Part shown: positions 1 to 64,000 of the stretch, piece by piece | Layout: each line of letters opens with the position of its first letter | Position numbering within the stretch: position 1 is the stretch's first letter | DNA from: an uncultured cyanobacterium | GTDB lineage: Bacteria; Cyanobacteriota; Cyanobacteriia; Phormidesmidales; Phormidesmidaceae | DNA: 64,000 nt | Reading direction: 5' to 3' | Assembly (NCBI GenBank): GCA_963793265.1 | Contig: CAWBZI010000005.1 | Location: 32,001-96,000 of the forward strand | The notes under the pieces: generated by a model | Database searches by the model: none | Told to the model about the DNA's origin: nothing | What the model saw: the letters and a program-made list of their open reading frames with translations, nothing else | Program-made: the position numbers and the translations under genes

Positions 1-1
1 G

Positions 2-1303
2 AAGGTTCGCTACGCAGGCACTAAGCTGCACTTGGTTGGCCTGTGCTCTGACGGCGGAGTTCACGCTCATCTCGATCACTTGATTGGGCTGCTAGAGATG
101 GCGAAAGCCCAAGACCTGACAGAGGTGTGCATTCATGTGATTACTGACGGGCGCGATACAAAGCCGACAGACGCTAAGTTTGCGGTGCAAAGGCTACAGT
201 CGGCAGTCGATGAAATGGGGATTGGCAAGCTGGTGACGATGAGCGGTCGCTACTATGCGATGGATCGTGATAACCGCTGGGATCGTATTGAGAAGGTGTA
301 TCGGGTGATGACCGAAGACTTCTCGGCAAAGGATGCGGGTCGTGAGATATCGGCAATAGACGCGCTCAGGGCGTCTTACCAAGAGGGCATCAACGACGAG
401 TTTATTGAGCCAGTGCGGTTAGCACCTGGGGCCGTAGAAGCAGGCGATGGCGTGGTGTTCTTTAACTTTCGCCCAGACCGTGCTCGGGAGCTAACGCAGG
501 CTTTTGTGAAGCGTGAATTTGAAGGGTTTTCGCGAGATCCAATATTGCCGCTGACGTTTGTCACGATGACGCAATATGACTCGTCTTTGCCAGTGAGCGT
601 TGCATTTACGCCGCAAAGTTTGAACAACATTTTGGGCGAGGTGATTGCCAACCATAAGCTCAAGCAGCTTCGGACGGCTGAGACAGAGAAGTACGCACAC
701 GTCACCTACTTTTTTAACGGTGGACTAGAGGAGCCTTTGCCCGGCGAAGATCGAGTGCTGGTGCCTAGCCCAATGGTGGCGACTTACGACAAAGATCCTG
801 AGATGTCGGCTAAGAAGGTTACGGACGCGGGGATCGCAGCCTGTAATAAGCGTGAGTATTCGCTGATTGTGATGAACTATGCCAATCCAGATATGGTGGG
901 GCATACCGGGCTGGTGGATGCCACGGTGACGGCTTTAGAAGCGGTGGATAAAGAGCTTGGACGGCTGCTGGAGGGGATTATCCGTGTGGGTGGAACGGCG
1001 ATGATTATTGCCGATCATGGCAATGCAGAGCAGATGCAGGATGAGCAGGGCAGACCTTGGACGGCGCATACGACTAATCCAGTGCCTTTTATTTTGGTAG
1101 AAGGTGAGGGGTTGAAGATTCCGGGACATGGCTCGGAGGTGGCGCTGCGAGAGGGCGGATGTTTGGCGGATGTTGCGCCGACTATTTTGGATATTTTGCA
1201 GCTTCCGATTCCAGAGGAGATGACGGGAAAGTCGATGATTTTGCAGCCGACGGCGGAGTACAAGCAGAATCGTACGCCTGTGAAGGTTTCGTTGCAGCGG
1301 TAG
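2..1303 (+). CDS. gpmI: 2,3-bisphosphoglycerate-independent phosphoglycerate mutase (5' end outside window)
   Basis: Motifs SDGGVH, DGRD, GRYYAMDRD, NFRPDR, ETEKYAHVT, NPDMVGHTG, ADHGNAE, HTTNPVP; frame is open to the window edge. Confidence 0.97.
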   Translation, partial: KVRYAGTKLHLVGLCSDGGVHAHLDHLIGLLEMAKAQDLTEVCIHVITDGRDTKPTDAKFAVQRLQSAVDEMGIGKLVTMSGRYYAMDRDNRWDRIEKVYRVMTEDFSAKDAGREISAIDALRASYQEGINDEFIEPVRLAPGAVEAGDGVVFFNFRPDRARELTQAFVKREFEGFSRDPILPLTFVTMTQYDSSLPVSVAFTPQSLNNILGEVIANHKLKQLRTAETEKYAHVTYFFNGGLEEPLPGEDRVLVPSPMVATYDKDPEMSAKKVTDAGIAACNKREYSLIVMNYANPDMVGHTGLVDATVTALEAVDKELGRLLEGIIRVGGTAMIIADHGNAEQMQDEQGRPWTAHTTNPVPFILVEGEGLKIPGHGSEVALREGGCLADVAPTILDILQLPIPEEMTGKSMILQPTAEYKQNRTPVKVSLQR

Positions 1304-1406
1304 TCTGCGGGCGGAACCCACCCCGTCCCTGCGGCATGTGGGCTAGATTAGTTGATAGGATAGACGAAAGTTTTTATAGTCCGAGGCTAGGCTCGGTGAA
1401 GGATAA

Positions 1407-1649
1407 GTGATGGTCGTTACGGTTATTAAGATTATTTGGGCGATCGCAGCAGTCGGCGTCTGTGTTTTAGTTCTATTACACAGCCCAAAGGGCGATGGCT
1501 TAGGCGCTTTGGGCGGTCAGGCACAGCTCTTTACCAGTACCAAAAGCGCTGAAGAAACGCTAAATCGGGCGACCTGGCTGCTGCTAATTGTGTTTATGGC
1601 GCTGACAATCGTTTTGAGCGGCGGCTGGCTAGAGACGGCGGCCGGTTAA
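1407..1649 (+). CDS. secG: preprotein translocase subunit SecG
   Basis: 80 aa, two TM segments, LHSPKGDGLG...LF...AE.TLNR.TW; follows gpmI as is usual in cyanobacteria. Confidence 0.95.
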   Translation: MMVVTVIKIIWAIAAVGVCVLVLLHSPKGDGLGALGGQAQLFTSTKSAEETLNRATWLLLIVFMALTIVLSGGWLETAAG

Positions 1650-1655
1650 AGACGG

Positions 1656-2549
1656 CTAAACGTCTGTCACCTGAATAATTTTGATTGGCTGAGAGCCTTT
1701 GATGGGATTCATCGAAGGCTTTCCTGCTTCAGCAAGGGCCTGATAGGCTTTGTCTACAATGATTTGTTCGCGGTTGGTGGGATGGTTGCGATCGCTCAGT
1801 GCCCCCCCGACGTTTACATCCACGGCCACTACCGACTCATCCGGCAGCTTCAAAGGATTATCAACCAGAGCACTTCTGAGGGTTTCGCCGTACTGGCGGA
1901 GCCCTGTTTTGTCCATACCCGTAAGCACACACATAAACTGCGCGCCGTTTTCGTCCTGGCTATCGCAATACAGCCAGGTGTCGAGCGTAACGCTGCGGCG
2001 GATGACTGAGGAGATCGCGACATCGAGCTGAGCATTCTGCCGTTCAGTGGTGACCACTTCGCCAATCGGCGTTTGCCTGCGGGCATCAACAATTAATAAA
2101 CCAATCGCGTCAAACTGCGGATTGCCCGGCTGTAGCTTCATCTGCTTGATCAAAGCGGCAAGCGTTTGCGGCAGCACGCGGGCATCGAGCATTCCCGTAT
2201 TTGCGTCGGTAAGATTTAGCGCGCGCAGTAGATTTTCATGACTTTGACGCAGCCTTTCGGCATTGCTCACTTCGCTGCTCAGGCGGCGTTCGCGATCGCC
2301 AATTTCACCTTCTAGCTCAGTAGCCGCTCGTTTGGCCTTAGAGGCCCGCCAGCCACGCTTGATGACCGTTGGCGTCAGCACCAGCAGTCCAATCAGCACG
2401 CCAATCGCTAGCGTAGAGAGGAGGACAAGCGCCAGGGAGCCCTCAAGCTGTCCGAAGAGGAAGTTGATCGGAACCGGGGTGCTGTTTAGCAGGGCAAAGG
2501 CGATCGCCAAAAAGGCAATGACAATCGCAGCAATAATCAAAAACGGCAT
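1656..2549 (-). CDS. LapA/DUF1049-like membrane anchor fused to a degenerate GGDEF-like domain
   Basis: N-terminal two TM segments (FALLN..PV.INFLFG...SLALVLL), then a coiled coil, then a TDANTGMLD...VNVGGA...DKAYQAL GGDEF-like scaffold with no GGDEF motif. Confidence 0.6.
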   Translation of the reverse strand: MPFLIIAAIVIAFLAIAFALLNSTPVPINFLFGQLEGSLALVLLSTLAIGVLIGLLVLTPTVIKRGWRASKAKRAATELEGEIGDRERRLSSEVSNAERLRQSHENLLRALNLTDANTGMLDARVLPQTLAALIKQMKLQPGNPQFDAIGLLIVDARRQTPIGEVVTTERQNAQLDVAISSVIRRSVTLDTWLYCDSQDENGAQFMCVLTGMDKTGLRQYGETLRSALVDNPLKLPDESVVAVDVNVGGALSDRNHPTNREQIIVDKAYQALAEAGKPSMNPIKGSQPIKIIQVTDV

Positions 2550-2610
2550 ATTAGCGGTCGTTAGATATACGCAAAGACATCTATAGATTAGCGTCTAAAG
2601 AGATTAGCGC

Positions 2611-5600
2611 CTAAAGCGTCATCATGACCTGCGGTAGCAAAGCAGCGGGCACCTGGTTTAAAGCAGACTGCTGTCCTTCTAGCCCAAGCTTTTCGTAGTG
2701 CAGTCTGAGGTTGGCCACAATCGCGCCAAATCTGCCTGGGTAAGCTGGTGAGTCGGTCGGCAAATTCTCAGTCGCTTTGATATAGCTGTAGAGTGACTTC
2801 TGTAAACTCTCACCCACTTCGACCAAAGAAGGCGCAGTTTCGACCATCTGCGCATGAACATCTCCCAAGCAGTGATAAATCGCGGCGCTATCCATTGGGC
2901 TCAGCGCACCTGATAGCTTGCTGATATTTAGCGCGGCTTCAAAGGCGGTGACGGCGTTTTTTTGATAGCGGCTCTTTTGGGCAAGATCATTGTCGGTATG
3001 CTTAGACAAATCCCAGTAGGCGAGCGCTAGATTGTTGTAGGAAATGGCGCAGGCAGCCGGGTCAACCTCAGAGGTGCGGTAGTTGAGCGCGTCACGGTAG
3101 GCAGCGATCGCGTGCTTGAGCAAAAATTCTGGTCGCTCGTGCTTGGCCAAGCTCCAATAGGTAATGCCCAAGTTGTTTTGAACGGCAGCATAATCCATTG
3201 GCTGCCGGTCGGGCTTGTAGCCCAAAAGCGCCTCGTTATAGGCCGTAATCGCCTGCTGCAAATATGTCTCGGCTGAGTCGTAGTGAGAAAGCTTCCAAAA
3301 CACGGAGCCTAAGCTATTTTGCAGCGTGGCGTATTCTTCTGGCTCTTTGGCCAAAGACATCAGCGGGATCGCCTGGCAATAGGTCTTAGCGGCCTGAGTC
3401 AGGTTCTCTAAAGGATTCTCGCAGGTGGCAAGCATGGTATAGACCGCGCCCGTGTTGCTATAGAGCTGGCCGACAATGCCGCCTTGGGTGTTGCCTGAAA
3501 TTTTGCCTTGAGCATCGGCCACGGGGCCGGGCTGCTGAGAATCGCTTTCGGTGAGGGCCTGCTGATAGAGTTCGATGCTTTTGTGCATGAGGGCAGCGGC
3601 GGCCTGCTGGTCTTTTTGCTGCTGCGCTTTGAGCCAGTAGAGCGTGCCGAGGTCGTTGAGGGCGGTAATGCGGTCGGCGTGGGGTGCTGTCAGACAGTTG
3701 AGGCCGCTTTCGTAGGCAGTGATCGCAGCTTCAATGGTTTCTAGGGTGCGATCGCCTGATTCTATTTGGTTACGAAGCGCTAACCCAGTTGTAAAGTGAT
3801 CGGCAGCTTGCTTCTGGTGCCCCGGCGCTTGCAGGGTTTTGGTCTTTACCTGTACGCCGACTGCGCTTTTAAGATCGCGCTGATCGCCTACTTTAAGCCT
3901 GCCAGACGGCTGATCGGCTGGGACGATCTCAGGCATCTCAGGCTCAGACATTTCTATCTCAGCGGGCGCTAGCGCTAGCTCATCAAGGCGCAGGTGATTG
4001 ACCGGAATTTCTTCGTCTGAAAGTACCGCCATTAGGGTATCTTCAGACACTTCAACCACACGCTGCTCAACGGAAGCTTCCTCGCGATTAGCCCCCTGCG
4101 CAAAATCATGCCAATCCAAAGAGGCAAACGCGGCTTCAGCGCTAGCCGTGTCGTCTATATCATTATCTTCGCCACCGAAATCGCTATCTAATTTGCTGTT
4201 GAAGTCGCTGTCCAGCTCGCTATCTGACTCGCTATCTAACGCCCCATCTAACGCCCCATCTAACTCACTGTCATCCCAGCTATCGCTATACAGTTCATCA
4301 TCTGAAGCCTCTGCCAAATCATCTATGTCAGGGAGCAGTTCATCTAGCGTTGCTAAGCTATCGTCATCGGCGGGTGGTGAGACATTAACGCCCTGGCTAA
4401 CAATAGAGTGTAATCCGCCAAAATCAAGAGAATGATGAGGGCTTGCCGTTGACTTGCTTGTAGCTGCGCTGTCGGCTGTCAGAATGATCGACTCAAGATC
4501 TTCTATACCGTCTGCTGGCGGATTGAGATCGTCTAATTCCAGGCCATCGTCGAACAGATCGAAAGGAATTTCACTGAGGCTATTATTGGCTTCATCAATG
4601 GCTGAATCAGAAGCGGCATCAGGTGTCGGCGTCTCAGGTTCTACCGTGTCTTCAGCATCTAAGAAAGTAGAGACTTCGGGTAGCACAACTGCGCGATCGC
4701 GAGCAACCCCTTCGGCTTCGGAAATATTAGGCGCAGGAAAGCTGTTTTGGGCAGAAACTAGCGAAATATCTACCGGCTCGCTTTCACCGTAAAGACTGGC
4801 GGCTGAGTAAGTAGAGTCGCTGTTTTGAGTGCTGTTTTGTTCGGCGATCGCTAAGTCATTCGTCAGATCGGCCGCTAAATTTGCCAGGTCAATGCGGCGG
4901 TCGTTTGAAGGGCTATCTGAATGGCTGCTATCGGAGCGGCGACTGCTCGGACGGCTGGAGAGATTTGTGGATAGCGATTGGCGATCAGCAGGTTGTTCTA
5001 ACGGCGATCTTTGCTGACGATCTGGGGTGGGGGTGGGATCGCTGACAAATTCGTAAACGCCGTTGCGCCAGTTCCAAAAGGTGGGGGCTGACTGCTGAAT
5101 GGTGCGCAGCCAGGGCCAGGGCACCCAGATTAAGAGGCTGGTGTTGAGCCGGGGGAGGAGTGCTTCAATTTTTTCGAGCGATCGCAGAAAGTAGTTTTGG
5201 GCGATCGCAGGCTGCCGGGTCATTTGCTCAATGCCCAACACCTGAACTTTTGGCAGCGTGCCTTCAGAGAGCATAGTATGGCGCACCCACTGAGCCACCT
5301 GCTGCGGCAAATTGCCTTCTTCAGCGTCAAAAATTAGTCGCTCTAGACCTGGGCTAGTAGTGACTTCAGCCGTCGAGCTGACCGCAGAGCCATTCACAGG
5401 GCCATTCACCGATCCATTTGCAGAAGAGCGAGTGCCTTTAGCCAAATCGCGCTCTAGCTGCGCGGCAAGCTGATCTTGCAGCACCACATTATCGCAAACG
5501 GCAATGAGTAGCTGGCGGCGCAAATCAAGGCTCATAGAAGCCTTCAGCGCTTGATAGGCTTGCTGATTGACACCGAGAAGCTGGCGAGACTGTGGCTGGC

Positions 5601-5625
5601 GAGACTGTGGCTGAATTGCGATCAT
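2611..5625 (-). CDS. tetratricopeptide repeat protein with a long acidic low-complexity linker
   Basis: C-terminal TPRs (YA..QNNLG..YW.L...AI.AY..AL); N-terminal domain ending APTFWNWRNGVYEF. Confidence 0.85.
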   Translation of the reverse strand: MIAIQPQSRQPQSRQLLGVNQQAYQALKASMSLDLRRQLLIAVCDNVVLQDQLAAQLERDLAKGTRSSANGSVNGPVNGSAVSSTAEVTTSPGLERLIFDAEEGNLPQQVAQWVRHTMLSEGTLPKVQVLGIEQMTRQPAIAQNYFLRSLEKIEALLPRLNTSLLIWVPWPWLRTIQQSAPTFWNWRNGVYEFVSDPTPTPDRQQRSPLEQPADRQSLSTNLSSRPSSRRSDSSHSDSPSNDRRIDLANLAADLTNDLAIAEQNSTQNSDSTYSAASLYGESEPVDISLVSAQNSFPAPNISEAEGVARDRAVVLPEVSTFLDAEDTVEPETPTPDAASDSAIDEANNSLSEIPFDLFDDGLELDDLNPPADGIEDLESIILTADSAATSKSTASPHHSLDFGGLHSIVSQGVNVSPPADDDSLATLDELLPDIDDLAEASDDELYSDSWDDSELDGALDGALDSESDSELDSDFNSKLDSDFGGEDNDIDDTASAEAAFASLDWHDFAQGANREEASVEQRVVEVSEDTLMAVLSDEEIPVNHLRLDELALAPAEIEMSEPEMPEIVPADQPSGRLKVGDQRDLKSAVGVQVKTKTLQAPGHQKQAADHFTTGLALRNQIESGDRTLETIEAAITAYESGLNCLTAPHADRITALNDLGTLYWLKAQQQKDQQAAAALMHKSIELYQQALTESDSQQPGPVADAQGKISGNTQGGIVGQLYSNTGAVYTMLATCENPLENLTQAAKTYCQAIPLMSLAKEPEEYATLQNSLGSVFWKLSHYDSAETYLQQAITAYNEALLGYKPDRQPMDYAAVQNNLGITYWSLAKHERPEFLLKHAIAAYRDALNYRTSEVDPAACAISYNNLALAYWDLSKHTDNDLAQKSRYQKNAVTAFEAALNISKLSGALSPMDSAAIYHCLGDVHAQMVETAPSLVEVGESLQKSLYSYIKATENLPTDSPAYPGRFGAIVANLRLHYEKLGLEGQQSALNQVPAALLPQVMMTL

Positions 5626-5820
5626 GTAACAAGCCCAAGCAAAAGCGAAAGAAGTGAGAAAAACCTAAGGGATAGTATGCGCTCCCTACCTGTTAAATCT
5701 TTTCGCACGGCAAGCTGTCGCATCAGGAATAATTTGATACCTCGCTGAAACTGCTATGCTAAAAGCCTGTATGCCCGCGACGTGGGCCTATTAGCTACCT
5801 TGCAATTTAGCAATCTTGCA

Positions 5821-6567
5821 ATGCCCATTCCCGTTGCCGCTTCATCTATTCGCCAGCATCAACATCCCTTGGTTCGTCAGCTCGCAGCGGGCATAGAGTC
5901 GCTGTGGCAGCAGCTAGATCTTTCGCCCTACTACCTGCCCGATGATTTGGGCTACGTAGAAGGCAAGCTGGAAGGCGAAAAGCTGGTGATTGAGAATCGC
6001 TGCTATCAGACGCCGCAGTTTCGCAAGCTGCATTTAGAACTGGCGCGGATTGGCAAAAATCTCGATATTTTGCACTGCGTCATGTTTCCGCGGCCCGAGT
6101 ATGGCCTGCCGATTTTTGGCTGCGACATTGTTAGCGGCAGAGGCCAGGTGAGCGCAGCGATTGTGGATTTGTCTGCGGGGGCGGCTGATGGCAAGCTGCC
6201 AGAAAATTATGCGGCGGCGCTATCGACAGTTGCGCGCGATGAGTATAGTCAGCCCCGCGAGCTGCCTGAGTGGGGCCAGCGCATATTTTCAGACTTTTGC
6301 TGCTTTGTGAAGCCAACGACGCCCGCTGAGGAACAGCAGTTTTTGAATCAGGCTCAGAATTATTTGAGCGTGCATGTGCAGCAGGCGCTAGCAAAGCAGC
6401 CTGAGCCGAGTCGCCTGAATGAGTTTTTGGAGCGTCAGCGCTACTACTGCCGCCAGCAGCAGCAAAATGATAAAACTCGCCGGGTGCTTGAAAAAGCGTT
6501 TGGGCCGCAGTGGGCAGAGCGCTATATGACCACTGTTTTGTTTGATTTGCCCGTTGAGGAAAGCTGA
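5821..6567 (+). CDS. pcyA: phycocyanobilin:ferredoxin oxidoreductase
   Basis: FRKLHLELA, LDILHCVMFP, PIFGCDIV, QQQNDKTRRVLEKAFG; ATG 5821 preferred over GTG 5782. Confidence 0.97.
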   Translation: MPIPVAASSIRQHQHPLVRQLAAGIESLWQQLDLSPYYLPDDLGYVEGKLEGEKLVIENRCYQTPQFRKLHLELARIGKNLDILHCVMFPRPEYGLPIFGCDIVSGRGQVSAAIVDLSAGAADGKLPENYAAALSTVARDEYSQPRELPEWGQRIFSDFCCFVKPTTPAEEQQFLNQAQNYLSVHVQQALAKQPEPSRLNEFLERQRYYCRQQQQNDKTRRVLEKAFGPQWAERYMTTVLFDLPVEES

Positions 6568-6730
6568 GAGAGCAGAGAGAGCAGAGGGAGCAGGACTCGC
6601 TCCTCAACCCATAATGTGGTAGATTTTCCCTTCTATCTTTCTTGAATCCCGTATCGATTTTGGCAGCGCGTTTGGCTATATTTTTAGTAGGCGCGCTGCC
6701 AATAGCTGTTAATAAACAAACTGCTTAAGC

Positions 6731-7399
6731 ATGATTTCTTTTCCCAGCCCGATCAAAGACCGTGATATTCGGGATTTTGGCTCTGATAGTGATGAGAAGA
6801 GAAGCGACGAGAGGAGCAGGCTTGAAGTAACAACTTCCTTGAGCGATGAGAACAGCGGCAAGCTAATTGTATTGGCAGGCCCTAGTGGCGTGGGCAAAGG
6901 CACGCTGCTAAAGCAATTGCTCAAAAAGCACCCTGACGTGCAGGTGTCAGTGTCGGCGACAACGCGTCAGCCTCGGGCAGGTGAGGTAGACGGACTGCAC
7001 TATTATTTTGTAAGTCGCGATCGCTTTCGCAGCATGATTGAAGACGGCGATTTGCTGGAATGGGCTGAGTTTGCAGGCAACTGCTATGGCACACCTAAAG
7101 CGCCGATTGAGGCGGCGATCGCTAACGGTCAGCAGGTGATTTTAGAGATTGAGCTAGTCGGTGCCCGGCAGGTGCGCAAGAGCTTTCCTAACGCAAAGCA
7201 GATTTTTATTTTGCCGCCAAGTGCTGAGACGTTAGAGAAGAGGATTCGCAGTCGGGGGCAGGATAGTGAAGGGGCGATCGCGAAACGCCTGAACCGAGCC
7301 CAAGAAGAGCTAGCGGCGGCTGATGAGTTTGATTTGCAAATAGTGAATGACGATTTTGAACGGGCGTTTGCTGAGCTAGAAGAGACTATGTTTGGATAG
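6731..7399 (+). CDS. gmk: guanylate kinase (true start may be later, e.g. TTG 6839)
   Basis: [10 protein letters not shown]-loop, SATTR.PR.GEVDG..YYF, YGTP, LEIE..GA. Confidence 0.96.
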
Positions 7400-7482
7400 A
7401 GTGTTTGGGCAGAGTTCTGCGCACGGTGAATAGTTTGGCTCTATAGTTTAGAGATGCCGCTACGCCTATTGCCCCTTTCAAT

Positions 7483-10255
7483 ATGACGCGCCTACCCCTG
7501 ACGCCCGAACAAGTCCGACTTCAGGAACACTCTGAGCAACAGGCAAACTGGAAAAAATGGGGCCCCTACCTCAGTGAAAGGCAGTGGGGCACCGTTCGCG
7601 AAGACTACAGCCCCGAAGGGAATGCCTGGGACTACTTTCCGCATGAGCACGCCCGGTCTAAAACGTATCGGTGGGGCGAGGATGGCATTTTAGGCATTTG
7701 TGACGATCGGCAGCTCCTTTGCTTTGCGCTTTCGACTGTGGAATGGCAAAGATCCGATACTTAAAGAACGCTTCTTTGGCCTGACTGGGAATGAGGGCAA
7801 CCACGGTGAAGACGTTAAGGAATATTATTTTTATCTCGACAGCACCCCGACGCATTCGTATATGAAGGCGCTGTATAAGTATCCGCAGAGCGAGTATCCG
7901 TATGAGCAGCTATTAGAAGAGAGTCGGCAGCGCGATCGCAAAGCGCCTGAGTTTGAGCTGATGGATACGGGCATTTTTGAGGGCGATCGCTACTTTGACG
8001 TGCAGGTGGAGTATGCCAAAGCCCACGCCGAAGACACGCTGATACTTATTACGGTGACCAATCGCGGGCCAGAGCAGGCCGATTTGCATCTGCTGCCGAC
8101 GCTGTGGTTTCGCAACACCTGGACATGGGACTCACCGAGCCTGAAGCCTAACCTAAAGGCAAGCCTGACGAATGGAGAAGTGTCGGTTGTTGAAAGCCAT
8201 CACCCTGAGCTAGGACAGTCTTGGTTTTATTGCCAAACGCCTAAGGGACACCAAAACAAGCCGAAGGAATCAACAGTATCGACTAACGGTCAGTGGGTTG
8301 AGCTAGGCAATAGCGGCCAGCAAAATGCAGCAGGGCTGATATTTACTGACAATGAAACGAACAAAGAGCTGTTGTTTAACGTTAAAAATGATTCTCCTTA
8401 TGTAAAAGATGCTTTTCATCGCTATGTGATTGAAGGAGAACAGTCTGCGATTAATCCGCAGCAGACGGGCACAAAGTCGGCGGTACACTATCAGCTCACG
8501 CTAGCGCCCGGCGAAACGCAACAGATTAAGCTGCGTCTAGCTGACGATTCGAGCCTTAGCGATCCGCTCGGTGAGCGCTTTGATGAGACTTTTTGCACTC
8601 GCAAAGAAGAAGCCGACAAGTTTTATCATCAGCTCGCGCCTTTTGTTCATGATGAAGACTTGAGCAACGTGCAGCGGCAGGCGTTTGCTGGCATGATGTG
8701 GGGCAAACAATACTATCTGTACGATGTAAGCACTTGGCTGAAAGGCGATCCGAACACGATTAATCCGCCGACTGAGCGCAAGCGAGGCCGCAATAAGCAC
8801 TGGCATCATCTCGACAGTCAAGACATTCTCTCGATGCCTGATACGTGGGAGTATCCGTGGTTTGCCGCCTGGGATACGGCCTTTCACTGTTTGCCGCTGG
8901 CGCTGATAGATGCTGAGTTTGCTAAGCAGCAGCTCGATGTGATGACGCGCGAGTGGTATATGCACCCCAACGGGCAGCTTCCGGCGTATGAATGGGCCTT
9001 TGGGGATGTGAATCCGCCCGTGCACGCCTGGGCGACCTGGCGGGTGTATAAGATTGAGCAGAAAATGACGGGGAAGGGCGATCGCCTATTTTTAGAGAGA
9101 CTGTTTCAAAAGCTGTTGCTGAACTTTACGTGGTGGGTGAATCGGAAAGACACCGAAGGCAACAATGTTTTTGAAGGGGGCTTTTTGGGCCTGGATAATA
9201 TTGGGGTATTCGATCGCTCTAAGCCGTTGCCAACCGGCGGACGATTGGAGCAGGCCGATGGGACAAGCTGGATGGCGATGTACTGTTTGGATATGCTGGC
9301 GATCGCGCTAGAACTTGCCCTAGAAAACCCCGTGTACGAAGACATGGCCACCAAGTTCTTCGAGCACTTTATCTACATTGCAGAAGCGATGAACTCCACC
9401 GGGGAGAATGCCACACAGCTCTGGGATGAAGAAGACGGCTTCTTCTATGACGTGCTGCACCTGCCGGATAAAACGCGCTTTCCGATCAAGATTCGTTCGC
9501 TGGTGGGCCTGATGCCGCTGTATGCAACAACAACTTTAGAGCCCGAGCTGATGGACAGGCTGCCTGGCTTTAAGGAGCGCTTGGAGTGGTTTGAGGCGAA
9601 TCGGCCTAAGCTGGCGCGTAATGTCACCACGATAGATATTAAAGACAGTGACGGCGGCGTTCAAAAGCGACGAATGCTTTCGGTGGTAAAGCCCGATAAG
9701 CTGCGGCGGATTTTGGCGAAGATGCTGAAGCCACATGAGTTTTTAGCGCCGACTGGCATCCGGGCGCTATCGCGTTTTCATATGGACAATCCTTACACCT
9801 TTGATGTAAATGGCAAGGTGTATCGGGTGGACTATGAACCAGCAGAGTCTAGCCTGTGGTTGTTTGGCGGTAATTCTAACTGGCGCGGCCCGGTGTGGTT
9901 TCCCACGAACTATCTGTTGATTGAGGCTTTGCAGCGCTATCATCACTTTTTTGGCGATGACTTTAAAATTGAGTGTCCATATGGCTCAGGGAATGAGATG
10001 AATTTGTGGGGGGTAGCTACAAAGCTAGAGCAGCGAATGATCGGGACTTTTTTACGGGATGAGAATGGCGATCGCCCGGTGTACGGAAACAACAGAACGT
10101 TTCAAGAAGATCCGCACTGGCGAGACTATATTCTCTTTTATGAGTACTTCAACGGAGATACGGGTGAAGGGCTAGGAGCTAGTCATCAGACCGGGTGGAC
10201 AGGGCTAGTAGCCAAGCTGATTCATCAGTGCTGTGAGTATGGCGATGGGGCGTGA
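7483..10255 (+). pseudogene. MGH1-like/GH63 glucosidase, +1 frameshift near 7735 (pseudogene or sequencing error)
   Basis: ORF 7483-7764 ([25 protein letters not shown]) continues in ORF 7700-10255 ([40 protein letters not shown]); removing one base at TCG[A]CTG restores FALSLWNGKDP. Confidence 0.88.
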
Positions 10256-10524
10256 GAATCAACGCCTAGTGGTAGAAGGAAAGATACTGACGGGATGGGT
10301 CATACATACTCTTTTGTACATCACTGCTGCTAGCACCTGAACAAATTGTTCCTTAACCTTTCAGTACGGCGAAAGGGTTAAAACGAACAATCTACTTACT
10401 AAGATGGACGCTAGTGTCTAAAAAGGGGTGCTACGGTTCATTCATTAATAAAAGAATAAATGAAGAGTTTTGAACTTACTCATTTCTCTAGTTTTAACGA
10501 AGACACAATAAAAAGCTCCCTAAC

Positions 10525-12324
10525 ATGTACCCTGATGCCATAGTCGATCATTCTAAAAATAGTCTATCCGTGCCTACTACTGACATGATCGAAAGCGCCA
10601 TTCAAGACGCCGATAGGCTAGCAGCGCTCTACACATACGACGCTATTGGCAAGCCTTCAGAAACCGCGTTTGATGACCTCACTCGGCTGGCCGCTCACAT
10701 CTGCCAAACGCCCGCGGCTAGAACTACACTGGTTGATCATGACTTTCAATATTTTATATCTAGCTTTGGCGTAGAAAAGGCCCAAGAACCTGTAGAAAAA
10801 GGGCTATGTCCCATTGCGGTGTATCAGGCACGGCCCCTCATTATTCTTAATGCCCTAAGCGATGACCGATTCAAAGATCATCCTTTTGTGATAGAGCAGG
10901 GCGTTCGCTTCTATGCGGGCATTCCACTAATAACGCCTGGCGGCCATGCAATCGGGACGCTTTGCGTATTTGACTATCTGGCTCGCGATATCAAGAAGGC
11001 TCAGGTTAGCAACCTGAAGGCACTGGCCCGGCAGGTGATGAGTCAGCTAGAGCTGAGACTTGCCGCTCGCAAGATGGCACAAAATGCGCAGACCCTAGCA
11101 GCGGTTTCGCATGACGTTGCCGCTGAAGTGGGCGATGCCTTTTTCCCGGCTTTGGTGAAGCGATTTACAGAGGCGTTGCGGGTTGATTATGCCTATGTGG
11201 CTCTGGTCAGCAGTGAAGATAGCAATCGGATGAAGACGATTGCTGTGTGCCATAAGGGAGAGATTATAGACAATTTTGAATATGACTTAGCCGGTACGCC
11301 TTGCCAAGATGTTTTGAAGCAGCGTTTAGTATGCTGGCATGGGCGCAATCTAGAAGCGCTCTATCCCGCTGCGCCTCTAATCTCGCCGCTCAATCTTGAG
11401 AGCTATGCGGCGATGCCTATCTTCGATTTGGAAGGTAATGCCTTTGGCGTACTGGCGATTATGCACACGCAGCCTATCGCTAGAAGTCAGCAGGCCGAAG
11501 CTTTGTTAGAAATTTTTAGCCTGCGAATCGCCGCTGAGATAGAAAGGCAGCGAGATCGAGAAAGGCAGCGTTTGATATTAGAGAAAGAGCAGGAGGCTAG
11601 AGAGCTAGCAGAAACCGCTAGCCGGATGAAGGATGAGTTTTTGGCGGTGGTATCTCATGAGCTGCGATCGCCGCTAAACCCAATTGTGGGCTGGTCAAAG
11701 CTGCTGCGCCACGGCTCCCTTAGCCCTGATCGCAGAAACGCCGCGCTCGAGACCATCGAACGAAACGCGCTGTTGCAAGTGAGATTAGTAGACGATTTGC
11801 TAGATGTCTCTCGGATTTTGCGCGGCAAGCTATCGCTGAAAAGAGGCGTGGTGATGCTGAGCGAAGTGATTGCTGCGGCGCTAGAAACGATTCAGCTACA
11901 GGCAGAGGGTAAGGATATTGAGATACAGTCTATTACCTCACTGCCGCATGGCATAGCCGATGAGAGGGTAGATGGCGACAGCGTACGTTTGCAACAGATA
12001 TTTGGAAACTTGCTCTCTAACGCGGTGAAGTTTACACCAGCAGGTGGGAAAGTCACAGTGACGCTCACAGCAGAAGCAGGATTTGCGCAGGTGCAGGTGA
12101 GCGATACGGGTAGAGGCATTAGCGCTAATTTTTTACCAGATGTGTTCGAACGCTTTAGGCAAGAAGACTATTCAACAACGCGCCATTTTGGCGGGCTCGG
12201 GCTGGGCCTAACGATTGTGCAACAGCTCGTAGATCTGCACGGCGGTACGGTCAGCGCTAGCAGCGAAGGCGAAGGCAAAGGCGCGACTTTCATCGTGAAA
12301 ATTCCGCTCGCAAATTGTAAATAA
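10525..12324 (+). CDS. GAF-GAF sensor histidine kinase (no receiver domain)
   Basis: GAF (FYAGIPL...IGTLCVFD), second GAF (GTPC.DV), His[11 protein letters not shown] box [10 protein letters not shown] boxes DTGRG and GLGLGL. Confidence 0.92.
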
Positions 12325-12479
12325 AAGCCTTTAGCAGTCGTATAATCCCCCAGCAGCCTGTACGGTTGACTACATCGTCGAATGCGTTCTCGATGATAAT
12401 ATTAATTACGTTATATTGCACTTATGCGCATTTTGCGCGTGGGCTTTAAAAGCGCTTAATAATATGGAGGTTCGGTCTG

Positions 12480-13019
12480 GTGAAAGACCCCAATAATAAG
12501 AACTTATCTAGAGATATCTTGGCTGGCGATCTGAGTACTTCTACTAACTTAGAGGGAATTAGTTCAGAGAACCGTAGCCCAGAAGACCGTAGCCTGGAAG
12601 GCAGCAGCTCAGAAGGCGGTGAAGATAATGTTCTAAGCGGACTCCATATTTTGTCGGTAGATGATGATGTCGACTCGCTCGAAATTACGGCCTTTTCGCT
12701 AGAGCAAGCAGGTGCGAACGTCACCAGTGTTGCCTCTGGTGCTGAGGCACTTGAGGCAATGAAAGAACTGGTGCCTGATATGCTGCTGAGTGACGTTGGC
12801 ATGCCTGAGATAGATGGCTATATGCTAATACGGCAGATTCGACAGTTGCCTGAAGATCAAGGGGGTAGCATGTTAGCGATCGCACTTACCGCCTATGCTG
12901 GTGAACTTGATCAGGTACAAGCACTTGAAGCTGGTTTTCAAAGGCATCTGACTAAGCCCGTTGATCCGATGGTGCTAGTTGAGGTGGTTAGGGAGTTGAG
13001 ATATGGCGAGAAGACATAG
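12480..13019 (+). CDS. stand-alone response regulator receiver protein
   Basis: VDDD, LSDVGMP..DG, LTAYA, KP; GGAGG ribosome-binding site upstream of the GTG start. Confidence 0.9.
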   Translation: MKDPNNKNLSRDILAGDLSTSTNLEGISSENRSPEDRSLEGSSSEGGEDNVLSGLHILSVDDDVDSLEITAFSLEQAGANVTSVASGAEALEAMKELVPDMLLSDVGMPEIDGYMLIRQIRQLPEDQGGSMLAIALTAYAGELDQVQALEAGFQRHLTKPVDPMVLVEVVRELRYGEKT

Positions 13020-13093
13020 CGAGAAGAATATTTATATTTTGTAGGTGTAAAAGAAACCGTAGTAGCTTTGATATTGAGTGAGCCTGTTTTTTT

Positions 13094-15145
13094 ATGAAGC
13101 GACCTACGAGCACCCCACCTTATCCCACATTTGTTGAAGGCGGCGAGACTGGGGCGCTGATGCGATCGCACGACTGGACGCGTACGCCACTTGGGGAAGT
13201 AGATAGTTGGCCGCAAAGCCTGCGAACGATGGTCAGCGTAGTGCTAGGTGCTAGCGAGCCAATGCTGATACTGTGGGGGCGATCGCTAACACTGCTGAAT
13301 AACGATAGCAGCGCGGCTGTACTAAGCACTCAACCTTCGCAGATAATCGGCAAGCCTGCCAGGCTGGCGTGGGATGAGATATGGCACACGATAGGGCCTG
13401 TTATAGAACGCGTGATGAACACAGGTGCGGCCTGCGATACTGAACCTTTTCATCTACTTGCAGTGCGCGAACCTAACTGCGCAGACAGCTATTACAGCTT
13501 TAGCTTTAGCCCCATACGAGATGAGACGGGTGGCATAGGCGGCATATTTTGTATCTGTCGTAAAAGCACTGCGGCTAGCGATGCTACGACAGATGCAGAC
13601 CATACAGTAGATGATAAATCAGTGCGTAAGCGGGCTTCAGCTATAGCGGTAAAGCGCGATCGCCGCTTTCGTCGGGTGGTAGAGTCCAACATGTTTGGCG
13701 TGATGTTTGCTCACTTAAACGGGGGCATAAGCTATGCCAACGACTACATTTTGAAGATGTTGGGCTACGATAGCGAGGATTTGTATGCAGGGCAGCTGAG
13801 ATGGGATGAGCTAACAACCCCGGAATTTGCTGACTTAGATAGAAACGCGGTTCAACAAATACAAGAGACAGGCACTTGCGTGCCCTATGAGAAAGTTTTG
13901 CTGCACAAAGACGGACGGCGCATTCCCATTTTAGCGATGGGTGCTAGGTTGCAAGATTCATTCACACAAGACAACGAGGCGATTGCCTTTGTGTTGGATT
14001 TAAGTGAGGTAAAACAGATTACTGATGAGCGCGATCGCTTTTTTGATTTGTCGCCTGATGTCTTTGGTATTGCCGATCCTGATGGCTATTTCACCTACGT
14101 TAGCTCTGCCTGTGAAAGGAATTTGGGCTTTACGGCTGAAGAGATCCTCTCGCAGCCTTTTTTGAGCTTTGTTCATCCTGACGACATTGAGCGCACCACT
14201 GCCTTAGTGCAAGCAATGAGCGAGGGCAATGAAGCGGTTAACTTCGAGAATCGCTACCGACACAAAGAAGGCTATTACATCTGGCTCTCTTGGAACGTGA
14301 CGCCGATGATCCGCGAAAATTCGGTTCAGTTTTACTGTATAGGCCGCAACATGAACGCCTATAAACGAATGCAGTCTGAGAAAGAACAGCTTTTGCTCGC
14401 AGAACAGACGGCTCGCGAAGCCGCTGAACGAGCCAATCGCATTAAAGATGAGTTTTTGGCGGTGGTGTCTCACGAGTTGCGATCGCCACTAAACCCTATT
14501 CTCGGCTGGTCGCAGCTCCTCAGGCGCGGCAATCTCAGCGCCGAAAAAACGCAGACCGCTTTAGACTCAATTGCACGAAACGCGCAGCTTCAGGTGCAGC
14601 TCATTGGCGATTTGTTGGATATCTCTCGGATATTGCGCGGCAAGCTCACGCTCAACAAAGAGCCAGTGGACATCGGCACAGTCGTTGCCGCTGCTTTAGA
14701 AACCGTTGAGCAGTCTGCCGCTACAAAGTCTATTCAAATAGAAACCATTGTTTCGCCTTGTCGCGTGATGGGAGATACCGTTCGCTTACAGCAAGTCGTG
14801 TGGAATCTGCTCTCTAACGCGGTTAAGTTTACGCCTGAAGGTGGCAGCGTTGTTGTTAGAGCGGGCGCTGAAAAGACGCAGGCAAAAATAGAGGTTACTG
14901 ACACGGGCAAAGGCATCGGCGCTGAGTTTTTACCTTTTGTGTTTGAACACTTTCTTCAGGAGGACTATTCAACCACTCGCAAGTTTGGCGGCTTAGGGTT
15001 GGGCCTTGCGATTGTCAGGCAGGTGGTTGAACTTCATCAGGGCAGTGTTACGGTTGCTAGTTCTGGCGAAGGCAAAGGTGCAACCTTTACCGTACGGATA
15101 CCGCTTAGCCCGGCGGATCAAGCCTCAGGTAAGGATGCGCCTTAG
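13094..15145 (+). CDS. PAS-domain sensor histidine kinase (no receiver domain)
   Basis: N-terminal DW..TPLG...WPQSL PAS-like domain, two further PAS domains (VHPDD), SHELRSPL, HATPase boxes. Confidence 0.92.
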   Translation: MKRPTSTPPYPTFVEGGETGALMRSHDWTRTPLGEVDSWPQSLRTMVSVVLGASEPMLILWGRSLTLLNNDSSAAVLSTQPSQIIGKPARLAWDEIWHTIGPVIERVMNTGAACDTEPFHLLAVREPNCADSYYSFSFSPIRDETGGIGGIFCICRKSTAASDATTDADHTVDDKSVRKRASAIAVKRDRRFRRVVESNMFGVMFAHLNGGISYANDYILKMLGYDSEDLYAGQLRWDELTTPEFADLDRNAVQQIQETGTCVPYEKVLLHKDGRRIPILAMGARLQDSFTQDNEAIAFVLDLSEVKQITDERDRFFDLSPDVFGIADPDGYFTYVSSACERNLGFTAEEILSQPFLSFVHPDDIERTTALVQAMSEGNEAVNFENRYRHKEGYYIWLSWNVTPMIRENSVQFYCIGRNMNAYKRMQSEKEQLLLAEQTAREAAERANRIKDEFLAVVSHELRSPLNPILGWSQLLRRGNLSAEKTQTALDSIARNAQLQVQLIGDLLDISRILRGKLTLNKEPVDIGTVVAAALETVEQSAATKSIQIETIVSPCRVMGDTVRLQQVVWNLLSNAVKFTPEGGSVVVRAGAEKTQAKIEVTDTGKGIGAEFLPFVFEHFLQEDYSTTRKFGGLGLGLAIVRQVVELHQGSVTVASSGEGKGATFTVRIPLSPADQASGKDAP

Positions 15146-15163
15146 CCAGTTTCGCACAACGCC

Positions 15164-16186
15164 CTATACATATTCAAAGCTGCTGAAATCTATGTCTGTA
15201 ACGCCATTGAGATAGGCGATCGCATCGCCTTGAGCATAAATCCAAGACCCCAGCTCGTTAGAAGTAGACGAATATTCGCTCGCTGAGCCCTTGAGCTGCA
15301 ACCGATCGACCCCGACCGTAAAGTCATCAATGTAAACAGAATCTGCCCAGCCTTGATCGGTGTAATAGATGCCGTTGCGATCGCCCAGCACAAAGATATC
15401 AGCGCTGCCGCCGCCAAAGGCATAGTCACACCCCCCAAAGCCCAATATCCTATCAACCGTATCGCTACCAATTAGCAGATCATCGCCTATCGAACCGCCC
15501 ACCTCATCAAATTCGCGAATCTCAGGCTGCAATGAAAGCACCGATGGGAGAATAGCGGGAAAAGCGTCTTCGTCTATGGCCGTATCTGTTGGGGCGATCG
15601 CCGCAGATTCGTTGATATAAACGATAGCGCTACTGTCTAAAGCAAAGTCAGTAACATCATTCAGATAGGCCACCGCCGTGCTGCTGTCACCGCCAAACAT
15701 AAGCCAGGTGCCCTCATCTGTCTGTTCTAGCGCGTACAAATCACTGCTGCCAAACAGCACCAGGCTATCTTCTACAGCATCAAATCCGTCAATATAAACG
15801 CTATCGAACCAGCCATCGGAGATGTAGTAGCTGCCATTTTCATCCCCTAAGAAAACGGTGTCTTTACCGGCAGCTACGTTTAAATAGTCTCTTTCAAACG
15901 CACCTCGCTTTCGCGCGTCGGTTGGCAGAATGAAGTTGTCGCCGCTGCCTGCGAGGATAGCATCGTTGCCACCTGCGCCAAAAAAGTTGCTGCTAGCTGC
16001 GGTTCCTTGTAGAAAATCATCGCCGTTTGTGCCGACAATTTGGATAGTGCCGACAGGACGCACGATGCTGAGCTGAGTAGTGGGAAGAACTGTTAGAGAA
16101 GTTGTGCTTACAGAGTCACCGAGTAAATCGTTGAGGAGACTTTCGGCAGGGAGACTGGAAGCAGTGTCGAATTCAGTGATACTCAT
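15164..16186 (-). CDS. RTX/calcium-binding-like protein with two internal repeats
   Basis: G..GDD.L.G nonapeptides; duplicated unit F.LGD.NG.YY...GW.DSVYID.F....D.L.L.GS...Y. Confidence 0.75.
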   Translation of the reverse strand: MSITEFDTASSLPAESLLNDLLGDSVSTTSLTVLPTTQLSIVRPVGTIQIVGTNGDDFLQGTAASSNFFGAGGNDAILAGSGDNFILPTDARKRGAFERDYLNVAAGKDTVFLGDENGSYYISDGWFDSVYIDGFDAVEDSLVLFGSSDLYALEQTDEGTWLMFGGDSSTAVAYLNDVTDFALDSSAIVYINESAAIAPTDTAIDEDAFPAILPSVLSLQPEIREFDEVGGSIGDDLLIGSDTVDRILGFGGCDYAFGGGSADIFVLGDRNGIYYTDQGWADSVYIDDFTVGVDRLQLKGSASEYSSTSNELGSWIYAQGDAIAYLNGVTDIDFSSFEYV

Positions 16187-16237
16187 TTTGAGAATCTGTT
16201 CCTTTTGTGTGCTTGTGTGGACTATGAAGAAATTGTG

Positions 16238-19200
16238 TTAAGAGATAAATACATCTGCAAACTTCTCTCCTAGTGCCAGGTGTCCAGCCGAGGTAAAGTG
16301 AACGCTGTCGGTGTTCACCGGCAGTCCGTCTGTGTCAAACCAGTAGTTTCGCGAATCAGAACTTGCAACCGCGACTTGAGCAGCGCGTACCGTATCAGTA
16401 TCGGTATAGAAGCCGGAGGGCAGCTCCTCATGCAGCCGACCAATTACAAAGTCAAGATCTGAACCATAGCGACTACGAACATCACCAATTAAATTTGTCA
16501 AATTGCTTTGATAGTTCGCTGCCGACGTTGCACTAATCGAGTCGTTTTCACCCTGCATCCACAGCATTCCTTCTACATCGTAGCCAATGCCCGCATTAGT
16601 TAAAACCGTTAGCGCATCGCCTACCCACTGCGTAAAGTTGTCGTACTGATTGCCGCTGCCATTTACGTTCCAGTCAACGTCTAGGCTAGTTGCACCAATC
16701 GCGTATTTAATCAGGTAAATTTCTTCACCGTCTACCGAGCCGCTGGCGTAAGCAGCCGCGAGCTTATGACCAAAGCCAATTTCGGCCCCAAAGCCATCAG
16801 CACCACCAAAATTACCATTAAAACCGGGCACTAGGGCTTCATAGGAATTAGAGCCTCGGTTCCAAAACTGGACGGCGGGCAGCGGATTGCCCTGTGGTTT
16901 GCCATTTAAGAAGGCAACATCGCTGGTGTCACCAGCCATGTTTGACTGACCGCCCAATAGATAGACAGAAACAAGGTTGGTCACTTCGACTTGAATGAAC
17001 TGACTGTCAGACTTGCCAGTGGAGTCAGTAGCTAGAACGTTGATACGATAGATATTGTTGCGATCGCTATCCAAAGCCGTCTCAAAATCGGGCGCAACCT
17101 TAAACGAAATTACCCCGGTATTTTGGTCAATATCAAACAAGCCGCGATCTTCACCGTCATTAATGGTGTAGCTAATACCGTTGCCCTCAGTATCGCCATC
17201 AGCATCAGAGATCTGCATATCTACCGCGAACGTATTGTTCTCCTGCACTCGCACAAAAGCGGAGTTGTTGCCGCCATTGCTCGTAATCACCGGGGCGCTG
17301 CCGCTCTCAGCAATGTTTCTCACCACCACTGAAATAAACTGACTGTCGGCCTGACCGTCCGGGTCTTGCACAAGCACATTGGCAAAATAAACGTTGTTGC
17401 CGTCTGCATCCGCTGGATTCTCATAGTCAGGCGGCATCTTAAAGGCTAACAAACCCGTATTGCGATTAATCTCAAACAAGCCTGCGTCATCGCCCGCATT
17501 AATTGAGTAGGTCAGACCGTTTCCTTCGCTGAAGCCATTACTGCTAGTCGTGGTCACGTCAGTAACAACCGTTGTGCCCTCATCCAAAGTAATCGTTGCC
17601 GTATCGCCACCGCCATTGCTGTTAATCACAGGCGCGCTGACTTCAGCAGTATCAATGACTCGCACATCAATAAACTGAGAGTCTGTTTGCCCAGTTGCAT
17701 CTGTGACTAAAACATCAACGCCATAGATATTGTCGCCGTTGGCATCAGCAGGCGATTCAAAATCAGGTGCATTCTTAAACGAAAGTACGCCCGTATTGCG
17801 GTTGATCCTAAAGAATCTTTGATCTATACCACCTTTAAAGGAATAGGTGATGCCATTGCCTTCTGCTTGCCCATCACTATCGGTCACGCTAAAGTCAGTG
17901 ACAATTTTATTACCCTCTGCAATTTCAACAGCAGCATAAGGATTACCGCCGTTGCTGGTGATCACTGGCGCGCTGCCTGCTACGGCAATATCTTGAACAG
18001 TAACCGCAAGCGATCGCCTGTCCGAGAGCCCCGAATAATCAATCGCTAAAATGCCTACGTCATAAACATTGTCGCGATTAGAATCTATCGGCGTATCGAA
18101 GCTAGGCGCAGTCTTAAAAGAGAGCACGCCCGTGTTGTTGTTGAGATTAAACAAATATGAATCTTGACCGCCGTTGAAGTAATATTCAACGCCATAGCTT
18201 TCGTTAAAGCCGTTTGCCGCGCCCGTCACGCTCAGATCGGTCACAACTGAAGTGCCTTCGTCCACCGAAATATTAGGATTGTTGGTAATGCCAAACTGAC
18301 TAGCGGCCTGCTCCACCGTCACCGCCATCTTTTGCGTATCGGACTGGCCCGTCCAATCAATCGCCAAAATGTTGATGTCGTAAACGTTATTGCGGCCCAC
18401 GTCAGTCGGGTTATCAAAGTCAGGCGTATTCTTGAACGAAACAACGCCGCTATTCACATCAATATTAAACAGATAAGAATCTCTGCCGCCCTGAAAATAG
18501 TATTCAATGCCAAAGCCTTCGGAGTAGCCATTGGCCCCAACAACGCTTACATCAGTGACAAAATCAGTGCCTTCAGCGATCACAACCGACGCGCGAGCGC
18601 GACCGCCATTGCTCGTAATTCTCGGCTTAGCCAACGTGCCGACATAGCTGGTTTGCCCGGCCTCACTAATTGCGAGCCCCGCCTCAATGCTGCCAATCGC
18701 GGCTTCTAAATCCCAATCACCGCCAAGCTGCGCGCTGCCCGTAAGGTCTGTAGACGCCTGAATATCAGCGCCCGTTATCATAGCGAGCTGTTGAATAAAG
18801 CTTTGGCCGATATCACCTTCGGCAACATTGCAACCATAGAGCAACACATCGCCCGTTTGCGAATCGCCCCAGTTATCTATGCGATCGCCGTAGCCTGTGA
18901 GGCTGTCAGCGGTCAATATGGCAGATCCAAGCTGCAATTCTCCCGACTGGCCGTGCGCAAAGATATGAACGCTATCGATGGCGTTACCATCGTTTTTTAG
19001 TTGGAAGAGAACAGAACTAATGGCGATCGCCCCGTCCTGCTCAGCATCAATTAGATAAACGCTCGCCTCACCTAACGACGCAATCAAATCGTCTATATTA
19101 TCCAGACTGCTATCGACAAAAGCGACCTGTGAGCCAGAAGATTGAAGAGCTGGAAGTACGGTCGTTTTTAGACTGGGAGAAAGCGCGATCGCCTGCTCAG

Positions 19201-19246
19201 CAGCAGCAAACGCACCACCGAGGGGGCTTTGAGTGGGGTCTATCAT
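16238..19246 (-). CDS. DUF4347 + five cadherin-like repeats + C-terminal SGNH/SASA (CE6-like) acetylesterase
   Basis: DUF4347 (FVDS, HIFAHGQSG.L.LG, LLYGCNVA, AS.DLTG...GGDWDLE); repeats F.I...TG.LSFK.APDFE.P.D...DN.Y; esterase motifs GQSNM, WMQGEND, DSVHF. Confidence 0.85.
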   Translation of the reverse strand: MIDPTQSPLGGAFAAAEQAIALSPSLKTTVLPALQSSGSQVAFVDSSLDNIDDLIASLGEASVYLIDAEQDGAIAISSVLFQLKNDGNAIDSVHIFAHGQSGELQLGSAILTADSLTGYGDRIDNWGDSQTGDVLLYGCNVAEGDIGQSFIQQLAMITGADIQASTDLTGSAQLGGDWDLEAAIGSIEAGLAISEAGQTSYVGTLAKPRITSNGGRARASVVIAEGTDFVTDVSVVGANGYSEGFGIEYYFQGGRDSYLFNIDVNSGVVSFKNTPDFDNPTDVGRNNVYDINILAIDWTGQSDTQKMAVTVEQAASQFGITNNPNISVDEGTSVVTDLSVTGAANGFNESYGVEYYFNGGQDSYLFNLNNNTGVLSFKTAPSFDTPIDSNRDNVYDVGILAIDYSGLSDRRSLAVTVQDIAVAGSAPVITSNGGNPYAAVEIAEGNKIVTDFSVTDSDGQAEGNGITYSFKGGIDQRFFRINRNTGVLSFKNAPDFESPADANGDNIYGVDVLVTDATGQTDSQFIDVRVIDTAEVSAPVINSNGGGDTATITLDEGTTVVTDVTTTSSNGFSEGNGLTYSINAGDDAGLFEINRNTGLLAFKMPPDYENPADADGNNVYFANVLVQDPDGQADSQFISVVVRNIAESGSAPVITSNGGNNSAFVRVQENNTFAVDMQISDADGDTEGNGISYTINDGEDRGLFDIDQNTGVISFKVAPDFETALDSDRNNIYRINVLATDSTGKSDSQFIQVEVTNLVSVYLLGGQSNMAGDTSDVAFLNGKPQGNPLPAVQFWNRGSNSYEALVPGFNGNFGGADGFGAEIGFGHKLAAAYASGSVDGEEIYLIKYAIGATSLDVDWNVNGSGNQYDNFTQWVGDALTVLTNAGIGYDVEGMLWMQGENDSISATSAANYQSNLTNLIGDVRSRYGSDLDFVIGRLHEELPSGFYTDTDTVRAAQVAVASSDSRNYWFDTDGLPVNTDSVHFTSAGHLALGEKFADVFIS

Positions 19247-19589
19247 ATATTTTTCCTAACTTGAGCGAAAGAAGCCTCAAGTTGAGTGCACACAAAACCT
19301 TGGTGCTTTGCTTGTAGTCGTTGACAAAAAGAAGCACCGAATTGCTAAATTTAATCGTCAGGCGAGTAGTCAAATCAAACGCCATTGATTCAAAATTGTC
19401 TGAAAATGACGATTTAGCTACTGATTAGGACGGAAAGCTCTCATGCGAGTTCCTAAACATACCTAAGCACAATGGCCGAACTTAGCCGATCGTAACGGTG
19501 GCGACACGCCCGCTCCGTAAGCGCCTAAAATACATAGAGTCAAATATGTCACATTCACCCGTCTCGTATCTTTATCATCCTCTGCATCT

Positions 19590-22301
19590 ATGGCTGCTCT
19601 TGAAACGAACCTGGAAAATCGAGCCGATAACTACGGCATTCCTGAGCGGCTAGCCAAACATACCGTGCGCTATGCCGACTACCGCGAGGTCAGCCGCGAC
19701 GATATGACGCCCATGATGCGTCACTACGCGGAGGTGAAAGATCAGCACCCCTACGCCCTATTGATGTACAGAGTAGGCGACTTCTACGAAACCTTTTTTC
19801 AAGACGCTATTACCATTGCCCGCGAGCTAGAGCTAGTACTCACCAGCAAAGATTCGGGCAAAGCCATTGGCCGCGTACCACTTTCGGGCATTCCGCACCA
19901 TGCCCTCGAACGCTACTGCACTCAGCTCGTAGAAAAAGGCTACGCGGTTGCCATTTGCGATCAGGTAGAAGATCCGGCGCAGGCTGTGGGCCTGGTAAAA
20001 AGAGAAGTCACTCGCATTATCACGCCCGGTACCGTAATTGAAGAGGGAATGCTGAGCGCGCGTCACAACAACTTTTTGGCCGCTGTTGTAATTGCAGGCG
20101 ATCACTGGGGCTTAGCCCACGCCGATGTCTCTACAGGAGAGTTTTTTACCACGCAATCTACCGATTTAGATGAGCTAGGCCAAGAGCTTATGCGGCTTCA
20201 GCCTGCCGAGGTGTTAGTGCCCACAAACGTACCAGATTTGGGTGCACTGCTTAGACCTGGAGAGAAGTCTGAACGCCTACCCGACTGCTTGCCGCCTCAG
20301 TTTTGCTATACGTTTCGGGGGCAGGGGCCGTTTACAAAAGTGGAGGCCCAGCAGCGGCTAAAAGAGAGTTTTCGGGTGCGATCGCTCGAAGGCTTCGGCT
20401 GTGCCCGTCTGGCTTTAGCGACCCGCGCAGCAGGCGGTTTGTTGGAATATTTAGAAGACACCCAAAAAGAGACGATTGCACCGCTGCAAAATCTCTCTAC
20501 CTATTCAATCACCGAATTTTTGGTAATCGATCACCAAACCCGGCGCAATCTCGAAATTACCCAGACCTGTCGCGATGGTGCTTATCATGGCTCTTTACTA
20601 TGGGCGCTCGATAAAACCGTTACCGCTATGGGCGGACGGGCCTTACGACGGTGGCTATTGCAGCCATTGCTGAGTATAAAGGGCATCGCCGCCCGGCAAG
20701 ATACTGTTGAAGAGCTGGTGACTAACGGTAACTTAAGACAGCAGCTACAACAGTTGCTCAGACAGATCTACGACCTAGAGAGACTTGCCGGTAGAGCCGG
20801 ATCAGGAACGGCTAACGGTCGCGATTTGGTGGCAATGGCAGACTCTTTTGAGAAGCTGCCTGATTTAGCGGCGCTGATGCACCATGCCACATCGCCCTAT
20901 TTGGTGAAGCTGCAATTTGTGCCACCTGAGCTAGAAGAAATGGGTGGCGTGTTGCGATCGCACCTCGTTGAAACCCCACCTTTGTACCTGACTGAAGGCA
21001 ACCTGATTCGTGACGGGGTAAACACGAAGCTAGATGAGCTGCGATCGCAAGTAACTGCCGACCAGCAGTGGATTGCAAACTTGGAGACGACAGAGCGCGA
21101 TCGCACCGGCATTTCCAACCTCAAGGTTGGCTACACCAAAGCCTTCGGCTACTACATCAGCATCTCCCGCAGCAAATCAGCCCAGGCCCCCAGCGACTAC
21201 ACCCGCAAGCAAACCCTCACCAACGAAGAGCGCTACATCACCGATGAACTAAAGCAGTGCGAAGCCCGGCTCACTACCACTAACGCAGAGATTCAGGCGC
21301 TAGAATACAATCTGTTCATTAACCTGCGCGATCAGGTGAGTGAGCACGTTGCTCTGATCCGAGAGGTTGCCACAAAAGTTGCTGCCGCTGACGTGCTTGC
21401 AGCCCTGGCAGAAGTCGCGATCTATCAAGGCTACGCGCGGCCAGAGATGGTGCAAGGTCGGCCTGTGTTTATTGAAGACGGGCGTCATCCAGTGGTAGAG
21501 CAGTCGCTACCAGCAGGCTTTTTTGTGCCGAATGACACGGGGCTAGGCAGCGTGTCTGGTGAGCCTGAGGCTGAAAAGAACAGAATTACGCCCGATCTCA
21601 TTATTTTGACTGGGCCGAACGCCAGCGGAAAAAGTTGTTATTTGCGGCAAATAGGGCTAATTCAGTTGATGGCACAGGTAGGGAGCTTTGTGCCAGTGAG
21701 GTCTGCAACTTTGGGGGTGTGCGATCGCATCTTTACCCGAGTGGGCGCAGTTGATGATCTTGCCACAGGCCAATCGACCTTTATGGTAGAGATGAATGAG
21801 ACGGCGAATATTTTGAACCATGCGACGGTGCGATCGCTCGTTTTGCTCGATGAAATTGGCCGAGGCACCGCCACCTTTGACGGCCTTTCGATTGCCTGGG
21901 CCGTTGCCGAGCACTTAGCCACCGAAATTAGCGCGCGCACTATCTTTGCCACGCATTACCACGAGCTAAACGAGCTGGCCTCTATTCTCTCAAATGTAGA
22001 GAACTATCAGGTAATGGTAAAAGAGATGCCCGATCAGATTATCTTTTTGCATCAGGTGAGGCCGGGCGGGGCGGATAAGTCTTATGGGATTGAGGCGGGG
22101 CGCTTGGCCGGGCTGCCGCCTTCGGTGATTAGTAGAGCGCGGCAGGTGATGAGCCAAATTGAACAAAATAGTACGATTGCAGTGGGCTTAAGGGAGCCGC
22201 AGCGGGGTGGTGGAAAGCGGAAGAAGAAAGTGGCGGCTGAGGGTGAAAAGGGGGTGAAGGAGCCGGAGGAACAGCTTGATATGTTTGGGAACAGAACGTA
22301 G
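19590..22301 (+). CDS. mutS: DNA mismatch repair protein MutS
   Basis: [50 protein letters not shown]. Confidence 0.98.
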
Positions 22302-22309
22302 TATCAGCC

Positions 22310-22334
22310 GTAGGGGCGTCACGGCTGTGCGCCC
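22310..22334 (+). repeat. GTAG-type REP-like palindrome
   Basis: GTAG followed by the hairpin GGGCG(T)CAC-GGCT-GTGCGCCC, directly after the mutS stop. Confidence 0.55.
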
Positions 22335-22383
22335 AATGCAATGTTTGCCGTTTCATCAGAAATTCCATTTGGATGTCATTCCC

Positions 22384-22671
22384 TTAGCGAACCCATCTTG
22401 TCGCAGCAGGAACCCCGGCTTTTGTTTGATTATCTAAAAAATCCAAGCGAGTCGTTTGAACATCGTCAACGGCTTTAGTATGAACATCCAAATAATCTTC
22501 ACCAGCTTCTGCAATTTTATCAACTGTCTTTGTCTGATTGTTCAAAAACTCCAGGCGAGTTGCTTGGATATTGGTGACTGCTTTAGCTTCGGCGGCATTG
22601 GCGGCAGGGGCGATCGCGGCAGTTGCTAGCGTAGCGGTCAAAGCGAGAGCAGAGAAGAATTGAGTTTTCAT
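22384..22671 (-). CDS. small secreted protein with three 18-aa repeats
   Basis: Sec-type signal peptide (MKTQFFSALALTATLATAAIAPAANA|A), then KAVTNIQATRLEFLNNQT / KTVDKIAEAGEDYLDVHT / KAVDDVQTTRLDFLDNQT. Confidence 0.8.
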   Translation of the reverse strand: MKTQFFSALALTATLATAAIAPAANAAEAKAVTNIQATRLEFLNNQTKTVDKIAEAGEDYLDVHTKAVDDVQTTRLDFLDNQTKAGVPAATRWVR

Positions 22672-22858
22672 GGGTGAATGGCTCCTTTGAGTCAATGTGT
22701 TTGCTTCATTGATTTAAGAATGCCATGGGGCTATAGCCTGGGTCTGAGGCGTGATTAAGCACTTGCTGAGATGTAAACGCAGTTCGGCTGAGGATGACAC
22801 AGCGCAGGCTCAGGATCTTCTCATTAAAGGCGATCACACCAGCAGCATTCTCTTACGC

Positions 22859-24819
22859 CTAAAGCACAAACTCCGCCGCCTGCCCTCGCACAAAGGCAGA
22901 CTTCATCGGCGGCTGCAAAATAAACGCAGGCGGCTCTACCCTCGCAGCCGCCTTCAGCACCGGAAGCTGAACAACAAACTCTGTACCTTTGTATAGCTCA
23001 GAAGAAAACGTCAGCTTGCCGCCGTGCTTTTTAGTCACAACGCTGTAGCTGATAGAAAGACCAATGCCCGTGCCTTTACGCACCGGCTTAGTTGTAAAGA
23101 ACGCATCGAATACGCGATCTTGAATGACTTCTGCAATGCCAATGCCCGTGTCAGCGATCGCAATCTCTACCCACTTACGCCCATCCTGTTCTATCTCCTT
23201 AGTTCGCAGTTTAATCGAACCTCTTTGCCCATTGCCTGAGCGATCGCACATCTCATCTAGCGCATCGATTGCATTCGAGAGCAGGTTCATAAATACCTGA
23301 TTAATTAGCCCCGGATAGCACTCCACCGCAGGGATATCGCCATACTCGCAAGCCACCTCAATAGCAGCGTAGCCCGGCCTCTCGTTTAATCGATGCTGCA
23401 AAATTAACAGCGTACTCTCCAAACCATCCTGAAGATTAGCAGGCTTAAGACCTGACTCGTCAGAGCGAGAGAAGTTTTGTAGCGAAAGGACAATTTGTCG
23501 AATGCGTTCCGTGCCAACTTCCATAGAATCAAGCACTTTGGGCAAGTCTTCTTGAATAAATGCTAAATCAGCCGCCTCAATTTGAGTTTTCAACGCTAGT
23601 GGGCAAGACGGATACTGCGTTTGAAACTCAGCGACTAACGCTAGCAAATCCTTTGTATACTCTCGTACCGGCTCCAAATTGGCGTAGATAAAGTTGATTG
23701 GATTATTTACCTCATGGGCCACACCGGCCACAAGCTGACCCAGGCTAGACATTTTCTCACTTTGCACCATCTGCACTTGAGTATGCTGTAGCTCATCTAA
23801 AAGACTCTCTAATGTCGATGCTTTTTGTGAGAGCGCCGCTTTAGAAACCTGCAACTCTTTGTGGCTGGTCGCTAGCTTAAGCTTAGTCACTTGCAGCTCA
23901 TCGACGATGGATTCTAACGTCGCCGCCTTTTGAGAAAGGGCGGCTTTGGCAACCTGTTCCTTTTGATGACTTTGGGCAAGCGCTGCTTGGGTCTGGTGCA
24001 GCTCGGCTAGCGTTTTCTCTATAGCAGTATTCTTTTGTAGCAGCGCTGCCTGCGACTTTCCGATATCTTGACGGTGCGCTTCCATTTGCTGATTAGCTTG
24101 CCATCGTCCTTTCTCAGCAGCATATCGAGCCAGCTTGTAATAGTTCACACGCGCCAGTAACCCGACCCAAGCAAACAGTAATAGCACTAGCCCAGCGCTC
24201 GTCATCCGGTCAGCATCAGTCCAAATATTGTTACGCGCCGCTAGCCCTGCCTGAATGCGACGCTGAAGCGCTTCATCCCACTCATACAGTCTGCGAGTAT
24301 ACGTTTCCTGTGTTGCTCGGTATGTTTCGCCCGAGAAAAGAGTGAGCGCCGCTTGAGTATCCCCTTGTTGGAGCCGCGCAAAAGCTTCTTTTTCTACTTT
24401 AGTCAGCGCGATCGCCGATGCTTTAACGTCGAGAATAAAAGAGCAGTATCGTCAGACTCTACCAGAGAAACCGTCAGGAAATTCCCCTTTTCTATGAGTT
24501 CCACCAGCAGCGATTCATAGACCTCGTAGCGTCCTTGCCACGCTAGCTCGCCATTCACTGCAGCTCTTGCTGACATACTGAGCATATCAGTATCATGAGA
24601 AATAGCGGTGCCGAGCTGCTGCAGTTGAATGTCTCGATCAAGACGATGCTGTAAGGCTTGAAAACGATTAGCCGCGCTCAGATTGCCCACTGTTAGCAGC
24701 GTGAGGCCCATTGCGATCGCCCCCAGCAGCACCGGGCTAGCGTATCTACCAGCAAGCTGGCCAAATCGAAGACGAGAGACTGGCACCGCGGACATAACTA
24801 AAAAAGCTAACGCTGTCAT
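22859..24819 (-). pseudogene. membrane-bound sensor histidine kinase, frameshifted at about 24403-24450
   Basis: ORF 24403-24855 (TM plus start of sensor domain) and the frame of ORF 22859-24205 join via ...FILDVKASAIALTKVEKEAF..., which aligns with paralog 24978-26750; LGQLVAGVAHEVNNP and HATPase boxes are intact. Confidence 0.82.
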
Positions 24820-24977
24820 AGAGCAACGGTTAGATAATGCCCTAAGACAAATCAAGAATAGTTCAGATCACATGCTATATGTAGGCATTCAGAAAATCTC
24901 CTTACTTCTCACGGTGCATTCACACAATCGCTGTGTGACAAGCGATACAAGCACATTCTCATCGATTCAAAACATCA

Positions 24978-26750
24978 TCATATCGACATTGCCACGGGCG
25001 GCTTTAGCTCATAGTCACTTGCTGAAGCATCAGCCGTTTTTACTGAGATAGGTAGCTGTACAACAAACTTGGCACCGTGGCCAAAGGTAGAATCGCAGGA
25101 GATGCTGCCGCCGTGTTTTTGGGTGACGATAGTGTGACTAATAGACAGCCCAATTCCTGTGCCTTTGCCAACAGGTTTGGTTGTAAAGAACGCATCGAAG
25201 ATACGGCTCTGAATCTCGGCAGGGATACCGACACCAGTATCTAGAATTGCCACCTCAATCCAATCAGCCCCTTCAGCCCCAGTGCAGGCAGACGTTCTAA
25301 TTTCAATAACGCCCCGGTCTTTTTCCGCCGCCTCATCCAACGCATCAATTGCGTTAGAAAGCAGATTCATAAACACCTGATTGAGCTGCCCAGGGTAGCA
25401 CTCTACCGCTGGCAGCACGCCATACTCTCGCACCACCTTCACCGCAGCAACCCCATCATTTGCCTTTAGCCGATGCGCTAAAATCACCAGCGTACTCTCT
25501 AATCCCTCATGAATATCTACGCACTTCAGGCCGCTCTCGTCCGAGCGAGAGAAATTTCGCAGCGACAGCACAATCTGCCGAATGCGCTCAGCGCCCACCT
25601 CCATCGAAGTTAAAATTTTCGGCAAATCTTTTTGCACAAAGGCCAAATCAGCCGCCTCAATATCGGCCTGTAGCGCTAAAGACGGCTTTGGACAATCATG
25701 CTGGTAAGCAGCTACCAGCCGTAGCAATTCGGTGACATATTCTCGAATGGGCTCCAAGTTTGCATAGATAAAGTTCACCGGATTGTTGATTTCGTGTGCC
25801 ACGCCTGCCACCAGTTGACCCAGGCTAGACATCTTCTCACTCTGCACCATTTGCACCTGCGTAAGCTGAAGTTCCGTTAAAATGTCCTCTAGCGTCGAGG
25901 CTTTTTGTTCCAGCGCGGCTTTAGAAACCTGAAGGGCTCGGTTACTCTCTTCTAGCTCGCTCTCAGTCTGTTGCAACGCGCTCAGAATGTTTTCTAACGT
26001 TGTCGCCTTCTGCATCAGCGCTGCTTGTGAAACCTGAAGCGCTCGGTGGCTTTCTTCTAGCTCGCCTTTAGCCCGGCGCAATTTTTGCTCAGCCGCTTTG
26101 CGCAGGCCAATGTACTGCTTCACCATGAAAAGTATAGTGACCCAGGCGATCGCAAGCACCCAAAAGCTCACCATGCTATACATACCGGCCCAGGCAAGGC
26201 GAGTACCGTAACGATTCAAACTAGCCTGATTTTTTTGATTAAGCGCGTTTGACCACTGACGCATACTGCTGGCATACAGCTCTTTTTGGGTTTTATAGGT
26301 ATTGTTGAATAAGACAGATTGGGCGCGATCGCTCATCGAGCGTCGCACAAAATCAAACGCCTCCCGGTTCATCTCACTCAGCTTTCGCGACGCCTGACTG
26401 ATTTGCTCGTCATAGGGTGCATAAGCATTCGGGGCCAACGCCTTCACCTGAGCCAAGCTGCTTGCCAAGATAGGCTCATAAGCCTTATAGCGATCCTCCC
26501 AAGACAAATCTCCAGTGGTCGCCGCCATCCGCACCGACATTGTCATCACCTCATCAAGATGAATAATCTCGCCGCTCAGCCGCTGCACCTGAAAGTCTTC
26601 GGTAATGCCATGCTGAAACCCCTGCGAAACCCGGAAAGTATTAAAGCTGCCCATTGCCACTAGCACCAAACTAATCGCGACTGCAGCCGTCAATACAGGC
26701 ACTAGAAAATCATTCGACAGTCGGCTAAATCTGGAGATAGAAGACTTCAT
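24978..26750 (-). CDS. membrane-bound sensor histidine kinase with helical periplasmic domain and coiled-coil linker
   Basis: Two TMs, HLDEVMTMSVRMAATTGD..WE.RY sensor domain, QSEKMSSLGQLVAGVAHEINNP, FFTTKPVGKGTGIGL. Confidence 0.92.
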   Translation of the reverse strand: MKSSISRFSRLSNDFLVPVLTAAVAISLVLVAMGSFNTFRVSQGFQHGITEDFQVQRLSGEIIHLDEVMTMSVRMAATTGDLSWEDRYKAYEPILASSLAQVKALAPNAYAPYDEQISQASRKLSEMNREAFDFVRRSMSDRAQSVLFNNTYKTQKELYASSMRQWSNALNQKNQASLNRYGTRLAWAGMYSMVSFWVLAIAWVTILFMVKQYIGLRKAAEQKLRRAKGELEESHRALQVSQAALMQKATTLENILSALQQTESELEESNRALQVSKAALEQKASTLEDILTELQLTQVQMVQSEKMSSLGQLVAGVAHEINNPVNFIYANLEPIREYVTELLRLVAAYQHDCPKPSLALQADIEAADLAFVQKDLPKILTSMEVGAERIRQIVLSLRNFSRSDESGLKCVDIHEGLESTLVILAHRLKANDGVAAVKVVREYGVLPAVECYPGQLNQVFMNLLSNAIDALDEAAEKDRGVIEIRTSACTGAEGADWIEVAILDTGVGIPAEIQSRIFDAFFTTKPVGKGTGIGLSISHTIVTQKHGGSISCDSTFGHGAKFVVQLPISVKTADASASDYELKPPVAMSI

Positions 26751-26999
26751 AAGTACGGGTGAGCCAATAGGCAAAGCATAGTAACTGCATTCAGAATTCC
26801 CGAATTAAACACATCAATATAGTTAGTAATGAAGTCGGTTATGCGAAGATAACTCAACAAGAAATCATCTCTCAAAAGCCATTCTTCTTAATAGAATGAA
26901 GCTGTTTTAATTCATACATTTTGCCTTTGCGCTATACGGACTCAAGCTGACTAACTAGATTCCGTGTAAGATGACAAATATTGATCTAGCGCAACAGCA

Positions 27000-27647
27000 A
27001 TGAGCGAAGTTGTAAAAATTAGTTCTTTGACGCTTTCTGAAGTGAAGCAGCGCTTTGGATTAAAAGAAGTCCGCGACCCAACGTTCTTTGATGAATGGCA
27101 GGGAGATCTGCCGGAGAGTTCGTCTCTAGAAAGGCTTTGGCTGGATAAATTGAAAGAAGACTTCTTATCCTTGGAGCAGTATCCGCTTCATGAAGAACTT
27201 GTAAAAATGGCAATGCTCGGGCCACTGCTATCGCTCGCAGGATTTTTCCGATACCCGTTTTACCCGAAAGCAGAGGCAGAGGTATTTTTTACGGCTGAAG
27301 ACGGCGAGGAAACTGCGAAAGGAAGAGTTGATGTATTGGTTGTTCGTGAGCAGTTTTGGGTAGCTGTTGTAGAGTCAAAAAATAAGCGATTTAGTCTGAT
27401 TGAAGCTATTCCACAGGCTTTGTCATACATGATGACAAGCCCAAATACAAGGCTATCAACATTCGGGCTTGTCACAAATGGAACACACTTTGCGTTCTTA
27501 AAGCTAGAGCGGGACGGTGTGCCTCAGTACGCTGTATCAGATGAGCTATCGTTGAAGCGTAGGGGGAATGAGCTTTATTTAGCTTTAGGCACTTTGAGAA
27601 AAATGGGTGAGCTAGTAGTGGCGCGGGAGAGCAGTATGCCTGCCTAA
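27000..27647 (+). CDS. PD-(D/E)xK nuclease, HsdR N-terminal-like small protein
   Basis: GRVDVLV...VVESK motif, QAL.YM, GLVTNG..F.F. Confidence 0.75.
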   Translation: MSEVVKISSLTLSEVKQRFGLKEVRDPTFFDEWQGDLPESSSLERLWLDKLKEDFLSLEQYPLHEELVKMAMLGPLLSLAGFFRYPFYPKAEAEVFFTAEDGEETAKGRVDVLVVREQFWVAVVESKNKRFSLIEAIPQALSYMMTSPNTRLSTFGLVTNGTHFAFLKLERDGVPQYAVSDELSLKRRGNELYLALGTLRKMGELVVARESSMPA

Positions 27648-27675
27648 CTTTCTAATAAAAAAGCACTGAGAATAA

Positions 27676-28305
27676 CTAGGCATCGTCGTAGGGATAAGTT
27701 TCATCGTAGATTTTTTGTAGTCCTTTTCCTTCGTAAGTCCAGTAGGGTGCGGGAGCAACGGCGTAACTATTATTTAACAGCTTTTGTGTTATTGCTGTGA
27801 GTGAGTAATCTATGCATTCATAGATCACCCTCTTCTCGTTTTTCACAATAACAGTCTCATCAGCGCGTGTGAATTTTAAAACTGAATCAATCGGAATTTC
27901 CATTTCGCTAAAGTTCAATGGTGGTCGTCGAGATTTCAGCTTCTTTACGCCTGCTTGAGAATCAGGGTCAATATTGTCTGCTTTATCTTGGATTTCAGGC
28001 GTAACATCTTCTATCGAGACTAATTTAAGCAAGGCGATGGCTTGTTCTGGTTCAATTGAAAAGAACTCACGGTTTGGATTGATTTGATATGGCCTAAAAG
28101 CTCTGTGAAAAGCCTGTTCTGTAGCTGCCTCATCTTCAACACGCGCTGCATACGCACACTCAAACGGCACAGGGACACCTGTTGAGTAAAGCTCAGATAG
28201 TCGAGGCTCAACTGACTCTCTCGCTGTTTTTCCAATTTTGACCAGTCCGGGCATCGCTGGATTTGTCAGTATATAAACAATTCCAGGAATAGATTCGATG
28301 TTCAT
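27676..28305 (-). CDS. GIY-YIG (T5orf172-type) nuclease with C-terminal RAMA/DUF4357-like domain
   Basis: GIVYILTNPAMPGLVKIGKT...R...L..TGVP.PF...NREFF; C-terminal SLTA...YWTYEG. Confidence 0.8.
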   Translation of the reverse strand: MNIESIPGIVYILTNPAMPGLVKIGKTARESVEPRLSELYSTGVPVPFECAYAARVEDEAATEQAFHRAFRPYQINPNREFFSIEPEQAIALLKLVSIEDVTPEIQDKADNIDPDSQAGVKKLKSRRPPLNFSEMEIPIDSVLKFTRADETVIVKNEKRVIYECIDYSLTAITQKLLNNSYAVAPAPYWTYEGKGLQKIYDETYPYDDA

Positions 28306-28447
28306 ACAACTATAATTAACTTATCCATAATTCGAGTATCAGATAGTAACAAAAATGCTGCTTAAGTCGATACTTTCGTCAGAGCATGATGATCGAAGCT
28401 AAAGTTCTCCACATCTAGGAGTAAGAGCACTGCTGTTTATCTCACAG

Positions 28448-28660
28448 CTAGGCGAATAACAAACGTCCTTTAGGTTCTGGAACTGGGCGACCTAGTTCTT
28501 GAGCCGTCTCAATCCACTCTTGAATAACAATTTCTGCATTCTGTACAGCTTCTTGATAGGACTCGCCGTCTGCGGCACAACCTGGAAGCTCAGGCACTTC
28601 TACAATAAAAGCGCTATCTACTTCACTCCAATAAATAATAAGCTCATATCTAACCTTCAT
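28448..28660 (-). CDS. hicB: HicB family antitoxin (short form)
   Basis: FIVEVPELPGC.ADGESYQEA...WIETA...GRPVPEP. Confidence 0.9.
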   Translation of the reverse strand: MKVRYELIIYWSEVDSAFIVEVPELPGCAADGESYQEAVQNAEIVIQEWIETAQELGRPVPEPKGRLLFA

Positions 28661-28910
28661 TCTGTTCTCCCATTTCGTATTTTACGATTACGTCTCGAAC
28701 CTGTTTGATCTGATAAGCTTTGGCTTTACCCTTTTTATTTTGAAGGTTAAGTATCTCATCGACATCTTCCTTTGAGAAAATATGGTGACTTCCTCTAACA
28801 CGTTCGTCAAACCCTAAACTACGAAGCAAGTTACGCAATGGCTCGAAAGGAATGTTTGCATCGGCAGTTCCAAGAAGAATTTTGACTAATAGCTTGTCTC
28901 TTTTGCTCAT
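28650..28910 (-). CDS. hicA: HicA family mRNA interferase toxin
   Basis: L..LGF...RGSHHIF...KAYQIKQ; overlaps hicB by 11 nt. Confidence 0.9.
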   Translation of the reverse strand: MSKRDKLLVKILLGTADANIPFEPLRNLLRSLGFDERVRGSHHIFSKEDVDEILNLQNKKGKAKAYQIKQVRDVIVKYEMGEQNEG

Positions 28911-28923
28911 ATCTACTAATTCA

Positions 28924-30858
28924 TTACGTCACCGACGCCTTCTGTTTCTCTTCCTTACCACTCTCCTTCAAAGATGTCGATCTATCGCGCATCTCTAAAA
29001 ACACCAGCAGCGCATTCATGTCCGCCGGATTCACGCCGCCAATCCGCGTCGCCTGCCCTACGGTCATCGGCTTCACCTTATTCAGCTTCTCCCGAGACTC
29101 CATCGAAAGCGTGTCAATCGTCATATAGTCAAGATCCTGTGGCAAAGAGCGATTTGTTTGCCGAGAGATCTGATCGATCTGCTTTTGCTGCCGCTGGATG
29201 TAGCCTGAGTACTTAATATCAATCTCAGCGCCTTCTTTCTCAGCTCGATTGAGTGAGTCGTTACCGAGCCCATACGCCTCTAACTGCGCGTAATGAAACT
29301 TAGGCCGACGAATGAGATCGGCCAGGGTTACAGATCCCTTTATTTTCTGTTGCGTGTCTGCATAAATTTGCTGCCCAAGCTCATCGTGCTCTTTCACCCT
29401 AACGCTGTGAAGTCTCTCTTTTTCAGCCACAATGTTCGCCTGCTTTTGCTCGTACAGATTCCAGCGGCGATCGCCCACCAGCCCAAGCTCACGCCCCAAC
29501 GGCGTCAGCCGCTGATCGGCATTATCCGAGCGCAAAATCAAACGATACTCCGAGCGCGAAGTTAGCACCCGATAAGGCTCACGCAAATCTTTCGTGCACA
29601 AGTCATCAATCAACGTACCGATATAGCTACCTTCACGCGGGAACACAACCATATCCTGACCGTTGCACAGCCTTGCTGCATTCACACCCGCAACCAGTCC
29701 TTGTGCCGCTGCCTCTTCATAGCCTGTCGTACCGTTGATTTGCCCCGCGCAAAATAAGCCCTCAACCTTTTTTGTCATCAGCGTAGGGAAGCACTGAGTC
29801 GCAGGAAGATAGTCGTAGTCCACCGCGTAAGCAGGACGAAGCATCAGGCAGTTTTCTAAGCCAGGCAGACTTTTCAGCATCTCGGCCTGTAAGGTTTCAG
29901 GCAAACCAGTAGAGAAGCCTTGAATGTAAAGTTCAGGGTAGTCTCGGCCTTCAGGCTCAATGAAAATTTGGTGGCTTTCTTTTTCAGCAAAACGGACAAT
30001 CTTGTCCTCAATACACGGGCAGTAGCGGGGGCCTTTGGATTCGACCCAGCCGCCATAAACCGGGGAAAGGTGGAGGTTGTCGCGCACGAGCTTATGAGTT
30101 TCGGCGGTGGTGCGGGTCATGTAGCAGGGGATTTGCTCGCGCTCGTTCCATTCAGCCGGGTCAAAGCTAAACCAGCGGACATCGGTGTCGCCGGGCTGGG
30201 TATCTAGCTGCCGATAGTCTACAGAGCGCTTGTCTACGCGAGCGGGGGTGCCGGTTTTGAGGCGGCTGGTTTCAAAGCCGAGACGGTTTAGGGTTTCGCT
30301 CATGCCGATGGCGGCGGGCTCTCCGGCGCGGCCTGCAGAAAGGGATTTTTTGCCGACCCAGATGGTGCCGTTGAGGAAAGTTCCAGTCGTGAGGATGACA
30401 GCTTTGCAGCCAAAAGTCATGCCAAAGTAGGTTTCTAGACCAATAATTTCGTTGTTTTTGCCGAGCACCAAATCGGTAGCCATGCCCTCACGCAGCGTCA
30501 GGTTCTCCTGATTTTCAACCACGGACTTCATGACGGCGGCATATTCGCGCTTGTCGGTTTGAGCCCGCAAAGCCCACACAGCAGGGCCGCGTGAGCTATT
30601 GAGAATGCGCTTTTGCAGATAGGTGCGATCGGCAATTTTACCAATCTCGCCGCCGAGGGCATCTACTTCGTGAGTAAGCTGTGACTTGGCAGGGCCACCC
30701 ACGGCTGGGTTGCAGGGCTGCCAGGCAATGCGGTCTAAGTTCATCGTCAGCAGCAGCGTTCGGCACCCCAAGCGGGCAGCGGCTAGGGCTGATTCGCAGC
30801 CTGCATGGCCTGCGCCTACTACAATTACGTCGAATTCGTCTGAAAAGGAGACGCTCAT
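28924..30858 (-). CDS. mnmG: tRNA uridine-5-carboxymethylaminomethyl modification enzyme MnmG/GidA (alternative start 30900)
   Basis: [51 protein letters not shown]. Confidence 0.98.
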
Positions 30859-31111
30859 ATTGATCTGCTGCTGAGGGTGCTGGGACTTACTTGTTTTCAT
30901 CTGTCATTCTAGCGACTGTCGGGGGCTTGCTGGGGCTCAGGTTATTTCTAATGAGATTGGTGCGCTATGTCGTTTTATATCGCTAGGATGACGGAGCTAG
31001 ATACGCACAGTTTGGTAGGCTGCTGCTGTATGTAAATACTTTTTTAATAATTAAGCTGAGCAGTTGTTGAGTGAAGCCGCTTTGACCATCCAGCTTTAAG
31101 AGAACCCTATT

Positions 31112-32491
31112 GTGGTAAATGAGATGGATTTTGGTAGGGCATTAGCCCATAAGCAAGACACTATTATTCAAATTTGGATAGATCGGGTGCGCTGTAATGT
31201 GGAAATTGAAAGTACGCAAGGTTTAACGTCTCGGGCCATTTTGGACAGTTTGCCAAAGTTGATTAGCGCGATCGCTCACCTCCTTTCCCAATCCGAATCT
31301 GCCGACATTACCGCTCTACTGCGCCACGGAATAGATCACGGTGCGCTGAGGGCCAAGCAAGGCTACGACGCCGAAGAGATCGCGCGCGAATATGGCATCT
31401 TGCGCAGCGTTATTTTTGACGCTATGGAAAGCGAGCTTTTAGAAAGCAAGCCTGCGCCCGTGCTCAGAACGACGCGGCTGATCAACGGCGCAATCGATAA
31501 GGCGATCGCCCTTTGCATGAAGCGCTATACCGACGAGCGCTTGAAAGAGGTCAATTTGCTATACGACGAACTCCTCGTTAGCAATCAAGAACTAGACTGG
31601 ATAGTTCGCACAGAAAAAACAAATCTATCGCATCTTGCACATGAGCTAAAAAGTCCGCTGAGCAGCATTATTGGCTATTCAGATCTGTTTTTGCGGCAGC
31701 GAGAGATCATGTCGGAGATTCATCCTGAATATGTAGAGCGAGTGCTCAGCAGCGGACGGCAGTTGCTAATGATCATCAACGAGACGCTAGCAGTATCGAC
31801 CTACCGAGCCGGGCAGGTGAAGCTAGCGTCGCAGCCGGTAGAAGTGTGTGAAGTGGTCAAAGAGGTGGTGACGGCGCTGGAAATTTTGGCCCAGCAAAAG
31901 GATCTGCCGATTTCAGTAGCGTGCGAGCCCATCGATCAGCGCGTGATCACAGACGGCGGACGGCTACGGCAGATTTTGACCAACTTAATTAGCAATGCGA
32001 TTCGCTACACAGAATCAGGCCGTATTGATATCTACGTGCGCACGGTAAAAGCAGGCGCACCACCGACGACTTCTTGCGAGCTACCAGATGAGGAACCCGA
32101 CGATTTTTTATATGCAACCGATGAGGCTACGCCGAATCTTTGGGCGCAAAGGCGGCGCGAGCAGGCCGCGAGCCTAGCGGTTTGTGCTGAGTCGGAAGAG
32201 GTGATGGGCGATCGCGTTGAAATTCAGGTCACCGACACCGGGCTAGGCATTGACGTCAAAGAACAGGGCCGCATCTTTGAGCCCTACTACCAAGGGCGCG
32301 CCGGTCGGTGCTCGTCAGATAGCACAGGCTTGGGGCTTGCCATCACCCATCAGATGGTAAAACTACTTCAGGGCAGCATTCACCTGAAGTCTGAGCCGGA
32401 TATCGGCTCAACGTTTACGATTACCCTGCCCATGCGCTATCAGACCCAGGAGGAGATAGCAGCAGACAGTCCACAGCAAGTTCATGTGTGA
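31112..32491 (+). CDS. cytoplasmic histidine kinase with RsbRD_N-like N-terminal domain
   Basis: HG..R..QGYD.EEI.REY..LR; AHELKSPL; NLISNAIRY; DTGLG, TGLGL. Confidence 0.88.
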   Translation: MVNEMDFGRALAHKQDTIIQIWIDRVRCNVEIESTQGLTSRAILDSLPKLISAIAHLLSQSESADITALLRHGIDHGALRAKQGYDAEEIAREYGILRSVIFDAMESELLESKPAPVLRTTRLINGAIDKAIALCMKRYTDERLKEVNLLYDELLVSNQELDWIVRTEKTNLSHLAHELKSPLSSIIGYSDLFLRQREIMSEIHPEYVERVLSSGRQLLMIINETLAVSTYRAGQVKLASQPVEVCEVVKEVVTALEILAQQKDLPISVACEPIDQRVITDGGRLRQILTNLISNAIRYTESGRIDIYVRTVKAGAPPTTSCELPDEEPDDFLYATDEATPNLWAQRRREQAASLAVCAESEEVMGDRVEIQVTDTGLGIDVKEQGRIFEPYYQGRAGRCSSDSTGLGLAITHQMVKLLQGSIHLKSEPDIGSTFTITLPMRYQTQEEIAADSPQQVHV

Positions 32492-32524
32492 GCCCTCACA
32501 ACCAGGCGACAAAACCGAAAACTT

Positions 32525-33298
32525 ATGACCTCTCCTCAGCTCATCGCGTTTGATTTTGATGGCGTTATCTGTGATGGCTTAATCGAATATTTTCAGACAG
32601 CCTGGCAGGCGTATTGCGAGGTTTTTCAGCCTGAAGATTGTGAGCCTCCGCAGGGTTTAGCCGAAAAGTTCTACCCGCTACGGCCCGTGGTTGAAACCGG
32701 GTGGGAAATGCCCGTGCTGATTCGCGCACTGGTGCAGGGTGCAAGTGAGCAAAAGATTTTGGCACAGTGGCCTGAGATGGCGCTGCCTTATTTGGAGGCG
32801 GCGGGTGTGAGTAAGGCGCAGTCGGTGCAGGCGTTGGATGGGGTGCGCGATCGCCAAATTAAAACAGACCTGCAAAGCTGGCTAAATCTACACCGTTTTT
32901 ATCCTGGCATGATCGAGAAAGTGGGTAAACTGTTGCAGAGCGATTTACCCATATACGTTGTCAGCACTAAAGAAGGAAGATTTATCAAAGCGCTGCTAAG
33001 TCAAAGCGGCCTTGATTTCCCAGAAGAGAGAATTATTGGGAAAGAAGTAAAGCAGCCTAAATATGAAACGTTGCGCCTGCTGAGAAAAGAACATTCTGTT
33101 GAAGATATTTGGTTTGTTGAAGACCGCCTGCCTGCGCTCAACGATGTTAAGGCTCAAGATGATTTAGCAAACGTGCAGTTATTTTTAGCAGACTGGGGCT
33201 ATAACTTAGCAGCAGACCGCGAGCAGGCAAGACAAGATCTTCGAATTCATTTACTATCATTAGAGCAAGTAGTACAAAAGTTCGATAGCTGGCAGTGA
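32525..33298 (+). CDS. HAD-family hydrolase
   Basis: FDFDGVICD motif I, STK, FVEDR, WGYN. Confidence 0.9.
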   Translation: MTSPQLIAFDFDGVICDGLIEYFQTAWQAYCEVFQPEDCEPPQGLAEKFYPLRPVVETGWEMPVLIRALVQGASEQKILAQWPEMALPYLEAAGVSKAQSVQALDGVRDRQIKTDLQSWLNLHRFYPGMIEKVGKLLQSDLPIYVVSTKEGRFIKALLSQSGLDFPEERIIGKEVKQPKYETLRLLRKEHSVEDIWFVEDRLPALNDVKAQDDLANVQLFLADWGYNLAADREQARQDLRIHLLSLEQVVQKFDSWQ

Positions 33299-33316
33299 TG
33301 TTGCCGGTAAAAAACC

Positions 33317-34504
33317 ATGCTCGATTTGACCAAGCTGGCCCGGCAAATGAAAGGTATCAGCGATCACCTCAGCAAAGAGGCAGATGCTGCTCGTCGTCGC
33401 GTTGAGATTGTTGGAGGGCTGATGAATCGGGCGATCGCTCGGCAGGATGTCATGGTCAGTCAGCTAGAGGAGTATCGCGATCACCTCCTATTTGCCGCCG
33501 CCGAACCCATCGAACCACTCGACACTAAAATCGCACTCGACACCGCCCCTGTTGCCCACTCAGTCATCTCCTCCGACGGCTCCCAAATCTCTCCTAGTCA
33601 CCACGAAATCGCCTACTGCTATCTGCTCAACATCAGCCGCATAGTTATTCACTACGGCCAAAGCCGCCACCCCCTCCTCGACAGCCTTCCCGAAGTCATC
33701 TACCGCCCCGAAGACCTCTACGCCTCGCGCAAATGGGGCATTCGCACCGAAGAGTGGATGAGCTACAAGCGCACTGCCGCTGAAGCCATCATGCTCAGCA
33801 ACTTAGGCAAAGAGGCCGCCAGCACGCAAGACTCAGACGTACCGATTTTAGCCATGACCGATGGCCCTTTGATCTATTGGTTTTTAGAGCAGATCCCAGT
33901 CAAAGCGCGCGACGAAATACTGCTGCCTATACTCGAAGCATGGGAGCAAATGCGCCAGGCCCGCGTGCCAGTAATAGGATACATTAGCGCCTCTCGCAGC
34001 GGTGAAGCCCTAAACTTTCTGCGCTTGCAGGCTTGCCCTTTTGATACGCCAAACTGCATGTCAAACTGCGAGCACCAGCGCAACGAAACGCCCTGCAATT
34101 CCTTTGCACCGCTGCGAGATGTCACGCTCTGGGCAACTGCTTTGAACCCTGGGGAGCGGGGGCCGCTATGGAAAAGTCCGGCAGATATTTTGAGCTGCTA
34201 TGGCGAACATACGGTGTACTTTTGCTATGTGCATGTCGGTGCTGAGATCGCGCGGATTGAGCTGCCCGAGTGGGTAGTAGAAGATAGTGAGCTGCTGAAT
34301 ACGGCGCTGAGTTTGATGCTAGCGCAGGTGCAGAAAGGGTTTGGCTATCCGGTGGCGCTAGCAGAAGCGCACAATCAGGCTGTGGTGAGAGGGGGCGATC
34401 GCACTCAATTTTTTGCTCTGTTAGAGCAGCAGATGATCCGTGCTGGACTCAAGAATGTCGGCACTTCATTTAAGGAAGCTCGCAAGCGAGGTAGCATTGC
34501 GTAG
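33317..34504 (+). CDS. NurA-domain nuclease
   Basis: SDGSQI, MTDGPL, GYP..LAEAH..AV NurA motifs. Confidence 0.88.
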   Translation: MLDLTKLARQMKGISDHLSKEADAARRRVEIVGGLMNRAIARQDVMVSQLEEYRDHLLFAAAEPIEPLDTKIALDTAPVAHSVISSDGSQISPSHHEIAYCYLLNISRIVIHYGQSRHPLLDSLPEVIYRPEDLYASRKWGIRTEEWMSYKRTAAEAIMLSNLGKEAASTQDSDVPILAMTDGPLIYWFLEQIPVKARDEILLPILEAWEQMRQARVPVIGYISASRSGEALNFLRLQACPFDTPNCMSNCEHQRNETPCNSFAPLRDVTLWATALNPGERGPLWKSPADILSCYGEHTVYFCYVHVGAEIARIELPEWVVEDSELLNTALSLMLAQVQKGFGYPVALAEAHNQAVVRGGDRTQFFALLEQQMIRAGLKNVGTSFKEARKRGSIA

Positions 34505-34680
34505 CGGCGTAACCGTACAATCAAAATTTATTGATTGTTTTGCATTCGTTTAAAGGTTTCGTAGAGAACCTACGCAATTTTCAGATTCGCGACAATATTT
34601 CAGTAGAAGAAAGAATGGAGTTCAAAAGATCTCTATCTTCTTCGTAGCCGGGATGCCGCTGTGCAAGCCGGATTGTTGCC

Positions 34681-36474
34681 ATGTCAAATCCAAACTTGCT
34701 GCCGAATGATATCAAAGAGATTGGCTTTATCATTGCCTGGCTAGGTGGCATTGTTGCTCTAGTAATTGCGTACCTATCATCCGAGAATAGCAGGTCACCT
34801 GACCGGCTACCTAACCGGCCGTCTAATTACAGAGCGCAAAGCAAAAAGCTTTCAAACGATCCGAAAGAATATCTCATAGATAGCAAAAGCCTGACTCTCG
34901 GACTCTCTATCCTGATTCCGTTTGCGCTTGGGTATGTTTTTTTGTTGATGTACAAGCAGGACTTCATCGGCTTTGATAGCAGCACGCTTACCTTTTATTC
35001 GGTGAGAGGCACCGCCCACCCAATGCCAATTTGGGGACGGCTCGCTCGCTTCTGGCCTTTAGGACACCAGGAGTTCAATATTCTAGGTCATTTTAGCCCT
35101 ATGCCCTTTGCCTATCATCTGTTTTCGGCACTACAGGTTTTAAGCGCGATCGCCTTCACCTTGCTAATTCTCACAAGAGTCGGGTTCATTGCCAGAGCGC
35201 TCATCATCGCCGTCACGATGATTCACCCCAACATTGTTGAAGTCTTTTTTGGGCTTGTCTATCCAGAGCGAAACATGCTCTTTTGGCTCCCTATCTTTGT
35301 ATTCTTCCTGCAAAAGTTCAGCCAAAAAGAATCGCTATGGTCGTACTGCGGCGTTTTAATATCGGCTCAGTTCATCATTTATTACAAAGAGCCTGCCTTC
35401 CTAATCCCAGGTAGCTTCGCGTTGATATACTTTCTCACTCAGATTGCTCACCGAAGAGGGCTTTGGCAACGGCGAGGAACTACAGCTATTAGCAGACGTG
35501 GGTGGCTATACGTTTCAATGGCGCTTTTACCAGTGTTGTATTTGTTGCTTTATGCGATCGCCGTCATCCCAAACATTGAAGCCTCCTATACAGACAACAA
35601 AAACGTCGGCTTCACAGCGCTCTCAACTTTCCTCGCATATGTGCAAGCCGACGCCATTCTGCCAGTTTTCCTACTGTTTTTCACCGCTAGAATGCTCTAC
35701 TGCGTGCTCATCAAAAAACAGATAGACTGGATTTGGGATTCGCTAGCAGCAGGCGCATTTCTATACTTTTGGGCCTACATCGCGCTTAACCTTTTTAAGC
35801 CGTATTATATGGCCCCAGTAGATTTTATTGCCGGACTGTATTTGGGTCAGTTGGCTTTTGAGTATGTCAGACAAAAGCGTTCTTGGGTTGCGATCGCCTC
35901 GCTCGCCTGCTTCTACACCCTCGCTGTCAGCTACAGCACCCACGCCAGCGCCTACCAAATTCTTCAAGAAAAAAAGCTCACCGACAGTCAAACCCAGCTC
36001 ATCGGCTACCTCCAACAATACGTTCAAACCCACGCCGACCAAGAAGAAATCAGGCTATTTCTAGCCAACTCCACTGGCTACAAAGCCATGGAATTCTCCG
36101 TTCTATTAGATTACAAAGGCTTCAAACTCTCACCCAAAAAGTTCTATCAAAACAACGAATTTTCCCAGACCTCAGCCACTTTAGCCATCGACATTCCCGA
36201 ACAGCCAGAAAACAACAGATGCATCAGCTACCGGCCCTACGAATGCCACTATGCAACGTCCACAGCTCCTGACGGTTTAGCTATCTTTCTCACCAGCTAC
36301 GGCGGCTATGTCGATGCTGAAGCGGTCGACAAGTTTGGAGAAAACGCCAACCTCTTGTTTCACTATCAGCCCACCTACTCTCCTGTCGAGAAAGTTCTAT
36401 TGCATCTATCACAGCTACACGACAAACCCGAAGCCTGGATGAACGTGTATGTGTTTCAAGCCCAAAAGATGTAA
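34681..36474 (+). CDS. polytopic membrane protein, probable GT-C fold glycosyltransferase
   Basis: About 11-12 hydrophobic segments; loop motifs RFWPLGHQEFN, YPERN, YKEP; soluble C-terminal domain. Confidence 0.55.
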   Translation: MSNPNLLPNDIKEIGFIIAWLGGIVALVIAYLSSENSRSPDRLPNRPSNYRAQSKKLSNDPKEYLIDSKSLTLGLSILIPFALGYVFLLMYKQDFIGFDSSTLTFYSVRGTAHPMPIWGRLARFWPLGHQEFNILGHFSPMPFAYHLFSALQVLSAIAFTLLILTRVGFIARALIIAVTMIHPNIVEVFFGLVYPERNMLFWLPIFVFFLQKFSQKESLWSYCGVLISAQFIIYYKEPAFLIPGSFALIYFLTQIAHRRGLWQRRGTTAISRRGWLYVSMALLPVLYLLLYAIAVIPNIEASYTDNKNVGFTALSTFLAYVQADAILPVFLLFFTARMLYCVLIKKQIDWIWDSLAAGAFLYFWAYIALNLFKPYYMAPVDFIAGLYLGQLAFEYVRQKRSWVAIASLACFYTLAVSYSTHASAYQILQEKKLTDSQTQLIGYLQQYVQTHADQEEIRLFLANSTGYKAMEFSVLLDYKGFKLSPKKFYQNNEFSQTSATLAIDIPEQPENNRCISYRPYECHYATSTAPDGLAIFLTSYGGYVDAEAVDKFGENANLLFHYQPTYSPVEKVLLHLSQLHDKPEAWMNVYVFQAQKM

Positions 36475-36522
36475 AGCCTACTGAATATGACTCAGATTCA
36501 TAGTTCTTGTACTCACAGAGAA

Positions 36523-36879
36523 CTAATCAATAGAAGCAATTTTTGAGACTTCCTTCTCAGCCGCCACCATCAGCGTTTCGTCTATCCAGGCATTTAAGCT
36601 TTTGCCCTGGTTTTTAGCAACCATAAAGATTTTTCGATGGCGCTCAGGTGTTGTTCTAAAAGCCAACTTTCCAGAAAAAGGTTTGTTTGCTTTTCGCCCC
36701 AGCTCATGACAAAAGTCGAGATAGTCATCTACCGAATCACGAAAAGCCTGCTTTACTTCAGCGACTGTCTCACCTTCAAAAGTAATTACATCACGAATAT
36801 CTAGGACTTCTCCAGCTAAAATATCGGCATCACCATCGATGAGGACTTCGCCAGTGTAGCCCTTGTAAGAAAAGATCAT
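36523..36879 (-). CDS. hicB: HicB family antitoxin with C-terminal ribbon-helix-helix
   Basis: YKGY.G, ITFEG.TV.E...AF..SVDDYL, KPFSGK...R, SLNAWI. Confidence 0.92.
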   Translation of the reverse strand: MIFSYKGYTGEVLIDGDADILAGEVLDIRDVITFEGETVAEVKQAFRDSVDDYLDFCHELGRKANKPFSGKLAFRTTPERHRKIFMVAKNQGKSLNAWIDETLMVAAEKEVSKIASID

Positions 36880-36921
36880 GCGTTAGTTTTTATCTTTAAT
36901 GTGGTTTGATTTGGTTTCATA

Positions 36922-36954
36922 AGTATACCACATTGATATCTTAAAGTGATATCA
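36922..36954 (-). promoter_or_regulatory. hicB promoter: extended -10 (TGgTATACT) plus operator-like palindrome TGATATC-N7-GATATCA
   Basis: Perfect inverted repeat at 36934-36954; minus-strand TATACT at 36922-36927 preceded by TGn. Confidence 0.6.
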
Positions 36955-37052
36955 GATATTGACTCAACTATTTTGACTGTCATAAGCCAACGTATATTGC
37001 TATATTCATTGGCTTTCAGTACACTACGCGCAGTTAGGCACGACATCAATAA

Positions 37053-37074
37053 AGATATCGTTTTGTGATACTAT
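37053..37074 (+). promoter_or_regulatory. hicA promoter: extended -10 (TGaTACTAT) overlapped by operator-like AGATATC-N7-GATACTA
   Basis: Degenerate copy of the 36934 palindrome with the same 7-nt spacer. Confidence 0.55.
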
Positions 37075-37113
37075 AAGAGCCTGAAAATATCAAGATGGCC
37101 CATAAAAAGCTAC

Positions 37114-37371
37114 GTGAACAGAAAAAGCAAGAAGACGCTACAGGCCATTTTTGAGCGCCCAACCCGTTCGGACGTAGTTTGGTCAGATATAGAGAAATTG
37201 TTTCGAGTATTAGGCGCGGATGTCTCAGAGGGTAGAGGGTCAAGAGTGCGCGTTCTTCTAAATGATGAAATTGCGGTGTTTCATCGTCCTCATCCTAAAA
37301 GAGCTGCTAGCAAAGCGTGTCTTGGTAGCGTCAAAAGATTCTTGCAAAATGCTGGAGTTGAGGAGCTGTAA
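37114..37371 (+). CDS. hicA: HicA family toxin
   Basis: L.AIF..P....V.W.DIE.L...LGA...EGRGSRVR, FHRPHP. Confidence 0.9.
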   Translation: MNRKSKKTLQAIFERPTRSDVVWSDIEKLFRVLGADVSEGRGSRVRVLLNDEIAVFHRPHPKRAASKACLGSVKRFLQNAGVEEL

Positions 37372-37381
37372 ATCGATTGCG

Positions 37382-38851
37382 TTATAGTTTGCTTCGCTGG
37401 TTTAGCGCTTGATGAATATGGTTTAGCGTAATGGTCTTTGCATTTTTCGACTGCGCGATCGCCAACGCCTCCTTAGCAATATCCTGAATCTCTCCTCCCG
37501 ACAGCTTCACCTGCTTCGCCACCTCCACCCAGTCGATTTTAGAGCTACAGCTAATGCCTGAAAATGCCTGTCGCCAAAGAATTGTGCGGGCTGCTCTATG
37601 GGGAGACGGGAGCGTTGCGATCGCATCCATCTGCTGCCGCCAATGAGCCTTAACCGTGTGCAAATATCGCGTACTCAGAAGCGTTAATCCTGGCGAAGAC
37701 TGGCGCTGCTGTAGCCACTGAGTAAGCTGAGCTTTGGGCATAGGGCTACTGCGCCCAAACCAAATAGACGCCGAGCGCACTAACAGCACCGGGTAGCGAG
37801 TGGAATCAAGAGAAGCTAGTACCGCTTCCCAATGCTCAGGGTAAACCTGCTTGAGATCTAAAATGCAAAGGGGCTGACGAGTAGAGGTCGCCATCGCACC
37901 GGCTGCGGTTGTTTTACCTGTACCGGCATCACCCACTATCAGCGCGGTGATTCCCTTTTGCGCGGGCGCGATGCTGGCATCATTCGATTGCGGCAGTCCA
38001 GAAAAACGAGTTAGCAGTTCAGTGGAAGCCTGTTGAGCCAAGATCTGAAGCTGCGAGAGTAGGGGCGCTGGCAAAATCAACTTGTCCCAGGCAATTTGAG
38101 GCTGGGTAATTTTGACCGCTCGCGTGGCGGGAGTGGGTTCAGGGAGAGCCAGTACGGGCTCCGATGGTGTCGCGAGCTGCTTAAAAAGCACGTGCTGATC
38201 GGGTACTTCAGAGAGTAGATAGTCAACCCAATCGTCATTGAGCTGTAGGTAGCTGCTGAGCCGAGTGGTCGGGCGAGAGGTGACGTAGCGCAGAATGTGC
38301 TTGTCGATGAGGGAGTCGGGGGCGGTGAGTTTGGCCCGAGCCCGCCTGCGGTCTAGGTCGTTGCGGCAGAGCAGGCGCAAAGCCAAATCGACAGTGGGCA
38401 GGTCTGAAGCACTTTGGCTGTCTTCGCCAGTTTGTAGATAGTGATAAAGCCTGCCATATCGGCGGTTCACCTCTGGCGCTAGCACCATCAGCAGCAGGTT
38501 TTTCTCGAATAGCGTGAGATTTAGGTAGTGACGCAGTGAGGGTAGGGCCAATACCGTTTCGGCTTGAGCGCTCGCCTGAATGCGGTTTTCGAGCTGCTGC
38601 TGGTAGCCGATGGACTTGCACTTGGGCTTAACGGTGACTCGGGCGTCGTCGTAGTTGGGATTGCTCACCGAAATCACGCCTTTCCACCAGTGCGCACTCA
38701 CTTTGTCGGCCTTGGTTGTAGCGACTTTGTTGATGGCCTTAGTTTCTTTACGCTGACGGGCCACCGCTAGCATTAGTAGCCGATCCAACCAGGCCAGCTC
38801 TGTTTTTAAATACGCCCAGTTATCGGCAAACGGCATTGAGTCAGCACCCAT
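37382..38851 (-). CDS. winged-helix + AAA-like ATPase with degenerate Walker B
   Basis: LAPE..RRYGRLY.YLQ...PTVDLAL; W..L.LP; GDAGTGKT; LSGGEI..IA. Confidence 0.8.
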   Translation of the reverse strand: MGADSMPFADNWAYLKTELAWLDRLLMLAVARQRKETKAINKVATTKADKVSAHWWKGVISVSNPNYDDARVTVKPKCKSIGYQQQLENRIQASAQAETVLALPSLRHYLNLTLFEKNLLLMVLAPEVNRRYGRLYHYLQTGEDSQSASDLPTVDLALRLLCRNDLDRRRARAKLTAPDSLIDKHILRYVTSRPTTRLSSYLQLNDDWVDYLLSEVPDQHVLFKQLATPSEPVLALPEPTPATRAVKITQPQIAWDKLILPAPLLSQLQILAQQASTELLTRFSGLPQSNDASIAPAQKGITALIVGDAGTGKTTAAGAMATSTRQPLCILDLKQVYPEHWEAVLASLDSTRYPVLLVRSASIWFGRSSPMPKAQLTQWLQQRQSSPGLTLLSTRYLHTVKAHWRQQMDAIATLPSPHRAARTILWRQAFSGISCSSKIDWVEVAKQVKLSGGEIQDIAKEALAIAQSKNAKTITLNHIHQALNQRSKL

Positions 38852-38856
38852 TTTAT

Positions 38857-39276
38857 TTATGTAACTCCCATCCGCCGGATAAATTCTAAAGGTAGGCCAT
38901 CGGTATCCGCTAAAAAAGCCACTTCGTATAGTTCATCGCCAATTTGCTGCTGCTGTGGCTCTAGCAAAACGCTAACGCTGCCACCCGCCTCTTCAGCATT
39001 TTTACGCAGGTTAGCAAGCCAAATCGGTAAGCTTTCGATGCGATCGCTCAAATCAAAAGATAAGTGATAGTAGCCCGTGTAGTGCTCATCAGCAAACGCA
39101 TCGATAGCAGGCCGAGGCTCAGGCACCTGCATCAGCTCAATTCGCCCCCCCAGACCTTCCATCCAACAGGCCAGCGTAATCCCGGCGGTAAAGCGAGTGG
39201 TTACCGCAAAGCCAAGCTGCTCATAGAAAGCGATCGCCCGGTGAATATCAGCAGTTTTGATTGAGGCGTGGTGCAT
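38857..39276 (-). CDS. VOC/glyoxalase family protein
   Basis: HHASI....I.RAIAFY..LGF, GYYHLSF, F..D.DG..LE. Confidence 0.9.
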   Translation of the reverse strand: MHHASIKTADIHRAIAFYEQLGFAVTTRFTAGITLACWMEGLGGRIELMQVPEPRPAIDAFADEHYTGYYHLSFDLSDRIESLPIWLANLRKNAEEAGGSVSVLLEPQQQQIGDELYEVAFLADTDGLPLEFIRRMGVT

Positions 39277-39463
39277 AGTCCTAGCAAATCAGCAGACACT
39301 ATTGAGGTGCGGCCATAGTAGTTTTAGACAGTGCTGATGGCCACTTGGGTTCTCAGCTACACCTGTCGAAAACAGTAACTTTAATTAAACGTCAATTTTT
39401 GCACGACGACTTAAAAGCATGGAACTTGTAATCTATAACAGCCAGTACCAACGTCAAGACTCA

Positions 39464-39982
39464 CTATTCAAAGATCTTGAGGTATCTATATTGAGTCGGA
39501 ACGCCGGGTTCTTTGTCCAAATCAAAGTTAATCACGGCCCAACGCGGATCATCCGAGGCGCGATCGCTGAACGAAACCGGCAACCCGTAAAGCTTAGGAA
39601 CTTTCTCGCCCCCCTTGTCCTGCCAGGGCGCACCATGCTCTAAGTAGGGAATCATCAGCGTTTCGTAGCGCTCAGCAATAATCACCCGAGTCGCCCGAAA
39701 GCCTTGGGTATAGAGCCGATCTAATTCTTCATGAATTTCAAAACGAATGCCGTCAGGGTGAGTGTGCTGCCGGTACCATATGTCTTCCCACCGCTGCCAG
39801 TGGCGGCCCGACTGCACGTGCACCAGCTCTTGAGTTTCGGGGTTGGCCTCAAAGGCACCGTGCCGCGAGCACAAATAGCTGTCGGTTAGCAACAGCGCGG
39901 GGATCGTTTGGCGGCAGTGAGGGCACTGCACTTCGGGGCCGTATATGGGATATTGAGAGGCAGAGCCAAGCATCCTAACCAT
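39464..39982 (-). CDS. TIGR02652/DUF2396 family cyanobacterial protein
   Basis: CPHCRQTIPAL.LTD.YLC.RHGAFEA, WYRQHTHPDGIRFEIHE. Confidence 0.85.
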   Translation of the reverse strand: MVRMLGSASQYPIYGPEVQCPHCRQTIPALLLTDSYLCSRHGAFEANPETQELVHVQSGRHWQRWEDIWYRQHTHPDGIRFEIHEELDRLYTQGFRATRVIIAERYETLMIPYLEHGAPWQDKGGEKVPKLYGLPVSFSDRASDDPRWAVINFDLDKEPGVPTQYRYLKIFE

Positions 39983-40035
39983 TCGTTTTTGACGTATCTA
40001 TTATATCTTTTGAGCCTCTAAGAGACTGTCTTCCT

Positions 40036-40647
40036 GTGAGTTCATCTTCTAATCATTCGCCTGCTAACCCTATGTCTGATAATCACGCGGCTGACGCTCA
40101 TGGCAATTACCCGAAGCCACTGCTAACTGCACCTAGCCGGTTTTGGCCCGCGCCCGACATCTCGCAGGCGGCCTTTGTCGCGCCCAATGCAACGGTCATT
40201 GGCCGAGTTGAGCTAGGCGAAGGCGCAAGCGTTTGGTATGGCGCAATTGTGCGTGGCGATGTAGATGTAGTTCGCATTGGCCCGCACAGCAATGTGCAAG
40301 ATGGGGCAGTGCTGCATGGCGATCCCAACCTGCCGACGGTGTTGGAAGACTACGTGACGATTGGGCACAAGGCCGTGATTCATAGCGCCCATATTGAAAG
40401 GGGCTGTTTAATTGGCATTGGCGCGATTATTTTGAATGGGGTTCGAGTCGGGGCCGGTAGCATGGTGGGGGCTGGTTCTGTAGTGACTAAGGATGTGCCT
40501 GCGCGATCGCTCGTTGTCGGCGTACCGGGCAAAGTTTTTCGCCCCCGTTCTGCCGCTGAAGCCGAAGATCTTATAGAACATGCTAAAAAATACGAGCAGC
40601 TAGCGCGAGTCCATGCTGGTAACGGCACAGATCTGGGTTTCGCTTAG
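40036..40647 (+). CDS. gamma carbonic anhydrase family (hexapeptide repeat) protein
   Basis: VWYGA..RGD, NVQDG..LH, TIGH.A..H. Confidence 0.92.
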   Translation: MSSSSNHSPANPMSDNHAADAHGNYPKPLLTAPSRFWPAPDISQAAFVAPNATVIGRVELGEGASVWYGAIVRGDVDVVRIGPHSNVQDGAVLHGDPNLPTVLEDYVTIGHKAVIHSAHIERGCLIGIGAIILNGVRVGAGSMVGAGSVVTKDVPARSLVVGVPGKVFRPRSAAEAEDLIEHAKKYEQLARVHAGNGTDLGFA

Positions 40648-40678
40648 CACGCGAGAGACACTCATCAGCTTACTTTTC

Positions 40679-41563
40679 ATGCCAGCCAAATTCTTTCTAC
40701 CAAATACGTCCCTTCAAACCGCGCTCGACCAGATTTTAGAAAACACCTGGGATGCCTTTCCACAGCTCGCCCAAAATCAGATAGCGATTACCTGGATCAC
40801 CTATGAGCCTCCCTACCGAATCAATACAGGCGGTGCTTTAAGTGCTGAAGAATTTTGGCAGTACCAGCCGAAGGGTGCGAGCTATCGAGGCGTTGAGCTA
40901 ACTGAGCCAGCAGGCATAGCGACGTTGTTTTATATGGTGGCGATGCACGTGTGGCTAGAGCAAGGAATGGTACCGCACATGCCAGAAATAGACCGGGCTT
41001 TGGCTGGGATGATAACGCGCAGCAGTGACGATGCGACTAGCTACATTATGGATGTGCTCAGCGGTACGACCAGTGGGCCGGAGCTGCCGTCTGGGCCAAT
41101 GGCGACTTGGGAGCATCAGCGCAATATTGTGAATCGGTATTTTCAGCAGCTTGGCTGGCCGGAGCTGCGATCGCTCAACCTTAATCACAAGACCTGGTGC
41201 GATCGCCCCTACGGCAGAGAAAAAGCCTTCTTAGGCGAAGCGCTAGAAAACCGCAATCTATTGAGCACAGAAGCCACCGCCCGGCTGCTGCACAGCATTA
41301 TCGGCGGCGTCTCGGTTAGCAGCCCTAGATCGCAGCAGATGATGGCGCTGCTAAAAACTGAAGGCACCTCAACTGAAAGGATATGGTCAAAGTCGGCTTT
41401 CTCTGAACGGGTCGGGCATTACGCTGCCTATGTAGAGACAGAAGGTAGTAATCCTTATTTGCTGGTCGTTTTTACTCAAGCAGATAGGGCTCAAAGTGAG
41501 GAGATTGTTGCTTTTGTGAGCGATCGCATCTCAACATTTGCCGCCAAAACGCAAGCGCTATGA
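40679..41563 (+). CDS. class A beta-lactamase-like (serine hydrolase) protein with degenerate catalytic motifs
   Basis: Cyanobacterial family features (D.L.GTTSGPEL, RNIVNRYFQ.LGW, PYGRE, RN.LST.ATARL); PAGIAT in place of SxxK. Confidence 0.75.
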   Translation: MPAKFFLPNTSLQTALDQILENTWDAFPQLAQNQIAITWITYEPPYRINTGGALSAEEFWQYQPKGASYRGVELTEPAGIATLFYMVAMHVWLEQGMVPHMPEIDRALAGMITRSSDDATSYIMDVLSGTTSGPELPSGPMATWEHQRNIVNRYFQQLGWPELRSLNLNHKTWCDRPYGREKAFLGEALENRNLLSTEATARLLHSIIGGVSVSSPRSQQMMALLKTEGTSTERIWSKSAFSERVGHYAAYVETEGSNPYLLVVFTQADRAQSEEIVAFVSDRISTFAAKTQAL

Positions 41564-41605
41564 TAACGGTACGAGCTATCACTTTTTGCAACACGCGAGG
41601 GCTTT

Positions 41606-42205
41606 ATGACGGTTGCCAAAAACAAACCCATGACCCTGGAGGAGTATCTGAGCTACGACGATGGCACTGATACCCGCTACGAGTTGATAGACGGGATACT
41701 GGTAGAGATGAGTGCTGAGAGCGATATCAACATAGTCATTGCAACGTTCTTGATTGTTATGCTCGCGCAAGCAGCACCCTATTACTGCATCAGAAAAGGC
41801 ACAGAGATTGTAGTTGAGGGAAGCCGGGCGAATACACGAATTCCTGATTTGCTTGTGTTGAGTGAAGAAGGCGCAGATAGGCTTGCTGGAAAAAGGCGAT
41901 CGCTCATCACCCTCGACATGCCCGCCCCTCGCTTAGTCGTAGAAGTCGTCTCTAGCAGTGATACCGACAAGCAGTCGAGAGAAAGGGACTACACGAGCAA
42001 GCGCCAAGAATATGCTCAGCGAGATATCTCAGAATATTGGATTGTCGATCCGATTGCGGATGTCATTGTGGTGCTCAATCTCATGGAAGACAGCTACCAA
42101 GCACAAGAATTTACAGGCGATCAGTCGCTAGTTTCAGCCGAGTTTCCTAACTTGCAGCTCAGTGCAGCGCAGGTATTACAAGCAGGCAGCCGTCGCGAAT
42201 CATAA
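41606..42205 (+). CDS. Uma2 family endonuclease
   Basis: TLEEYL, YELIDG.L..M, PDL.V, LVVEVVS, DY..K...Y....I.EYWIVDP. Confidence 0.93.
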   Translation: MTVAKNKPMTLEEYLSYDDGTDTRYELIDGILVEMSAESDINIVIATFLIVMLAQAAPYYCIRKGTEIVVEGSRANTRIPDLLVLSEEGADRLAGKRRSLITLDMPAPRLVVEVVSSSDTDKQSRERDYTSKRQEYAQRDISEYWIVDPIADVIVVLNLMEDSYQAQEFTGDQSLVSAEFPNLQLSAAQVLQAGSRRES

Positions 42206-42262
42206 CAAAAACTAGGGAGAAAGACCTGCCGCCTTTGCCCGTAGAAGTGTTACTATAGCAGT

Positions 42263-42356
42263 GGCTCGGACTCATGCAATCACAACGCCCAAATCTTGTC
42301 AGGACCGGAAGGTAGCAGCAATACGGGATGCTTGTGATAGGCGTGGACTCCGGGCC
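42263..42356 (+). ncRNA. ffs: signal recognition particle RNA (4.5S)
   Basis: Domain IV core TCAGGACCGGAAGGTAGCAGC; terminal stem GGCTCGGA/TCCGGGCC followed by a T-tract; TGnTACTAT -10 at 42248-42256. Confidence 0.95.
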
Positions 42357-42519
42357 TTTTTGTTTTTAAAGCTGGCATCCCCTGTAAATCGCAGCTAACG
42401 CGCAGCGGGTTAAACCTACCTTTCTTAGGCGGTTATCGCGCTGGTCGAGTGAGCTAGTTTCTATCTATCCTATAGGCATCGTTAAGCAGCTTTTTAGAGT
42501 AGTTAGGAGCAAAGAACCG

Positions 42520-42888
42520 ATGGCAGGCTTTGGCAATTTGGTGCAAAAGGCGTTTTATCTGGGTGTAGGCATTGCCTCCTATGCCGGAGAGAAAGCAGGC
42601 AGCGCGCTAGGCGATCTTCGTTCTCAGGCTCAGAAGCTAGTTGATGAGCTAGTAGAGCGCGGTGAGCTGAGTGCTGATGAAGCGCAGAAAATGATGAACG
42701 ATATGTTGGCACGGGCTGAAGCAGCGGCGGTCGTAGAACCCGAATCGACAGGCTCTCAAACCGACAGCGGCCCCCGGCAAATCCAAATTTTAGACGACAG
42801 CGAATCGCTCACTGAAGAAGAGCGTCAGGCTGAAGCACTCCGCAAAGAAGTTGAAAATTTGCGTCAAGAACTGAAAAATCTCAAGTAA
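42520..42888 (+). CDS. phasin-like coiled-coil protein
   Basis: KAFYLGVG.A....EKA...LVDELVERGELS.DEA. Confidence 0.75.
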   Translation: MAGFGNLVQKAFYLGVGIASYAGEKAGSALGDLRSQAQKLVDELVERGELSADEAQKMMNDMLARAEAAAVVEPESTGSQTDSGPRQIQILDDSESLTEEERQAEALRKEVENLRQELKNLK

Positions 42889-42993
42889 GCTATTTTCCGA
42901 ACCTGCTTACGCTGAACTGGCTACATTTGAACCGTAGTCTTTAGGCGATCAAAGCAAATTATTAAAAGCATCGAAATCAAGGGCATTGGAACT

Positions 42994-43437
42994 ATGGACG
43001 ACTGGTTAAAGCAGTTGCAAGACACACTGAATTCAGCCGCTCGCGACTCCAGCGACTGGTGGGCTGAAGTTTCTGAAGAGGCTAACCAGGCCGCTGAAGC
43101 TTTGGAGCAAACCTCTACAGCCGCATTTCAAGAGATTCAGGCGGCGATAGAGCCGGTCGTTAATGAGATTGGCGATCAGGTAGAAAGCAGTTTAGAAACT
43201 AGCTTTGTTTTCATCGAAGCGCGCGTGATTCCCTGGCTTCAACAAACGACCGCGCCGATTACACATACCGTTAACCCCTGGCTACAGCATCATCCAACCT
43301 GCATTGGCTGCAAAAACTATCACGGGTCTACCTATGGTGAGAACACGCTGGTTTGTGGAATGCATCCCTATGGGCCAGATGATGATAGCTGCGCTGACTG
43401 GGAGTCAGTTTGGACAGAGAATTCAGACGTGTCCTAA
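42994..43437 (+). CDS. hypothetical protein with C-terminal Cys/His metal-binding motif
   Basis: Amphipathic helical N-terminus; CIGCKNYHG...CGMHPYG...C.DWE. Confidence 0.75.
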   Translation: MDDWLKQLQDTLNSAARDSSDWWAEVSEEANQAAEALEQTSTAAFQEIQAAIEPVVNEIGDQVESSLETSFVFIEARVIPWLQQTTAPITHTVNPWLQHHPTCIGCKNYHGSTYGENTLVCGMHPYGPDDDSCADWESVWTENSDVS

Positions 43438-43438
43438 G

Positions 43439-44257
43439 CTAGGCGTTTTCTAGCAGCCGGTAGAAGTGACCTACCGGCCCCTGGCCCTTGCCGATTGAAA
43501 GAGAGTGCTGTAGTGCCTTTGTGACGTAGCTTTTGGCCTGCTGAACGGCAGCTCGTGGTTCGATGCCTTTGGCGAGGTTAGCTGCGATCGCACTAGAAAG
43601 CGTACACCCCGTCCCATGCGTATTGTCCGTATCTACTGGCTCTACACGCAGCACTTCCATCTGCTCACCGTCATACCAAACGTCTACACCACGCAGCTCG
43701 CCTTTAAAGCCGCCGCCTTTAATAATCACGGCCTTTGGCCCTAACGCCTGAATCCTCTTCGCTGCCGTTTGCATATCAGCCAGCGTCGTAATTTCCATAC
43801 CGGCTAAAATCTGAGCCTCGTATCGGTTAGGCGTCAAGATAGCGGCTAAAGGAAGGAGTTTTTTTGTCAGGGACGCGATCGCCGCTTCAGCAATCAACGT
43901 ATCGCCTGTCCGCGACACCATCACCGGATCAACCACTAGCTGAGGAATCGGCTGAGCCTGCAAATGCTCGGCAACGGCTTCAATAATCGCCTGGTTCAGC
44001 AGCATCCCAGTTTTCGCGGCCTGCACGCCAATATCGCTCGTCACCGCTTCAATCTGAGCGATTACCGCTTCAGGCGGCAGCGCATCCACACGCATCACAC
44101 CCACAGTATTCTGTGCGGTTACACAGGTAAGTGCGCTCGTCCCATGCACCTCATGAAACGAAAACGTTCGTAAATCTGCCTGAATACCAGCCCCACCGCC
44201 GCTATCAGAGCCCGCAATGGTCAGCGCTACAGGAACAGCCGGGCGCGCTGACATCAT
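43439..44257 (-). CDS. thiD: hydroxymethylpyrimidine/phosphomethylpyrimidine kinase
   Basis: [38 protein letters not shown]. Confidence 0.97.
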
Positions 44258-45495
44258 CGGTTACGGCGACGCTGCAAGAACTCAGGAATATCTAAGTTTG
44301 GCGAAATCACAGGCTGATTGGTGGCATCTTCTGGCTCACCTTCAGCAGGCGCGCTAGGCGGCGCGTCAAACGTATTACTGCCTGGCGTGCGCGTCATCGG
44401 CGTGACGCGAGCGCTGGTCATAGAAGGAATACTGCGAGCGTCACCGCTAAAGCCGGTAGCAATCACCGTAATTCTGATTTCGCCCTGCAAGCGATCGTCG
44501 ATTACCGCACCAAAGATAATATTCGCGTTGGGATCGACCGCTTCATAGATGATCTCAGCCGCCTGATTGACCTCGTGAAGGGTGAGATCGCTGCCGCCTG
44601 TAATGTTGAAGACGACGCCACCAGCACCGTCGATAGAGGTTTCGAGCAAAGGAGAAGAGGTAGCTGCGATCGCCGCTTCTCTAGCCCGAGACTTACCGGA
44701 GCCCACACCAATACCCATCAGAGCCGAACCCGCGTCGGCCATTACCGCTCTAACGTCGGCAAAGTCAACGTTCACAAGGCCCGAAATCGTGATGATGTCG
44801 GAAATACCTTGCACACCCTGACGCAGGATATCATCAGCGACTCTAAAAGCCTCCTGAACCGGCGTCTGCTCAGAAATCACCGAAAGCAGCTTGTCGTTCG
44901 GAATAATGATCAGCGTATCTACACTCGCCTGCAAGGCGGCAATACCGCTTTCAGCCTGAGAGGTACGACGACGCCCTTCAAAGGTAAACGGGCGGGTCAC
45001 CACGCCCACCGTCAGCGCGCCCGCTTCTTTAGCAGCTTCAGCCACCACAGGCGCAGCGCCCGTACCTGTACCACCACCCATACCGGCAGTAATGAACACA
45101 AGGTCAGAGCCTTCTACAGCCTGGAAAATTTCGTCGCGCGATTCTTCAGCCGCTTTTTGCCCAATTGAAGGATTGCCGCCTGCGCCCAGCCCGCGCGTCA
45201 GCTTTTGACCGAGCTGCATCGCATTCGTCGTCGATGAATAGGTCAGCGCTTGAGCATCCGTATTTACAGTCCAAAACTCAATGCCCGCTAGGCCGCTATC
45301 GATCATTCGATTGACCGCATTGCAGCCGCCGCCGCCAACACCGATGACCTTAATTCTGGCAACGCTACTTGGAATGATATCTGCGCTCATCGGCCTCTCC
45401 GCTGACATGGCACTGCCATTATTACTTGAAGCAGTCGGTTTTTCATCAGACCCATCGTTCGCATAAGAATTTGTATGAAGGGATGCGTTGTTCAT
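44254..45495 (-). CDS. ftsZ: cell division protein FtsZ
   Basis: [18 protein letters not shown] tubulin signature, NVDFAD, C-terminal LDIPEFL. Confidence 0.99.
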
Positions 45496-45832
45496 AGGGC
45501 GAGCTGATGGTATGGATGTGACAGGATTATGTATGAGTTAAAGAACGTCAAAACCCCCTAATCGGGATCGCTTTAGATGCACTGATGCACTTCGATCATT
45601 CTTTGGTGAGAAATTATAAAGTGTAAAGCAAGAAGCTTCTCATTAGACAATATAAAAGATATTGTTCCTCTGATTCATCTAGATTTTTGAGAATAGCACC
45701 CTTCATACGGAGCGTTTGCCCTGCGCAAGATAGATTGAGTTGACTTAATAGATTGAGTCAACTATAGGGGAACCTGCTAAAAAAGCCAAACGCTACGGGC
45801 GATCGGGCCGCTGTCATGATTTCTGTGCCTTT

Positions 45833-46705
45833 TTAGGGTACGCCCAGGGCAGGATCTGGCGAGGTTCCTGTCGCTTGTAATATTTCGACTACTGGATGCT
45901 CAGGATCTTGCAGATCTATGTAGGCAACTTTTTCGGGATTGACTTTGGTTTTGAGCGATCGCATCTGATCTAAAGCGGCGAGCTGCCCTTCAAACTGCTT
46001 GCCATAGGGGCCAACATGCACCTTACCAAACTCGGTGATTAAAATGACGTTGCTTGGGTGAGTCCAGTCAACTGCCGTCACCACAACCGGGCTGCGTTGC
46101 AGGCTCGCATACATGGTGCGCCAAGCCGATCGATAGTTCGCTCTCATACCCCGCACTGCTAGATCAGGCGGGTTGGCCACCGCGCCTAAGTCGCGAAAGC
46201 TATCGCGTGGCATCCAATTGCCCTCGGCGTCAATCAGTCCGGGTTCTTTAAAGGGCACTGACCGGTCAGCAATAGTTTTAATAGGCTTCGTGGTATCAGG
46301 CAGCGCCACCGCTACAGGCACCCGCTCGCGAATATTTACCTGTAGTCCAGGTGGGAGCAACCGGCGGCTCACTGTAGCGCTTTCAATCGAATCGTAAGTA
46401 GCCAGGGCATCAGCTAGCTCATTTGTTTTTACCTGTATTAAAGACTGAGGGTAGGGTAGCAGCAGCAAATCTTGAACGTTCTTATCAGAGAGCAGTTGGT
46501 TGTCTTTAACGACGATCTGCTGGGGGCTGCGAATGAGCCATATCGGTGAAGTGGCTAGCCAAACAGTGCTGGCCGCTAGCCCTAACATGGCTAGCGATCG
46601 CCACGCGCCCTTATAAAAGGTAAACCGCCGCTTATCGCGGAGGTACTGTCTACGTCGGGCCAGCTCTTGAGCAGACGGCGCACGTGATCGAGAAGGCAAA
46701 GGCAT
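45833..46705 (-). CDS. ftsQ: cell division protein FtsQ/DivIB
   Basis: Single TM, POTRA-like domain (V.R.L.PP...V.I.ER.PVA), YIDL..P; upstream of ftsZ. Confidence 0.9.
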   Translation of the reverse strand: MPLPSRSRAPSAQELARRRQYLRDKRRFTFYKGAWRSLAMLGLAASTVWLATSPIWLIRSPQQIVVKDNQLLSDKNVQDLLLLPYPQSLIQVKTNELADALATYDSIESATVSRRLLPPGLQVNIRERVPVAVALPDTTKPIKTIADRSVPFKEPGLIDAEGNWMPRDSFRDLGAVANPPDLAVRGMRANYRSAWRTMYASLQRSPVVVTAVDWTHPSNVILITEFGKVHVGPYGKQFEGQLAALDQMRSLKTKVNPEKVAYIDLQDPEHPVVEILQATGTSPDPALGVP

Positions 46706-46813
46706 GGTTATTTAAGAGCAGGTGTTAATACCGTTTAGCAAAGCTACCCATATCAACATAAAACACATCAAGCGTAGGTGGTGGTTTGTTATGGGCCACT
46801 ACAACAAGCGCTA

Positions 46814-47224
46814 TTAAGACAGGTTCCACTGACGGCGAAGAAAGGCTAGCCACTGAGCCGCCATTTCTCCATCTGTAAAAGGAACGCTGAGGTGATGGCC
46901 ATCTTCGAGCGTAAAGCCGAGTGCAAACCGTCCCTTACGAGGCAAATTATCAGGATCGACCGGCTTAGCATCTACCTCAAGCGTCGCCTGCTTCACCTCT
47001 TTTAAGTTCAAAGTACTCGCTTCGATCACACCCTGCCGGGTCGGTGGCCCCCAGGTGAGCACATCGCCCTGCTGGCCTAAGGCCGCATAGATATCGTACT
47101 TAGCCCGCTCAAACGACTGAGCCCACAGCTTATAAGCTTCTAGCTTGCGGTATTCATTCCAGCCCGCCCAGGTCAGGCCAATAAACATCGCCAGCAGCGG
47201 TAGCCATAGCAACCCTCGAACCAT
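46814..47224 (-). CDS. conserved cyanobacterial hypothetical membrane protein
   Basis: N-terminal TM, GWNEY.K.EAY..WA..FERAKYDIY. Confidence 0.8.
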   Translation of the reverse strand: MVRGLLWLPLLAMFIGLTWAGWNEYRKLEAYKLWAQSFERAKYDIYAALGQQGDVLTWGPPTRQGVIEASTLNLKEVKQATLEVDAKPVDPDNLPRKGRFALGFTLEDGHHLSVPFTDGEMAAQWLAFLRRQWNLS

Positions 47225-47371
47225 CAGGGGCTCCTCTTAAATTAATTAGCGAATAGTTGAGTGATAGATGAATGTTAACTCTTACAAAGAATGGCTGCTC
47301 ATTCAAGATCTCGATCTCCATCATCGTGAAAGATGAGTGACAGTGAACATTTTCTTTGAGAGGGTTTATCG

Positions 47372-47629
47372 ATGTTTCCAACTTTATTAGCCGTTCAATC
47401 AACCGTTCCTCACACCGCAGAGTGGGGCCCCAACGTTGCTGTTGTGATGATTATTTGCAACATCTTAGTATTTTTCATCGGCAAGCAGGTTATCCGAATT
47501 CCTGATGCTGGCCCTGCGGGTGGCGTCTTCTTAGGCTTGGGTTTACCAGCGCTGCTAGCCGTTACTAGCCTGGGTCACTTGGTTGGCGTCGGTGCTATTT
47601 TGGGCCTAGCTAACCTCGGCGTGTTGTAG
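47372..47629 (+). CDS. psaK: photosystem I subunit PsaK
   Basis: TVP.T.EW.P.V.VVMI.CN, LLA.TSLGH..G.G.ILGL.N.G.L. Confidence 0.96.
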   Translation: MFPTLLAVQSTVPHTAEWGPNVAVVMIICNILVFFIGKQVIRIPDAGPAGGVFLGLGLPALLAVTSLGHLVGVGAILGLANLGVL

Positions 47630-47680
47630 CGCTATCAGTTACAAGTAGACCTGACTCGACAACCGCTCAGCGCAAGCTGC

Positions 47681-47721
47681 TAATAAGCGCCTAAATCTAT
47701 CGCAGATTCAGGCGCTTATTA
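47681..47721. terminator. bidirectional hairpin between convergent psaK and thioredoxin-like genes
   Basis: TAATAAGCGCCT...AGGCGCTTATTA inverted repeat. Confidence 0.7.
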
Positions 47722-47759
47722 CTTGCAAGAGCATTAAGCGTTGAGTTTATCCATCTCGG

Positions 47760-48071
47760 CTAGCTTTCGCCTACGACCGCTTGAAGGCGCTTGCGAAATT
47801 CGCCTTTGGGATGACCACCTTTGACCTCACCAATCACAGAAAATTCGCCTTCTGGATCGTCACAAATAATGTAGGTAGGCCAGCCCATTTCAGCTTTATC
47901 AGGATACTGGTTGAGCAGTACCTTACGATATTTGCGATAGGTTGCCGTATCCTGCATTTTAATATCAACGAAGTCCAGGTTTAGCTCTTTAGCAACTTTT
48001 TCGTCATAGAAGGCCATTTTGTGACAGATACCGCAGTCTTCTGACGAAAATTTGAGAACAGATCGTGGCAT
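47760..48071 (-). CDS. thioredoxin-like protein
   Basis: CGIC motif, cis-Pro motif GWPT. Confidence 0.8.
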   Translation of the reverse strand: MPRSVLKFSSEDCGICHKMAFYDEKVAKELNLDFVDIKMQDTATYRKYRKVLLNQYPDKAEMGWPTYIICDDPEGEFSVIGEVKGGHPKGEFRKRLQAVVGES

Positions 48072-48126
48072 GGGCCATTGAATACGTAAAAGAACCCCTT
48101 CATCATAAAGGCTCTTATCAACTCTT

Positions 48127-48618
48127 ATGATCGCAATTTATCCCGGTAGTTTTGATCCGATTACGCTAGGACATTTTGATATCATCACACGGGGCAGTAA
48201 GCTCTACGAACAAGTGATCGTTGTGGTTTCTCGGAATCCGACGAAAAGCCCGCTGTTTACTGTTGAGGAAAGAATCGCTCAGATTAAAAAGACAACGCAG
48301 CATTTGAGCAATGTAGAAATTGATAGCTTTGACGGGTTGACGGTGACCTATGCCAAAGCGCGTCAGGCAAAAGTGCTCTTAAGAGGACTACGGGTGCTTT
48401 CGGACTTTGAGAAAGAACTGCAAATGGCGCATACTAATAAAACTTTATCTGACGATATTGAGACTGTTTTTTTAGCAACGTCTACGGAATACGGCTTTTT
48501 GAGCAGTAGTTTAGTCAAAGAAATTGCTAAGTTTGGTGGCCCGATCGACCATTTGGTGCCCCAACATGTCGCTTTAGATGTTGAGAAGTGTTACGGAAAG
48601 TCCGTCTTTAAACAATAA
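48127..48618 (+). CDS. coaD: pantetheine-phosphate adenylyltransferase
   Basis: [28 protein letters not shown]. Confidence 0.98.
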
Positions 48619-48731
48619 TAGAGAAGGATGGGCAGTTTGCTCCGGTTTGCTCCAGGCTCAGCGGCTAGGCGATCGCCTCGTAATATGGGTCATGAAATCT
48701 TCCTTGGAAATCTCTCAATCAAAACAATTTT

Positions 48732-49505
48732 GTGAATACTCCTGCAACTGGCGAATACTACAAAGATTCAGCGCCCGAGCGCTTTAATATTCAGCAAGAG
48801 CTGGATCGAATCGAGGAAATTGTACTTGAAAGCCCTCGGGTTCCTGGATTTGGGAAAACGATGGTGTCTGAGGACGAGCTGCTCGATCAGCTTGACGTGG
48901 TGCGCGTAAATTTGCCAGCGGCGGTGCAAGAGTCGGTGCAAATTGTGCAGCAGCGCGAAGAAATTTTGGTAGAAGCTGAGCAGTATGCTCAAGAAATTGT
49001 GGCCGCCGCCGAGAAGCAGGCCGCCTCTATTCTCAATGAAATGTCGATTATTCGGCAGGCTGAGGCTCAAGCTGCTCAGCTTAGAAGCACAACTGAGCAA
49101 GAGTGCGAGGCGCTGCGATCGCAAACCCTTGGCGAAATTGAGCAATTGCAGAGCCAGGCCCGCCAGGAATGGGAAGAAACCCGCACGCGGACGGTAACTG
49201 AAGCTAAGACGATTCAAGAAGACGCCGACACCTACGCCGATCAGGTGCTTGAGAATATGGAGCGGCAGTTTATGGAAATGCTGCACGTGCTGCGCAACGG
49301 TCGTCAAAAAATTCAGGGGGGGCAGTCGCTAGATGTCGAAAGCGCCACGCCCACCGCGCGGATTAATCCAGCAACGGGCAGCACCGTGAGGCCAAGCGAT
49401 CGCCCGCTGCTCAGCCGCCGGGAGGCCACCGCTACCCCGCGCCCACCATTGCCAGAGCAGCGCCCACCGACCTCAGAACCGCGTAATCCTCGCCAGCGGA
49501 CATAA
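48732..49505 (+). CDS. cdv3: DivIVA-like cell division protein Cdv3
   Basis: Coiled-coil protein directly after coaD; L...EE.VL.SPRVP..GKT.V.E..LLDQLD. Confidence 0.75.
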   Translation: MNTPATGEYYKDSAPERFNIQQELDRIEEIVLESPRVPGFGKTMVSEDELLDQLDVVRVNLPAAVQESVQIVQQREEILVEAEQYAQEIVAAAEKQAASILNEMSIIRQAEAQAAQLRSTTEQECEALRSQTLGEIEQLQSQARQEWEETRTRTVTEAKTIQEDADTYADQVLENMERQFMEMLHVLRNGRQKIQGGQSLDVESATPTARINPATGSTVRPSDRPLLSRREATATPRPPLPEQRPPTSEPRNPRQRT

Positions 49506-49512
49506 CCCGACC

Positions 49513-50136
49513 ATGATTGGCTACGTCAAGGGCTTTTTAGCCGACAGTCAAAAGCTTCCCAATGGCCGAATCATCCTCACCGTTGATGTCGGCGGCATTG
49601 GCTACGATATGCAGATCAACCCACGGGCGCTCAGCGAGCTACCGCCTGTAGGCGATCCCGTGCAGATTTTTACGCATCTGCAGACTCGCGAAGACTTGCA
49701 GGTGCTCTTTGGCTTTGGGAGTAAGGCTGAACGTGATGTGTTTCGGCTGCTGATTTCGGTGAGCGGCATAGGCCCGCAGATGGGCATGGCGCTATTGGAT
49801 ACGCTAGGGCTAAATGACCTTATCCAATCTGTAATTAACGCCAATGCGCGGGTGCTTTCCCAAACGCCAGGCGTAGGGAACAAGACAGCTGAGCGAATAA
49901 TTTTAGAGCTTAAGACGAAGCTGGGCGAATGGCGTCGGCACTTTGGGCTGGTAGCTCCTACTGGAGGCCCGGTGTCTGGCGTGCAAGAAGACGTAGAAAT
50001 TATGCTGATGGCTTTGGGCTACACCAGCAATGAAATTAGCGAGGCTTTGATAGCCGTTGGCAATAAGAGCGCTTTGAATAAGAACGATGATGCTGAGGCT
50101 TGGATCCGAGAGGCCATAGCCTGGCTCAGTCGCTGA
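49513..50136 (+). CDS. ruvA: Holliday junction branch migration protein RuvA
   Basis: MIGY..G, V.GIGY, RED...LFGF, VSGIGP, PGVGNKTAERI.LELK. Confidence 0.97.
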   Translation: MIGYVKGFLADSQKLPNGRIILTVDVGGIGYDMQINPRALSELPPVGDPVQIFTHLQTREDLQVLFGFGSKAERDVFRLLISVSGIGPQMGMALLDTLGLNDLIQSVINANARVLSQTPGVGNKTAERIILELKTKLGEWRRHFGLVAPTGGPVSGVQEDVEIMLMALGYTSNEISEALIAVGNKSALNKNDDAEAWIREAIAWLSR

Positions 50137-50169
50137 GTTGCTGACCCCCACCCCGTCGCTACACGCCTC

Positions 50170-50694
50170 CTACTCAGCCGCATCAGCCGGGGCTGCTTCG
50201 GTTTCTGCCGTCGGATCAGCCGCCGGTTCAGGTTGAGTCTGAACGTCAGCATCGGCAGGCGCTTCATTGACAGTATTGACATCTGGCACGTCTATTTGCA
50301 CGTCAGGTAGACTTTCAGCGGGCGCAGCGTTGGGCCTTTCAATGATGGTTTCTCTTTCAATGACAGTCTCTCTTTGCACAGGCGGCGCTTCAGCAGGCGT
50401 AAGACTATTGTCATTGCCGCCGAGTAGAAAGTAAGCTGCGATGCCTACGCCTGCTGCGACAACAGCGATCGCAATCCCAAAAACGACACCACTTGCTGCA
50501 TTATCATTAGCCCGCGACTGAGCGATCACCCGGTCGTACTCTCTAAGATCTCTGTCTCTAAGATCTCTTTGCACGTGACTTTCATCCTGGCGACCGCGAA
50601 CGTAGCCGTCACGCTGAGCGATCTCTTCTGGGGTCGCTGGCCGACCGCGAACGCCCTTAATATTTTGTTCGTCAGGCGTATTATTAATAGCCAT
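50170..50694 (-). CDS. hypothetical single-TM protein
   Basis: RDGYV.GR motif, one TM, Pro/acidic tail. Confidence 0.7.
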   Translation of the reverse strand: MAINNTPDEQNIKGVRGRPATPEEIAQRDGYVRGRQDESHVQRDLRDRDLREYDRVIAQSRANDNAASGVVFGIAIAVVAAGVGIAAYFLLGGNDNSLTPAEAPPVQRETVIERETIIERPNAAPAESLPDVQIDVPDVNTVNEAPADADVQTQPEPAADPTAETEAAPADAAE

Positions 50695-50901
50695 ATTTTT
50701 TATTCTCCAAATCAACTGGCAAAAGTTCTCTTCTCGAACCAGACGAACCCTTGAAAATTCTTAAAAGCTGAGCAGCGAAAAGTTGCATGTAACCACAACA
50801 GTAACAAGGCACTCGCTGAATCTCTCTCTGACTTGGGAATGAGGTTTATGCTCAATTTTTCTAGCAATAGGTCTATTCACAAAGGCATAGAACCGCAATT
50901 C

Positions 50902-51393
50902 TTATCGATAGTTTTGGAACTGTAGGGCCATCGGCCAGTCTTCGCCTTTGATCAGCGCGATCGCCTCTTGCAAGTCATCTTTATTTTTCGCTGATATTCG
51001 CACCGAATCGCCCTGAATAGACGCCTGCACCTTTTTCAAATTATCTTTGATCAGCTTAGAAATCTTCTTGGCATCCTCTTTCTCAATGCCTTTTTTGAGC
51101 TTAATTTCTTGCCGCACCCGGCTACCGCTGGCCGTGTCGATATCGCCAAACTCAAATATCTTCATCGACAGGTTGCGCTTAGCGGCCTTAGTCTGAATTA
51201 CCACGTGCAGCGCCCTGAGCGTCATATCGCTGTCGGTTTCAATATCAATAGAATCCTCTTTAAGATCCATCTCTGTTTTAGTGTCTTTTAAGTCGTAGCG
51301 ACTTTTGACCTCGCGGCGAGCCTGGTCAAGGGCATTTACTAGCTCTTGACGATCGAAATCGCTGACAACATCGAAGGAGTAAGTAGAAGCCAT
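50902..51393 (-). CDS. yajQ: YajQ family cyclic-di-GMP/nucleotide-binding protein
   Basis: [34 protein letters not shown]. Confidence 0.95.
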
Positions 51394-51447
51394 GGTAAAA
51401 AAGTATGGAACGCTTTGACAATTGATGGTTAGTTGATGGTAGTAGAC

Positions 51448-51879
51448 TTAACCCAAAGCTGCCTTACATGAGTTCAGGTATAGCGAAAAAATGCTGCTGA
51501 TGCTGATGGCCCAGGAGAGCGATCGCAAAATCGGAATGTTCAAAATGTAGAACAGCGAATAAGTCACTCGTGACGCTAGATAGGTCACAACCGAGGCCAG
51601 CACAACTTCGGCAGGCAGCCCCACCGCAAAAGCCATTAGCGCAGCCGGTGCATACAGCGCAAAAGATTCCCACGAATTTTGATGAGCCCAGGTTGCTCGC
51701 TGCGCGTACTCAGGCAGCTTGTCGAACATGGCTCGAGGTGCGCCCATATCGTAGCCGACCTGAAAGCGGCCAAAGCCTACTACAAAATAAGGAAGGTATA
51801 TGAGCGCAGCAGCAAAGGCGATGCTACACAGCAGAATGTTGGCAGGTGAAATGAAGGGAAGAGAGTAAACGATATCCAC
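51448..51879 (-). CDS. MAPEG family membrane protein
   Basis: RA.WAHQNSWE.F, R..Y...Y.......RSL. Confidence 0.9.
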   Translation of the reverse strand: MDIVYSLPFISPANILLCSIAFAAALIYLPYFVVGFGRFQVGYDMGAPRAMFDKLPEYAQRATWAHQNSWESFALYAPAALMAFAVGLPAEVVLASVVTYLASRVTYSLFYILNIPILRSLSWAISISSIFSLYLNSCKAALG

Positions 51880-51952
51880 AAAAAAACGCTGGTTTCAGGA
51901 GCAGAAGGAAGCAAAGGAAGATGACTGAATTAAGCGTTGAAGCCACACGGCC

Positions 51953-52468
51953 CTAGTCGAAGTAAAACAGCGTTACGATCTTGCGCTGGTCTTCTGCATC
52001 TTGGCAGCTTTTCATCAGCGTTTTACTATCGTGAAAGGCAAAGCAAATTAGCTGCTGACAGCGCCCAATAATTTCCGCATTGCACATGGCGCTGGCATCG
52101 GCTAGTGGCAGCATGTCATTAGCGGCATTTTCAACCAGATTAGTGACTAAATCTAACTGCTCGCGTGACTCTCTAGGCTGCTTTTCTAAGCTCTGTGGCA
52201 AAATTACCGTTAGCAAATTAGGGTCGGCCTTCATCGCCCCCCGAATTGCCGCAGAGTTAGTGCCAGTTGCCCCAGAGGTAATCACACGGTTACCTCCGAG
52301 CACCAGGGCGTAGCTCATCAGCTCAATCAGGCGCTGGTGAGTGATGGGTACATGACGTGACCCCAAAATAGCGATGCGCTTTGAGCCCGACTGCTGAATG
52401 GTCGCAAGCTCTTGTAAAAAGTCGTCTACTTTGACGGAATCAAGCGGATTTTCGACTGACTGACTCAA
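51953..52468 (-). CDS. DprA/Smf-like Rossmann-fold (SLOG) protein
   Basis: IAILGSRH, TSGATGTN.A.IRGA, CN.EII. Confidence 0.8.
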   Translation of the reverse strand: MSQSVENPLDSVKVDDFLQELATIQQSGSKRIAILGSRHVPITHQRLIELMSYALVLGGNRVITSGATGTNSAAIRGAMKADPNLLTVILPQSLEKQPRESREQLDLVTNLVENAANDMLPLADASAMCNAEIIGRCQQLICFAFHDSKTLMKSCQDAEDQRKIVTLFYFD

Positions 52469-52656
52469 TGGTTATCTTGGGGGTAAAGAATCAAAATGTC
52501 TCGTAATCTTACCAAACCCTTGAAAGAAGTGATACTTCGGTGACACAAAAGTAAGCCTGCGGCCTAAAACCTTTGGTTCACAAGCTTTTCAAAGTCACTT
52601 TGGCTCTAGTTGAGGACGCTGTGTTCATCAAAAAGTTGCATAATCGCCCGCAAACC

Positions 52657-52758
52657 CTAAAGTAATTGCTCCAAAATCGTCGGGTCTTGAATCTTGCTGT
52701 CCTTAGCTAACAACAGCGCTTTAGAAATGACTTCTGCCGTCTTGGGGTCGTCGTCTTC
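52657..52758 (-). pseudogene. 33-codon C-terminal remnant of a large DUF4132-type gene
   Basis: Not in the ORF track; translates as EDDDPKTAEVISKALLLAKDSKIQDPTILEQLL*, has no start codon and is preceded in frame by TAA. Confidence 0.75.
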
Positions 52759-52770
52759 TTATATCTGCTT

Positions 52771-53223
52771 CTATCCGCCCACCAATGCAACCAGTCTTAA
52801 AAAGGTCAGCCGACTTTCCGCCTGAAGGGGCACCGTAGCGTCCAGATCTTCCTGCTGAACATCGTCTAAAAACACATAGTAGAGCCCGTCTATAAAGCCC
52901 AAAATAGCCACATCTACAGCGGCTTTCACGTCCACAGGCTGTACAGAATCGGATGGCTCAAAGTTCTGCTGACCCAGCGACACCTTGCCCTGAGCCAAAC
53001 CGCGATCAATATCATCTCTACTCAATATCTTTTGCAGCCGCCGCTCAATCTGACGTTCTTCAAACGCCGCTACCTCTGAGTGCACCACACAAACAATTAA
53101 ATCTCTGAGGGTGAAAGGCTTACCGCCCTCACCCACCGAAGGCGGCAGCGGCACCGACCAGTCTGGAAACAGCGGACGGCGGCGACCTAATACCTTGCCT
53201 TCAACCGTAATCACACTCGCCAT
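52771..53223 (-). CDS. ubiquitin-like (beta-grasp) protein with helical insertion and C-terminal GG
   Basis: TLRDLI helix; VFLDDVQQEDLDATVPLQAESRLTFLRLVALVGG*, resembling a MoaD/ThiS/ubiquitin C-terminus. Confidence 0.65.
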   Translation of the reverse strand: MASVITVEGKVLGRRRPLFPDWSVPLPPSVGEGGKPFTLRDLIVCVVHSEVAAFEERQIERRLQKILSRDDIDRGLAQGKVSLGQQNFEPSDSVQPVDVKAAVDVAILGFIDGLYYVFLDDVQQEDLDATVPLQAESRLTFLRLVALVGG

Positions 53224-53283
53224 GACCCACCACATTCAAGTAGTTCATGCGAACTATATCACAGACAACAATATCTCGTCGAA

Positions 53284-54426
53284 TTAGGCCGGAATCGCCG
53301 GATTCAGTCCCAGCGCTTCCATCACCCGCTTCGTATCGAAATACTGCTCCATCAGGTGCTTAATGCACTCCACCTTAATCGGCTCATGCAGCCGCACCTG
53401 CTCAAACGCCTGCTCGATTGCCTCCACCGTCGAGAGCGTATCCAAATCCACCGACAAAATTGGCACTTCCAAATCATTCGCCCGGTTCAAAATGTCCTCT
53501 CTCGGAGACAGCCGACCCGTCAGCACCAGGCACTGCGTCGAGCTTTCTAACGCCGCCATTTGAATATCGAATCTGTCGCCCCCCGTCACCACCGCCATAT
53601 TGTGCGCCTGGTTGAAATATCGCAGCGCCGAATTCGCATTCATCGCCCCAATCGAAATTTCTTCCACCATAATCTGGTCTAAACGCTCAGTCTTATTCAG
53701 CATCTCAGCATTGAGCTGATGCACCAGCGCCTCCACACTCACGCTGCGCATAATCGCCGTACGCGGCAAAATGCCAAACACCTTAATATCCCGATGCTCT
53801 AAAAACTGCTTCACCGGATTCAGCGCGTTCTCCATCAGCGACTCGGGCACATCATTAATCACCACGCCCAGCAGCTTATCGCCCAGCTTTTGCTTCGCCG
53901 CCAGCAGCTTATCCACCACCAGCGCCGACTGATAGCGCGTCACCAAAATCACCGCCGCCCCGCTCATCTGCGCCATATCCGGCAGCGATAGCCCAAACAG
54001 CGATCCCTCGTCCAAATCGCCCGGCCCCTCAATTAGCAAGACATCTTCGCCCTCACCTTTGAGCGCATCTTCTAGGGCAGATGGTGAAACCAGCTTTTCC
54101 TGAGTGAGCTGCTGAGCGATCGTGTCCTCATCTAAAGCAAACAGCGTCGGGCGAACTCTGCTTTTATCCAGCTTGAGCGTACTGCTAATGAATCGAACGT
54201 CTTCATCTATAGCATCATCACTTTCGCTGGGGCAGGTGCCGATTGGCTTGGCGTAGGCGATGTCTAGACCGTGCGATCGCAACTGCAAAGCCAACCCCAA
54301 AACGGTAGCCGACTTCCCGCTATACGACTCTACAGAGCCAATCAGCAAACGCTGAGACGAACGATCAGATCTGGATGACTGGTGGCTCACGCCGATAAAC
54401 TCCTTACACGGGGGCTGCTTAAGCAA
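53284..54426 (-). CDS. phosphotransacetylase-family protein (BioD-like N-terminal domain + DRTGG), no catalytic PTA domain
   Basis: YSGKS, KPIG, LIEG.G, IGAM, VTGGDR.DI, LVLTG. Confidence 0.88.
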   Translation of the reverse strand: MLKQPPCKEFIGVSHQSSRSDRSSQRLLIGSVESYSGKSATVLGLALQLRSHGLDIAYAKPIGTCPSESDDAIDEDVRFISSTLKLDKSRVRPTLFALDEDTIAQQLTQEKLVSPSALEDALKGEGEDVLLIEGPGDLDEGSLFGLSLPDMAQMSGAAVILVTRYQSALVVDKLLAAKQKLGDKLLGVVINDVPESLMENALNPVKQFLEHRDIKVFGILPRTAIMRSVSVEALVHQLNAEMLNKTERLDQIMVEEISIGAMNANSALRYFNQAHNMAVVTGGDRFDIQMAALESSTQCLVLTGRLSPREDILNRANDLEVPILSVDLDTLSTVEAIEQAFEQVRLHEPIKVECIKHLMEQYFDTKRVMEALGLNPAIPA

Positions 54427-54546
54427 AAAAGAGCCAGCCTAACCCAGGTTGTGTAGGGTCTGACCAGCTCTTTGCATTAAATATAAGTTATTTCAGGAAT
54501 CGAAACCATCAAGTTATGGAATTCGACCAGCTAAAATACTGGCCTG

Positions 54547-54921
54547 TTATTCATCCATCCGCAGCAGCTTGCGATAGAAGCTCTGACCAAAATCAGGCTC
54601 CTGATCCTGGTTCATCGCCACTACCACCGTGATCAAAAAGTCCACAAACTCAAACGTCGCCATCGTGATCTCATAAGTGAGTTCAGCGTCACCATCAAAC
54701 TGCATTCGGCAGCGGGTGAGGTCGGCGGGCAGCATCGAAACATTCCACGTCGCTAAAAAAGAGATGCTGTCGGTGCCCTCAATTTTGCGTTCGCCTTCAA
54801 TATTGGCCTGCTTGTAAAGGCCAATGGCATAGGGCAAAGCGTTGCGTTTTTTGCCCTGATAGTACGGCAGATACACGCTGGCCTCTGCTTTGTTGGCAGG
54901 CTTGATAGATTTAAGCGACAT
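54547..54921 (-). CDS. ebsA: type IV pilus/biofilm-suppression protein EbsA
   Basis: VY.PYYQG.KR..LP.A..LY.....EG.R.IEG, DF...FYRKL. Confidence 0.9.
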   Translation of the reverse strand: MSLKSIKPANKAEASVYLPYYQGKKRNALPYAIGLYKQANIEGERKIEGTDSISFLATWNVSMLPADLTRCRMQFDGDAELTYEITMATFEFVDFLITVVVAMNQDQEPDFGQSFYRKLLRMDE

Positions 54922-55081
54922 AGCGGCTTTTTGTAACGGTTCTTCGCTTTAGAATGCCCGCCTGAGCCGTTAACTTAATCACAGCTTCATAGGTCAGACG
55001 CAGGCCGATAGGAAAAGAGAAGGATGAGGGAATATGGTTAAATTAAGAAATATTTGTTAAGGGATCTAAACAAAAATACGC

Positions 55082-56461
55082 ATGTCAGATTTCGCTGAAA
55101 CGCTCGCGCCCGAGTTAGACCCAGAAGTGGACTTGGCCTTTAACGCTGAGCTATTTAAGGGATATGCCGGAAGGCGGTTAAAAGCAGCGATCGCCCTCGC
55201 TATTTTATGGGTCATCACCCTCATACTCCACCTCGTTCCCTGGGGTCAAACCCTGGTGTTCATCATCGCCGGGCTCATGAGCATCCACGCCCTGCGCGTC
55301 ATGCTTGCCAAGCCGTTGACTGCGCCTGAAGCGTTGCCTTCAGTCTCAGAAAGTTCAGCGATCGCCCCTACCCTTCCCTACGTCTCGCTCATCGTCGCCG
55401 CCAAAAACGAAGAGCACGTCATCGGCAAACTCGTCGAGTCTTTACTACACATCGACTATCCCACCTCACGCTACGACCTGTGGATTATCGACGACTACAG
55501 CACTGACAAGACGCCCCAAATCCTCGACAACTTAGCCCAAAGCTACCCTCGCCTCAACGTCATCCACAGAGGCCCCGATGCAACGGGTGGTAAGTCTGGT
55601 GCACTCAACTTGGTATGGCCGCAGACTAGAGGCGACATTTTGGCCGTGTTCGATGCTGACGCGCGCGTGAGTCATGATCTGCTGCGTCATGTAGTGCCTA
55701 TGTTTGACGCTAAGCAAGGCGGTGGCAAGACTGGGGCCGTGCAGGTACGGAAGGCGATCGCGAACGCTACTACAAACTTTTGGACGCGCGGGCAAAAAGC
55801 TGAAATGGCCCTCGATAGCTACATGCAGGAGCGGCGGATTGCCATTGGCGGCATTGGTGAGCTGCGCGGCAACGGCCAGTTTGTGCGGCGAAGTGCGATC
55901 GCTCAGTGCGGCGGCTGGAACGAAGAAACCATCACCGACGATCTCGATCTCACCATTCAGCTTCACATTCATCAGTGGAACATCGGCCTGCTCTTTACCC
56001 CACCCGTCGAAGAAGAAGGCGTGACCACCGCTAAGGCACTCTGGCATCAGCGCAACCGTTGGGCAGAAGGCGGCTTTCAGCGCTATTTGGACTACTGGCG
56101 ACAGCTTGCGAAAAACAAGCTGGGCTGGCAAAAGTCAATTGATATGGCAGGCTTTTGGATTATTCAATACATGATGCCTGCGGTCGTCGTGCCCGATTTT
56201 GCGATCGCCCTCATCCGCCATCAGCTCCCTGTCTTTGGCCCCATCACCCTCTTAGGCATCGTTCTTTCTCTATGGGGCATGTTCAAAACCCTCCGCCGCG
56301 CCGAAAAAACCGCCCCCTGGATCGCCTGCATCCAAACCATTCGCGGCACAGTTTACATGCTGCATTGGGTGCTAGTCATTGCCACAATGGCTATGCGGAT
56401 TTCGATACGACCCAAGAAACTAAAGTGGGTGAAAACGGTTCACGGTTCGACGACAGCATAG
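55082..56461 (+). CDS. mgdA: GT2 beta-monoglucosyldiacylglycerol synthase
   Basis: AKNEE, DD.S.D, GGKSGALN, FDAD, ELRGNG, TDDLD, QR.RW; divergent from ebsA. Confidence 0.85.
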   Translation: MSDFAETLAPELDPEVDLAFNAELFKGYAGRRLKAAIALAILWVITLILHLVPWGQTLVFIIAGLMSIHALRVMLAKPLTAPEALPSVSESSAIAPTLPYVSLIVAAKNEEHVIGKLVESLLHIDYPTSRYDLWIIDDYSTDKTPQILDNLAQSYPRLNVIHRGPDATGGKSGALNLVWPQTRGDILAVFDADARVSHDLLRHVVPMFDAKQGGGKTGAVQVRKAIANATTNFWTRGQKAEMALDSYMQERRIAIGGIGELRGNGQFVRRSAIAQCGGWNEETITDDLDLTIQLHIHQWNIGLLFTPPVEEEGVTTAKALWHQRNRWAEGGFQRYLDYWRQLAKNKLGWQKSIDMAGFWIIQYMMPAVVVPDFAIALIRHQLPVFGPITLLGIVLSLWGMFKTLRRAEKTAPWIACIQTIRGTVYMLHWVLVIATMAMRISIRPKKLKWVKTVHGSTTA

Positions 56462-56469
56462 GGCGTGGA

Positions 56470-57282
56470 CTAGGTATTTATCCGCTTTTGTGGTGCTGTT
56501 ACAACCCGCACTATCATCACGACCAATCCAACCGACAGGCCCACACCCAGAATGCTGATGACCGGAATAGCGCCGATGTGGCGAATTGCGATCGCTACCA
56601 AAGCCCACACCACCACACCCGGATAAACAGCATCCCTGTACCGCAAAGCAATCAGCCCGCCAATCGCAGCGCTGACGCACATCATCACGACCGTCCACAC
56701 GATGTCATTGGTTGAAGCGCTATTCACCACGCCCAGCACAGTTTCCACTGGCTCAGGCGAGCGATTCGTCATATACAGTGCACCTGCCACATTAACGACA
56801 GCCGCCACCGTAATCCAGCCAAAATAAACGCTAATAGGGGCCTGCATCAGCCAGCGAGCCTTACGGGTTGGCTTTACCAAGCGCGTTTGCACATAGGCAA
56901 AGGCCAAGCAGACCAAAATGCCCAGCATCAGCACCACCGATAGCCAGAAATTAAACGTCAAGAAGGCGTACAGCCAAACTATTTGAAACAGACAGGCACC
57001 AATCAGCGCATAAGACACCTTGGAAATCGTCGAGCTATCTCTTTGAGCAGGCAAAAGCTGATACACGCTGTAGGCAATTAGAGCGATGTAAATGAGCCCC
57101 CAAATCGCAAAGGCATAGCCTTCTGGCGTAATTAGCACCCCGCTCAAAATTGTGTTGGAAACTTCGCCCGTATTTTTACCAGCAGGCGGATAGACATTGG
57201 AAAGGCCATTGATCGCGATCGCCATCAAAACCGCCACCGCCGTCAGCCATCGCCCGATGCCCGCACTCATCGTCTTTTGCAT
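56470..57282 (-). CDS. TspO/MBR-related tryptophan-rich membrane protein
   Basis: TP.GYAFAIWGLIY, Y.GWITVA..VN, V.VWA..AI. Confidence 0.8.
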   Translation of the reverse strand: MQKTMSAGIGRWLTAVAVLMAIAINGLSNVYPPAGKNTGEVSNTILSGVLITPEGYAFAIWGLIYIALIAYSVYQLLPAQRDSSTISKVSYALIGACLFQIVWLYAFLTFNFWLSVVLMLGILVCLAFAYVQTRLVKPTRKARWLMQAPISVYFGWITVAAVVNVAGALYMTNRSPEPVETVLGVVNSASTNDIVWTVVMMCVSAAIGGLIALRYRDAVYPGVVVWALVAIAIRHIGAIPVISILGVGLSVGLVVMIVRVVTAPQKRINT

Positions 57283-57569
57283 ACTTTTCTACCCACTTAC
57301 AGCTAACCCTCACCGTAGTTGAAACAGGTAGCCCAAAACCTATAGCTTCGGCAGTATGTTTCCATGGTCTTCAAGTATCTATTCGTCCTCCGATCAAGTG
57401 GTGCATTGAAATCACCAACTTCGACTTCACCGTCATCAATGCATGTTAAGCAATACGAACTTTCTTTCGCGCTGCTTAGCGTTTTGCAAGGATTTTTCAT
57501 CTATTAAAGAGTTTTCGTTGGCTAAGGTAAAAGAACTCACGAAATACCTTTTTGGCACTCTTTAAGACA

Positions 57570-58103
57570 ATGAACATTTCAAAGCTTCCTTCGCCGCTGA
57601 CTCGCAGACAGTTCAACTGGGACACCTTAGTTTTGACGGTGGTAGCCTTTTGGCTGAGCGCTAGCGTACTGATGGACTTTTTTATGATGCCGATGATGTA
57701 CGAGTCCGGCATGATGAATGAGCCTAATTTTGCAACGGCTGGCTATAGCTTGTTTTGGATGTTCAACCGAGTAGAGCTACTGTGTGCGGGCGCAATTATG
57801 AGCGGTCTGCTGGCACTGCGCCAAAGACGGAGCCGGTTTGATGTACAGGTCAGCGGTTCTCAAAGTCGGTGGGCACTGATGCTGAGCGGATTGTTGATGG
57901 CGATCGCACTCCTCTACACCTACGTGCTCACCCCGCAAATGAGCGCACTGGGCATGAACCTCAGCATGGACTTCACTGCCCCTGCCCCCGAGGCCATGGG
58001 CTACATGCACGTTCTCTACTGGGGCCTAGAAGCCGTGAAGCTATTCGCCGCTGCCTGGCTCGTGAAGCTTTGCTACCGTGATGTGGCTGCAATGTTTGAG
58101 TAA
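57570..58103 (+). CDS. DUF4149-like membrane protein
   Basis: Four TMs; FNRVELLC, TPQMSALG, H..YW.LE..K. Confidence 0.7.
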   Translation: MNISKLPSPLTRRQFNWDTLVLTVVAFWLSASVLMDFFMMPMMYESGMMNEPNFATAGYSLFWMFNRVELLCAGAIMSGLLALRQRRSRFDVQVSGSQSRWALMLSGLLMAIALLYTYVLTPQMSALGMNLSMDFTAPAPEAMGYMHVLYWGLEAVKLFAAAWLVKLCYRDVAAMFE

Positions 58104-58135
58104 GCGCCTCACAGCCTACCTCTTGAATAAACTAA

Positions 58136-58174
58136 GCGCCCGATGCAGTTCTTCATTCTGCGTCGGGCGTTTTA
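58136..58174. terminator. bidirectional intrinsic terminator
   Basis: GCGCCCGATGCAG...CTGCGTCGGGCGT stem followed by TTT, between convergent genes. Confidence 0.7.
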
Positions 58175-58457
58175 TTCTGGAATATCGCTATCGGGCCATA
58201 GCAGCCGCACGGCTAGCAGGCCAAATCCGATTGCGGCGATGCCTTTGACGACCTTTTCGGGGAGGAGAGCAGCGGTGCTTTCGCCTAAAAGGACGCTGAT
58301 TAGACGAGGCGAGTAGAAGGGCGCAGGCTGAGCCTAAGAAGACGGCTTTGGGGGAGGAGGTGGAGCCGCCGAGTGCGATCGCTGCCAACTGACTCTTATC
58401 ACCTAGCTCTGAGACAAAAACGGTCACAAAGCTGACCAGCAAAAGTTGAAAATCCAT
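58172..58457 (-). pseudogene. UPF0016/GDT1 half-transporter (Hmx2-like), +1 frameshift near 58304
   Basis: ELGDKSQ motif; removing one base at TCG[T]CTA gives ...ASLISVLLGESTAALLPEKVVKGIAAIGFGLLAVRLLWPDSDIPE*. Confidence 0.85.
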
Positions 58458-58484
58458 ATCACTACCTCACTTACTGGCCCACAC

Positions 58485-58850
58485 TTACTGGCCCAAAATA
58501 TCGCCAACCAAACCAATCGTAATTAGCAATAGTAAAATCCCAGCGCAGGTATCAAGCGTTTCTTCCGAAACCCGCTTAGACATCCACTGGCCGAGTAGCA
58601 CACCTACCAGGCTCGTCGAAACTAGAGCCAGCCCAGCCCCTAAGAAAACCACGAATGGAGCCTGAGACTCTGCGCTTAGTAGCAGCGTAGCCACCTGAGT
58701 TTTATCGCCTAGCTCTGCTAAGAAAATGGTGATGAACGTTGAGAAAAAGACGCCCCAAAACGCATTTGGCTTATCGTCAAGAGTGGGTTCAACCACAGGC
58801 AGTTCGATAGGCGAATTAGAGTCAGGCGGCGCAGATTTGGGGAGGCTCAC
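58485..58850 (-). CDS. UPF0016/GDT1 half-transporter (Hmx1-like Mn/Ca exchanger)
   Basis: FLAELGDKTQ motif, three TMs. Confidence 0.9.
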   Translation of the reverse strand: MSLPKSAPPDSNSPIELPVVEPTLDDKPNAFWGVFFSTFITIFLAELGDKTQVATLLLSAESQAPFVVFLGAGLALVSTSLVGVLLGQWMSKRVSEETLDTCAGILLLLITIGLVGDILGQ

Positions 58851-58930
58851 AGTAAACGCGATTTTTATATTTTTTCATTATCTGTAAAGCCGACCACATG
58901 CGCAATCGTCAGCTAACTGCGGCCTAGTCG

Positions 58931-59314
58931 CTAATCTTCAGCAGTCAGCTCTATCACCTGACTCTCGATGCCCACAGCCTCGTAAAACCGATCTATCTCA
59001 GCGCTGCGATTGCCGTACACGCCCGTAATCTGCTGCTCGCAGCATTCAATGGCAAAGTCGTTTAGCTCAGTGGGTGGCACATGGTAGAGCTGTTCAAAGG
59101 TGTCAGGTTGGACGCGGCAAAAGTTAGGGCGTTCGTCGTAGATACGGCAGTTGCGCTCGGCTTTGTCGTAGTTGATGCACCAGCCGTCATCACCGACCAT
59201 GCTCATGTACAGCGATAGCTCTGTCGGGGATAGATAGTCAGAGAGATCGGGGCGGTCTGCTGGGTCGAGCTGGCAGCAGGCACCGCAGTTTTTTACGCAC
59301 TGCCAAGTAGCCAT
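58931..59314 (-). CDS. YkgJ/UPF0153 cysteine-cluster protein
   Basis: C...CGACC, C.......C.IY..RP.FCR, CC. Confidence 0.9.
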   Translation of the reverse strand: MATWQCVKNCGACCQLDPADRPDLSDYLSPTELSLYMSMVGDDGWCINYDKAERNCRIYDERPNFCRVQPDTFEQLYHVPPTELNDFAIECCEQQITGVYGNRSAEIDRFYEAVGIESQVIELTAED

Positions 59315-59507
59315 TTTGAAGAAATGAAAGGGTTAGAACACTCTTTAGTTGAACATAAATAATGCGACTTTTGAAAAATTAGAACGATGTAAACAAAAGT
59401 TACATAGCGGGCCACAAAGGGCAACGGCGGCTCCCGCCAACAGGTACAATGCTTTTGAGTAAATATTGACGCAATAAGTGGTTCGGCTAGAACTGTTCGG
59501 AGGATAA

Positions 59508-59660
59508 ATGGATCTTTTAGCAATAAGTTTGGGTAACCCCCTGTCTTTTCTAGGTGGTATTGATTTTGTACTGATCGCTCAGCTTACGATGCTGGCTTTG
59601 GTCGTCATTTCTGGCCCTGCTGTCGTGTTCTTGCTAGCCCTTCGAGGCGGCGACCTGTAA
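59508..59660 (+). CDS. psb30: photosystem II protein Psb30/Ycf12 (50 aa, below the ORF-track size cutoff)
   Basis: MDLLAISLGNPLSFLGGIDFVLIAQLTMLALVVISGPAVVFLLALRGGDL*; GGAGG ribosome-binding site. Confidence 0.93.
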   Translation: MDLLAISLGNPLSFLGGIDFVLIAQLTMLALVVISGPAVVFLLALRGGDL

Positions 59661-59712
59661 GTTTTTAGCGCCTGTAGGGTTTCTATTCTGATAGGTCTTT
59701 AATAATTCCTTG

Positions 59713-59750
59713 AATTCCCTTGTTCTACAGTTAGTAGCGAGGGAATTTTT
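59713..59750. terminator. hairpin terminator between psb30 and ispD
   Basis: AATTCCCT...AGGGAATT stem with T-tract. Confidence 0.55.
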
Positions 59751-59768
59751 GCATTCTGCGATGAGCTT

Positions 59769-60455
59769 TTACTGCCGGTTGCGCTGCTGAAGAATGAGCT
59801 GTGCGATCGCTAAATCAATCGGCGTCGTCACCTTCAAATTCGTCTCTTCACCTTCAACAATGCTCACTGGCACCCCGCATTTTTCCAACAGCGCCGCATC
59901 ATCGGTGACCTGCCAGTTCTCGCGATCGCCCCGATTATGACACTCCTTTAATAAATCTACCTCAAACCCCTGTGGTGTCTGCGCAGCCCAAAGCCTTGAG
60001 CGCTCAGGCGTATTCGTAATTACGCCCTGCTCATCCACCTCTTTAATCGTGTCTTTTACGGGCACCGCCGTAATAAAGCCCTTTGTCTTCAAAGCCGCCG
60101 CTGCACAGCGTTCAAACAGTTCAGGCGTCGCTAAGCATCGCGCACCATCGTGGATCAGTACGTGATTAGCATTCACTGGGAGCGATCGCACCCCGTTAAA
60201 CACAGACGCCTGCCGCGTATCGCCGCCTTGAATAAAGGCCACCGTTTTATTGACCTTGCACTCGCTTCTAATTTGCTCAATCACCGGCATATCTAGCGGC
60301 TGACAGATAATGCCAATCCACTTAATGCTGGGTGCAGCCGCAGCGGCTTCTAGCGTCCAAGACAATATAGGACGGCCAAATAGAGTCATGAGCAGTTTGT
60401 TGCGATCGCTGCCCATGCGACGGCCTACGCCTGCTGCTGCCAAAAGTAAATGCAT
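59769..60455 (-). CDS. ispD: 2-C-methyl-D-erythritol 4-phosphate cytidylyltransferase
   Basis: AAG.GRRM....K, GG.TRQ.SV, IHDGAR, QTPQ.F, TDD, N.KVTTP.D. Confidence 0.97.
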   Translation of the reverse strand: MHLLLAAAGVGRRMGSDRNKLLMTLFGRPILSWTLEAAAAAPSIKWIGIICQPLDMPVIEQIRSECKVNKTVAFIQGGDTRQASVFNGVRSLPVNANHVLIHDGARCLATPELFERCAAAALKTKGFITAVPVKDTIKEVDEQGVITNTPERSRLWAAQTPQGFEVDLLKECHNRGDRENWQVTDDAALLEKCGVPVSIVEGEETNLKVTTPIDLAIAQLILQQRNRQ

Positions 60456-60666
60456 AGATGATTAACGGTGGTAGATATTAGCTTCAGTAGATAGGTGAAA
60501 CAATGACTGCGAGCAAATGTGAACAAACAGCAATTAGCCTGTAGCTTAGAGCACCGTTTCTACCTAATTTACGGGTGATTTCGGTTTTATTCCTAACGGC
60601 AAGCGCGTTAACTCCCAACGTCACTTAAGATAGTGAACGGATAAAAGTATCAAGATTTTAACCCGC

Positions 60667-61644
60667 ATGCGTATACTGGCCCTAGTCCCTGGCGGCATCA
60701 GCGATCAGCTTTTGTTTTTCCCAGCCTTAGAAGATATCAAGAAGGTATACCCAAACGCGGAGATCGCGGTCGTTGCTGAACCGAAGGCGACCGCCGCCTA
60801 CCGAGTTTCAAAAATTGTCGATCTCGTTATACCGTTTGCCTTTTCAGGGGCCAACAGTCCTTCTGACTGGGCGAATTTGTTGGGGATTATCCGCGATCGC
60901 GAATACGAAGTCGCCATCACCAGCAATACCAAATGGGGCACAGGCTTACTACTGTGGCTCAGCGGCGTACCCACGCGAATTGCCTACAACACAACCGGCA
61001 CACCTTGGTTTTACACGGCAACCGTACCCGACAACGCTCAGGGCGATCCCCAATATCAGGCAGAGCGCTACCACGATTTGCTCAGCGCGATTAATATTGA
61101 TGGCGCTACGCCGCTGCCGACGATTAATGTGCCTGAAGCCGATGTGACTTGGGCCAATGCTTTGCGCGATCGCCTCAACCTAAAGAGTGGCTACGTGCTG
61201 ATGTATCCCGGCCCTGCGACAGGTAACGGCGACAACGGCGCTAGCTATCCTACTGCTAGCTGGCAAACCCTGATCAAAGACTTTCGTGAGAAACAGCCCA
61301 ACCTCCCTGTGGTGCTACTACAAACAGACGACAGCGCTGGGCAAGTCAACCTGTTAAAGCAGGCAGACGCCACGCTCATTGTCGCCACCGCAGGCAACTT
61401 AGGTCAGGCTGCCGCTATCATCGCGGGCGCTGATTTGATGCTTAGCCCAGATAGCCATATCATGCAGCTAGCCGTTGCGCTCAAAGTGTTTACGCTAGCC
61501 CTCTTCGGCAAAAATAAGCCCGAAGAAATGCTGCCACCCATTCAGGGTGAGGAAACTCGCTTCTTAGGGATTCCGTCTAGCACTAGCAAAGTCGCTGATA
61601 TTGAGCCCGAGGCCGTTTTACAAAAAGTGTGGGGCGGCAGCTAA
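60667..61644 (+). CDS. glycosyltransferase family 9 protein
   Basis: GGI.DQLL.FP, DS..MQLA.A......LFG. Confidence 0.88.
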   Translation: MRILALVPGGISDQLLFFPALEDIKKVYPNAEIAVVAEPKATAAYRVSKIVDLVIPFAFSGANSPSDWANLLGIIRDREYEVAITSNTKWGTGLLLWLSGVPTRIAYNTTGTPWFYTATVPDNAQGDPQYQAERYHDLLSAINIDGATPLPTINVPEADVTWANALRDRLNLKSGYVLMYPGPATGNGDNGASYPTASWQTLIKDFREKQPNLPVVLLQTDDSAGQVNLLKQADATLIVATAGNLGQAAAIIAGADLMLSPDSHIMQLAVALKVFTLALFGKNKPEEMLPPIQGEETRFLGIPSSTSKVADIEPEAVLQKVWGGS

Positions 61645-61722
61645 CGCGCCTGCGATCGCCATACGATTGTTGGCGCTCATCTATGCAAACCTTATCGTCG
61701 TCAAAAACTGTCGCCAAAAACT

Positions 61723-62388
61723 ATGGATAGTATTCAAATACAGGCTTCTAAGCTTTGGAACCTGTTGTTTTCGGACGAAACAGCCGCAACCTACCAAAAG
61801 ACGCTCAATCTAACAGGCACCATCCTTAAGGAAACTGCTCAGCTCGTTTGGCTAATTATTTGCTCAGCGTTTGTATTTGGAGCCTGGTTCGCAGATACGT
61901 CTGTTCAAGCAGGCAAAGGCATTCGCAATTGGTTGGATAGAAAGGTCGATCCTGATAGTGTGCCGACCGATCCAGAGGCGATCGCCGACAAAGGCAAAAG
62001 CCTACTCGATACAGGCCGAGTTGGGATGGCGAATCTGCTCAATCAAGCCCGCGAACAGCTTGGCATTGAGCCCCAAGAAATGCCTGCGATCGACCGCGCT
62101 GCGAAAGCAATTAAGCCAGATAAGCCGACTGAGCCCGCTAAGCTACCGACCTCTGCGGCTTCCACAAGTTCTTCTACCACCACTTCAACGGCTTCTACGC
62201 CGTCATCGACGCTCCCAACTAACAAACCGTTTGATAAAAGCGCTGATACGACTGTTGAACCTACCCCTGCGCCCAGCACTCAAACCGTAGGCAGCAGCGT
62301 TGGAGCAGGTAGCCCTAGCTCAGATGATAGTGATGTTGAGATCACAAGAGAAGACGTATACGACGAAAGTACTCAGTACGACGACTAA
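61723..62388 (+). CDS. hypothetical protein with one TM and Ser/Thr-rich tail
   Basis: Long ORF with ATG start, conserved-looking N-terminus, low-complexity C-terminus. Confidence 0.7.
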   Translation: MDSIQIQASKLWNLLFSDETAATYQKTLNLTGTILKETAQLVWLIICSAFVFGAWFADTSVQAGKGIRNWLDRKVDPDSVPTDPEAIADKGKSLLDTGRVGMANLLNQAREQLGIEPQEMPAIDRAAKAIKPDKPTEPAKLPTSAASTSSSTTTSTASTPSSTLPTNKPFDKSADTTVEPTPAPSTQTVGSSVGAGSPSSDDSDVEITREDVYDESTQYDD

Positions 62389-62407
62389 CGCTTGTAGCTC
62401 AACCTCT

Positions 62408-63964
62408 TTAGCTATTGCCACTACCGAGCAGGAACAGCCCGATCATCGTGACGCTGTTCCAAGTGCTATGGAGCAGGATAGAAGACAGGAGATTTTGCGA
62501 TCGCACATAAGCAAACCCCAAAATCGCACCCAACACCGTCAGCGGCAGCACCTCCGAAAAGCTCAGGTGCGCCGCTGAGAATATCAGGCTACTCAGACCA
62601 ATCGCGCCCCAAATCGGCATGTAGCGGGTCAGTGACGGCAGCAAAAAGCCTCTAAACAAGATTTCTTCAAATACGGGAGCGGCCACCGCTGCGGTAAAGA
62701 AGAACATACCGAGCGCCACCGGATCGCGCTCCTCTAGCACAAGCTGCAAAATTGGATTGTTACCACCTTGGCCCTGCCAAATCTGCTGATTAAGTAGCGA
62801 GATCCCCAACATTAGCGGCAACGCCACTAAGTAGCTACCAAAGCCCCACAGCGGCCATTTGCTTGCCAGCTTCACCCGAAACCAGTCTTTAGGCAAAGGC
62901 AAGTAGGGCTTGATAGACCAGTACAGTACGCCTATCGTACTTGCCGCCATCAGTAGATAAAACACCAGCGAATACAGCGCTCTGCCTCGGCTAGTGAGTC
63001 CTAAAATTAGGCCAGAATGAACAAATGCCACTTCGGGCACCACCGTTAGGGCCCCACGCGCCGATAGCCCTAGCTGTATCACCAGCGGCAGCGCGATTTG
63101 GCCGACGAACAAGAAACCGCCGACCACGACCTGCCAAACTATCTCCCAGTCCCAGGGCACTTCCCACTGGCCTTCAGGCACGGCTAACAATGACTCTTTT
63201 CCTTTAAGCACTCGCTGACCAACTAAGGCAATAATGCCTGCTGAGCCCAGTAGCCCGCCGAATGAAGGCAATAGCCCTACTGCACTGAGCTGAATAAGCG
63301 TACGTTCGGCCAGCGATCGCTCCTCAGCCTCTAACTGCGCTAGCTTTTCGGTATCATCTTCTACTGTGTACAGACGTTTCAAGTCAACGTAGCGATACCA
63401 ACCTTTGAGCCGCTGCGTAATGGTATCTTCTGTTTGCGATCGCACAATCGGCGGTGACTGCCATAAATCAGTCAGAACGCCTGCCACTGCCGCAATATCG
63501 CTTTGTTTAGCACTCTGCCTATCCGCTAAGCGCTGCCAGGTTGTGATCGCCTCTTCCACCTTTCCCTGCTGCGCTCGCACTACGCCCAATCGCAAATCTA
63601 ACTGATCAATCAACTGCTGCTGCGATTGAGCTGTCGTCACAAGCTGCGGCTTGTCGTCAGGCGATGACTTGATCTCGTTTTGCAATCGTACTAAACCGGT
63701 TGCGGCATCTTTACGAACTTCCTGATACTGCTGAATCGCGGCGTCAAGAGCATCGCCGCCAAACACCGCATTGCGAAACTGCTGCACCTCATTTTCGGGT
63801 AGACCGCTGCCGTCCCACTCGCTCGATTGCACCAGTAGATCAGTTTGGTAGAGCTGAAGCCGGTTGCCGACTTGCGGCTCGCCTAAGCTGCTTATGAGCG
63901 ATGCGCCCATCTCCAGCGCCACAATGAAGGTGAGAATAGAGAGGACAATACGCTTGGGGGTCAT
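62408..63964 (-). CDS. CPBP (CAAX protease-like, Abi) intramembrane metalloprotease
   Basis: APVFEEILFRG, F...H, LH..WN motifs; N-terminal TPR-like region. Confidence 0.92.
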   Translation of the reverse strand: MTPKRIVLSILTFIVALEMGASLISSLGEPQVGNRLQLYQTDLLVQSSEWDGSGLPENEVQQFRNAVFGGDALDAAIQQYQEVRKDAATGLVRLQNEIKSSPDDKPQLVTTAQSQQQLIDQLDLRLGVVRAQQGKVEEAITTWQRLADRQSAKQSDIAAVAGVLTDLWQSPPIVRSQTEDTITQRLKGWYRYVDLKRLYTVEDDTEKLAQLEAEERSLAERTLIQLSAVGLLPSFGGLLGSAGIIALVGQRVLKGKESLLAVPEGQWEVPWDWEIVWQVVVGGFLFVGQIALPLVIQLGLSARGALTVVPEVAFVHSGLILGLTSRGRALYSLVFYLLMAASTIGVLYWSIKPYLPLPKDWFRVKLASKWPLWGFGSYLVALPLMLGISLLNQQIWQGQGGNNPILQLVLEERDPVALGMFFFTAAVAAPVFEEILFRGFLLPSLTRYMPIWGAIGLSSLIFSAAHLSFSEVLPLTVLGAILGFAYVRSQNLLSSILLHSTWNSVTMIGLFLLGSGNS

Positions 63965-64000
63965 GGAATCGGGGATCTGGGTGAACGGGGGCGGCGATCG

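What the first reader, a model, noticed from the sequence alone, without database searches (positions are those of the whole stretch)
1440..64000. G/C skew flips polarity at HIP1 sites (G/T-rich 5', C/A-rich 3')
Seen: many GCGATCGC sites sit on a compositional switch, regardless of gene strand. Hand counts over 50 nt before vs after: site 35890 (+ gene) 15G/6C vs 8G/24C; site 57900 (+ gene) 18G/9C vs 10G/19C; site 58375 (- gene) 23G/9C vs 8G/15C. The same appears by eye near 9300, 21097, 33431-34394, 37455, 41896, 55188 and 56202, and the window ends in a G-rich run leading into a HIP1. These examples were picked by eye, so selection bias is possible. Established: HIP1 is methylated and its function is unresolved. 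Inference: this is the footprint of a strand-asymmetric process anchored at HIP1. The polarity matches 5'->3' excision/resection starting at HIP1, which would expose the opposite strand to C->T and A->G change. It is opposite to a replication-origin signature. Exceptions exist: the C-rich tract 53290-54030 has no obvious exact HIP1 at its start.
Basis: partly seen in the sequence, partly recalled or inferred. Interest (0 to 1): 0.75.

Follow-up and report, generated by a model that had tools for sequence, protein, structure and literature searches.

The report
G-to-C strand bias flips at HIP1
In this cyanobacterium the DNA just before almost every copy of the abundant palindrome GCGATCGC is G-rich and the DNA just after it is C-rich, mostly at silent codon positions, which looks like the footprint of a one-directional DNA repair or recombination process that starts at this long-unexplained word.

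Summary
In the window 83 of 98 HIP1 sites show the G-to-C shift, against 46% of random positions. Genome-wide (6,886 sites) GC skew is +0.32 in the 10 nt before HIP1 and -0.32 in the 10 nt after. HIP1 is the only one of 142 palindromes to show this in its own right.

The flip has the same polarity in genes of both strands and is strongest at fourfold sites (G 0.47, C 0.11), with a decay length of about 75 nt. It survives synonymous-codon shuffling controls.

At orthologous places in congeners the skew is present only in the genome that carries HIP1, and it is stronger at conserved sites.

The preference on the strand 5' of the site is G > A~T > C, with a gain in purines.

The sign is positive in all 16 HIP1-rich genomes sampled. 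The amplitude ranges from 9.1 to 0.4 and is nearly nil in the HIP1-densest genome.

No searched paper describes this. This scan noted the same flip twice before, on other windows of this genome.

Best reading: a polar excision tract anchored at HIP1. The mechanism is inferred, not shown.

The parts
1440..64000 (.). All 98 HIP1 (GCGATCGC) sites of the window with their flanks. Each inter-HIP1 segment runs from C-rich (just 3' of one site) to G-rich (just 5' of the next).
   Evidence: Coordinates. 83 of 98 show the G-to-C shift, mean +8.72 per 50 nt, against 46% of random positions.
35890..35897 (.). HIP1 site inside a + strand gene; hand-counted example
   Evidence: 15G/6C before, 8G/24C after
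57900..57907 (.). HIP1 site inside a + strand gene; hand-counted example
   Evidence: 18G/9C before, 10G/19C after
58375..58382 (.). HIP1 site; hand-counted example. By my gene calls it lies between ORFs 57552-58103 (+) and 58485-58850 (-).
   Evidence: 23G/9C before, 8G/15C after; gene calls
9299..9306 (.). HIP1 site named by eye
   Evidence: 19G/8C before, 11G/15C after
21097..21104 (.). HIP1 site named by eye, inside mutS
   Evidence: 15G/12C before, 9G/17C after
33431..33438 (.). HIP1 site named by eye, inside the NurA gene; weak example
   Evidence: 19G/9C before, 15G/13C after
34395..34402 (.). HIP1 site named by eye; weak on the 3' side
   Evidence: 20G/11C before, 11G/11C after
37455..37462 (.). 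HIP1 site named by eye
   Evidence: 13G/8C before, 5G/21C after
41896..41903 (.). HIP1 site named by eye
   Evidence: 18G/5C before, 9G/20C after
55187..55194 (.). HIP1 site named by eye
   Evidence: 14G/9C before, 8G/19C after
56201..56208 (.). HIP1 site named by eye
   Evidence: 12G/11C before, 7G/23C after
63994..64000 (.). First seven bases of a HIP1 that spans the window end, preceded by a G-rich run
   Evidence: The window ends ...GGGGGCGGCGATCG and the contig continues with C
52901..54100 (.). Exception: a 1.2-kb C-rich tract (skew about -0.3) with no HIP1 between 51519 and 54273. It lies 5' of the HIP1 at 54273, where G-richness would be expected.
   Evidence: Skew in 100-nt steps. It covers two - strand ORFs, 52771-53235 and 53284-54426. 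Not explained.
19590..22301 (+). mutS (all five MutS domains). Context only: a candidate player in the proposed mechanism.
   Evidence: Pfam MutS_I to MutS_V, E 5e-41 to 9e-83
33317..34504 (+). Context only.
   Evidence: Pfam NurA, E 1.2e-44. The family is in 58 of 61 genomes of the class, whatever their skew.

Best explanation
Core claim. HIP1 anchors a polar, strand-specific DNA transaction, most simply a nick at the palindrome followed by an excision and resynthesis tract. The tract runs in one chemical direction, so it leaves the site rightwards on one strand and leftwards on the other. In each flank the two strands are therefore treated unequally. Over evolutionary time this gives a substitution bias of G > A~T > C on the strand that lies 5' of the site, and the mirror image on the other side. 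The bias fades with a length of about 75 nt and a weak tail to about 1 kb.

Favoured sub-mechanism (about 0.35 on its own). The tract belongs to mismatch correction, in the spirit of Elhai's methyl-directed model. If excision from a HIP1 nick runs only 5'->3', errors in one new strand per flank are corrected well and errors in the other are corrected poorly. The residual errors of the poorly corrected strand would then move C towards G through A and T. These errors would be G.T mispairs, giving A>G and C>T, and oxidised-guanine mispairs, giving C>A and T>G.

Shown: the footprint, its specificity for HIP1, its polarity, its base hierarchy, its dependence on HIP1 at orthologous places, and its dose and age dependence.

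Inferred: the nick, the direction of excision, the enzymes, and whether the bias is mutational or a conversion bias.
For: 1. It acts at DNA level, not at coding level. The polarity is the same in 3,212 sites in + genes, 3,133 in - genes and 532 intergenic sites. Fourfold-site skew is +0.61/-0.60 and +0.57/-0.61, while codon positions 1 and 2 shift only within about 30 nt. Shuffling synonymous codons within genes cuts the signal from 9.11 to 2.94-2.99.

2. It is specific to HIP1. Among 142 palindromes HIP1 gives z = 90.8. Of 12 one-mismatch variant classes more than 200 nt from any HIP1, only GTGATCGC/GCGATCAC clearly keeps the skew (n = 491; +0.144/-0.144). GCAATCGC shows a weak trace (+0.043/-0.076).

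3. It tracks HIP1 through evolution. Sites conserved between G000 and two congeners give 10-12 in both genomes (n = 267 and 286). Where one genome has HIP1 and the other has 3 or more mismatches, the bearer gives 6.3 or 9.5 and the non-bearer 0.33 +/- 0.70 or 1.51 +/- 0.65 (n = 107 and 104). Values for 1 and 2 mismatches are graded. Older (conserved) sites are stronger.

4. It applies to nearly all sites. 84% of sites show the shift against 47% of random positions, and the whole distribution is shifted.

5. It depends on dose. Isolated pairs of HIP1 (n = 88) have stronger outer flanks (fourfold skew 0.544 against 0.416 at 21-50 nt). A neighbouring HIP1 60-150 nt away on the same side halves the flank skew (0.216 against 0.46-0.50).

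6. The base hierarchy is consistent between site classes. Odds ratios at twofold sites match those at fourfold sites: G/A x1.65-1.85 and C/T x0.34-0.41 within 10 nt, with A/T about 1.

7. The parts needed are present in G000: MutS in the window, endonuclease-type MutL, RecJ and ExoVII. MutH and Vsr were not found, so any nickase would be of an unknown family, as Elhai postulated (PMC4390886, passages read).
Against: - No nick, tract or enzyme has been observed. The polarity alone does not fix the direction of excision.
- Intergenic positions respond 3-4 times less than fourfold sites at the same distance (0.054 against 0.234 at 51-100 nt from genic HIP1). Yet intergenic HIP1 sites act almost normally on nearby fourfold sites. 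A purely mutational process would be expected to act at least as strongly on intergenic DNA.
- The amplitude is not a general property of HIP1. It is 7-9 in three lineages, 1-4 in most others, and 0.44 +/- 0.41 in the genome with the densest HIP1 (251 per 100 kb).
- None of the candidate genes tested separates strong from weak genomes: MutL, RecJ, ExoVII, ExoI, NurA, Vsr, Uma2 copy number and MutL endonuclease motifs.
- All five MutL proteins examined carry endonuclease-type motifs. A separate HIP1 nickase is therefore not required for mismatch repair in these organisms.
- The misinsertion spectrum I invoke is recalled from work on other bacteria and was not measured here.
Confidence: 0.55

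Rival explanations
1. Biased gene conversion linked to recombination or natural transformation. HIP1 sets the end or the strand of heteroduplex tracts, formed between chromosome copies or with incoming DNA. Mismatch correction then favours one strand per flank. Because G.G and G.T mismatches are recognised well and C.C hardly at all (recalled), alleles with G on the retained strand win. This is a fixation bias rather than a mutation bias.
For: - The bias behaves like a base-specific preference that is the same at twofold and fourfold sites. Beyond 30 nt the log odds for G over A and for T over C are similar (about 0.46 and 0.33-0.46 at 31-60 nt). That is expected if both depend on the same G.T versus A.C pair.
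- The weaker response of intergenic DNA and the variation between lineages fit a process that needs homologous partners and varies with recombination rate.
- Methylated HIP1 raises transformation in Synechococcus PCC 7002, and its authors suggest a Chi-like role (abstract of 10.1101/2024.09.10.611283).
- HIP1 abundance correlates with secretion and competence genes (abstract of PMC13756078).
Against: - There is no direct evidence for heteroduplex tracts at HIP1.
- Within 10 nt the two log odds differ (0.5-0.6 against 0.9-1.1).
- If correction removes the invading strand, as is usual in break repair, the predicted polarity is the reverse of what is seen (my inference).
- Allele-frequency data could not be obtained.
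Confidence: 0.2
2. 5'->3' resection from HIP1 exposes the opposite strand as single-stranded DNA, where cytosine and adenine deaminate, giving C>T and A>G.
For: - The polarity fits.
- At twofold sites C is replaced by T (odds x0.34-0.51) and A by G (x1.7-1.85) on the strand 5' of HIP1.
- All-position TA skew has the predicted sign (+0.04/-0.06).
- A 5'->3' nuclease gene (NurA) and RecJ are present.
Against: - At fourfold sites T does not rise and A does not fall, while purines rise from 0.466 to 0.654.
- G+C at fourfold sites does not fall (0.565 to 0.58-0.60).
- Deamination is a transition-only, GC-lowering pressure.
- NurA is present in 58 of 61 genomes of the class, whatever their skew or HIP1 content.
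Confidence: 0.1
3. Selection for function. G-rich 5' flanks and C-rich 3' flanks are part of an extended HIP1 element, for example for binding of a strand-specific protein or filament, for DNA uptake, or for a Chi-like 3' tail. Selection maintains them.
For: - A base-preference pattern is what selection would give.
- There is a weak extended motif, with G at 0.33-0.41 at positions -1 to -3.
- HIP1 sites themselves are strongly conserved: 267 of 464 and 286 of 439 aligned sites at about 75% flank identity.
Against: - The gradient reaches beyond 200 nt and touches about a quarter of the genome's silent sites.
- It is weakest where sequence is freest to adapt, in intergenic DNA.
- It is almost absent in several HIP1-rich genomes, including the densest.
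- There is no flank motif beyond composition and no mirror complementarity.
- T is not favoured, as a GT-preferring recombinase would require (the preference itself is recalled).
Confidence: 0.08
4. Reverse causality. HIP1 arises or persists preferentially where a G-to-C switch already exists.
For: - The octamer is itself G-then-C skewed (GCGA|TCGC).
- Random positions with a large positive difference are common (sd 11 per 100 nt).
Against: - Orthologous places without HIP1 carry no skew (0.33 +/- 0.70 and 1.51 +/- 0.65).
- Conserved, older sites are stronger than lineage-specific ones. Pre-existing chance switches that regress to the mean would show the opposite.
- Paired sites are stronger than single ones.
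- The smooth distance decay at silent sites is not what sampling of chance fluctuations gives.
Confidence: 0.05
5. By-product of codon or amino-acid context, of longer repeats or hairpins, or of assembly error.
For: - HIP1 has frame preferences (2,973 / 2,108 / 1,269 in the three frames).
- There is a period-3 ripple in the profile.
- About a third of the all-position signal (2.9 of 9.1) remains after synonymous shuffling, so it sits in amino-acid sequence and non-coding DNA.
Against: - The polarity is the same in both gene orientations and in intergenic DNA.
- Two thirds of the signal is position-specific synonymous choice.
- The same genes lack the skew in genomes that lack the HIP1.
- There is no excess mirror complementarity (z between -2.4 and +0.7 beyond 5 nt) and no flank motif.
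- The flip is seen in independent assemblies: G004, G009, G018, G033 and eight named metagenome bins.
Confidence: 0.02

Closest known systems
HIP1 and Elhai's model of G-meC-directed mismatch repair (Life 2015, PMC4390886; passages read)
   Same: It concerns the same element. It postulates a nick at methylated HIP1 that directs excision of one strand, and so treats HIP1 as a strand-discrimination site for MutS/MutL in organisms without MutH. G000 has MutS, MutL and RecJ and lacks MutH.
   Different: The model was built to explain how HIP1 copies accumulate. It neither predicts nor reports a flank skew: the word 'skew' occurs 0 times in the paper. The footprint adds a fixed polarity per flank, which the model needs an extra assumption (one-directional excision) to produce. 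The postulated nickase is still unknown.
Dam/MutH methyl-directed mismatch repair of E. coli (recalled; summarised in PMC5101192, passages read)
   Same: A short methylated palindrome containing GATC serves as the entry point for strand-specific excision over hundreds of nucleotides.
   Different: MutH was not found in G000 and is reported absent from all cyanobacteria. E. coli excision is bidirectional, and no GATC-centred skew flip is known to me. In G000 other GATC-containing octamer palindromes show none.
Vsr very-short-patch repair at methylated cytosines (recalled)
   Same: A nick 5' of a deaminated 5-methylcytosine is followed by 5'->3' resynthesis on the same strand, so a polar tract is anchored at a methylation site. 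G000 does show an excess of the deamination product GTGATCGC.
   Different: The Vsr family was found in only 1 of 61 genomes of the class and not in G000. Patches are a few nucleotides long, not about 75 nt with a kilobase tail. The GTGATCGC excess is absent in congeners that have the full skew.
Chi sites with RecBCD/AddAB, and the Chi-like role proposed for HIP1 (abstract of 10.1101/2024.09.10.611283)
   Same: An over-represented octamer that controls which strand survives resection. The G-rich strand 5' of HIP1 is the strand that would form the 3' tail after a break-processing enzyme met the site (my inference).
   Different: Chi is asymmetric and oriented with replication, whereas HIP1 is a palindrome. 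RecC was not found in G000. No local compositional gradient around Chi is known to me.
Replication-associated GC skew at origins and termini (recalled)
   Same: G over C on one strand, switching sign at a point. The strand 5' of HIP1 looks like a leading strand.
   Different: There are 6,888 switch points instead of two. The polarity is that of a terminus. The amplitude at silent sites (+/-0.6) is far above typical replication skew. The length scale is about 75 nt. G000 shows no clean large-scale replichore pattern.
GC-biased gene conversion at motif-defined recombination hotspots of eukaryotes (recalled)
   Same: A compositional footprint centred on a short motif, produced by biased repair of heteroduplex DNA and decaying with distance.
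   Different: That bias favours G+C over A+T on both strands. Here G+C hardly changes (0.565 to 0.60 at fourfold sites), and the bias is G against C with opposite sign on the two sides.

Membership tests
HIP1 (highly iterated palindrome 1) | Octamer GCGATCGC far above chance frequency | tested here: met
   98 in the window against 1.9 expected. 6,888 in 5.68 Mb.
HIP1 (highly iterated palindrome 1) | Positional conservation above the neutral expectation (reported by Xu et al. 2018, PMC5861425, abstract seen) | tested here: met
   267 of 464 and 286 of 439 aligned sites are conserved between G000 and two congeners at about 75% flank identity. The alignment may favour conserved sites.
Methyl-directed mismatch repair (Dam/MutH type) | MutH-family nicking endonuclease | tested here: not met
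   PF02976: 0 matches in G000; the E. coli control rings.
Methyl-directed mismatch repair (Dam/MutH type) | MutS and MutL present | tested here: met
   MutS at window 19590-22301. MutL_C in G000.
Methyl-directed mismatch repair (Dam/MutH type) | Methylation of the site, and hemimethylation used for strand choice | not testable with these tools
   No methylome data. The excess of GTGATCGC in G000 (766 against 210-348 for other transition variants) is only an indirect hint of 5-methylcytosine at position 2.
Vsr very-short-patch repair | Vsr-family endonuclease | tested here: not met
   PF03852 found in 1 of 61 genomes of the class, not in G000; controls ring.
Chi / RecBCD hotspot | RecBCD-type enzyme (RecC subunit) | tested here: not met
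   PF04257: 0 matches in G000. AddAB was not searched.
Chi / RecBCD hotspot | Orientation-dependent, asymmetric motif | tested here: not met
   HIP1 is a perfect palindrome. The flanks, not the motif, carry the polarity.
Replication origin or terminus skew switch | One or few switch points per replicon, with chromosome-scale arms | tested here: not met
   6,888 switches with a decay length of about 74 nt. There is no clean large-scale pattern.
GC-biased gene conversion hotspot | Local rise of G+C on both strands | tested here: not met
   Fourfold-site G+C rises only from 0.565 to 0.58-0.61. The change is G against C with opposite sign on the two sides.
Extended palindrome / hairpin element | Complementarity between the two flanks | tested here: not met
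   Mirror complementarity is at or below the compositional expectation: z = -11.6 at 1-5 nt and |z| <= 2.4 beyond.

The most novel reading that the evidence does not exclude
HIP1 is the loading or nicking site of a so far unidentified, one-directional strand-excision system of cyanobacteria, which would be a functional analogue of GATC/MutH or of Chi. Its activity has rewritten the silent positions, and measurably the amino-acid content, of about a quarter of this genome. On this reading the 20-fold differences in footprint amplitude between HIP1-rich lineages mark where the system is active. Comparative genomics on amplitude could then identify the enzyme.
Probability: 0.4. Interest if true: 0.9.

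Novelty: new variant of a known kind. Interest (0 to 1): 0.8.

Why it matters
HIP1 has been known for about thirty years, and the papers I read say its function is unresolved or only starting to be elucidated. The flip is a large, quantitative phenotype written in every strong-skew genome. It has a polarity, a length scale (about 75 nt) and a base hierarchy (G > A~T > C), it depends on dose and age, and it tracks HIP1 at orthologous places.

This turns the question of what HIP1 does into testable ones:
- Is there a strand-specific nick or tract at HIP1?
- Which mutants erase the flank-dependent mutation spectrum?
- Which genes co-vary with footprint amplitude across cyanobacteria?

It also matters in practice. 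Codon choice in this genome depends four-fold on position relative to the nearest HIP1 (G-ending against C-ending codons). Amino-acid usage shifts as well: Val, Met, Glu and Gly before the site, Thr, Asn, Ile and Pro after it. Codon-usage, selection and horizontal-transfer analyses that ignore HIP1 are therefore confounded.

The finding that amplitude is uncoupled from HIP1 density argues that HIP1 maintenance and the skew-making process are separable.

Tried and rejected
**Structure and motif**
- Hairpin or extended palindrome: no excess mirror complementarity.
- Hidden flank motif: the enriched 3-mers and 5-mers are simply G-rich, by about what composition predicts.
- ATCGCGAT as a second active palindrome: 160 of 298 copies overlap a HIP1 and the remaining 138 give 1.14 +/- 0.58.
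- Replichore test of replication-linked models: large-scale skew is irregular, so no replichores could be assigned.

**Candidate genes that might separate strong genomes (G000, G033, G018) from weak ones (G043, G035)**
- MutL_C 5 of 5, RecJ 5 of 5, ExoVII large subunit 5 of 5, ExoI 0 of 5.
- NurA in 58 of 61 genomes of the class and Vsr in 1 of 61.
- MutL endonuclease-type motifs are present in all five (motif definitions recalled).
- Uma2 nuclease copy number looked promising (49, 95 and 108 against 2 and 20) but failed on the wider set.

**Other correlates of amplitude**
- The 5-methylcytosine deamination footprint (GTGATCGC excess) is present in G000 but not in the strong-skew congeners G009 and G004.
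- The share of CGATCG sites that are full HIP1, G+C content and HIP1 density show no clear relation.

**Half-site test of which half drives which flank**
- In G000 the half-site variants occur at chance frequency and carry no skew.
- In G018 half sites give +1.95/-1.45 and core-only sites +1.31/-1.03, against +3.31/-3.84 for HIP1. The values are graded and nearly symmetric, so the test is uninformative.

**Polarised SNPs and substitution rate against distance from HIP1 (not possible)**
- Congeners are only 66-74% identical over the longer matches to the window stretch tested.
- The eight named relatives are at most 82% identical to each other.
- The metagenome scan found no MutS above 74% amino-acid identity.
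- The public runs that hold the window are kept as contigs of a near-identical population mixed with other organisms, and gave too few usable differences.

**Literature**
- Four full-text searches and term look-ups in the three main HIP1 papers found no mention of a flank skew.
- Supplements were not opened, and papers outside the held library were not searched.

Full report
**Setting.** The window is G000:C5:32001-96000, from a 5.68-Mb, 51% G+C genome in 7 contigs. Its MnmG protein is 88-93% identical to those of metagenome bins titled Phormidesmis, so the organism is a Phormidesmis-like cyanobacterium. GCGATCGC (HIP1) occurs 98 times in the window, against 1.9 expected, and 6,888 times in the genome.

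The three hand counts are exact. Taking every HIP1 in the window removes the selection-bias worry. 83 of 98 sites have more G-over-C before than after, with a mean difference of +8.72 per 50 nt. Of 5,000 random positions, 46% do, with mean -0.14. Genome-wide (6,886 sites) GC skew is +0.322 in the 10 nt 5' of the site and -0.324 in the 10 nt 3'. It falls to about +/-0.06 at 100 nt and +/-0.01-0.03 at 300 nt. TA skew has the same sign but is small. Among 142 octamer palindromes with 30 or more copies, HIP1 stands alone (z = 90.8). The runner-up ATCGCGAT is explained by overlap with HIP1; TCGCGCGA (78 copies) gives z = 3.8 and all others have |z| <= 3.2. Per site, 84% show the shift over 100 nt against 47% of random positions, and the whole distribution is displaced. 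This is therefore a property of nearly all sites and not of a subclass. All seven contigs show it, at 7.9-9.7.

**It is not coding context.** I made my own gene calls, a simple codon-statistics caller that gave 4,791 genes and 86% coding.
- The polarity is the same for 3,212 sites in + genes, 3,133 in - genes and 532 intergenic sites.
- The effect is greatest at fourfold-degenerate sites: +0.61/-0.60 and +0.57/-0.61 within 10 nt. There G rises from 0.27 to 0.47 and C falls from 0.29 to 0.11 on the 5' side, with the mirror image on the 3' side.
- Codon positions 1 and 2 shift only within about 30 nt.
- Shuffling synonymous codons within each gene keeps protein sequence and gene-level codon usage but lowers the signal from 9.11 to 2.94-2.99. 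About two thirds of the signal is therefore position-specific silent choice. The rest sits in amino-acid sequence and non-coding DNA.
- Protein composition is measurably bent: Val, Met, Glu and Gly are up to 1.3-fold commoner before a site, and Thr, Asn, Ile and Pro after it.
- At fourfold sites the decay fits one exponential of 74 nt, or two of 18 and 88 nt, plus a tail of 0.03-0.07 that lasts to nearly 1 kb. Each inter-HIP1 segment therefore runs from C-rich to G-rich.

**The skew follows HIP1 through evolution.** I aligned 300 kb from each of two congeners (G009, G004) to G000, at about 75% flank identity.
- Sites that are HIP1 in both genomes carry a strong flip in both: 10.2 and 12.1 (n = 267), and 11.8 and 10.2 (n = 286).
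- Where one genome has HIP1 and the other has 3 or more mismatches, the bearer has 6.3 (n = 107) or 9.5 (n = 104). The non-bearer has 0.33 +/- 0.70 or 1.51 +/- 0.65.
- One and two mismatches give intermediate values.

The same genes thus lack the flip when they lack the HIP1, and conserved (older) sites are stronger. This argues that HIP1 comes first and the skew builds up afterwards. Consistent with this, the only clearly skewed one-mismatch variant far from any HIP1 in G000 is GTGATCGC/GCGATCAC, the deamination product of a methylated cytosine (n = 491; +0.144/-0.144). The CGATCG core with other outer bases occurs at chance frequency and has no skew. Isolated HIP1 pairs have stronger outer flanks than single sites, and a nearby HIP1 on the same side cancels part of the flank skew. 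This is what superposed contributions of opposite sign would give.

**What the bias is.** On the strand lying 5' of HIP1, fourfold sites within 10 nt change as follows.

| Base | Genome | Within 10 nt |
|---|---|---|
| A | 0.191 | 0.193 |
| C | 0.286 | 0.112 |
| G | 0.275 | 0.461 |
| T | 0.247 | 0.234 |

Purines rise from 0.466 to 0.654 and G+C hardly changes. Twofold sites, where only transitions are silent, shift by the same odds as fourfold sites: G/A x1.65-1.85 and C/T x0.34-0.41. The pressure is therefore a hierarchy G > A~T > C that involves both transitions and transversions. A deamination pressure (C>T, A>G) would raise T, lower A, lower G+C and leave purine content unchanged. It cannot be the sole cause.

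**It is not universal.** I sampled 100 kb (300 kb for G009 and G004) from other genomes of the class. The difference statistic (3-52 nt) is shown below.

| Genome(s) | Relation to G000 | Difference |
|---|---|---|
| G000 | - | 9.1 |
| G009, G004 | congeners | 8.1, 7.6 |
| Eight Phormidesmis-titled bins | named relatives | 8.93 +/- 0.67 (n = 174) |
| G033, G018 | two other families | 8.3, 7.2 |
| G028, G021, G036, G020 | G021 is same family, other genus | 3.8, 3.5, 2.6, 2.3 |
| G052, G014, G061, G019, G035, G072 | other families | 1.0-1.8 |
| G043 | HIP1-densest genome (251 per 100 kb) | 0.44 +/- 0.41 |

The sign is positive in 16 of 16 HIP1-rich genomes, with z > 2 in 12 of them. One genome uses GGGATCCC instead (110 per 100 kb) and shows no flip (-1.5 +/- 0.93). 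Amplitude is thus uncoupled from HIP1 density.

No candidate I tested separates strong from weak genomes. These were MutL, RecJ, ExoVII, ExoI, NurA, Vsr, Uma2 copy number, MutL endonuclease-type motifs and the GTGATCGC excess. MutH and RecC were not found in G000.

**Mechanism (inferred).** A palindrome with mirror-image flanks implies a process that leaves the site in one chemical direction on each strand. This could be a nick followed by polar excision and resynthesis.

Two families of model give the observed polarity. In the first, the opposite strand is excised 5'->3', and the retained or poorly corrected strand accumulates the bias. In the second, the same strand is excised 3'->5', and the bias comes from errors in resynthesis.

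I favour a mismatch-repair version of the first, which extends Elhai's proposal that methylated HIP1 directs MutS/MutL repair (passages read). With one-directional excision, only one nascent strand per flank is corrected efficiently. The uncorrected strand's typical misinsertions (recalled from other bacteria) would drive C through A and T to G.

A close rival is conversion bias in heteroduplex DNA, from recombination between chromosome copies or from transformation. It fits the preference-like pattern, the weak intergenic response and the published effect of methylated HIP1 on transformation (abstract).

One fact fits neither model neatly. Intergenic positions respond 3-4 times less than fourfold sites at the same distance, although intergenic HIP1 sites act almost normally on neighbouring fourfold sites.

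I could not separate mutation from conversion. No close relatives or usable polymorphism were available.

**Novelty.** Searches for HIP1 with 'skew' and 'asymmetr', for the octamer with 'cyanobacteria', and for GC skew with mismatch repair and palindromes found no description of this flip. The same holds for term look-ups in Xu et al. 2018, Elhai 2015 and the 2026 GBE paper. Supplements were not opened, and subscription-only papers are outside the library. This scan recorded the same phenomenon twice before, on other windows of this same genome. My independent counts agree with those notes.

New in this report:
- the orthologous-place test;
- the twofold against fourfold comparison, which rules out a pure deamination signature;
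- the dose effect;
- the survey showing that amplitude varies by lineage and is separable from HIP1 abundance.

I rate it a new variant of a known kind, namely a motif-centred footprint of strand-biased repair. It is of high interest because it gives the first quantitative, testable handle on what happens at HIP1.

Noticed in passing
window 52901-54100: A 1.2-kb tract with top-strand GC skew of about -0.3 lies inside a 2.75-kb HIP1-free stretch (51519 to 54273) and covers two - strand ORFs. It is C-rich where the HIP1 at 54273 would predict G-richness, so HIP1 does not explain it.
   Followed up: partly
genome-wide (G000); Intergenic positions carry 3-4 times less HIP1-linked skew than fourfold sites at the same distance (0.054 against 0.234 at 51-100 nt). 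Intergenic HIP1 sites nevertheless act almost normally on fourfold sites of neighbouring genes (0.199). None of the models considered accounts for this cleanly.
   Followed up: partly
window 33317-34504 (+) and 34681-36474 (+): A NurA-domain nuclease gene is followed by a 597-aa ORF with no Pfam or NCBIfam match (best Pfam E = 0.34), where a HerA-type ATPase might be expected. NurA occurs in 58 of 61 genomes of the class, often in two copies.
   Followed up: partly
G000 whole genome against G009 and G004: G000 has a marked excess of GTGATCGC/GCGATCAC (766, against 210-348 for the other transition variants of HIP1), the product expected from deamination of a 5-methylcytosine at position 2. Its congeners show no such excess (8 and 16, against means of 16 and 17).
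   Followed up: partly
G015 (loci L009-L013): One genome of the class has almost no GCGATCGC (1 per 100 kb) but 110 GGGATCCC per 100 kb, an alternative iterated palindrome. It shows no flank skew (-1.5 +/- 0.93).
   Followed up: partly
G000, G033, G018 and others; one copy at window 41606-42205 (+): The Uma2 (DUF820) putative endonuclease family is massively expanded in many of these genomes: 49 matches in G000, 95 in G033 and 108 in G018, against 2 in G043. It does not track the skew on the wider set.
   Followed up: yes
HIP1 flanks genome-wide, positions +/-1 to +/-3: The bases immediately flanking HIP1 are less often complementary to each other than composition predicts (0.242 observed against 0.270 expected over 5 nt, z = -11.6). 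It is as if extension of the palindrome were avoided. This may be a coding-frame effect.
   Followed up: no
window 35556 (inside the HIP1 at 35554-35561): Contigs of two public metagenome runs from different studies (X3, X2) read A instead of G here. A GCAATCGC allele of this HIP1 therefore exists in natural populations.
   Followed up: no
G000:C4 about 330-334 kb, and loci L218-L221: All five cyanobacterial MutL proteins examined carry EQHIAHERVLYE. This has the spacing of the endonuclease motif recalled as DQHA(X)2E(X)4E, but with E for D and I for A. They also carry ACR and CPHGRP motifs.
   Followed up: partly
G000, all contigs: Large-scale GC skew is irregular, with 100-kb blocks between -0.10 and +0.10 and no clean two-arm pattern. 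Replication arms could not be assigned from composition.
   Followed up: no
G018 (loci L024-L028) and G072 (L124-L128): In some genomes CGATCG with other outer bases is itself abundant, for example 56 ACGATCGC/GCGATCGT per 100 kb in G018. In G018 these sites carry a weaker flip of the same sign (+1.95/-1.45 for half sites).
   Followed up: partly
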